DNA of 40,424 nucleotides from NCBI GenBank assembly GCA_000934665.2, contig JYFJ02003535.1:1-40424 (forward strand), read 5' to 3'. Within the stretch, counting starts at the first letter, position 1. Every line of letters starts with the position of its first letter. The translations under genes were made by a program, and so were the position numbers. The notes beneath the pieces are model-generated. The model saw only the letters and a program-made list of their open reading frames with translations. It did not search any database and was not told where the DNA came from. The DNA comes from Catajapyx aquilonaris. Taxonomy: Eukaryota. This document shows, piece by piece, positions 1 through 40,424 of the stretch.

Positions 1-46
1 CGGCAGCGCCATCTCCACGCGGGAAGCTGCCCCACATTCGAATAAA

Positions 47-298
47 TTGCTCGGCGCCAAGTAGCGGCTAGCTCGTCATGACGAGGTCAGAAATTGATAC
101 TTGACCTCGCGGAATGACTTGCTCGGCGCCAAGTAGCGGCTAGCTCGTCATGACGAGGTCAGAAATTGAGACTTGACCTCGCGGAATGACTTGCTCGGCG
201 CCAAGTAGCGGCTAGCTCGTCATGACGAGGTCAGAAATTGATACTTGACCTCGCGGAATGACTTGCTCGGCGCCAAGTAGCGGCTAGCTCGTCATGAC
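47..298. repeat. 72-bp tandem repeat, about 3.5 near-identical units
   Basis: Unit starting ttgctcggcgccaagtagcggctagctcgtcatgacgaggtc recurs at 47, 119, 191 and 263 with no spacers; probably inside a mobile element in a DPY19L intron. Confidence 0.95.
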
Positions 299-1159
299 AA
301 GGTCGGGAGAATATTTGACAGCCGCGAGGTCCCGCGACGTGGCGGCTATCCTGAGGCGAGCTCGCCAGCTTCTGGCGACCTAGCGGCAAGCTCGCGGCTA
401 TGTTAAATTTTGGTAAGGGCATTTATGAGACCCTCTTGCCATACCATGCAGAGATTTAAATTCTTAAATGCTGAACAGATGCTGCAGGGGTGCATTTCGC
501 GCCTATGTATTTTCCTTTCCAATTTTTTGTCTCTCCTGCGCTGACAAGAAATATATGTGTATGTACCCCTGGCACTGCTGAACAGACCAGTATGCATTAA
601 TAATATGTCACATGATGGGAATCCGAGCTACAGAGAGAAACATACACTCCCACCAGAATTTTTTTTAAAGGCCTCGCTCCACAGCTGTTTAAAAGCCGCG
701 CCGGGCATAGACCCCTGCATCTTGGACAAGGCCAGGCGGGAGTTGCGCAGTGGCCCTTCAGCTGCTAATTGGCATTTATGAACATTATTTATTTTAAAAC
801 TATTGAATTATCTTTTGCACTAATTTTAGGGTGGAATCTCTTGAGGAGGTTTGGGGGCAACTCTCTGTATGCCAAAATTTGCCGGCTGGGTCATAATTTT
901 TTTGAGGGGGGTTTTTTTTTTTCATGATGTCATTCAAGTTAATCTGGTTAATCTGGTTAATTTATGCACGATTTTGTAGCCCAAAATTTGCGATTTTTTA
1001 CATGAGAGAAAATTTAAAAAGCCACACAGAAACCACGTTGCATAGTCGGAAAACGCTATAGTTTCGCCAGCAAAATTTTTCAAAGTTGCCGTACCATATA
1101 TGGTACGCCCGTCCTACTCTTCATAATTAGTTCTTTAATTAGTGTTTCGAAATTTTCAG

Positions 1160-1916
1160 GTGAATACAGCAATGTTCCACTGGAGGAGCTTCTTGAATGG
1201 GTCAAATCTGAAACGAGACCAAAATCGGTGTTTGCTGGTCCAATGCCCACAATGGCCAATCTCCTCCTTTCCACTCGAAGGCCTGTTGTCAATCACCCAC
1301 ATTACGAAGACAGCGAATTGAGGTTAGTAAGGCTAAGAGTAGCACCTATGTACTGCAAATACTAAAAGGATCTTCAAAATTTTATTCACAGGGAAAGAAC
1401 GAAGAAAGTATATTCTATATTTAGTCGACGCAGTCCAGAGGAGGTGTATGGAATCCTTTTGGACATGCAAGTGGACTATGTTGTACTTAATGAGCCATGG
1501 TGCTTCCGAAAGAGCAGGTAGGATGCTTTTCTATGTGCGTTGTCCATGCCCATGGATGGTATATTGTTTCTTGTGATTGTGTTACTAGGTATGAGCAAGG
1601 CAAATTACATGTAGCAATGCTGATATGAATTATTCTTTAATTTAGAAATAGTTTATGGTAAACATGTGTGGTCTGCAAATATGTGGGTTTTCTTTGACAC
1701 GAATCAATCTCTCTTTTTACAAGGGATGGATGTGGAATGGTGGACCTCTGGGATGTGGAGGAACCAGAGAACAAGCAACGACCACCTGTGTGTCCTGTGC
1801 TCTTTGAACGTAACCCTGCCCCTTTTGAGAAGGTTTTCTCAAATGACGAATATGTGGTATTATGGTTACCCACCCAATATGTAGAACTCAGACCTCCAAA
1901 GCAATATAGGTTATGA
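1160..1916 (+). CDS. DPY19L1: DPY19-like C-mannosyltransferase, 3' part (last three coding exons: 1160-1322, 1392-1517, 1724-1916)
   Basis: Manual GT-AG splicing gives [73 protein letters not shown]...VLNEPWCFRKSRDGCGMVDLWDVEEPENKQRPPVC...YRL*, matching the DPY19L C-terminal signature (VFAGxMPTMA, [8 protein letters not shown], GCxMxxxWDVE). TGA at 1914-1916; the 5' exons lie outside the window. Confidence 0.92.
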
Positions 1917-2992
1917 AGTCTGACAAGTGCATATATGATCAATCGCCATGTGTCTTGAATTCTTTTCGAGTTCATCCAGGCTGCTATACACACACACTTA
2001 TTTTTTATTGTGATGTTTTTTTTTTAAACTTCCCCATTTGACAAGTGTTTGAGCAGTGGACATGCATGTTTTGACTGTGGAGCATCTTACACTGGACAAT
2101 GCAAGTGCGTGTCAATCTCATCTAGTGAATTTCAGTCATGTTGCCATCGTGTTCCATTTGTGCAGAATCAGAATAATACTTATCAATATGTCATTTTTTG
2201 AATACGTGTTTTTCATTTACAAATTACACTTTATGATCCCTGAAATAAGAAGGTTGGTGCATATTTGAATGCGTGTTAGGCACACCATTGGTTTTTGCCT
2301 CACTTTTAGCCATGCTTTTAGCTTTTAAATACAGCAGTAGGGTATTTGCCCATGCCCAAAACTTGAAGTTTTTTTTTGTGAGAGGAACAATCGAAGCAAA
2401 CAACTAAGAAGTTTACATATTAGTCTAGGGTTGAAGGTGTGCACTGCATGATAGGTACTGTTTAGTGACCTACTCCTTGTGTGACTCTAGTTGAATACTG
2501 AAATACAGGTAGTCCCTGTTTTATGATGGTTCAAAACGGCCCCCCGCAACTTCCTAGGAAAGTCTATCGTTTATCCGCACATAGCGACGCGGTGCTTCAA
2601 ACATGTTGGCTACGCGTCGCAAACAACCGGTTGCCGGGAGAGCATAACAAAGGGCGTCTTCTTACTCCTGCCACGCGAACCATTCAGACGAGTGCTAGGA
2701 CCACAGTATTAATGAAGGAGGTGGGAAATATGAAAGCCATGATGGTTGCTGCAGTCCGTTAACCCAAAGAACGATATGATGTCACACCAGCCGTGTTTTC
2801 TGAGCGTGTGCAGTGCCTGCAGAGTGAGTCGTGGGCATGATTGGAGGGGAGAGCCGGGTGGTGGCGGGCGGAACTTGGCGTCATGACTCTGTGAAGGTGT
2901 ACTTCGCGCTTGGCAAAGCCACAATAACGTTCGTTGGCCTGCGGCGCCACAAGACGGACAGTAAATGTTGCGGATACAGAAACCCACAATAA

Positions 2993-3164
2993 GCGCCCAT
3001 TTACATGTGAGCGATTTGATCGCCGAGCGATAACAACACTGAGTAACCCGAGTAACCAGTATTGTTGGAGGCGAAAATTGATTGTTACTTTCACGTCAAA
3101 CAATATTGGTTACTTCACTCAGCGACAACTTCGCTCGTCAAATCGCTCGCATGTAAACGCACCT
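2993..3164. mobile_element. MITE, PIF/Harbinger (Tourist)-like
   Basis: Imperfect terminal inverted repeats (tttacatgtgagcgatttga / tcaaatcgctcgcatgtaaa), flanked by TAA on the left and TTA on the right; non-coding. Confidence 0.6.
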
Positions 3165-3272
3165 TTACACCTACGGAGCCCTACCTTCTTTTACAATAAG
3201 GAAGTGAAGGAACCTTGTTGGCGCAGCATTTTCCCACCACAATGTATGAATATAAAGGTACGTGTTCTTGTA

Positions 3273-3392
3273 CATACATACATACATACATTCATTCACG
3301 GCATATTCCCATCAAGATGGGGTTACCAGCGATGACCAGGTAGGGCTTATAGTCCACCTGGCCATCTCGAACGACCATTATAATGAATCCTC
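3273..3392 (-). mobile_element. Short 5'-truncated non-LTR retroelement fragment with (TACA)n tail
   Basis: (TACA)n at 3271-3290 followed by about 100 bp of unique sequence, bracketed by copies of tgttcttgta (3263-3272, 3393-3402). Confidence 0.45.
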
Positions 3393-3402
3393 TGTTCTTG
3401 TA

Positions 3403-3755
3403 ATAATAATAATAATAATAATTGTGGGTAATGATTTCACCCCTTACGGGGTATATCGCATGAACCTTTATTTTATTTTCAATTTTTTTTCTTTAAACTT
3501 CCACTCCGGTGCAAGGAATCAATGAATTTGGGTAAGGATAGGGATTTTTCGGGGAGGGGACACGGGTGCAGGGGCAATGTCGTTAAATAGGTCATGTGCA
3601 GTCCCCCAGGAGGTTAGGTTGCCAGACACCTCCTCGGTGCAGGTCAGAGACCCTCCTGACGCAGGTGAAAGGAAGTTCCCCAGGCGGGGATCGAACCTGG
3701 TGCCTTTCACTCAGCAAGCCGAGACGTTATACCATCTTGGCCACCACACCTCCCC
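3403..3755 (-). mobile_element. tRNA-derived SINE, copy 1
   Basis: Minus strand begins ggggaggtgtggtggccaagatgg (A box) ... ggttcgatcc (B box); 3504-3755 aligns by eye with 11382-11621; (TAA)n tail at 3401-3422; flanked by tgttcttgta direct repeats. Confidence 0.8.
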
Positions 3756-4095
3756 GTGTTCTTGTATACAATATTATGTCCTGCACAGTGCCTTTTAAAA
3801 ACATCCCTAAATCAAATCTTCCATAACTCGAAATATTGAAGGCTTGGCTTTGGTAGTTCTCGAAAGACTCTCTCCGACCATGGACATGCTATCAGTACTG
3901 TACTGTACATGCACATATCATTAGCATGCCCAAGTGTGGAAAGATCTAATGACACCCATAACATTTCCACCACCACTGATTAGGGATTGTCAGTTAATAA
4001 TTTTAGTACCGTATTTTGGAACTTCCCGCCTGGAAAAATAATCATCGATACTAATAACCAATAACACTCTCCACATCCGATATATCGCCACGTAA

Positions 4096-4103
4096 TATCG
4101 ATA
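4096..4103. promoter_or_regulatory. DRE motif (TATCGATA) upstream of DDX19 copy 1
   Basis: Exact TATCGATA about 260 bp before the ATG at 4354; the same motif precedes the other two WGLLE exons. Confidence 0.55.
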
Positions 4104-4353
4104 AAGCTTCAATCCGTTATTGTCATAGCCGTTATTATTAACCTTAGCCGCTATCTGAGCCCATGCAACAGCTCGGGCTGAGTTTTATAAAATCGCGTAG
4201 CTGGCGAGTCATTGTTCTTTTCGGTTGGCCTCTTCCTCTGAAGTTCTGTCTGTTCGGGCGGGCGGTGGAAGAGGTGCGGCTGAACCATATTGTCTTGTGT
4301 TCCATTCGCCAGCTCGGGGATTCTTCGTCGACAGTGCATCGGCTGCAGCGACG

Positions 4354-7300
4354 ATGACGATGAGTGAGACGCGTGGGTGGGGACTACTGGAGGTAGGGTA
4401 ACGGCATGACTATATGGGGATGCATTCTTTTTTTCTTTTTTCTTCTTTTTTCCCATGGCGTAGGGGCCTAGTCCTTGCACTGCATGAGGGCATGGAATGC
4501 TCACTGGCGGTGACATTGGGGACATTCAAGGTCATCCAAATTGTAAATTGGGTTAGTGTTTTGGATCACCTTGTATAGGAAATAGGGGAGTGTACAGGGA
4601 GGAGTCAGCTCTGTTCCTAGTTGACTCGGCCTTTGAGCTCCTTACCTCCCTGGCAATGAGGCCTCACACTGATTTTAACATCGCAATGATAACGGTGTAT
4701 CAACAGTGCAAAAAGAACTGTCCCAGTCATCCTGACGTGTGGGCTGGCTGCTCGACACACACCATGTAAGTTACATGGTGTGTGTCGAGCGGGCAGCACA
4801 CACATCAAGATGACTGGGACAATTCTTTTTGAACTGATGATACATGGCCACCTTGGGGGTGACAAGAGCGAGCTGAATGTTGCAGAATTTCTATCAGGTA
4901 GAAACGACTGTCAGTGTAAGTGGATACCAACAGCAGATGGAATGGGTTTCCATACTTGGCTCAGTTATTAGACACCAAGGTCGTCCCAATAATGTGGGGG
5001 AAGGTGGTGGCAAATTCACACAGGGTGACCGAACAAGCATATCAACATCTCCCAGACCTTCCCCAACTGGGGATGGTGATCAGCTCCTGTCTTGCCAATG
5101 GTTGATTTTACCGGTTTCACCAAATCCCACTGTGTTCATCGGGGTTGTCTTGGTATTTCCCCCCCTCCGTAGTGCCTAACCCTGGACAAACCAGGACACC
5201 TACAGTTCAGGAGATGTGGTGTACTGTACACAATGAGATGTTACCACATGTTGTCTGCCATTGTTGTCCCATATCTGTAGCGTGTATCAATATGTAGTAC
5301 TTGAGAGGCTTAGAAGGCGACCAGCGCCAAGTAGTAAGTGGCAACCAGACAGTATTGCTGGTGTCCTTCGAACATCTCAACCTGGTTATTGCTCAGTGAA
5401 TGAACCCTTTTGACCAATTGATGACAACTCCATTTGAGAATCATCCTCAGGTATTGGTGAAGGGCAGCAGACTAAATAGAACAGTAGTATGCAGCCACTG
5501 GCAAGCATTTCAGGTGACCCAACATCAGGAGGGTCAAAGTAGACACCGTTCATGTTGGGGCTTTGGGTAGCTGGGAACCTGCTAATGATCAACTCCTGAG
5601 AAAATTATGCAGATGGGCTTACAATAAACTGTTTAAAAGCTATGCATAAGTGATGCCCTGAGATGTTATGTACTGTTCCATACATTGAGCCTATCACGCA
5701 CATATTATAGTCGGACAGTCACATAGCCTTAGTTTGTTGCTTGGGCTTCTTCCAGCTCAATCATGAAATGAATGAAAAAAAAAAAATGCAGGACATAACA
5801 GCAGAAATTTGTATCAGAGTGAAGCAGTTATTATGCTAATGATATTGTTCTACTACTTGTAGGGTCTGTTGGATATTACCAAAGATGGTGCTGGTAATGC
5901 CAGTCCAAACAACGAGGAGGATCCCAAAGGGGACCTGGAAACGCAGTATCTCCTGAGAAAGATCATCAGGAAGGGGTTGATTGAGAACAAGAATGACGTG
6001 GAGATTCAGAGACGAAATCCCAATTCACCTCTCTACTCTATAAAGACATTTGAGGCGCTCAATCTGTAAGTTGAAGTTAGAGGAAGAATATGGAAGAATT
6101 TTGTCACTGTTGAAATCACTTTTATAATTTGTGATTTCTGTTTATTTTGTGAAGGCCTGCAAACCTGCTGAAGGGTCTGTATGATATGGGATATGATTCA
6201 CCATCCAAGATTCAGGAAACTGCCCTGCCGACCTTGATGGCTTATCCGTAAGTCAACACGTGCTTTACCAATGTTAACTTAGCTCTCAAGACTTGAATTT
6301 GATTAGGTAGTAAAATGATTGGGCGTTAATTTGTAGATCATCTGGAGTCTGTTAATTGCTGGATGATGATGGTGAATTTGACAAGTAGTGGAGCTAAAAA
6401 TCCTAGTAAATTAATTGATAGATAGTGAAAGAGAAACCTGCATTTTAGTTTACTTTTGACAACTTTTTGCAGCCTACTAACAGGGAGTCATTACTGGATT
6501 AGTCCAGCAGAAAACTAAAATCTATGTGGGCCTTGTAAACCCAACTCATCCTGGATTAACCTCAGACTAGCTTTGTTGTGTGTCTTGAGCCCATGCCAAT
6601 GCTATTATTGCGACCAGCGTCAGGTCTTGTCATAAATTAATGTTTTTGTGGTGTACAGTTTGGTACAATATTCCATAATGGTTTGTGCTCCTTCAGGCCC
6701 CAAAACATGATTGCCCAGTCTCAGTCTGGCACAGGGAAGACTGCTGCTTTCGTTCTGGCAATGCTGAGTCGAGTGGATCCTGACAAGAAGTACCCTCAGG
6801 TAAGGAATGATTGGGAAAGACATGGCATATTGCGCTACCTCCCTTGTATGAAATATTTTTTGTTCCTTAACTTTCAGTCCCTTTGCTTGTCCCCAACCTA
6901 TGAACTTGCACTCCAAACAGCAGCTGTCACCAAGAAAATGGCCAAGTATTGCCGAGACTTACAGATTAAGTTGGCTGTTCGAGGGGAGAACAGTACGTTG
7001 TTTCTAATTTCTTAGAGGTCATCATCAGTACATACATTATTAGACCCTCTGCCTGAGCAGTAATTTCAAAGACCGTAAGAGCCAGTTGGCCTTTCTTCTC
7101 TTGACTTCTTCCCCATCAACTAACCAAACAAACAAAAAGGCCATCTACTTGATTGGTTGAGACATATTTTCCAGGTGATGTGACAGTTATTTGCTATGCT
7201 AGCACAGACAACAATTCGGTGACAAATCTTTACGCAAATTGCCAGCAACAAATACATACATGGTGTTCCAAGTATATGGGTACTTTTAGTTAGAGGAAAT

Positions 7301-10300
7301 GTTGCTTGAAACTAATTTTTTTGAAGCTCATTGGGCCCTGATCCAGGTCCCCTATTCTACAGGGTAGTCACGAATTTGTTTGCCAAAATGATATGGGTGG
7401 TATGGGGGTGAGTATGATAAACGCATGGCATGGGTCAGAAAGGCCGTTGATGCTACATCTAGGAGTGTCGACCTTTGACATCGACGATAACCATCCTGAC
7501 AAGTATGGAAACCCCTGTACATGCCTGCATTGCTGGTTGCCTGTTCGAGGCCCTTGCACTCCTACACCATTGCCTGACCCTGGCAACCAGCGATGCAGGG
7601 ATGCACGGGGTATCCATACTTGTCAGGATGCACTTCGTTGACGGCCTTTCAAGCCCATGCCATGCTTCGTCTTCCATGCCCACCTGCTACCACCCGTATA
7701 TCATTTTGGTAGGTATGAATTTGTGACCACCCTGTACAACAAGTGCTACATTCGACCACCTGATATATAGTAAAGAGATCTCTGGATCGGGGCATAACAA
7801 GCTACACAAAAATAACTACTTTGGATGATATTAGTAATAACTAATAACAACCCACGAACTTGTACAGTACCCTGCATTAATGGCCATGCACAGACATCGC
7901 CACCTGTCCAAGAACGAAATTAGGCGCCGGTGGACTGCGTCCAAAATACTTGGACAGCTCAAGATATCGCGGTTGATTCAAACGCTTGCTACAAAGATGG
8001 ATCACAGCGGATCACAGATGTATCTGTGGGATGAATATTATAAGGCCATTGCGATTCCCATCAATGTATTGAGGTTGTGAACCAGTTATTACACGTACCA
8101 CGTGAATGCCTGTTAATTCACCGCGATGTCTTGAGCAGCCTTGAGCGGACTCGTGAGAAGCCTTGAGCTGTCCCAAGCATTTTGGACGCAACCAACTTAA
8201 TCTACTTCCGCTCGTTCCCGCCAGATGGCGGTGTCTGTGCATGGCCATTAATGCAGGGTACTGTAACACCATATATAAGAATAATACTGTATGCCTTCGG
8301 ACCAATGCACCTATGACAAATGTGCCTGTAATGTGATGAACTTTTGTATGGTTAGCTGCATTGGCCCCAGCTCAGGTTGAGTCAAAATGGCAGCATCTGG
8401 AAAGCAACTGCCACATTAAATGTAGGGTAATATAATTATGTGCTGCTGATGACCATGATATCTATTCAGTTTCGAAATCCTTTCTAATGATTGATTTCTC
8501 TGATAAAGTGGCTGCAGGGGAAAATATTGAGGAGCAGGTTATTATTGGCACCCCTGGAAAAGTTCTGGATTGGTGTCTGAAGTACGGAGTCCTTGACTTG
8601 AAACGCCTTGAAGTGTTTGTTTTGGATGAAGCTGACATCATGATCAGTCAGCAGGGGCACCAGGACCAGAGCATGCGCATCCACAAGTAAGTTGACACGG
8701 CAGTATTATTGTGCCCCAATTTTGTCCTAACTGACTGTTAGTTAATTCACCAGTTTCTGTATGTACATCATAGAAAAATTAATATTCCTCTCAGAGTGAG
8801 GAAAGCCTAGCTTGTTAGTGATGTCAAAGGTGGAAAGATGTTAATTTTTCCATGATGTGTAAAGAACAGATTTTTAGATTCCAAAAACCCTTCGAAAAGG
8901 TAGGCATTTAGTTCCTGAAAACAACTAAAATAGGCTCATAAATAGGCAGTAACAATCAATCAGGTTTTAACTTCTTTTCATTCTATACAGTAGTATTACA
9001 GCCTACTCTTGGCAGCACAATAACACACTAGCAGTTGCTGGTTCTATATTTTCGGCGGTTAGTTGGTGATGCCTGTCTGACAACACATCATTATATGCAG
9101 AAAACTACATTTCGACCTCACACAAAGTAACTGGATTGTACGTGAAAAGTGATGAAAAGTTAATCCGACATACCTACAACTTCTTTGCCCATCACAGGTT
9201 GAAGTGGAAGCAAAGCATTGAACGGAAAACCCACAGAACTCTCACAAATCTTACAGAACGATGTCAAAAAGGTGGAGATATGCGCTAATAAGCCACTTAG
9301 GTTCCAATGCCCTGAATAAGCAATTTTAGGTTGTACTGTTTTAAAGCTACGACTTTTGAGGTCCTTGTGTTATGAAACATACGAGGGCTAGTCGGAAAAT
9401 AAGTTTCGCGATGCTTCAGTTTCGATGCCATGCGATGGACAGAGTAAAAACGAGCATGAGCAGATACATTGATCCTTCCTCTACTTTACAGTACAGGTAG
9501 GTGCCTTCTTGCAGCTTATACGCAGGTGCGGCAGCTGTTGGACGACCCATATGCCCACCCATATGCCTCCAGGAAAAGTCATGCCAGACAGCGAGTGTTG
9601 GTCACATGGACTAAGACAGAAGTGAGGGCAGATGTTCGCTACCAGTGTTCGACATTTGACATACGACATTCATCACTGGCTAGTGGAGTGTATGGTCTGG
9701 AGATGTTGTGTCTGAGCAAATGGTGCGGCAATATGGTGCCAGCAATTTTAGAATAAGGTCGCAAGTGTAAAGGACAACCAGAGACATGAACTACCGGCCA
9801 CAGCAATTACCGACAGTGTATGCAGTGTGTCCTAACTTGTGCCTTAGTCCATGTGACCAACACTCTGTCTGGCATGACATTTCATGGAGGAATGTGGGCG
9901 GGCACGCTCTGCTGGCCACTGGGTCTCGTCCAACGGCTGCCGCTCCGGCGCATTAGTTGCAAGTAGGCGCCTACCCAGCCTATAAAGTAGAGGAAGGAGC
10001 AACGTACCTGCCCTTGCTCCTCTTTACCCTGTCCATCGCATGGTGTCAAAACTGTAGCATCGCGAAACTTATTTTCCAACTAGCGTTCGTATATTTATTC
10101 TGGTTCCGGTGTTCTGCCTATACAGAATTAAAGAGTAGGCGAAAACCTAAAAATATGTTCTTTACTTATTGCATGGTGCATGAAGTCAGCTCCTTGAAAT
10201 GCTTGATCACGTTACCTCATGTGTGGTATCACTTATGAGGAGTTCCTTACCATCTTTCTGCAGGACCCTGCCTGACACATGCCAAAGGATGCTGTTCTCA

Positions 10301-12145
10301 GCTACGTATGATGAGGAGATAATGGAATTTGCCGATGCCATAATTAAGCAGACCCCCTTGATCCTCCGCCTGAAGCGAGAGGAGGAGTGCTTGACCAACA
10401 TCAAGCAGTTGTATGTGGCCTGCCCTACACCTGATGAGAAATACCGTGCTATAGCCAACATTTATGGGGTGGTAACTATTGGTCAGGCTCTGATCTTCTG
10501 CCGCACACGTAGAACAGCTGCGTGGTTGGCAGCCAAGATGAGTATTGATGGTCATGCTGTGGCGCTGCTGACCGGAGAGCTTACCACTGAGCAGAGGGCA
10601 GCTGTGATAGAACGCTATAGGGAAGGGTTGGAGAAAGTACTCATCACCACCAATGTCCTGTCTCGAGGTGTGTGTATTTTTGAGTTCTTCCTGGTTGGAA
10701 AGTGGGTAGCAATAAATGAGTTTAACATTTGTTTGCGATGCAGTACAAACTTCAATAATTGATTAAGTAATTGATAATTTTAATGCCTTATTTTTAATAG
10801 TACATATTGAGTGTGGTGCATTTGTGTCACATTAACCTATAGGTTTAATGTCATTTCAAAAATATAGTCATTTATTTTTGAAATGAAATTAAACCTTACT
10901 TTTAAATTTGTGGGATTATAGTATTTGTCATATGGTTTTAATTGACCTATTGGTAATCATTTGAAATGTAATTTTTTGAGAAAACCTTACTTCTTCATAT
11001 CTTAGTGTACAAAAAGTAGCTTTTTTTTTTTACCATTACTGCATGGTGATATTGATTTTTATTTGCGCAGGAATTGACGTTGAGCAGACCACCTTGGTGG
11101 TGAACTACGATCTGCCCGTTGATAAAATAGGAAGAGCCAGCTGTGAGACCTACTTACATCGCATAGGTCGCACCGGAAGGTTCGGAAAGGCGGGACTTGC
11201 CATCAACCTGGTGGAGGATGACCATTCCATAAATGTGCTCAGGCAGATCGAGAATCACTTTGGTTAGTTATAACTGATTTGTTTAAATTTGTTAAAATTT
11301 ATTTTACCCCATGATAGAGAACAATGCCCATATTGTGCAGACCACCATCAGTTTTCTGTGTTCAATTTGATCTTTAGTAGTCTCTGGTGCAAGGAATCAA
11401 GGACGTAGGGTAGGGATAAGGATTTTTGGGGAGGGGCCAAGGGTGCAACTGCAATGTCGGTACACTGATGGTCATGTGCAGTCCCCCAGGAGCTTAGGTT
11501 GCCTGACACCTCCAAGCCGCGGGTCAGAGGCCCTCCTGATGCAGGCGAAAGGGAAATCCCAGGCAGGGTTCGAACCCAGGACCTTCCGCTCAGTAAGCCG
11601 AGCTGGTCACCATGCCTCCCCGTAGTTATAACTTATTATTACAGGTTAAAAAAAGTGCAGTCAAGTTTATGTAAAAATTTGTGGAGTCTGGAGCAGGGGT
11701 TTTCCAAGTGGGCCATTTCAAAGACCTTCTAGGTCTAGTGGGGCTGTGAATGTATCAAAATTGCAATTTTTTATTGGAGTTGACTAGCAAATGGCAGTAT
11801 GCATATGGAATTAAGTGGGCTTGCAACCTTGGAGGCCATGCCATGAATAACTTAGTATGCTTCCTATAGGACTTAGGGATGGGAGTGCACCTGCGCAATG
11901 AGGAAAAAGTCAGCTGGACACTCTGTTTCCTGATGCTACCCTCGTCCATGTTTTCTGCAAGGCACTTCCTGAACTGAAAGTCTGGGAACTGCTACGTTAG
12001 TAGTAACTAGCAGTGCGACGAAAATTCCACCCATAGTACAGTATTGTTGCTACTGTTCTTCTTCTTTCTCTTTGCAGGCCGGAAAATTGTCAAACTGGAC
12101 AGTGACAATGTGGATGAACTGGAAAAGCTCTTCCAGGATTACTAA
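4354..12145 (+). CDS. DDX19: DDX19/Dbp5 DEAD-box RNA helicase, tandem copy 1 (about 464 aa; exons 4354-4392, 5863-6065, 6155-6247, 6697-6799, 6878-6992, 8509-8686, 10264-10667, 11071-11262, 12078-12145)
   Basis: Exons sum to 1395 nt in frame with GT-AG sites; Q motif [55 protein letters not shown]19-specific NPNSPLYS and GHQDQS. Exon 1 ([13 protein letters not shown]) inferred from phase and similarity to the other WGLLE exons; start could be 4360. Confidence 0.9.
4696..4844. repeat. Near-perfect 149-bp palindrome (MITE-like) in intron 1 of DDX19 copy 1
   Basis: Arms symmetric about 4770; perfect core gctcgacacacaccatgtaa-g-ttacatggtgtgtgtcgagc. Confidence 0.9.
7360..7734. mobile_element. 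Tc1/mariner-type MITE in intron 5 of DDX19 copy 1
   Basis: TA|cagggtagtcacgaattt ... aatttgtgaccaccctg|TA; imperfect inverted arms of about 90 bp; TA target duplication. Confidence 0.85.
7865..8263. mobile_element. Tc1/mariner(pogo)-type MITE in intron 5 of DDX19 copy 1
   Basis: TA|cagtaccctgcattaatggccatgcacagaca ... tgtctgtgcatggccattaatgcagggtactg|TA; perfect terminal inverted repeat of about 30 bp plus inner inverted segments. Confidence 0.9.
9382..10089. mobile_element. Mariner-like non-autonomous element with long inverted arms in intron 6 of DDX19 copy 1
   Basis: TA|cgagggctagtcggaaaataagtttcgcgatgct ... agcatcgcgaaacttattttccaactagcgttcg|TA; inverted similarity continues inward (about 9580-9620 vs 9840-9880). 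Confidence 0.85.
11382..11621 (-). mobile_element. tRNA-derived SINE, copy 2 (intron 8 of DDX19 copy 1)
   Basis: Collinear with 3504-3755 (ggtgcaaggaatcaa ... ggtcatgtgcagtcccccaggag ... ccctcctga ... tcgaacc); B box present, A-box region partly deleted; gtagt on both flanks. Confidence 0.8.
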
Positions 12146-13601
12146 TTGTTTTTCCATGTCTCTGGTTGAAGAGGACTTGTATACGGAGATGTTGTCACAA
12201 GGGATGTATATCATGTATTTAAGTTTTTTCAAGTTGCAAGCTGCAATTGCTATTGTAAAGGGCCTTATTAATAATACCTTGTTGCCAGATCTTTTCAAAG
12301 ATCGGCGTATTTAGATGATTGAGGCCAAAACGTCAGCAAGGTTGATCCTCTGATTCTCCAGACAGTACCACTGACACTGACAAGTGAGTGCTGAAGATTT
12401 TTTTAATTTTTTATTTTTCCTGCCCCAAAATGATGATAATGCTTAGAAGTTACTTATGATACATTGGAGACATTTTGCCCTCGACTTTTTGTTAGCGTAT
12501 AAACTCAGCTTGTAACTGACAAGTGTATATGTGTAAAGATAAGGTAGACCTACTGTTGAGGTCAGAAAGTCTCATATGTGGCAGGTGATTTAGCCCTTTT
12601 TTCAAGTCCCAGAAAGTAGTAGTGTCATAATGACATCAGTATATGCATTGCTGGCCTCTTTTTTTTTTTTTTTCAAATCTTAAGTGTTTTAAGATGATTG
12701 ATTGTGGAAATGGCAGCAAGTTGGGTGCCATGTTCTCCAGAGAGTCTCCCATGTGTGTACGATTTTCTAAAACTCTTTCAGTTTCAATAACACTTGTATG
12801 TTCTGTTTTGCCATATGTTTCACAACTATTCAAGATGCTTTCCTAATTGCGGATATTTTTCACATCATTGTAAGTCCCATTTTGATACGTTCTTTTTTGT
12901 TTGCGCTTTTGTACCATACTTGCAATATGTAGGTAGGTCACAATGCCATGATTTTTTGAAAACTCTTAATTTTAAACATGCTATTGAGCAACCTGTTGTA
13001 TTTTTGTGCAAACTCGACCTGTTGTGCACGTGACTTCCACAAGTACACTGGGGGTCAGGGAAGTGCAGGGGGAAGGTCGGGAATGTGACTCCTGCAAGTA
13101 ATCATTATGTATTTGTAGCTGTGTTTTGTAGTGTTCAAGTGTCTCGTCTTTGTTGACTGCCAAGTGATTAATGTGATTCATTTATACTAAACATTTGAAT
13201 AACTGGAAGAAATGTACCATGCAAGTGTATGTTTGAAATCCAAAACATACTTTCTGTGTCACATTTGTCATATTCTGTTACTAAAAAGCACTTAGTTGAG
13301 ACAAGGACAATAAAAGCTACGTTTTCTACCTTCATCAGCATTTTGATTCTAGTACTCCATGCAGAAGTATAGTGATCTACTCAACAGTCAATGTGCATTG
13401 TGCAGTGTTTTTTTTCCCTAGTGAGAGTGTGAAATGGAAATTGTGGCCCTGTATGTGCGTGTACGTAATGATTGACAAGTTTCAAAAACTGCATACACAT
13501 TACATCCTATTTTCTACTTTAAATCCGAAACTCACTGTGCTGGTAAAAGCATCAAGGTTTTTACAATTGTAACCATTGCAGTTAAGCGAAAAACCAATAT
13601 T

Positions 13602-13622
13602 TTATTATTATTATTATTATTA

Positions 13623-13689
<67 letters not shown>
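13602..13689. repeat. (TTA)n microsatellite
   Basis: Direct reading; one interruption; source of the poly-Ile pseudo-ORF. Confidence 0.95.
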
Positions 13690-13751
13690 GATGACATTGC
13701 ATGGGGGGGGGATATCGATTCGATGATTTTGGTTTTGTTGGCGATATTGCT

Positions 13752-13759
13752 TATCGATA
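13752..13759. promoter_or_regulatory. DRE motif upstream of the orphan WGLLE exon
   Basis: Exact TATCGATA 240 bp before the ATG at 13992, in a CpG-rich patch. Confidence 0.55.
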
Positions 13760-13991
13760 TGCAGCCACCGCCGCCGATTCGACGGATTGGATATTTTCGA
13801 GTAGCGGCTACGTTATTGCAGGGCCCAGTGGGAGCAGGTGGTGCCATCTGGAAAGCTAGAAGGTGCCAAGGTGGGCGCCATTGCTCGAGAAGGCTGAACA
13901 TCGTCGGTACAGCCTGCAGTGCACGCCGTTTTCCTTTGTCTCCAAACCTCCTTCGGGGACAACAAGACGTGTCCAGCGGTGCTGCTTCGTG

Positions 13992-14042
13992 ATGGCTGGA
14001 CTCCCTAAGATGCTGCCCTCACGTAGGTGGGGCTTGCTGGAG
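13992..14042 (+). CDS. Additional DDX19-type first coding exon ([17 protein letters not shown]): alternative exon 1 of copy 2 or relic of a lost copy
   Basis: 51 nt from ATG to GAG|GTAAGG; same length, phase and [10 protein letters not shown] ending as 18140-18190. Confidence 0.65.
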
Positions 14043-16517
14043 GTAAGGCCGTAAAAGCAGCATGCAGACCCTGCAGATAGCTAGGATCGGGCATGGGCTA
14101 CAACAAGTGGGTGTTACAGGGTGTCCCACTCGCCCCCAAAAAAGCGCCGAAATTTTATAAGCAACCTGTTAAAAAAATAATTATTATTAAGGTTTTATCA
14201 TGGCGGATTTTTTAAGCCTTGGGTAGTCTGGCCATGTCATGTGCATGCCAGGATTTGTCCAGTGCCAGGTTGCAGTGTCAGTAACACCATATTGTGCTCG
14301 CTGGTTTAAACTCACCAACAGACCAGTTGCTCGAACTACAGTACCTTGGTGTGTGGTTTTATATTTCACATAAACTGAGGGTGTGTGAAGGTCAAATGAA
14401 GGGAATTATAGCTGCAGTGTTGGGATATCCTATGCTATGTGTTGCACAGGCCTAGGTGCATGGGAGTCAGTTGTGCTACCATAGCCGCTGGGGGTTGCAT
14501 AAATATTCTGGTGCCAGTTATGTAGGTAAGATTGTGTACCAATGTGTGCAAATAAGTTAAACAACCAGCTAATTGTTCTATAGGCTGATAAAAATTTGCA
14601 GACAGGAAGCTATCCAGTATTGGGACTTAACTGCTTACCGTATTACTAGCACAAATGTTTAGGGTGTAACTCATTAATGGATGTCAAAATGAAGAGGCTG
14701 CAATCAAAACGTGTTTAATAATTCCATTCGGGTGCACTTTTGACTGATCAAGAAAAACGTAGGGCTGCAATGGAAGGGAAAGGGGTTGGACATTCCATTG
14801 AAAACATGCCATATTTGCCTAATTGTCTGACCCGGTCTGACCCTTAGCTAAGGCAGAGGGAATGATCATGTCAAAATAAATGATTAATTCACCTGCATTG
14901 ACTCTCATTGGAACTGTTTACATTGCAATGAAATGTTGAATGGGGCCATAAGGATACTATAATATGACCTGTACATGCTGATCACTTGTAAGTTCATCAT
15001 GTGAGTTTATTATTCTCTGGGTTTTTTGTGGGGAAATGATTCATAAGAAATTGCACTTGAGTAAAAGGGTGCAAGTAAAGCAATATAGAAATAGGAATCG
15101 AGTTACACACGTTGTGTGTGGTACTCGCCATTTCAAGCCAGATGATATGCAAGACTGTGTCAAAACATGTACTCATAGCCTATCAGACACTCATTCTTTG
15201 TGTACAATGCAGGTGCTGGTACTTACATAACATTCCTTGGTCATTGCAAGTGAGGCATGTCCTGCAGATAGTGGCACTCACAGAGTACTTAGATGATTGA
15301 CCATCCACAACAATGTTGGCTGAAAGTACATGCAGATTTTTTCAGGAGACAATACATGCTCCAAACATCAGACACTACAAGATGTTTTGCTTCTGTATTT
15401 TTGCACCACTTGAAATGGTTGCAAATCTACTTGCGTAAAGGGTTCTATGTCATACAGGTCTGCCTCCAGCCATTTCCGCGATTCTTGAACGCTGGATTGC
15501 AACTTGGAACTTGGAACCCTGCTGCAACAATTCAAGATTAAATTTTTTGATCACCTGGGATTTAGAGCCTAACTATTACCACCTCTCCATGGACAGGAAG
15601 AAATGGCTTATTGCAAAGCGAGAAATATAATGTGTTCCTGGGAACTATCACATGAGGTAGATGTTATAGTGATTTATAGAGGGATGAATGAGCAATAGTC
15701 AACATCTGGCCAGGTAAAGTTGTAGGCTGCGCACCATAACTATTGTCTGCTACAGGGAAGGTTGGTCCATAATAATCTAAGTAAATGGGTGAGGAAATTA
15801 AGTGCAATGTAATCCTGACTTAAGAAATGATATGACTAGTTCCAAGTAGTATTTTTTTTTACAGATGCAGAAGGGTTGGAATCATCATGCTGGATGGTGT
15901 TATCTATAAATGTTTGAATCAATATGGACAGTGGGGGTAGCCACTCAATAATAATAATCCCAAGAATTGTTCATTATGTTAAACAATAATTATTATCTTT
16001 GGACTTGACCTAGAGCTCACACGTACTGAGCCATAGGATGCCACTTTGGCTTCAGATAACTTAATGGAAGTTTTGAAATTGTGAGCTTCCAATTTTAATA
16101 ATATCCTAAGGATGAAGCTGGAATAGCAGCCTCAGATTTTGTTAGGGTTAGTGCTGCTTTTTTTTCCAAAATTTGGAAGAAGCAAACATAACCCTCAAGT
16201 ATTTAAATTCGGATGTCATTTTCACTTGACGTATTCCTGACTATCCTGAGTACTATTTAATGCAATATGACATGTTTCCACCTTTCCTAAAAACCATTAG
16301 CTTACATTTATCAGGATTACTTTTTAATGATGTGTTCATGAGAAAATTGGTTATGAGGGTTGCCTGCCTGCTTTGGACAAATAGGTAATGCACTGTAGGG
16401 TGCTTATACGAATGCAGTGATTATGTTCAAAAATCAAGAGAAGATTACTAGTTGCCATGTCATTTTTCTCCCTCAGTTGCAAACTCCCATATTGTGGATT
16501 CCAACACAGGAAATGTA

Positions 16518-16639
16518 GCTATCAAGGGGTAAATCACTCATGAAGTCCGTTGTATGGTATAAGGTGCCAAGTCCGACCAAGTCTGACAAGTCCGGCTTTT
16601 TACAACGCTCAACTGCCGAGTGATTTACCCCTTGGTAGC
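16518..16639. mobile_element. Small TA-flanked MITE
   Basis: TA|gctatcaaggggtaaatcactc ... gagtgatttaccccttggtagc|TA (22-bp inverted repeat, one mismatch). Confidence 0.75.
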
Positions 16640-17422
16640 TATGGTGTTTACCTGTCAGATACAATTCTATGATTTATGTGCTTTATATGGTAGTATGATG
16701 CTGGTGTAGGCTGAGCGAATGTGTTTCATTCTCTGTAATGGTATATTTGCCTGCTGTACACCATTTCCCACTATGTGTTCAGGAGTTGTACTGCCCATGT
16801 GCATTAAACTTATTTTGCGGCTGACAGCATGAAATCTGGAAGGAGTGTGTAAACTGTTACATGAATTGCACTTTGGTGATCTTGCTATCTTCAACTAATC
16901 TATGATGGCAGGGATTAACTTGCATCTCCTTCAATGCTGACTACCCTTAGAGGAAAATGTACTGTTTTGTGTATTCACGGCATACTGCGTTACTGCCTAA
17001 TCCCATAAGTGCACCGCTCATAGGACTTCTCCACCTAATAAATTCAACCAGATAACCTTAAGCATTTTACTAGCAAAGAAGCGATAAATGGGCATCATGG
17101 ATGATGATCATCTCCATTTGCGTTTTTTGTTCCAAGTGCCAGGAGGTGAGTGTGCAGCATGGTTTCACAAAGTAGCTCACATTTATGCAGCTGAAGGGTG
17201 CCCACCCACATGCCCTGTAAGCAACCTGAAGGGGAAGGACAGGAGAAAGGAAAAAAGACAAGAGGTTGTGCTGCGCGGTATTTGGTTCTTCTGCGACCAA
17301 CTAAAATTTGGCCTGTTCAGCAATACCAATTTGATGCTGGCAAAGTCTGCAACATTTCAGCCAGTATGTATGCCAGTATCTGGCTACAATTCAAACAATC
17401 AACTGCCCATTGTGCATCTCTG

Positions 17423-17546
17423 CCGTCCCAAGGTAAAACGCCCTAACTGCAAAACTATAGTAAGGGTGAAAAAAAGGGCTTGTACACGACTTTATATTCA
17501 CCCTTACTAGAGTTTTGCAGTTAGGGTGTTTTTACCCTTGGGACGG
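17423..17546. repeat. Inverted repeat/hairpin (MITE-like)
   Basis: ccgtcccaaggtaaaacgccctaactgcaaaactatagtaagggtgaa ... ttcacccttactagagttttgcagttagggtgtttttacccttgggacgg. Confidence 0.85.
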
Positions 17547-17951
17547 AAAATCTGGCAACCTCCTTGCTCTTACTGATTTTGGTTTCATGTCACTTTGTGC
17601 CTTGTCATAATTTATCGCCATTCTGCACATAACCAGTACTGCATTATTCCCTAACTATACCCCGTCAATTAAATCTAATTATTAGTATTAATTGGCAGGC
17701 GCTCTCGACGGCATTATTTTTTCCAGCGGGAAATAGCCATTCATTAATAGCCGTTATCGCGATAACCATTATCAATTAATCCGGCCACGTGGCCTTGACA
17801 AATTATAACTGCTGCTGAAGTGGGCACGAATATTTATCTCGTGGTGTAATAATTAGCACTTTGCGTAATTCTAAAGATGTTGAGAACTACCTGTAGTGTA
17901 CTCGAGTGTACTGCACATAACATGGAAAACGACAGTCCTGAAATTCGAAAA

Positions 17952-17959
17952 TATCGATA
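17952..17959. promoter_or_regulatory. DRE motif upstream of DDX19 copy 2
   Basis: Exact TATCGATA about 190 bp before the ATG at 18140; related tatcgattcgata at 17976. Confidence 0.55.
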
Positions 17960-18139
17960 TATCTACACCGAGGCGTATCGATTCGATACTGTTAAAAGTA
18001 GCTGCTACAAATCGGCCTTCCTTTCCTGTGATGGCTTCCCGGCTTCCCTTCCTTCCTTCCTTTTGACAATTGGGCTGTATGAGATCCAGAATCTGTTGTG
18101 ATCCTCGAGTGATCCTCAGCATTTTGAGCAGTGGGTTTG

Positions 18140-21100
18140 ATGGAGGGTCCCGCCCCACATCTTCCGTCCCGTCGATGGGGACTTTTGGAGGTATGGCTTA
18201 TTCTGGGTGGGCAGATATAGAGACTGGTTGACTCAATTTTGTTCTTCTGTGCTCTGGTTGGAGAAAACATTGCATTCTTCAAACCAGCATGGCTGGAATC
18301 CCCTTGCTAAGTTCTGTCAGTCAACACCTACTGTATTCAGTACTATAAATCCCAAATATTATTACGGTGGACACTCGTATACAGGATAATATAAAATGCT
18401 ATTCCAATTGCTACGGCTAATGCTGCCTACTATTCAAATGGTTGCTTTAAACCACATATATTTAGTGGTCATCCAAGGTATGGGCTGTTCATATTAGGTT
18501 GAATGGGCCTGCAAGGGGTTGTGGCCTGCAAAAATCTATTGATGTTCAATGCCAACAGACATTAGAAATTTCAATCTTTGGATAGGTGAATCAGTTTTTG
18601 GCTAATACAGTGACACCTTTATTCATCACTTCCATCAGGGAGCTGATTTAAAAAAAAAAAAAAAAAAAAACAACTAAGACTGCAGGAATACTACAAATGT
18701 ATGGGCCTATGCAAAATGGGAAATGAGTTACCACTTCTTGAATATACAGGGGCTGGACAAAATAACGGAGCCCCTTGCAAAAAGCGGATGAGTTTTCTCC
18801 TCCATTGTTCTCGAAAACTGGAAAGGTTACAGAGATGGGCTTTGACTTATTTTGAAGCTCTGTCGATGTACATTTACAGACATGAAGATATATGGCACAA
18901 AAATCACAAGAGGAGGGGGAGAAACAAAAGACTAACGACGACTCCTCCCAGACCCCGTATGAACAGAGTGTCCCACACTTTTCATTTGAAAATGAAAATA
19001 GTTGCAGATATGAACTTCAGTGCATTTTGGAGGTCTATCGATGACTTCGTTTGGTATAGAGATGAACCAAAATTACAGGCAGGCTGCTTTTTGCAGGGGG
19101 GGCCTGTATTTACTACACAAAAAGAGTTCTAAAAGGCTTGTTTAGGCTTCATTGCAGGTTGACGCTTTGGCTGGTGTTGGTGACGTGCCAGTAGGCCATG
19201 CCAAAGTGCCAGTGGGCCATGCTGAAGTGCCAGTGGGCCATGCTGAAGCACCCTCAGCACAGGCAGAGCCAGATGATAATGACAAAGACCTAGATGTGGC
19301 TGAGAAGTCTCTCCTACAGAAGATTCTAAGGAAGGGATTAGTTGAGAACAAAAATGACTTGGAGATCCAACGGCGAAACCCAAACTCGCCTCTGCATTCT
19401 GTGAAGTCATTTGAGGCACTCAACCTGTAAGTTCAGATGATTCCTATTTGGATTCCCCTTATTCTACAATAATTTTCATTATTGCCGATTTATTGCAATT
19501 TTTTTAAAGGCCTCCCAACCTACTGAAGGGAGTTTTCAAGATGGGATTTGACTTTCCATCCAAAATTCAAGAAACTGCGCTGCCCACCTTGATGGCTCAT
19601 CCGTAAGTTCATATAGTGTACTACTGCTGGTTAATGTTTGAGAGTCAATAATTTTAACTTTGGTCGCATTATTAATACAGGTTGAGAATCCTTTTTCTGA
19701 AATTCCAACTGTATAAAGGAATGCTGTGTAGTAATGGTGTGAACTGGAATTATTTTGTACAAATTAGTAATAATATTTTAATGGTTCATGTTTCCGTAGC
19801 CCTGTTGACATGATTGCCCAGTCTCAGTCTGGAACTGGGAAGACTGCCGCATTTGTGCTGGCTATGCTGAGCCGGGTAGATGGTACAAAGAATTACCCAC
19901 AGGTAAGAAGTACTGTAGTTTATTGTAAGCAGACATCATGGTGCCAACCTTGTCTTAAACTCTCGTTATGCCCCAACTTCCAGGCTCTGTGTCTTGCACC
20001 AACATACGAGTTGGCTGTCCAAATTGGAGATGTCACCACCAGGATGGGTCGGTTTTGTCCGGATATTAAGATCAAATTGGCTGTTCGTGGAGAGGATGGT
20101 ATGTAGTCATTTCCCTTATAAGTAAATGTTGATTAATCTTGTGGAACCTGGTTATCACAATAGTGTAGTCTAAAGGCCTTTTTTGCACCATGCAATTAAT
20201 GTGTGCGCAACTTTTTTGCGGGCAAGAAGCACAGTATGCAAACTGAAAGCATTGCCTCTACTTCATCTGGAATTTTGTGGCTACTTCTGTTCTAAACTAG
20301 TTTCAAATGACTCGAATAATTTGAGTGTACAATATTACACCACATTGCTGGCACAATTATTGTGCCAGCCATGTGGTGTAATATTGTACACTATGTCTGG
20401 ACAAGAAGTTTCATAAAGCTATCTGTTTAATGCTTGCTATTTTTTTTGTTGATAAAGTGGGAAGAACGGAGAAGATTGAAGAGCAGATAGTGATTGGTAC
20501 TCCTGGGAAAGTTCTCGATTGGTCAACCAAGTTTAAGATTCTTGATATGAGCCAGCTGGCAGTGTTCGTCCTGGATGAAGCTGATGTCATGATTGGAATG
20601 CAGGGGCATCAGGATCAAAGCATCCGGATCCACAAGTAAGTTTTCATACTCAACACAACTACAGTCATGAAGTCGACAGAACAGTAAAGAAACATGTAAT
20701 TATTTCATCTGGCATCCCAGATGTTGATCCCTAGTAATGCAAGTGTGAATACTCTGCAACTTTCCATCCAGTAACTACAACTTTTTAAGCCTTTAATACT
20801 TGCCATGAGGAAATATAAAAATGTGCAAAAAATATTCTTTTAAAATATTAGACAAAATCACATGAGCAAAGGATCAAGGCAATATGCCTTTTAGCCCAGA
20901 GTCGAGGAAATTTTTAGCAATTTTTCACCGCATGTGTTGTGAGAAAATTAAAGCTCATTTGAATGCAGATTTTTAGATGGCATATTTGAATTTTCGTTGG
21001 GGGTTTTCAACATCTCATGCATCTGTCACACAAAAACCTGCTGTTGGATGTTTAATCTGCATGATACTGATCTTCCTTTTCCTTCAGATTGGTTCCCGAG

Positions 21101-21900
21101 ACATGCCAGGTGATGCTGTTCTCGGCAACCTATGATCAGGATGTTATGGACTTTGCGGAGATCATTATCCCCGAACACCCGATTATTCTCCGTCTAAAGA
21201 GAGAGGAAGAGTCGCTCTCAAACATCAAGCAGTTGTATGTCGACTGCGGGTCACCAGAGAGCAAATATCGTGCCATTGCAAACATATATGGGGTGGCCAC
21301 TATTGGCCAGGCCATGATCTTCTGCCACACCCGTAAAGCTGCTGCCTGGCTTGCCGCCAAACTTGCTACGGATGGCCATGCCGTGGGCATACTCAGCGGA
21401 GATCTAACCATTCAACAGAGGGTGGCCGTTCTAGAGCGCTTCCGGGACGGAATGGAAAAGGTGCTGATCACCACTAACGTGCTCTCCCGAGGTGTGTTTT
21501 CATAAGATGATATTGTTGTGAAAATGGGTAGTAATGAGTATAATGCTGTGTTCTGGACAGGCATTGACGTGGAGCAGGTCACCCTGGTGGTCAATTATGA
21601 CATGCCCGTGAATGTGAGTGGACGAGCCGATTGCGACACTTATCTGCATCGCATTGGACGGACAGGGCGTTTTGGCAAGGCAGGACTTGCCATTAACCTT
21701 GTGGATGGTAGCAAAACCATGGACATCGTAAGACAGATCGAAACCCACTTTGGTTAGTTGTTGTGCATAATGTGACACAGTTTTGCCATTTGAATGCATC
21801 TTAATATTCTAAATCCTTTTTAATACCTGCAGCCCGTAAGATCGTCAAACTAGATAGCGACAACCTAGACGAGCTGGAGCAACTCTTCCACGAGAACTAA
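18140..21900 (+). CDS. DDX19: DDX19/Dbp5 DEAD-box RNA helicase, tandem copy 2 (about 494 aa; exons 18140-18190, 19146-19426, 19510-19602, 19800-19902, 19984-20098, 20458-20635, 21088-21491, 21561-21752, 21833-21900)
   Basis: 1485 nt in frame, GT-AG introns at the same positions as the other copies; [48 protein letters not shown] intact; TAA at 21898-21900. Exon 1 [17 protein letters not shown] is inferred. Confidence 0.9.
18747..19106. mobile_element. Degenerate Tc1/mariner-type MITE in intron 1 of DDX19 copy 2
   Basis: TA|caggggctggacaaaataacggagccccttgcaaaaagc ... gctttttgcagggggggcctg|TA; right terminal repeat partly deleted. Confidence 0.5.
19185..19247 (+). repeat. In-frame 21-bp x3 coding tandem repeat ([21 protein letters not shown])
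   Basis: gtgccagtaggccatgccaaa gtgccagtgggccatgctgaa gtgccagtgggccatgctgaa in exon 2 of copy 2. Confidence 0.95.
20324..20392. repeat. 69-bp palindrome (34-bp arms, one mismatch) in intron 5 of DDX19 copy 2
   Basis: agtgtacaatattacaccacattgctggcacaat-t-attgtgccagccatgtggtgtaatattgtacact. Confidence 0.95.
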
Positions 21901-22995
21901 TTTATTGCTGAGGAAACCCTCAGAAGAGATGTGCAGAATCAGGCCACCACATGTGTTCTAGGATTTTTCCAAGGTTATACGGGTCCTTACCTGAAGCTTT
22001 ATTTGGATTTGCCATGTTGTTAATTTTTTTGTGTGTTATCAAATTGACTGACTTACTTATGTTGTTGTTCAAACGCTAACTTCATAGCCAGTTTTGTTTT
22101 TGTTTTTTTTTCTTTTCCCCTGTAAATGACCAGAATGTTTGACAAGTTCTGAACAAGGTATAAGATTTTGATACTTTTCTTTTAAACTTTTTAATCCTGA
22201 AGTAAGAATGGAAGAGTTAGCGTTACTATGGTTGGCCAACTGCTTAATTTAAACCAGTCGATTTTCATTTCTTAGTTTTTTTTCTTTTTTCCAATGAGGA
22301 CGGTAGGAATACTTCCATAAGTACAGGAAAGCAAGGAAGTAATTAATTTTGTTAAAGTGTGAATTTCTTTTTTTGTTGAAGGGACACTTTCCTTGATGTC
22401 AGTCTGGCGGAATATTTTGATTGCGCGGATGCCTTCATCTTGTCTGCTGTTGCTAGTTATTGGGGAGGGGGGAATTGTGCTGAAACCAATTCTGTTGGAA
22501 CGTGAGGTACAGTATGTTCCATTGCCAGGTCTGTATAGAGGTTTTGCGGTAGTGCTGGAGGAGTCATTGGCCATCCCTCCACGAGATGACTGGCAGCAGC
22601 ACATAAGGAATTTTATGCAACTCTGACAGCCTGGGGTTGCTTTTGTCTCTGAGAAAACATGGCATTCTCACACTCAAAAAGATATTTGCCAGATTGATTT
22701 AAGAACAACTTGTATGTTGAGTGTGGCATAAAGACAATCGTACTATAAGACTGAAGGCAATAAAGGATATTATTGGCTCAAAGCACATTTCACTTAACCC
22801 CACAATTATTAGTAGGCCTACTGCTTTAATGGGCATAAGCTTCTCAATTTATCAACAGGATTTTTCGACTGGGTTATACTGAAATGTTCAATGTGTAACA
22901 GTACAGAGAATTTTTTCCCTGGATGAAAGGGCATTGGTCTTATTCTTTTATTATCTGACATTAACATTCCAGTGTAACAGAAAATATGGGCAACT

Positions 22996-24745
22996 TTACT
23001 TATTGGAAAGAATCTGCGACTTTAAAACACTTTTCACTTCATTAATAACACGAGGATGTGAAAAGGCTTGGATGATCATGCGACAGAAATTGTTCTTATC
23101 ACAGTCAAGTTCTGCAGGTACTTCTTTGTAATTACTTGTACTTGGTAAATGCAACTTTTCTGGAATTGCACGTGTGTGATATTTTTCCCAGATTGTTTTA
23201 TATGGCACTGAGGCAAGGGGTAAAACATTCTTGTGAGTTCTGGCCACATCTTCCCATGACGTGGCGCCGCATTCCCTTTTCTGCCGTTTGGACTCAGGTT
23301 CTCCTCTGTCGTTCGGGGCATCCTGGAGTGTGTTCAGACAGGTCTTGACATATCCTTCAAGGACAGACGCTGGAATGTCTGGCAGGTCATTCTGAATTAT
23401 AAAGGGTACAGCCGTAACTACAAACCACCCATGAAACAACAAGCAGCGATTTAACTGAAGCACTCCCAGCGCCAGCCTTACCTCGGTGGGATTGAGCATG
23501 CTCTGAATGTCTCCTGGAATGACCCTGCTGAGGGAGCCAATTAACCACTTCACCAGAGCTTCACTCACACGAGCATCTTTGTCCTCGTCAAGCGGGACCC
23601 AGGTGTTGACGCTAATTGAGACTTCCAGGTGCTCCACGAAATGCCACCACTTGGGAGGAACGTACAGGACTTCCCCTGGCTCCAGATCCACCAGGACGCA
23701 CCTGCTGTTCATCAGGCCTGAACGTTACAATTAGTTGTCATACCTGCATGAAACACTTTGTAACATATACCTGCATCGCTTGGAAGGTGACATGTTGAAA
23801 ATCCTAAAGAACTATACACGCTTGATTCTTCATAGGGGATGCGGGTTGGACGCAACTGCTCAGATTCTTCTGGTGGAAAAAGCAACCATCGCTTCCTGGA
23901 ATACGAGATCTGTTAGGTTTATGACCAATCCCACAAATTTTTTCCCTACGTCTTGTAACATCCTCGGTGTAAAGTTCACCAACCTGCCAAGAAGTTGAGC
24001 CACAAGATTGCACCCATATTGATCGTAGTGACACGGAGTGTTGGCCCCTTTGCTTCCAATCCACATTGTTGAATTGCTGCCATCCAGCTCCGGAAAACCC
24101 AACGGACTCCAATCAACACTCTGAAAAGTTAAGAACTGTAGCGGATTTCTCAATGGTTAAGTAATCAAAAAGCTCTTACTTTCAGAAGACTGTCCTTCTC
24201 TTCAAACACCTTGTGCATGTACTTGTAATCAAAGTACGCCCAATTATCATCAGCGGACATGCCTGCAAACCTACTGGCTTTGTTCATGACAGCACCACCA
24301 GCCTGCCACGCCACGAAATCTGAGAATGTCAGATGTTCCTCGCTGCAACATCTCTCCCACTCAGGCGACTGAAAGTAATGAAACTTGAAGCTTTCGCCGA
24401 ATAATAACACATAATTGAGTGCAACCAAACGAGGATCGCAACTGTGTTTCTACGTATGGTAATCCAGTTTTGTTCTACAATCAGCAACTGCTGTGTGACA
24501 TAAACGGATCATGTCCTAGTTTTTAAAATGCATGTCCGTTGTAGTTATTATCATACCTTCCGACCCTGCATTCTTCCAACACGAAAGCACAATTTCTGGT
24601 CCTCAAATATTCTTGCCCAATCGTCCAATGCATAAGAAGCCAGAGCCCAGTCCTCGATAAGTCCACGGAAAACGGCTGGTTCACTATTACGCAGGACACC
24701 TTCACGCAGCAGCTGTGACAAAGGTCTGCCTGATTCTGCCATCAT
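22996..24745 (-). CDS. HSPBAP1: HSPB1-associated protein 1-like JmjC/cupin protein (about 423 aa; exons 24745-24557, 24368-24180, 24120-23984, 23895-23771, 23717-23482, 23391-22996)
   Basis: 1272 nt in frame with GT-AG sites; WAYFDYKY, STMWIGSKGANTPCHYDQYGCNLVAQ, GRKRWLLFPP, PTRIPYEESSVYS, PGEVLYVPPKWWHFVE and ARVSEAL match HSPBAP1; HxD...H metal triad intact; AATAAA on the minus strand at 22947-22952. Confidence 0.92.
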
Positions 24746-25269
24746 GTTCCGCTGTAAATTAATGATTTAAAACTTAAATTAATTAATAGTCAACCTGGTC
24801 AAACCATATTAATCCAATACACTACCAGTAATCCAGTTAGTATGTGCAGAACAAGTTCGTCCTATCTACAACCATTTCCCAGTGTACAATGCAATCAACT
24901 TATTCCTAATGGTGAGGGCAATTAATGTATAGCTCATTACACAATTGTAAATAAAAATTAGCATCAATTTTAAGCGATTTTAAGAAACAACCACATTTCC
25001 GCCATTCGCCGGATACAACTTGGCAACCCTGTGCGACTACCAACCGTATTTAAGTTTAATAGCATCTGTCATTATTTAAAAAAAATTAAATCCGGCTAAT
25101 TAATTGCAACGAGCACATTAGACAAAACCTCACTTTTAAAAACATTGATTAAAACCAGAGAGCCGGTCAGCACAGGTAGCAGGCAGCGGCGTTGCATGCC
25201 GTTGCGAAAAAGTCGGCATCGTTTTGTGCAAGTAAAGTACGCCGAGTTATTAAAAGTGCTTCTCTAAGT
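24746..25269. promoter_or_regulatory. Probable bidirectional promoter/5'UTR region shared by HSPBAP1 and DDX19 copy 3
   Basis: Divergent start codons (24745 and 25270) separated by only 524 bp. Confidence 0.6.
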
Positions 25270-27827
25270 ATGTCTGCATCTGTGGAGGACTGGGGTGCAT
25301 CGGCGGACGCGCAGGAGAAGAAGCTCACCGACCAGGTATAACAATGCAACAGCCACACTTAACAAAGAAAGTGTACGGTACTCCTCATAAGGTTCAAGTA
25401 CAGACCAATATTATTATTATTATTATTATTATTATTTGTAACAATTTTCAGGTTGGAAGTTTGGACCTGGACGGTGGGGCTGATGCTGCTGCGTCCGGTG
25501 GAGTCGATGAGAACGAGCATATTGATGTGGCGGAGCGATCGCTTCTCCAGAAGATCATCAGGAAAGGATTGGTCGAGAACAAGAATGACCTGGAGATCCA
25601 GAGGAAAAATCCAAACTCACCGCTGTATTCCGTCAAAACATTTGAAGCGCTCAATCTGTAAGTTGGAAGTTTAGACCAGTTGGTTTCAGTCACATTATTT
25701 TATTTAAATAAAATAAAATAAATTCTGCCATTAGGACACAGGGTTTAAAATAAAATAAAATAAGATAAATAATATACTCAATAAATAAATAAAATAAATA
25801 TAATGACTGAACAGATAAATAATGTAAATTAACATATAGCATGACTGGGTCCTTGTAGGGCCTTGGAGCATCTCGAGACTGGGTAAAGTTAGAGTTAATA
25901 AATAAATAAATAAATAAAATGAATATATTTTGTGCAGGCATGCAGACTTGCTCAAGGGTGTCAGTCTCATCATTTCTTTATTTTTTATTTTTAATCCTAC
26001 CATGCATGGTTTTAAATAAAATAAAATAAGTAAATAAATAAAAAAATAATAATGACTGAATAAATAAAATAAACAAATACAGTGTCTGAATAAATTTTAA
26101 AAATTAAAAAATAAAGTGTGTGAATAAATAAAATTAAGAAATAAAGTGTCTGAATAAATAAAATAAATAAACAAATAAAATAGCTGAAATAAATTAAATT
26201 AATGTATTTTTCCAGGCCTGCTGACTTGCTCAAGGGTGTCTATGGCATGGGATTCAATGCACCTTCCAAGATTCAGGAGACGGCTCTTCCTACCTTGATT
26301 GCAGATCCGTAAGGCATTCTTTGAGCACTTCTGGTTATTTAATATGAAGAGTAATATATTATAATTAACTGTTTCAGCCCACAGAATATGATTGCACAGT
26401 CTCAGTCTGGAACTGGAAAGACTGCTGCTTTTGTATTGGCGATGCTGAGCCGTGTGGATGGTACAAAGAAATACCCACAGGTAAGCAGGAAGATTCTTGC
26501 ATCCGGAATATGCTTATGATTTGCAATTTTCAGGCCCTGTGCTTGTCCCCAACATATGAACTGGCTGTCCAAACTTCAGAAGTTACTGTCAAGATGGCTC
26601 AGTTTTGTCCGGATATACGGATCAGATTAGCTGTTAGAGGACAGGAAGGTATGTAGCGTACTTGTTCCATACCATGTTACAGTTGAATAATGCGTGTCAA
26701 TTTTTTTTTTTAAATATTTCAAGTGGGTATTGGTGAAAAGATTGAGGAGCAAATTGTGATTGGTACTCCTGGGAAAGTGCTGGACTGGTCTTTGAAGTTT
26801 AAATCCCTGGACCTGAAGCGACTCAGTGTATTTGTTTTGGATGAAGCCGATGTCATGATTGCAACACAGGGACACCAGGATCAAAGCATCCGTATCCACA
26901 GGTCAGTGAACGTGGCTCCCATGTAAGAGTAACGTAAGGATGGCAGTTAATACTCCTCTATTCCCACCACAGGATGATTCCCAAGACATGCCAGATGATG
27001 CTCTTCTCGGCAACATATGATCAGGAAGTGATGGATTTTGCAGAGGCCATAATATCGAACCCATTGGTCCTCCGTCTAAAGCGAGAGGAAGAGTCGCTCT
27101 CCAACATCAAGCAGCTCTATGTGTATTGCCGTACACCAGAGAGCAAGTACAGAGCGATAGGTAACATTTATGGAGTAGCCACCATTGGACAGGCCATGAT
27201 ATTCTGCCACACACGAAAAACGGTAACCTGGCTTGCCTCCAAGCTTGCTGAAGACTCCCATGCAGTAGCCGTGCTCAGTGGAGAGCTGAGCATTGAGCAG
27301 AGGGTGGCTGTGCTGGAGCGCTTCAGGGAAGGAAAGGAGAAGGTGCTCATAACCACCAACGTCCTCTCCAGAGGTATAACCATTTGAAACATTCATAAAC
27401 GAGTTACATGCTGTTTTGATTCTGTCATGTGCCATTACAAACTATAAAGCAGCCTACTTTACGTATTTTGTCTTTTTTGTGGACAGGAATTGATGTGGAG
27501 CAGGTAACGCTGGTTGTAAATTTCGACCTACCAGTGGATCAGAGTGGCAGAGCAGACTGTGAGACGTACCTGCATCGCATAGGACGAACTGGAAGGTTCG
27601 GAAAGGCAGGGTTAGCCATAAACCTTGTTGATGGGAGCAAATCAATGAATATCATGAAGCAGATTGAGGACCACTTCGGTTAGTTATTGCTTTTATTTTG
27701 GGACGTCTGTAACAATGGCGTCATGTGCTAAATTAATCCTTCCTTCTCTTTCTCCACAGGTCGGAAAATTGTCAAGCTCGATACTGATAATATTGATGAA
27801 CTGGAAAAACTCTTTCAAGATTACTGA
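25270..27827 (+). CDS. DDX19: DDX19/Dbp5 DEAD-box RNA helicase, tandem copy 3, ancestral-like (473 aa; exons 25270-25335, 25452-25657, 26216-26308, 26378-26480, 26534-26648, 26724-26901, 26973-27373, 27487-27678, 27760-27827)
   Basis: 1422 nt in frame; N-terminus [18 protein letters not shown] resembles the usual animal DDX19 start; [57 protein letters not shown] at 27825-27827. Confidence 0.95.
25705..26200. repeat. (AAAT)n-rich low-complexity, internally duplicated intron segment
   Basis: Degenerate aaat/aaaat arrays; blocks at about 25742 and 26008 start similarly and both end in an exon-3-like acceptor. Confidence 0.85.
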
Positions 27828-29282
27828 AAATGTGCGGGCATATTCTTGTGATTTCGTGGACTGGACATGTAGATGTAAGCTGTTACAAAAGAGCAAATGT
27901 GCCAGGTTTTTAATATATCCCCCACTTTTACTGTGTAATGAAATCATTGTGACCCATTTTGATTTACATACAATACTGCCGAATTTTATCATGCATTCAG
28001 GTGTTGCAGTGCTTGACTTGATAATTCATTTTGGCATTGTTTGCCAACTGACTTCTGTTGTTTTTTCAGCACCAGTTATTTTTTTATCAAAGAGAGTGAA
28101 TTTTTAATTTGTGAAGTTCCAATGAGCAATCGAATGGTATGTTTTAGGTACCTCCAGTTTATTTAATCACCAAGGTTAATTGGTGTTATGCTTGGACAAC
28201 AAGAAAAAATAAATAAATGATACTTTTAATACTATCACTAGAAAAACCCTCGCTACTCTCGCATTTTTCTATGGCACAGGCGTAGAAAACCACCCGCTTC
28301 ACTCGCTTTTTTCTAGGCGTACGGCCTTCAGTGCCTACCATATTTTTAATCGCTTCGGATTTATAGCCAATGATGATGCCCATCCCCCAATCATATGCAT
28401 ACGCGTACAGCCCCACCCGTTCCTCCGTGCATTCACATATCCGTGATTCCGTACTCTGCGGCCCATCTGCAATCCCACCTTTGCTTTGCATTGGCTGGGA
28501 AATATGCATTTTCCCACCTCAACATACCAATACCTTTTGAAATTTAAAAAACCCCAATTATGGTATGAACAGAAATTCACAACCCCTATCTCTTCTACTC
28601 GCATGCTTTCTCACACGTGTGTGTAAATAATTATATGCACACTTTCTTTGTTTATGACGTTCCAATTCGACCAATGCTCCTCTCCTCCTCCCCTGTTGTG
28701 AGGTCACCGTGAAGATGTGGCTGGAGGATGGTGAAAGGGTAGAGGGGTCTTCACGGGAGAGGAGATGACTGTGTCCTCGTTGACGTCCAGCAGGCAACTG
28801 TGACGTTCTTCCACCCATTGCGCATGCTTGGAAAGGGGGCTGCTTATAAAATTTACTCCATATTGCGCAATACCATGAGGAAAAAAAATCTCAAAAATCT
28901 GGAAATGACTGAAAATGAGGCCTTTTTGGTAGAATTTTTTTCTGTTAGTGGAAGTGATCAGAATCCAATGAACATAGGCTATACATCAAAAGAAAGAAAC
29001 ACCAGGAGAATGCGTCGCTGGAATTAGTTTTCCTTTAAAATGCAAAAATAATTTTTATAGCATTTCATTGGTCACTTGCTCAGTCACATGCCCAATAATA
29101 ATGTTGTGACCTATACAATTAGGGATGTGTTTGCGTTACATCAGTCATATTTGGTGACACTTGTTGTGACTTTCACAAGTTTTTTTACAATTATTTTCAC
29201 AAGTTTTAATTTAGTTCATATTTTGGGTTAGCTTGCTCTCCCTCCATCGCTGACTACCCCTTATAGGGAAATGTCGTGATGG

Positions 29283-29312
<30 letters not shown>
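29283..29312. repeat. (TGA)n microsatellite
   Basis: Direct reading. Confidence 0.9.
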
Positions 29313-29314
<2 letters not shown>

Positions 29315-32300
29315 ATCACAACCAGTCTATCTTCGAAATTATCGAAAAATTAGTTAGCAACGGAATTGTATAGTCCAGGCTAAATACCATCGTTCCACAT
29401 AAGTGCAATTTTAATATTGTCTCCATATTTATCATTTAAAATAAATTCGAAATTTGTATGGACGTAGCAAATCACCCAGTGTCTGAACCTGCCTTTAGTA
29501 ACTACTGAAAACTAATTGATTGAAAATAAACCAATGTGTAATGAAGACGACTTGCTTTGGATGATAAATAATGGCTTTTCATTACTCTCATAACTATACT
29601 TTCACTATGCGTCTATGCGTCACTTATGCTATTAACATTTACGTTTTGTAGAGCTTTTAGTATATTGACCTGCATTATCAGCCTGGCTTGAACAAAGTAT
29701 AGGAAATCTTCCTTGGCAGTTTCACAACCAGGGTACCATAATGGCTGTCGTATTAATATTAATATAGTGCAGGGCATATAATAACTAAATCATTATACCT
29801 TTACAGATGAACAACGTCAAATGCGCATGTTATTAAGAGTATTGCAGGTATTTTTAGGGCTTATATCGTGATAGGAAGCCCACTATGAGTTTTTTAAGCC
29901 TTTATTAGCGGCTTTGACCTCGGCTGGGCAGGTGTGTTGGGGATAGGGAAAGGTGCCAGTGCAAATCCGGGTTCTTTGCAAACGCCCCGGCATTTGACCA
30001 TCGAGATAAGCATATCCGGAGTGGGGTGGGGTGGGTTGACCCCCCCCCCCCNCCCCCCCATCCAATCCAGCCCTGCTTATGTAGCTCTCCCTCTTTTCAT
30101 CTTGATCTTCAAAGAAGGCGGACGTACGTGCTAGGTCTACCAGACAACATACTGCAATACGAGTACAGGTACGTGGACACCATTTAGATGGGGGTTATAC
30201 CTGCGAAGGCTGTGTCCTACAAAGGCACAGGTTCATTCATTTATGTAGCCACGAAAATGTCCAAAGTTATAGCTACAGGCACACAACTTATTTAGGCTAA
30301 TCATTTTTTTTAGTGCAAAGCAATATTTTAATTAGCTCCGTTTGCAGGGGATAATGAGGCACCAGCGATGCAGTACTTCGTGGACCGAAGATTGATGTCT
30401 CGTCCTCCGTCAAGTGGGGTCAAGTTGGACATCGGGTTAAGCCACGCACACCTTAGCACTAATAGACAGCTGCCTCATGCCTGGAATGCAAGAATGGTGA
30501 GTACAGCAGCGATTAAAAATCCGTCATTTATTACAGGTTTACCTCACGCAGCAATTAAGTGTCGGTTGTACCAGGTCAGATTATATCGGATTCGTGCCTA
30601 CTCTAATCTGTATTTGGCACGAAAACCATTGCCCTAAACTGTCAAATAATTTGGTCAGGCAAGAATCTGAGTTAACCGACATGGTGCAGCAAGAACAGTA
30701 AGGAAAAAACGCAATTGCAATGGCCAGTAAAACCAATACCAATTGTTGGCGACTTGCTCTATTAGAAATACTGGATTAATTTGTGTAATAAAATGGGGCT
30801 GGACGAATGACACTTGACCTTGGCTCATTGAAATGCAGGGACGCCATTGAACTGAATTCATAACTCCATCTTGGTCTGTTAAATGCCACAAAATGGAATT
30901 AAAGTGGTTCATGTGAAGATGTTTAAAAAAGTGCAATCGTGACTGTACCGAATGAGATGACTTCCTAGTTCCTAGCACCCATCAGTCAAATTGACTCAAT
31001 CATGCCTAGTCCCCACAATGTAATGGGAATTAAAAGAAAGAAAATTGCGATTAAATTGCCAAATTTGCTTTGACCTTGTGCTACCCCAGAGGCACTAAGT
31101 ACGCCATTTTACGCCAGATCACCGACATAATTATATAATGGCGGTGGTTGGTAAATTTGCATTGTTACCTGGCGTTAGCTACATGTTGGTACAGATTTTG
31201 ATGAGCGGAATAATTGTTGGCCGTTTAGAAAATCAGTATTATATTGCCATATTTTACAAAAATTTAATTTCCTTCAAAATGCCTGCTTGTAAACAGCAAT
31301 ATTTCATAATATGTAATGCAATAATGCCCGTTTCTTGGATCCATTCAAATTTTGAACACCAGGAATTGTAATGGTACCTTTTTATATATGACTAATTGTC
31401 CGTGTCGGGGACATTATACTGTTGAATTGATTGTTGGCTGATGGGCTGAGTTGAACATTAGACAGTTGTGCTGTCTTCCGCAGACATACATAATAATTAC
31501 GAAATTTTGAGATAATTGTTATATCAAAATTTGCACACGAGTAATTGTGGTTTGACATGCGTTATTTTACAAAATGCTTTTTTTCATGCAGGTGCAGCCT
31601 TGAGATTATTGTCTGACAGGTCTACATTACCATATGCTGCTGCCACCTTCACATCCCTAAGCATCACCTGAGGCATCCTCTACAATGACTACATGATCAT
31701 TGGTCTTCGCAGCATCCAACATCTCAATGGTCTTCTGCCACAACCATTATTATCTGGTGAGCATTTCTCTTGATTATTTTGCACTGCATAAGCCATGCTG
31801 GTGACATTAAACATAGCAGCTGATTCTGAACTTGAGTGAGGGCAACAAGGGATGATGGGTTTCATAAATTCTCGACTGTTCATAAAACGAAGCATTGAAG
31901 TCACCAGCCTTGGGGTAGTTCTGCTGTTGACGTAATTGTTGGCAGTCATGCTGTGTATGTAACGTCATCAGCAGTAATAGTGGCCTGCTTCTGGTGGACT
32001 CATTTTTATACATGTAATGAGCTTATAACGTAATAGTTCAAAAATATGGCGAATATTTTGCAATTTAACCAAATACAAAATTGTCTTTGACGACCAACTC
32101 GATAAACAATATTACATGAAGGTGCAGTCTATCTTTGCTCGAGTGCTGTAAATAGCAAATAATTTGCATTTTTCCTGGAAATTTGGAGGTGTGGAATATC
32201 CCCCTTAGTTGATACGAAATTGTACTTTTTTACTGCTAAGAGACCCTGAACCCATTCCATAGTTTATTAGTAACTTGTTGCCTGACTTTTTGATGTCATA

Positions 32301-33070
32301 CAATCCGCCCTTTGCAGAAGCTTCCTCAAACATCTGTGTTACTCTGGAGACGTGACTGATGCTGCGATGGACAACTCATTTGGCTGAGACACTCCCAACA
32401 ACCGACATGGTATTCTCATTTCATCGCAATTATGGTTCTTCGAGTGACTTGAGATGCCAACTCTGCCGCACTTATTGGTGAGTCCTATTTTGTTTTCATT
32501 TATTGGTGCCTCGTCGTGTCTTGATGAGAAATGGGATAATCCTCGTACAGTTTGAGTTGAAGAATCGAAATGTGAAGGCAACTTAGGAGAAAGTGTAGAC
32601 GTGACATGTATGTCAGGTTCATTTAAACATAGGCCTGAAATCTGATTAGTGTTAGAAGGTGGCTGCATCAATTATGAATCACTGCTGAAAACTCGCCCTA
32701 GACAATCAGAGCACTGGTATGAAGCTTGTCTAGTGGGCTGCAGAGACATTTGACTATAATTTCAGTGCAAAATAGTGCATTAATATTTGAGACCATTAGC
32801 TCTTGTTGAGACCCAGTCCAAGGGCACATGTGATCAAGGTTTGTAGACCTCAATGTGAATTGCTGTGGTGGTTCCGAATAATTAACTTGTGCATTAAAAT
32901 GAATGGAAGTGTAGTTATATCAACAGGTGCTTAAAATTGAAATCAAATAAGGTCGGTTGAAATGGGATATTCAGTTTGAGGGTTGCTCTCGTCAAATTGA
33001 CATTTGACAATCAAAAGTTCATTCTTCTTATGCTTTGACAAGCCACCTGTAATTTGTACAAGTGTGTATA

Positions 33071-34327
33071 CCACCCCTGAAAAATGTCCTGGCAGTGCTC
33101 ATTTGGAAAAAAAAGTTGCACTGGAAATGTACGTAGGCCTAAATCTGGCAGATGGAAACTATGAGTTGAGTAGCATTTTACCTATTAAGTGGTATCGCCT
33201 TCTCACAATGTGGTGGTGCTTGTTGTGTGTTCATTGCAAAGCCTACTTAGACACTTGATTGAAACTGAGGAAATGGTTACTTGGCATGATAACGAGCATC
33301 GTGACATTTATGGTTTTGATTTACTCCATGGCTTAATTTCGCGATGAATATATGCATTTGTCTTTCAGTTAAGTCTTCCCTTCAATGGCATTTTTCTCGT
33401 AACTACACTAATATGATTATTATTTAGCAGTGTCTTTTTAGTGCAGTTTAGTGGCTATTTAAGTCGCTTCCCAATATAATCAGGGCACCACTGTACTTTC
33501 CCAATGCAAATGAAGTTCACATAGGATGTAAATCACCTGTATGCTCATCTGACAAATATGAATTAGTAGGTGAATCATGTTTTAATAACACCTTGTGGCC
33601 CCAACATCTCCCATATGCCTCATTAGAATATAAGTTGTATGATAACATTTATTGTTAGAATTAAAGTATAGATAGTAGACTAGATAACATTAGAATATAG
33701 GTTTATGATTATAGTATTAGAATTAAGTACAGTTAGTAGACTATATAGATAACATTAGATTATAAGTGGTATAATATATTGTAACATTTGTTATAATGTA
33801 ATTTATATTATGAGGCATACGGAAGAGATGTTGGGGCATACAAGCGTGTTATTAAAACATGATTCACATTTGTGACATGACATGCAGGTGATTTTCGGAC
33901 TAAGTGAACTTGACTGGCATTGGGCAAGTACAGTGGTGTCCTGATTATATTGGGAAGACAGAATAGCCACTCAAGATACTGCTAAATAATTCGCCGATTA
34001 GTTATGAGAAATTCCATTGAAGGTAAGACTTGACTAAAGACTAATGCACAGTAAGTGCATTTTCATCGCGAAATTGAGCCTTATTGGAGTAAAACGTAAC
34101 CACAATGACCTTGTCATCGCTCGTTACCTTGTAAAGTTTGCAGGTTCAATCAAGTGCCGTATGCTTCGCAGTGAATACCCAAGTGACATCATATTTTGCG
34201 AGAAGGCTACCACTTAATAGGTAAAATGCTACTCAGACTCATGGTTTCCATCTGTCAGATTTAATGGTTTCAAAGCAGTTAAAAAAAAAATACAAATGAG
34301 CACTGCCAGGCCATTTTCCAGGGGTGG
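33071..34327. mobile_element. Foldback-like element with inverted arms of roughly 550 bp
   Basis: TA|ccacccctgaaaaatgtcctggcagtgctcatttg ... caaatgagcactgccaggccattttccaggggtgg|TA; inverted similarity traceable from 33071-33635 to 33800-34327; AT-rich spacer with short direct repeats. Confidence 0.85.
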
Positions 34328-34784
34328 TAAAGCAGGACACTCGACTGCCATTGGGCAAGTATAGTGGGATGTGGCCTAGAAGAAAGGTGTAAATTCTTGC
34401 CTGACATGTACTAAAATGTAATGCTGGATAATAGGCTTCGTTGTTAAAATTAATGTGGAAGAGGAGTCATGTCATTATTTACAATGCACTGTCCAAATCT
34501 GCAGTACCAACAGTGAAGCTCGTAGTCACTCTCTTCAGAGAATTGAATGGAATTAAGGCGACTCGCATGTTGTGCCAGTCATGATAATTTATTGTTGATC
34601 ACCCATATAGCTGTTTGTGATATCAGTGTCTCACAGTAGGGTTATGCATAGTGTGGGCTCATATTGGTCGTTTGTAACTTTTCTAATTGCTTTTGTACTG
34701 TCATATGTTGATCAAGTGACTACTCCTGCATCACTGACCACCACGGTTTTTGATAATGTGCATCTGTTTATGCATGCTGCATTA

Positions 34785-35075
34785 CCCTCAAGTGCCAAAA
34801 GTCATGGGATAGGTATCCTCTAGCCTTGTGAAGTGCAGAAACTCTATGTGGCATTGATTCCATACGTTGAGCCTTGCCATCTGGATATCCATCTGCAGCT
34901 TCTTGGATTATTGAAGGTGCATGATTTTGGACCTCTTCACGACGTCTCATAAATGCTGGATAGGATTCAGTCTGGCCACGACATCATTCTTCATAACTCT
35001 GCTTGAACCAATTCTGGACCTGCTAATGCTGACTGCATTAGCCTGCTGGAATTTCACATCGTCATAAAGCAGTGC
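34785..35075 (-). pseudogene. Degenerate Tc1-family transposase 3' end plus terminal repeat
   Basis: Minus-strand fragments FQQANA (cf. FQQDNA), WP..LNPIQHL*DVVKR (cf. SPDLNPIEHLW) and ESMPHRVSALHKARG (cf. ESMPRRVxAVIKAKG), broken by stops and frameshifts; ends in a TIR-like ccctcaagtgccaaaagtcatgggata next to TA (34783-34784). Confidence 0.75.
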
Positions 35076-35134
35076 CATGAGCATGCTGTGTTCAGCACCC
35101 TGCCTCACGACAAAACCTGGCCATACACGCCAGG

Positions 35135-35213
35135 GTGGTGTGATTTCAAAATTTCATGTTTCGATCCCATGAAAGTCATGGGATCGAAACATGAAATTTT
35201 GAAATCACACCAC
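35135..35213. repeat. Perfect 38-bp inverted repeat with 3-nt loop
   Basis: gtggtgtgatttcaaaatttcatgtttcgatcccatga-aag-tcatgggatcgaaacatgaaattttgaaatcacaccac. Confidence 0.97.
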
Positions 35214-36045
35214 TTGAGTCTTGCATAACAATGATTGCACAATCATGTGAACTGTTTCACCTGATTTACATTCTTGCATCTGTTGCTTTCAGATTTCTTT
35301 CGCCCAGAGGAAGAGCTGCAGTGATTTCCAGGGAAGTTGTTACCAGAGGATGATGCTGTAGGTCAGTATCATTGAGATCAAGGTCTCAATGCAGTTGCGT
35401 GGATTTGAGTGTTGGCTCCTGTGAGAATTACCTGACTGCAATAAAATGACTATTCTGAATGTATCTGCTTTCTATTGGGAAACTGATGAGGGGAAACCTT
35501 TTGTGCTGCACTCGAAGTCTGCAGGTGACAATTGCTCATTGTCTTTACAGCATTTCCACTTAATCAGCTTTGGCATTTCTCTTGACGAAAATGGTTGAGA
35601 TCATGTCAATTAAGCTTTTTTTAAAGGTGTTTGTGGCTGGGAAATATCAATGTCAGGGTGCTAAAATTTGCTTAATTTCTGTGCACAGGAAGCAATAAGT
35701 TCAATTTCCATGTAATTGCATATATGGACCCTTTTATATTGTTGCATGCTTTCGAATTATTTAATTTTTCTCTTTCCAGTGCTGGTAATTTGCAGCCTGC
35801 TGCCAATCGGGAAGCCAGCAGTCCTGCCTGAAATGATTATCACCGTCATCATTCTTGTATCCCTATTTTTGCCCCTTTGTTTTCAGTCATTTTCCAATCC
35901 TATTCCCTCAAAGGCCGGGGCCAACCGGGCGTAATTTCGGGCGGCCCCGGCCGGCTGCCTTCCACTGGCGTGGAGCCTATCTTGTTGACTCCTCCCCTTT
36001 TCCTGTAATTTCAGGCCAGTGAGTCTGATTGGTTGACTCAGTCCC

Positions 36046-36244
36046 TTGCCCCTCCCCCTCTGCCTGCTGATGGGTGAGGCTTCGATGGATGGGGGTGCAC
36101 ATGGGACGATGTAAGATACGTTGCCCTCCTTCCCCTATCCCCCCAGGGCTTGCCCTGGGGGGATAGGGGAAGGGGAGGCAACGTATCACATTGCCCATGG
36201 GCCCCCATCCATCAAAGCCTCTCCCCTGGAGGGAGGAGAGGCAA
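36046..36244. repeat. GC-rich palindrome of about 200 bp (MITE-like)
   Basis: Symmetric about 36150-36151: ccttcccctatccccccagggc-tt-gccctggggggataggggaagg, with imperfect outer arms. Confidence 0.9.
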
Positions 36245-37924
36245 CGACACTATTTATTACAGCCAATATACACTGTACAAAAAAGCAATAAAGATGCACA
36301 CTAATATTACTGTTCTGACTGCTGCTCTTTTCCAGGATCTTCATGTGTTCCTCCTTGCATACTTTCCAGGATGAAGACAGTCTAGAAAGAAAAGGAAACT
36401 AGAGAAATTTGGACATGATGCAAGTGGGAAATTTTAAAGCGTGCTTTTTCACCTGAATGTGACCTTGAAAGACTTAGAATTTTCAACTAATAAAGGACTT
36501 GCAGATGACTGCCAGAAAGAACTATTTAACATACTTGGAATTAAATATCATTGGCACCAGCTGTGGTGTACAGGCCTACACAACAATAAAAATTTTAATA
36601 CCAATGACATCACCTTTATCATAAAAAGGAATGGTATAAATCTGCTGAGTCAAAAGCGTTGAGAAGTATTGGCCAATTAGTCACAAGGCTAAATGACTTA
36701 AGTTTTGAAATTTAATTGCAGCCTGATATGACACATTTATTAATGAAAATTACCATTTTGATATCTAATTAGTTTCAAACAATAATCTTCCTCCAATTTG
36801 CAACAGTTCTCTGCCTTTTTCATGTCTCAAAATGCAATATTCAACCCATTTTACCATCTGGAAATCTGACGTGCGAGTAGGTTTTGCGCTCACAAAAATT
36901 AAATTAATGCCTTCCCATATTTTATTAAACTATGGATGTTAGGCATGCTACAACAAATTTCCTCAGCATCCTCCCATCAAGTATAAGCCTCAATAATGAG
37001 AAACCCATTTTAGTCCTGAAAATTACTGCCAAACAACTTGGGATAGCAGCAGCACAAAGGTATATGATGCTCACCATGGGTGTTGAGTTGCGAAAACTTA
37101 GTCGAAGAACAACCAAGATGAGTTTGACGCATCGGATTGGGATGAAAATCAGCTGTCCGTCGAACCAAGTGGGATTTTCACATTGTGTCTCCAAACACTG
37201 GTCCAAAGCATCCTCCGCGAAGTAGTGGATGTTGCATCACTCCCCAAGGCCGATATGAGCTGGCCAAAAACTCACATCCTGTGAAAGAATAAGACAAAAT
37301 TATGAACAACTGCAAATCCTAATTATGACGACCTTGCAGAACAATCAGTCATATTGGAATGATTTCGTCATATTATATGATGTAGAATTGAAGACTGAAT
37401 GATTCCATTTCAAACATTACAGCGGTAGCAGAAACTTGATCAATAGCCTATTACAGGCCAAAATTAGGATCATGTGTTAGCACAGACTGGGCAATAATAT
37501 TGTGCAATGCAGCTGATTTCACTTGTAGATACATGACGTCAACAAAGGGTGGCTAGGTCAAATGACTCCCACTCGCTCCCCCAGGTGCTCAACAGACAAG
37601 ACGACGACTCAGATAAATGTGAATCACAAGGATAGAGAATATGCATTTCGGACAAATACAGTATAATTATGACCACCTACTGCGCGCACACCTACCAAAG
37701 ATGGCCACAACAAGCACCTGATGTTGTATGGTGTTAATACTTAATCTTTCTTTAAACTCCTCATAATAATGGTTAGCTGCAGCCTTCAAAATGAATGGGC
37801 AATTAACATTTCCTTCTAATAGCTACTGTTCTCACTGACCAAGTACTATAGCTTCCAATATTCACTGGCTTCCATATTCACTGCCTAATGTATGGACATC
37901 AGCTTCATCACTTCAACACATGAG

Positions 37925-38822
37925 GTGTACAATTGTAATAATGCTTACCATGTCCATGTCTGGTGTGCCAGGATAGCAGATGGCGAATGAAGGGTTGAGG
38001 CCTCAGATGATGACAGCACCTGCTTGATACCATAAGTTGATTTGGATGCGGCCAAAGTGGTTGTTGGTTTCCCAGAATCAGGCAGGTGATGTCATGAACC
38101 AATCAGATGCATCATCATTCTGCAAGGTGTAATGAGTACAGGTCAAATGCTCATTGCCTCTTTGTGGCAATTATACATGCTTCGCCATGCAGGGACTTTT
38201 GCACAGTAATAGTTGTTAAGAATAATTAGCTAGGCTACTAATTATAGGTTGCATTGCCACACAATCAAGTGCTTTGTCTTAGAACTTTTTAATGCCATTA
38301 GCAGACTACAAATTCCACCAAGATATGTTTGATGCCTACAAATAACCCAGAACCTTCACATAAATGAGACTGGGTGAACTTAGAACTGCTAGATCAACAT
38401 ATTTGTCACCAATAATAATAATTGTGGGCAGTCTTGATGAACTAGTGTACTTGAAATCCTGCAATTAAGTTATCATCACTTGATACAATCAAGGTCACAG
38501 CTATTGCCAAACACACAATTTCAAACCAATCAGTTCATATGTGTCAAAGAACCTTGCATTTGACTTAAATGGCGAATTCACTCTGGAGAACTGAAAACAA
38601 TGGACGCAAGACAAATAGGAAGTTAATGGCCAATGAAAACCAATGGATCCAGTTATGACTTGTATTGCATTAATAATTTGCCAATTAGGTCCAATGGGCT
38701 TAAAGTGCTCAATCAAGAACTGAAAAGACATTGAATGTGTGTCAGTCAAATATTTTCAAAATAGTTACTTTTATTGTCTTCAACATTGCACATTAAGTTG
38801 CCACTATTCACATAATCTGTGA
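37925..38822. repeat. Diverged direct duplication, unit A
   Basis: taatgcttaccatgtccatgtctggt ... aagttgatttggatg ... cattgcctctttgtgg ... atagttacttttattg ... cacattaagttgccactattcacat all recur in order at 39568-40319. Confidence 0.9.
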
Positions 38823-39567
38823 ATAATAATTCAAATTTCTGCTTTGGTATGATTTGGCACACATTAAGTGGGATCATTCAAGATCAGTTTTATGAGCACT
38901 TATGTAGCATGGCGCATTGCAGTATAGAAATGTGACAGCTTGCAAAGAATCTTACAAGCTGTCGTAATATTTTGATGCCAGAATGCCATTACATATGCGC
39001 CCAATAAACTGATAGTTGCTCATCTCTTAGCATCAATTTTTTCATGGAATCTCCCGCCTGTATTCAGCCTTAGAATAGTACTGACATCACACTAGACAAG
39101 TACGACTGGCTAACTTCATCAGAAGTGTAACTAACAATTAAAGTCTCATGACTCAAAGAACAAACTTGGAAAATAAACTTGACAATTTTTGTTGCATAAT
39201 GATTTGAGGGGTGTGGTGGAAAAAGGTGATAACCCCCCATTTTTGTCATTTTAAACCTAAACACATGTCTACCAACTATGTAAAAGACATGGCAAATAGT
39301 TTGGTATACTCCAAGTCCACCTATCATGCATGGCAACACGGACTAGACCTAAACCCTCATTCCGTATGATTTGTGAAGAGAGAAAAATTACACTTTTGTG
39401 GGTTATCACATTTTTCCACCACACCCCTAATTTCCGGAAAGTAACATCTGTTTGGCACAGACTGTCGCAATATCTAGAATGTAATTGACTTCCCAGCCAT
39501 AATCTCAACAGAAAAAATTAGCATCGAGAAACATTTATCCATGATTGTACTGACCAATATTTCTACA

Positions 39568-40319
39568 AGGTACAAGTGTAATGCTTACCATGTCCATGTC
39601 TGGTCTGGCAGGATAGTACTGTAGATGGCAAATGAGGGTTTCAGGCATCTGATGATGACAGCCCCTCACATCTCTTGATTCCAGAAGTTGATTTGGATGA
39701 GGCCAAAGTCATTGTTGGCTTGGCAGAATCAGACAGGTGATGTCCAGAGACCAATCAATCAGATGCATCATCTGCAAAGTGTAATGAATGAGCACAGGTC
39801 ACTGAGAGTAATACTTCAACTCTCATTGAGGGCGATCATTGCCTCTTTGTGGTACTTGTATGCTTTTATTGCCATGCAGTGACTTTTGCACATTTACATT
39901 TAGTGGTTATCAAAAGGAATAAGCTACTAATACTAGGTTGCATGTATCCATCCTTAATAAAGACTGCAAAAATGAATTCAATCATTCAAGGTCGATCCCA
40001 ATTTTTGCATTCAGTCATTTTGCAATAGAAAATTCATTGCTTTGAAATTTATAGCTGAGACATGTGATTCCATTCGGCCTAATATTAGCAGCTAGTACTT
40101 TTGATAACCATTACGAGTAACTTTGCAAGAGTAACTGCCTAATAATAAGCAGCTTAGTGCAATAGAGCTACAACAGCAATATTGGACAAATATGTCTGAA
40201 AAATTGAAACTCAGTTTTTGAATATGTCTTTGAATGTGCCAGCCAAATATCTTCATTTAAATAGTTACTTTTATTGCCTTCAACACTGCACATTAAGTTG
40301 CCACTATTCACATCTGTGA
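39568..40319. repeat. Diverged direct duplication, unit B
   Basis: Collinear with 37925-38822, with indels; the middle part is poorly alignable. Confidence 0.9.
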
Positions 40320-40424
40320 TTCAAATTCGTAGAACTACATAGCCCCAACAAGGCTCCGCCCACGCTCCGCCCCTCGAAGACTACCGTTACCAGATCATAC
40401 ATAGTGCGACAAATGAGTATTTAA

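Follow-up and report, generated by a model that had tools for sequence, protein, structure and literature searches.

The last step of mRNA export involves Dbp5/DDX19, an essential enzyme that is usually present in low copy number, and both Drosophila Dbp80 and yeast Dbp5 are single-copy. Where diverged paralogues of this enzyme have been retained, they show by natural experiment which parts of the protein tolerate change. We asked why a Catajapyx aquilonaris contig (JYFJ02003535.1; "the window" denotes the whole stretch analysed, 40,424 nt) carries three complete 9-exon DDX19/Dbp5 (Dbp80-like) genes on the + strand of 4354..27827, whether all three still encode working helicases, and in what respects they have come to differ. 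An earlier sequence-only reading of this DNA had proposed three intact, diverged paralogues that arose independently of the vertebrate ones.

The coding sequences of the three copies, here c1, c2 and c3, were built by splice-aware modelling, and the limits of these models coincide with the outer limits of the earlier reading (Table 1). No internal stops or frameshifts were found in the three models, GT-AG was present at 24/24 introns and the intron phases were 0,2,2,0,1,2,1,1 in every copy. Exons 3-9 measured 93/103/115/178/404/192/68 nt throughout, the one exception being exon 7 of c3 (401 nt). Intron positions and phases had been described as identical; this holds for all of the phases and for the positions of introns 2-8, but not for the position of intron 1, for which the acceptor is homologous across the copies while exon 1 ends 4 residues after a conserved Trp in c1 and c2 versus 14 in c3. 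c3 is compact (2.6 kb), while the introns of c1 and c2 are long and invaded by repeats, with intron 1 of c2 measuring 5.1 kb. c2 is also the only one of the three with an in-frame repeat in the N-terminal linker (V-P-V-G-H-A-K/E; period 21 nt, 3.2 copies, 87% matches). A tblastn search of the window (E <= 1e-3) with P0003, the nearest database relative (481 aa, from an arthropod-like transcript), returned three full exon sets, with best segment E values of 4e-63 for c1, 3e-86 for c2 and 1e-136 for c3, and no further match.

Table 1. Positions of the DDX19/Dbp5 paralogues and neighbouring genes in the window
Feature	Position	Strand	Remarks
Dpy19-family gene, C-terminal exons	1018..1916	+	upstream of c1
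c1 DDX19/Dbp5 paralogue	4354..12145	+	9 exons, 464 aa
c1 exons 1-5	4354-4392, 5863-6065, 6155-6247, 6697-6799, 6878-6992	+	
c1 exons 6-9	8509-8686, 10264-10667, 11071-11262, 12078-12145	+	
c2 DDX19/Dbp5 paralogue	13992..21900	+	9 exons, 490 aa
c2 exons 1-5	13992-14042, 19158-19426, 19510-19602, 19800-19902, 19984-20098	+	
c2 in-frame coding repeat, N-terminal linker	19181..19248	+	Tandem Repeats Finder
c2 exons 6-9	20458-20635, 21088-21491, 21561-21752, 21833-21900	+	
HSPBAP1-like JmjC/Cupin_8 gene	about 22996..24745	-	Pfam + tblastn; approximate exon model
c3 DDX19/Dbp5 paralogue	25270..27827	+	9 exons, 473 aa
c3 exons 1-5	25270-25335, 25452-25657, 26216-26308, 26378-26480, 26534-26648	+	
c3 exons 6-9	26724-26901, 26973-27373, 27487-27678, 27760-27827	+	

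The three genes had also been called one tandem cluster. They do lie on the same strand, but the cluster is interrupted, because c2 and c3 are separated by the minus-strand HSPBAP1-like gene, which is arranged tail-to-tail with the former and head-to-head with the latter; the start codons of this gene and c3 are ~525 bp apart. The HSPBAP1-like gene matched Pfam Cupin_8 (8e-9) and also JmjC_2, tblastn of P0160-P0163 (a set that includes a protein named HSPB1-associated protein 1-like) covered 24404-23443, and the start Met was taken from the ORF at 24551-24766. The exons on the other flank of the cluster matched Pfam Dpy19 (3e-22 and 2e-9) over profile positions 494-651 of 653.

The family assignment was examined with Pfam using exons 6 and 7 of each copy rather than whole spliced proteins, which gave 29-33 bits for DEAD (PF00270; cut-off 26) and 46-56 bits for Helicase_C (PF00271; cut-off 23.5). 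The best PDB match of exon 7 was human DDX19B (166 bits for c1, 166 for c2 and 175 for c3), compared with 95-113 bits for fungal Dbp5, 75-85 for eIF4A-III and 67-75 for eIF4A-I; DDX25 was the second-best named PDB family after DDX19B (2rb4, 112-119 bits over the part covered by the chain). The nearest named proteins were insect Dbp80 (65-75%), and the named full-length database matches were all Dbp80, DDX19 or "RNA helicase". Judged from these matches, the three copies are nearer to DDX19/Dbp5 than to other DEAD-box subfamilies.

Motifs Q, I, Ia, Ib, II (DEAD), III (SAT), V and VI were found in all three copies, with the Q-motif F replaced by Y in c1, and an ...IFC.TR... stretch is visible in the motif IV region of their alignment, bearing out the claim that the helicase motifs are intact. 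Immediately upstream of the Q motif lies a strongly conserved segment that is present in all three copies (the camel row is without that exon) and that may correspond to the N-terminal auto-inhibitory helix (human residues 54-67). In human DDX19, the Gle1 contacts named in PMC5998080 are D470, L471, D472 and E475 of the C-terminal acidic helix, K385, the trigger loop (328-335) and the anchor loop (390-403). With the human numbering transferred via the camel DDX19B row, K385, G329, T332, D472 and E475 were identical in the three copies, the trigger loop was conserved in all of them and the anchor loop was identical across copies save for V402T in c1. N occupies position 470 in c1, c2, c3 and P0003, as well as in 22/129 other rows. 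On this alignment, the Gle1-binding surface is kept in c1, c2 and c3. Since all of the catalytic motifs are kept along with this surface, c1 and c2 most likely retain Gle1-stimulated, RNA-dependent ATPase activity. Both the core of the enzyme and its Gle1 surface are frozen in the three copies, which seem to vary instead in the linker and in the adaptor motif at the N-terminus.

Could the three copies be a single gene that was duplicated by the assembly? Amino-acid identity between them is 68-75%, and pairwise dS is saturated at 1.57-1.76 (about 1.6-1.8). Nucleotide similarity is limited to exons, or exon pairs bridging short introns, and third-position identity is <= 0.72 in every 40-codon window, so the copies are not assembly duplicates or haplotigs, as the sequence-only reading had also maintained. 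The notion of haplotigs or a mis-joined duplicate is practically negligible given that 27-30% of the coding nucleotides differ, synonymous sites are saturated and introns do not align, all of which is far beyond allelic divergence. The same 40-codon windows of third-position identity revealed no gene-conversion tracts between c1, c2 and c3. By these measures, the three copies are old and long separated, and in annotation the three DDX19 genes should be kept separate, not merged or collapsed.

In trees built without a DDX25 row, the three copies and P0003 formed a clade with 100/100 support inside the pancrustacean / arthropod Dbp80 set and well apart from the deuterostome rows (camel DDX19B and amphioxus DDX19A). 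This placement means that the expansion arose separately from the DDX19A/B and DDX25 duplications of vertebrates, in agreement with the independent invertebrate expansion that had been proposed. FastTree paired c1 with c2 (support 90), though the order of c1 and c2 was unsettled in the more careful tree. Orthology to vertebrate DDX25 was considered and rejected on the position of the copies in the arthropod clade, in trees that had no DDX25 row; to our knowledge, DDX25 is restricted to vertebrates.

The copies have not evolved at equal rates. With 5/5 outgroups, c1 and c2 exceeded c3 in unique changes (for example 57 vs 19 and 49 vs 19; p 1e-5 to 0.013), carrying 2-3 times as many. The rate of c3 was indistinguishable from that of P0003 (p >= 0.18), to which it is 81% identical over 470 columns. 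c1 is the fastest-evolving copy, with a terminal branch of 0.93 vs 0.21 for c3. Among the 205 columns with >= 95% conservation across 131 other rows, 14 differ in c1, 12 in c2 and 9 in c3, and most of these substitutions are conservative. On sequence features, c3 is the conservative copy: compact, slow, with a full N-terminal motif and head-to-head with the HSPBAP1-like gene.

Faster evolution could mean that c1 and/or c2 were silenced recently and are relics in which disabling mutations are still to come, and the long, repeat-invaded introns, the first exons that are predicted only and the changed Q motif of c1 would be in keeping with this. We nevertheless regard this as very unlikely. The frames are open over 464 (c1) and 490 (c2) codons with GT-AG at 16/16 introns, only 12-14/205 highly conserved columns are changed, and neutral simulation left the frame open in 7% of runs at 5% change per site, in 10/2000 at 10% and in 0/2000 at 14%. 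Moreover, the dN/dS comparison gave pairwise values of 0.10-0.13 and an ML omega of 0.114, far below 1 as expected from the purifying selection claimed in the sequence-only reading, although omega is averaged here across long branches on which dS is saturated and is not branch-specific, so that it would not reveal constraint lost only recently.

The N-terminus is where c1 and c2 appear to depart from c3. As described in bioRxiv 10.64898/2026.07.31.742013, residues 6-14 of DDX19 form the SLIP1-binding motif (SBM). The MIF4G partners SLIP1/MIF4GD, CTIF and PAIP1 dock on this motif and link DDX19 to the translation of histone mRNAs, to pioneer-round translation and to translation that depends on poly(A). 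A search with W-x4-[DE]-x-[QE]-[DE] as the pattern fits c3 and P0003, as well as 74/136 rows, but neither c1 nor c2, in which the predicted exon 1 stops after W-G-L-L-E and the acidic half is missing. This short exon 1, ending ...W-G-L-L-E|GT, is common to the c1 and c2 predictions and was read as a shared derived character. An upstream exon 1 is required for c2 because its exon 2 has no Met, and a search upstream of c1 and c2 for an alternative motif-bearing exon found none. The predictions are based on an ATG, the shared W-G-L-L-E with GT donor and a match between c1 and c2 of 81% identity over only 27 nt (E 0.009); given so short a match between sequence-predicted exons, the shortening of the SBM could be an annotation error. 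In addition, since the strict pattern is missing in 62/136 rows, some of them N-terminally incomplete and some from lineages with variant motifs, its absence does not prove lost binding. If the first exons hold, a single organism contrasts an SBM-bearing DDX19 (c3) with two SBM-poor ones (c1 and c2); otherwise, the locus is a further case of lineage-specific housekeeping-gene duplication and not surprising.

Together, these observations lead us to favor, with a probability of about 0.7, three functional genes for Gle1-activated Dbp5/DDX19 ATPases, of which c1 and c2 would be SBM-reduced, faster and probably uncoupled from MIF4G partners. The three genes would go back to two old duplications at the locus, in a pancrustacean lineage that is non-insect or early-branching. 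c1 and c2 would come from a single duplicate in which the acidic half of the SBM was lost, and would then have evolved 2-3 times faster under continuing purifying selection. Their probable uncoupling from SLIP1/MIF4GD, CTIF and PAIP1 would amount to sub- or neofunctionalisation, and any division of labour between the copies is one that we infer from sequence. In a bolder form, which we consider unlikely, c1 and c2 would represent a previously unrecognised "SBM-less" class of Dbp5/DDX19 that keeps Gle1-dependent mRNP remodelling with the MIF4G adaptors cut off. Such a class, if true, would separate the two roles of DDX19 in an experiment made by nature and could provide separate export-remodelling channels per mRNA class or tissue, for example the germline.

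A related but distinct idea, raised as a possibility in the sequence-only reading and one that we also find doubtful, is germline or tissue specialisation by expression, with the fast copy or copies mainly gonadal and c3 ubiquitous, by analogy with DDX25/GRTH, a gonad-expressed paralogue of DDX19 with a gonadal role. Paralogues whose expression has narrowed commonly show unequal rates, and in this locus it is the regulatory region at the N-terminus that has diverged, with the enzymatic core conserved. The lack of full-length c1-like or c2-like transcripts from relatives among the proteins of 236-2000 aa, a weak point, also fits low or restricted expression. The copies are not DDX25 orthologues, however, because they fall within the arthropod clade. 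The locus is like DDX25/GRTH in having a retained, diverged DDX19 paralogue with an intact helicase core, but differs in its separate origin, the copies clustering 100/100 with an arthropod-like transcript.

The copies might instead be redundant duplicates that do the same job three times and are kept for dosage or buffering, as for human DDX19A and DDX19B, which are reportedly listed as buffering paralogues (PMC7558751). The catalytic motifs and Gle1 contacts, reported as identical in the three copies (but for the c1 Q motif and V402T), would agree with this. Such duplicates usually stay similar, however, and gene conversion keeps the mammalian pair homogeneous (PMC2720389), while the copies studied here differ by 25-32% at the protein level, lack conversion tracts and have unequal rates and differing N-termini, making shared dosage quite improbable compared with the functional but SBM-reduced c1 and c2 that we favor.

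Compared with Drosophila Dbp80, yeast Dbp5 and human DDX19B, the locus has the same domain set, helicase motifs, C-terminal acidic helix and trigger and anchor loops, but three genes and not one, and in c1 and c2 the predicted exon 1 is without the acidic half of the metazoan SBM. The closest analogue is the mammalian DDX19A/DDX19B tandem pair, which, according to PMC2720389, lies in direct orientation 13 kb apart (human 16q22.1), is > 173 My old and is kept by gene conversion at > 97% identity over stretches, introns included. Both are local, direct-orientation duplications of Dbp5/DDX19 that were long retained with intact copies. The present locus differs in having three copies, only 68-75% protein identity, no conversion tracts, unalignable introns, unequal rates and an unrelated gene between c2 and c3. 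Concerted evolution of the DDX19A/B type was rejected here, the best exon identity between copies being 83% over 121 nt, alongside the low third-position identity and the introns. Tandem duplication of DDX19 thus has a precedent in the mammalian pair, and the locus is a real and fairly ordinary lineage-specific duplication.

Among the stop-to-stop open reading frames of the + strand, three sets of DEAD-box helicase exons were found between 4 and 28 kb, with Pfam DEAD and Helicase_C domains present in the tested exons of every set. The window is eukaryotic in character, containing spliced genes, a GC content of 37-46% (2-kb windows) and several microsatellites. A tblastn search of the whole window with P0003, a transcript-derived record of 481 aa that is the nearest database protein, gave exactly three collinear series of segments and no further matches. 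Gene models for the three DDX19/Dbp5 paralogues (c1, c2 and c3) were built with splice-aware alignment, using the frame-keeping GT/AG junctions that maximised the alignment to P0003, and first exons were added afterwards. The models reproduce exactly the outer limits of 4354-27827 proposed in the sequence-only reading, and agree with it that the three nine-exon genes are intact: none contains an internal stop or frameshift, and all introns (24/24) are GT-AG. The phases are 0,2,2,0,1,2,1,1 in each copy, and exons 3-9 measure 93/103/115/178/404/192/68 nt, exon 7 of c3 differing by one codon. The copy c3 is compact (introns of 53-558 nt).

Predicted genes of the DDX19/Dbp5 cluster and its neighbours
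Gene	Window positions	Strand	Model	Arrangement
c1	4354-12145	+	9 exons, 464 aa	
c2	13992-21900	+	9 exons, 490 aa	
HSPBAP1-like JmjC/Cupin_8 gene	about 22996-24745	-		tail-to-tail with c2, head-to-head with c3
c3	25270-27827	+	9 exons, 473 aa	
Dpy19-family gene, last exons				upstream of c1

Three details of the proposed architecture needed correction. The intron phases are indeed all equal, but c3 has its intron 1 donor at another place than the other two copies: the acceptor is homologous across the copies, while exon 1 ends 4 residues past a conserved Trp in c1 and c2 (W-G-L-L-E followed by GT) versus 14 in c3. Exon 1 of c1 and exon 1 of c2 are predictions from sequence. Since exon 2 of c2 lacks a Met, this copy needs an exon further upstream; the candidate, at a distance of 5.1 kb, resembles the first exon of c1 along no more than 27 nt (81%, E 0.009). 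Likewise, the copies are three neighbours on the + strand, but the cluster is not uninterrupted, as the minus-strand HSPBAP1-like gene lies within it. An exon of this gene had four weak protein matches, a bivalve and a nematode sequence among them (48-49% over 24-36% of the query). Its start codon and that of c3 are about 525 bp apart (24745-25270), which suggests that the HSPBAP1-like gene and the conservative c3 share a bidirectional promoter. The first AATAAA, a consensus match only, occurs 1164, 859 and 381 nt past the stop codons of c1, c2 and c3, respectively.

The noncoding parts of the window contain a variety of repeats. A 72-bp tandem repeat (3.7 copies, 97% matches) occupies positions 40-304 at the very start, and a dispersed repeat of ~220 nt (81% identity) is found upstream of c1 (3504-3723) and in c1 intron 8 (11382-11602). 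The latter looks like a short interspersed element, with no tRNA or Rfam match. Inverted repeats were detected in c1 intron 5 (7863-7963 / 8265-8162, 80% over 105 nt) and intron 6 (9375-9630 / 10096-9828, 79% over 271 nt). These pairs, which may be foldback or MITE-like insertions within the two long introns, would account for part of the extra length of c1. Near c2, a (TAT)31 microsatellite (13598-13689) precedes the predicted start by about 300 nt; in c3, (TAT)9 is present in intron 1 (25409-25436) and an AT-rich minisatellite occupies much of intron 2 (26013-26203). Downstream of the cluster, the sequence around 29.9-30.1 kb includes one N or more, giving X in all reading frames, and may contain a small assembly gap. 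Direct repeats of 71-85% identity are found near the 3´ end of the window (37927-38254 / 39570-39943 and 38731-38832 / 40230-40328). No gene was recognised among the open reading frames of at least 60 aa between 28 and 40 kb, two of which were searched against Pfam and had no match. Pfam matched no family in six long open reading frames from introns and flanks, and neither Rfam nor a tRNA scan revealed any noncoding RNA in the window.

The copies are old and deeply diverged from one another. Protein identity between them is 68.5-74.6% and coding nucleotide identity 70-73%, the Nei-Gojobori dS values (1.57-1.76) are saturated, and BLASTN among the three gene regions aligned only exons or exon pairs spanning very short introns. 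Third-position identity in 40-codon windows peaked at 0.72, and recent gene-conversion tracts are therefore absent. Haplotigs or collapsed assembly copies are ruled out by the saturated dS, the exon-only BLASTN similarity and the third-position identity, in line with the earlier view that the cluster is no assembly duplicate. Pairwise dN/dS among c1, c2 and c3 was 0.10-0.13, and a single-ratio codon model (GY+F3X4) gave an omega of 0.114, with branch lengths of 1.05, 0.79 and 0.58 for c1, c2 and c3. When the c3 coding sequence was subjected to random substitution in a neutral simulation (2000 runs per level), the frame stayed open in 140/2000 runs at 5% change per site, 10/2000 at 10% and 0/2000 at 14%. 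Purifying selection, as had been proposed, has therefore constrained all three copies through most of their history, although constraint may conceivably have been lost very recently.

Each of the three copies retains intact motifs I, Ia, Ib, II, III, V and VI, and also the Q motif, where c1 has an F to Y change; this bears out the claim of an intact helicase core. Human DDX19 elements were mapped following their description in Lin et al. 2018 (PMC5998080), with the human numbering anchored on the row of P0001, a camel DDX19B record (D470, L471, D472 and E475 in register), and on the full-length chain 3fmp_B of the PDB. P0001 (685 aa) is itself a mis-predicted model in which an N-terminal exon is missing and the helicase core occurs twice, the DEAD and motif VI sites each being present in duplicate; the doubled core probably reflects a merged DDX19A/B tandem pair. 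Of the elements so described, c1-c3 all preserve the trigger and anchor loops, K385, the loop of motif VI and the acidic helix at the C-terminus, apart from V402T in c1 and an N at position 470, which is common to P0003 and 22/129 other rows of the alignment. At 205 columns conserved in at least 95% of 131 other proteins, c1, c2, c3 and P0003 deviate at 14, 12, 9 and 6 positions, mostly conservatively. Judging from these conserved residues, c1, c2 and c3 most likely all encode active, Gle1-regulated Dbp5-type ATPases.

To place the copies among their relatives, full-length proteins were searched with exon 7 of c3 and exon 7 of c1. P0003 was the top match for both (83% and 74%, respectively), followed by insect Dbp80 (65-75%) and proteins of Daphnia, horseshoe crab, spider and centipede (65-69%). 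No protein closer to c1 than P0003 was found among the best 120 of 679 matches. In metagenome contigs, the three exon-7 peptides matched 135 stretches, 26 of which encode relatives; none of these exceeded 68% identity to c1, and neither a c1 or c2 orthologue nor a genomic cluster was found there. The nearest cluster in the ESM Atlas is labelled only "Arthropoda". Trees were calculated with FastTree for 136 rows (the three copies and 133 of 159 DDX19-like matches, the 26 outside 440-545 aa being dropped) and with IQ-TREE for 39 rows hand-chosen to span clades. In both, c1, c2, c3 and P0003 form one clade (support 100 and 100/100), located in a pancrustacean polytomy beside a Daphnia group, winged insects and a group of 20 environmental or transcript proteins. 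Given this position, the expansion is specific to its lineage and bears no relation to the duplications in vertebrates. Thus the independent expansion under purifying selection put forward in the sequence-only reading holds, and the underlying observation stands with minor corrections.

Within the clade, IQ-TREE paired c3 with P0003 (86/86) and did not resolve the placement of c1 and c2; FastTree paired c1 with c2 (support 90). A single clade of the three window copies was not rejected by the AU test (delta lnL 3.19, p 0.10). In Tajima-type counts with five outgroups, unique replacements were always more numerous in c1 or c2 than in c3 (for example, 57 vs 19 and 49 vs 19; p 1e-5 to 0.013), with no difference between c3 and P0003 (p >= 0.18). 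The IQ-TREE end branches were 0.93, 0.68 and 0.21 for c1, c2 and c3. With fewer unique replacements and a shorter end branch, c3 is the conservative copy, and it probably carries the ancestral function.

The N-terminus is the clearest qualitative difference between the copies. In a 2026 preprint, residues 6-14 of DDX19 are described as a metazoan-specific helix, the SLIP1-binding motif (SBM), to which SLIP1/MIF4GD, CTIF and PAIP1 dock through their MIF4G domains (10.64898/2026.07.31.742013). The pattern W-x4-[DE]-x-[QE]-[DE] is fitted by c3, by P0003 and by 74/136 rows overall. The predicted N-termini of c1 and c2 retain W-G-L-L-E only and then splice into the linker, and no alternative first exon with a full SBM was found for them in 2000-5862 or 12146-19157. 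The c2 linker also has an in-frame 21-nt repeat specific to this copy. The short exon 1 predicted for both c1 and c2 is taken to be a derived character, and the two probably descend from one duplicate in which the adaptor motif had lost its acidic half and which later duplicated again to give c1 and c2. Both evolved faster under continuing constraint. From the truncation of the motif, we infer that c1 and c2 would have lost partner binding. Faster evolution under constraint agrees better with sub- or neofunctionalisation than with simple dosage, and the tissue or germline specialisation suggested earlier is compatible with the data. Confirmed SBM-less first exons together with differential expression would make the case of c1-c3 more interesting.

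We found no published account of multi-copy Dbp5/DDX19 in arthropods in a literature search that covered few subscription journals, and genome-annotation papers would rarely mention such arrangements. By title or abstract, the literature on Dbp80 duplication contained no paralogue expansion. Searches for DDX19 paralogs or tandem duplication, for DDX25-DDX19 gene duplication phylogeny and, among the matches listed, for genome-wide identification of DEAD-box/DDX19 genes in arthropods gave no relevant account; those listed for DDX19A/DDX19B paralogs were mammalian work only. Tandem duplication of DDX19 is already documented in mammals, where DDX19A and DDX19B, separated by 13 kb and in direct orientation, are reported to be >173 My old and to have been kept alike through gene conversion (PMC2720389). 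In contrast to this pair, the window locus has three copies, which are deeply diverged without conversion and differ at the N-terminus.

Follow-up and report, generated by a model that had tools for sequence, protein, structure and literature searches.

In the UGT1A locus and in the clustered protocadherins, duplicated first exons with their own promoters are spliced to shared downstream exons, and intervening first exons are skipped for lack of acceptors. The first exons in these loci are large, encode whole variable domains and are arranged in many-unit arrays. A first-exon choice is also annotated for insect Dbp80, the orthologue of DDX19, where isoforms of Cephus cinctus (P0154/P0155) and Trachymyrmex septentrionalis (P0159/P0161) differ only by the first exon, the members of each pair being identical past the exon 1/exon 2 junction. 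The portions of the literature on DDX19 tandem duplication, or on alternative first exons after duplication, that were consulted here hold nothing specific to the case described below.

Here we analyze a stretch of DNA of 40,424 bases (the window) that carries three intact, old tandem genes of the DDX19/Dbp5 type and, in the spacer between the first two, a first coding exon that lacks a gene body. As in insect Dbp80, this is a short exon that bears an ATG, has an upstream region of its own and would be joined in phase 0, at the same intron position, to an exon 2 that it shares. The insect alternative exon (MRPYDLFE or MGLLRMRYNG) is, however, unrelated to the canonical one, which reads ...VDWG...QE..., whereas the first exons here are paralogous and carry the same conserved peptide; moreover, the insect isoforms are annotated models, while the use of the present exon is something we infer. 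Unlike UGT1A and the protocadherins, the locus offers a pair of 51-nt exons encoding a near-identical peptide. As a body-less piece of a paralogue lying between genes of a tandem array, the element also resembles a duplicated non-processed pseudogene fragment, from which it differs in having no disabling change, in having only silent substitutions in its conserved part, and in having kept promoter motifs and a CpG island.

Three gene bodies and four first exons

The three genes, all intact, lie at 4354-12145 (copy 1), 18140-21900 on the plus strand (copy 2) and 25270-27827 (copy 3). Comparison of their gene bodies gives dS values of 1.57-1.75 and dN values of 0.17-0.23, and the array was plainly built by whole-gene tandem duplication. 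Exon 1 has the same architecture in all three full genes, being short, ATG-initiated and ending in phase 0 at a GT donor. In copy 2, exon 1 (18140-18190, plus strand) has 51 nt, ends in phase 0 and is followed by the donor GTATGG (7.26 bits). Exon 2 of this gene (19158..19426, plus strand) starts in phase 0 at 19158, has a second possible in-frame AG at 19146 and lacks an in-frame ATG of its own; exons 3-9 follow at 19510..21900 on the same strand, with a Helicase_C match on exon 7. The whole gene encodes an intact DEAD-box helicase of 491 amino acids, and the best identities in protein searches were 79% with exon 2 and 75% with exon 7.

Searches of the window with tblastn and a profile HMM account for three gene bodies and four first exons. 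The additional exon, at 13992..14042 on the plus strand, has 17 codons in 51 nt and ends in phase 0, its ATG standing in the context gtgATGG. The donor that follows at 14043..14048 on the plus strand (GAG/GTAAGG) scores 8.82 bits with a matrix trained on 21 internal donors, which places it at the 99.1 percentile of all plus-strand GT dinucleotides and makes it the highest of the four exon-1 donors. The initial annotation had pointed out this exon and its likeness to copy 2 exon 1, and its coordinates and translations for 13992-14042 and 18140-18190, both 51 nt and phase 0, are confirmed. The exon thus has what a first coding exon of this family has, namely an ATG start, a phase-0 end at the conserved intron-1 position and a GT donor, and a check for frameshifts, stops and loss of the start or splice site found no disabling change, the ATG, the 17 codons and the donor all being intact. 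Left unspliced, its reading frame ends after 20 codons. No DEAD or Helicase_C exons were found from 12.2 to 18.1 kb, so that the exon is without a helicase body of its own and the next body is that of copy 2. It is a body-less fourth DDX19-type first exon, and its nearest counterpart is copy 2 exon 1. An exact scan of metagenome contigs gave 0 matches to a 30-mer of the orphan exon and likewise 0 to a control 32-mer of copy 2 exon 2.

Misassembly is common in tandem paralogue arrays, and the body belonging to this exon might have been misplaced elsewhere or collapsed from the assembly. We consider such an artefact very improbable. No gap lies near the element, the sole N in the window being at 30052, and the copies are 69-83% identical in DNA, and that in exons only, which makes them too diverged to have collapsed.

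A possibly shortened N-terminal motif

The canonical N-terminal exon of DDX19/Dbp5 proteins (DW[AG]xxxxxQEKxL) has a tryptophan-glycine core near the N-terminus, and a W-G core is present in the orphan exon and in the first exons of copies 1 and 2. Exons of this second type, which we call the WGLLE type, stop right after WGLLE, so that the QEK half is missing from all three. The copy 1 example, the third of its type, is at 4354-4392, within a promoter and exon 1 unit at 4096..4392 on the plus strand; exon 1 of copy 3 (25270-25335) is of the canonical type, unlike those of the other copies. A tryptophan motif was found by regular expression in the first 30 residues of 97 of 120 full-length relatives, and WG[LIVM][LIVM]E in the first 60 residues of 0 of the same 120; one relative, P0041, reads DWGLLAEEDEK. 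So far, the truncated WGLLE type is therefore restricted to the window (copy 1, orphan and copy 2). The N-terminal tryptophan motif itself is near-universal in DDX19. In the consulted part of a structural paper on the DDX19 N-terminal extension (PMC2667716), the Asp55-Ser68 helix is treated and a role for the tryptophan motif is not described.

Conservation and age of the orphan exon

The last ten residues of the orphan exon and of copy 2 exon 1 are identical, although 7 of the 10 codons differ, at 9 nucleotides, and all of these differences are silent; the initial annotation was right that the shared residues are encoded by differing synonymous codons. When sets of nine substitutions were drawn at random, starting from either sequence, 0 of 500,000 retained the ten-residue peptide. 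Synonymous divergence between the two exons is saturated (pS 0.96), like that of the gene bodies. The first seven codons, by comparison, vary freely (dN 0.84), with six of seven residues differing; there is no length change between the exons, and the flanking DNA is unalignable. Judged by length, phase and the ten-residue peptide, the homology of the two exons is beyond chance, and the motif counts given below together with the simulation exclude a chance resemblance. Gene conversion is rejected because it would homogenise silent sites, which instead have diverged.

Since its synonymous sites are saturated, the orphan exon is old and not a fresh copy, and since its peptide has been kept despite silent change, it has been under long selection. 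Neutral evolution would have made replacements as frequent as silent changes, whereas there are 0 amino-acid differences in the last 10 codons, a test that covers these 10 codons only and is subject to ascertainment, since it was the conserved peptide that drew attention to the exon. From the sequence, both the exon and its promoter look as if kept by selection. The initial annotation had taken the conserved peptide to suggest a live duplicated promoter and first exon spliced to copy 2, yielding two N-terminal isoforms, and had named the stump of a deleted fourth paralogue as its alternative. Its step from peptide conservation despite silent change to selection is strengthened by the pS value and by the simulation, and its reading as a whole is only partly supported.

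These data bear on the view that the element is a dead stump, left when one clean deletion recently removed exons 2-9 from a fourth tandem paralogue, with too little time since then for decay and with no productive mRNA. Four first exons against three bodies are what such a loss would leave, in an array that plainly expanded through whole-gene tandem duplication and next to a copy 2 that is equipped with an exon 1 of its own. Yet at a saturating synonymous distance from copy 2 exon 1, ten codons show no amino-acid change, the exon has suffered no indel, its ATG is intact and its donor is the strongest of the set. From about 27 constrained sites we estimate that neutral drift since the deletion would have to stay under about 0.1 substitutions per site, and the loss of the body would therefore have to fall within about the last tenth of the history of the lineage. 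The promoter motifs are intact as well, the element is CpG-undepleted between depleted flanks, and neither tblastn nor the profile HMM found decayed remnants of a body. We regard a dead stump as rather unlikely.

The upstream region as a putative promoter

The putative promoter and 5′ leader of the orphan exon (13700..13991, plus strand) is G+C-rich and CpG-undepleted. The ratio of observed to expected CpG is 1.0 at 13701-14000 and 1.46 at 13601-13900, compared with 0.53 for the window and 0.38-0.39 for both flanks, and the three bona fide promoters show a similar pattern. From 13760 to 13991 the leader is free of ATG; shuffled versions of these 232 nt average 3.2 ATGs, and 3.5% of them lack any.

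Three sequence motifs connect this region with the promoters of its paralogues. The first, TATCGATA, is found at 13752..13759 on the plus strand, 240 nt upstream of the orphan ATG. It has three exact sites in the 40,424 bases (4096, 13752 and 17952) against an expected 0.32, a number reached in 0 of 100 shuffles, and the distance from each site to a WGLLE-type exon 1 downstream of it is 188-258 nt, copy 1 included. The second, the 12-mer TATCGATTCGAT at 13713..13724 on the plus strand, is identical to the sequence at 17976 upstream of copy 2, and these are its only exact sites in the window (expected 0.05 at ≤1 mismatch). The third is a near-palindrome, GTAGCGGCTAC, at 13801..13811 on the plus strand, whose counterpart at 17998 is GTAGCTGCTAC. 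The common form GTAGCKGCTAC occurs exactly at 13801 and 17998, the four further plus-strand matches with one mismatch all falling in an unrelated tandem repeat at 61-287; copy 1 has just GTAGCTG of it, at 4197. In the copy 2 proximal promoter the three motifs follow one another at 17952..18008 on the plus strand. The exact sites at 13713/17976 and 13801/17998 bear out the upstream motifs that had been claimed at the outset as common to the orphan exon and copy 2.

TATCGATA is the sequence of the Drosophila DRE element, according to the consulted part of the source (PMC2475616). A DRE-type sequence is thus present at 13752-13759, the consensus being that of Drosophila and the host falling outside the insects in our tree. 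These shared motifs and the CpG-undepleted island suggest that the orphan element carries a putative promoter of its own, from which transcription would begin at roughly 13.76-13.9 kb.

The spacer and the proposed splice partner

With the 16 exon-bearing reading frames of the three copies as queries, tblastn returned only minus-strand noise (E ≥ 0.087) in the spacer from 12.3 to 18.1 kb. A profile HMM built from 127 DDX19 proteins and applied to all six frames with filters off gave ≤2.2 bits over the same interval, and this profile recovered 24 of 24 body exons of the three copies. The initial annotation had stated that no DDX19 exons 2-9 are visible from 14043 to 18139 and had proposed a tblastn search; that search upholds the statement, and the profile HMM agrees. 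None of 43 ORFs of 12.8-18.3 kb reached a Pfam curated cut-off, the three weak matches having E values of 0.056 to 0.87. No Rfam family matched in the window, no tRNA was found there, and blastn of 12.3-18.3 kb against the rest of the window gave no similarity except a microsatellite and short palindromes. The plus strand of the spacer contains five AATAAA/ATTAAA hexamers. Its GC skew (+0.066) falls within that of the introns (+0.054 to +0.075), a range that is not distinctive of introns, as regions of unknown status give +0.04. The spacer thus contains nothing else, be it a gene, a relic of a helicase or a known RNA, that the orphan exon could serve.

We suggest, with an even chance of being right, that the orphan element is a selectively maintained distal alternative promoter and first exon of copy 2, spliced from 14042 to 19158. 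The donor at 14042 would join copy 2 exon 2, which we propose as the common acceptor exon, at 19158 (or 19146) over a 5.1-kb intron; for the first of these sites the putative intron is 14043..19157 on the plus strand (5,115 nt), comprising the 4.1-kb gene-less spacer and the promoter, exon 1 and intron 1 of copy 2. The frames are compatible, as the donor at 14042 is in phase 0 and so are starts at 19158 and 19146. Transcripts from the orphan promoter would skip copy 2 exon 1, since that exon lacks an acceptor. They would encode the copy 2 helicase, its ten shared residues preceded by MAGLPKM instead of MEGPAPH. As the two products would differ at only six of the first seven residues, any gain is more likely regulatory than at the level of the protein, and copy 2 would acquire another regulatory input, not a different protein.

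Counting against this use as a distal first exon are the hexamers in the spacer, the promoter and exon 1 that copy 2 already possesses, and the small difference of six residues between the two products. We also dropped the argument that the orphan exon joins the first good acceptor downstream, as the crude acceptor matrix disfavours that of copy 2 exon 2: at 1.95 bits it is the lowest of 24, and it ranks 47th among the 299 AG dinucleotides of 14.07-19.3 kb, with decoys such as that at 17699 (11.3 bits) outscoring it.

Such spacer sites are of interest for another possibility, in which the promoter and exon are live and have a different output. The exon might then be spliced to unrecognised exons in the spacer, giving a new chimeric or non-coding transcript, or remain unspliced and encode a 20-residue peptide, possibly modulating the copy 2 proximal promoter by transcriptional interference. 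Several spacer AG sites do outscore the copy 2 exon 2 acceptor, the unspliced frame has a stop after 20 codons, and the signs of a live promoter (TATCGATA and CpG) apply equally here. However, the 15 best-scoring spacer acceptors all lead into phase-0 frames of no more than 48 codons, Pfam assigns 0 of the 43 spacer ORFs at its curated cut-off, and selection on the ten-residue peptide makes sense for a peptide at the head of a helicase, which is its place in copies 1 and 2. We therefore consider a different output improbable.

For the origin of the element, which we infer to be roughly contemporary with the copy 1/copy 2 duplications, two routes are conceivable: the 5′ end alone may have been duplicated, or a fourth paralogue may have lost exons 2-9. 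The second route is compatible with the use proposed here, since what began as the stump of a fourth paralogue may serve today as the distal first exon of copy 2. A fuller form of this idea, which we put forward tentatively and think rather doubtful, is promoter capture: after the loss of exons 2-9 from a fourth DDX19 paralogue, the promoter and first exon left behind would have been rescued by splicing into the downstream paralogue, giving that fast-evolving copy a second, independently regulated start. The conserved peptide would in that case be a lineage-specific shortened tryptophan motif, selected whichever promoter is used.

Implications

The arrangement is of a known kind and does not add a new type of system; apart from the points that follow, it is a detail of gene structure in an invertebrate lineage so far unsampled. 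Should the exon prove to be used, gene models of the locus should assign two promoters to copy 2, and the locus would provide a clean natural example of the 5′ end of a paralogue being retained as the alternative start of its neighbour. The comparison also points to selection on the short N-terminal tryptophan motif of DDX19-family helicases.

Results and discussion

The DNA is eukaryotic and carries, on the plus strand, three DDX19/Dbp5-type DEAD-box helicase genes arranged in tandem, copy 1 (4354–12145, 465 aa), copy 2 (18140–21900, 491 aa) and copy 3 (25270–27827, 474 aa). Exon models, built from six-frame translations anchored on a relative, P0020, with GT-AG junctions picked to preserve frame, give each copy nine coding exons with an unbroken frame, and all three share their intron positions. 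The copies are evidently old duplicates, with pairwise identity of 68–75%, dN of 0.17–0.23, saturated dS of 1.57–1.75, and DNA likeness restricted to exons (69–83%). A quick maximum-likelihood tree (127 proteins) groups copies 1–3 with P0020 in one fully supported clade; copy 3 adjoins P0020 on a short branch, and copies 1 and 2, on long branches, pair at 81% support, subject to long-branch caution. The branch lengths (0.91, 0.60 and 0.17 for copies 1, 2 and 3) point to copy 3 as the conservative gene and to copies 1 and 2 as fast-evolving duplicates, several times faster than copy 3, with pairwise dN/dS still about 0.1. Within exon 2 of copy 2, the stretch 19158–19260 encodes three tandem VPVGHA(K/E) units in the N-terminal region, a unit that copy 1, copy 3 and the fetched relatives all lack; the best protein-collection matches to copy 2 exons 2 and 7 show 79% and 75% identity.

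As claimed in the initial annotation, an orphan first coding exon lies between copies 1 and 2 (13992–14042), encoding a 17-residue peptide followed by GTAAGG, and exon 1 of copy 2 (18140–18190) likewise encodes 17 residues, followed by GTATGG. Metagenome contigs gave 0 hits to the orphan exon and also 0 to a copy 2 control. Six-frame searching of the window turned up a third exon of this WGLLE type, exon 1 of copy 1 (4354–4392), and the first exon of copy 3 is canonical; the window thus has four first exons against three gene bodies. Among 120 full-length fetched relatives, 97 have a Trp motif within the first 30 residues, typically DW[AG]xxxxxQEKxL, none has WG[LIVM][LIVM]E, and one relative, P0041, has an N-terminus reading DWGLLAEEDEK. 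From this comparison the WGLLE exon looks like a shortened canonical exon with its donor placed right after WGLLE. The available text of the DDX19 structural paper describes Asp55–Ser68 as an autoinhibitory helix and the N-terminal extension as common to the testis-specific DDX25, and offers no explanation of the extreme N-terminal motif (PMC2667716).

No helicase body follows the orphan exon before copy 2, again as the annotation held. Within 12.3–18.1 kb, tblastn with 16 exon-bearing frames of copies 1–3 returned nothing under E = 0.087, and its hits there lay on the wrong strand; a profile HMM of 124 fetched relatives and the three copies, applied to all stop-to-stop frames with its filters switched off, reached at most 2.2 bits there and recovered all 24 body exons. 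The spacer of about 4.1 kb between the orphan donor and copy 2 exon 1 has no Pfam family at curated cut-off among 43 tested ORFs; Rfam families and tRNAs are likewise absent from it.

Over the ten residues shared by the orphan exon and copy 2 exon 1, nine nucleotide differences in seven codons (pS 0.96) leave the peptide identical, an outcome reached in 0 of 500,000 random nine-substitution sets started from either sequence, although this signal of selection is carried by ten codons only, in an exon that came to notice through its peptide. Codons 1–7 show unconstrained variation (dN 0.84) within a constant length of 17. Such silent divergence under an unchanged peptide argues that the orphan exon dates back to the gene duplications and is no recent copy; both lineages have evidently kept its C-terminal peptide ever since. 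Gene conversion predicts alike silent sites, the opposite of what is observed. An assembly error behind the four first exons and three bodies is very improbable. The annotation's proposal of a live duplicated promoter and exon 1 is partly supported, the peptide having been kept despite silent changes.

The upstream motifs were likewise confirmed. TATCGATA has exactly three sites in the window (0.32 expected), 258, 240 and 188 nt 5′ of the three WGLLE-type start codons; this is the Drosophila DRE sequence (PMC2475616), on which a DREF-like factor may act here. TATCGATTCGAT occurs exactly at 13713 and 17976 only, and GTAGCKGCTAC at 13801 and 17998 only; the three upstream regions have no alignable sequence beyond these motifs. 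CpG is depleted overall (o/e 0.53), except at the three real promoters and the orphan; at the orphan o/e is 1.0 at 13701–14000 and 1.46 at 13601–13900, against 0.38–0.39 in both flanks. Over a divergence of this age, a relic that had been silenced and methylated would presumably no longer have its CpGs. An exon without a body could also be a dead stump, recently orphaned, a reading that we regard as rather unlikely.

Of the (ATT)n/(AAT)n microsatellites (3401–3422, 13593–13692 and 25404–25437), the longest, about 100 bases, lies directly 5′ of the orphan promoter, and a second one falls inside copy 3 intron 1 (116 bases). Between copy 2 and copy 3, a minus-strand gene (22996–24766) is arranged head to head with the latter; one of its ORFs, at 22996–23724, has a cupin/JmjC-type domain (Cupin_8, E 8e-9), and the two genes appear to share a CpG-undepleted bidirectional promoter region at 24800–25340.

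The orphan donor, GAG/GTAAGG, scores 8.82 bits on a matrix built from 21 internal donors of copies 1–3, which puts it at the 99.1 percentile among all GT dinucleotides of the plus strand; the exon-1 donors of copies 2, 1 and 3 score 7.26, 4.28 and 3.87 bits. The orphan exon has the start context gtgATGG, and the 232 nt before it hold no ATG (shuffles average 3.2, and 3.5% are ATG-free). Copy 2 exon 2 starts in phase 0 at 19158, and another in-frame AG lies at 19146. This exon supplies no ATG itself, so copy 2 needs an upstream ATG exon; its frame fits both the orphan exon and copy 2 exon 1. Transcripts from upstream starts skip a first exon that lacks an acceptor, so those started at the orphan would pass over copy 2 exon 1 and join exon 2. 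There is precedent in Dbp80, the insect DDX19 orthologue: in Cephus and Trachymyrmex, annotated Dbp80 isoforms come in pairs distinguished by the first exon alone, which joins a common exon 2 at the same intron position as here. Against this splice count the copy 2 exon 2 acceptor (1.95 bits, the lowest of 24, and 47th among the interval's 299 AGs, several spacer AGs scoring above it) and five poly(A)-signal hexamers in the spacer. A strand-skew test of the spacer did not discriminate. That the orphan is a live unit with some other output seems to us quite doubtful; there is about an even chance that it serves copy 2 as a maintained distal promoter and first exon, derived by 5′-end duplication or captured once a fourth gene had lost its body.

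Repeats occur elsewhere in the window. A G+C-rich tandem repeat at 40–304 has a 72-base period, 97% identity between copies, CpG o/e of about 1.3 and GTAGCGGCTAG in every unit. A dispersed repeat of about 220 bases (81% identity) lies 5′ of copy 1 (3504–3723) and in copy 1 intron 8 (11382–11602); going by its translation, our guess is a tRNA-derived SINE-like element, and ARAGORN finds no tRNA. An imperfect palindrome of about 1.3 kb (33069–34329; 70% match to its own reverse complement) and smaller ones at 4696–4844, 17423–17546, 20324–20392, 35135–35213 and 36072–36225 may be foldback or MITE-like elements.

Alternative first exons derived by duplication are an already known kind of arrangement, with UGT1A and the protocadherins as examples, and the orphan case is a tidy one, of modest interest for now. 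Since the predicted products differ at six residues only, the significance of the two start sites, if both are used, would be regulatory.
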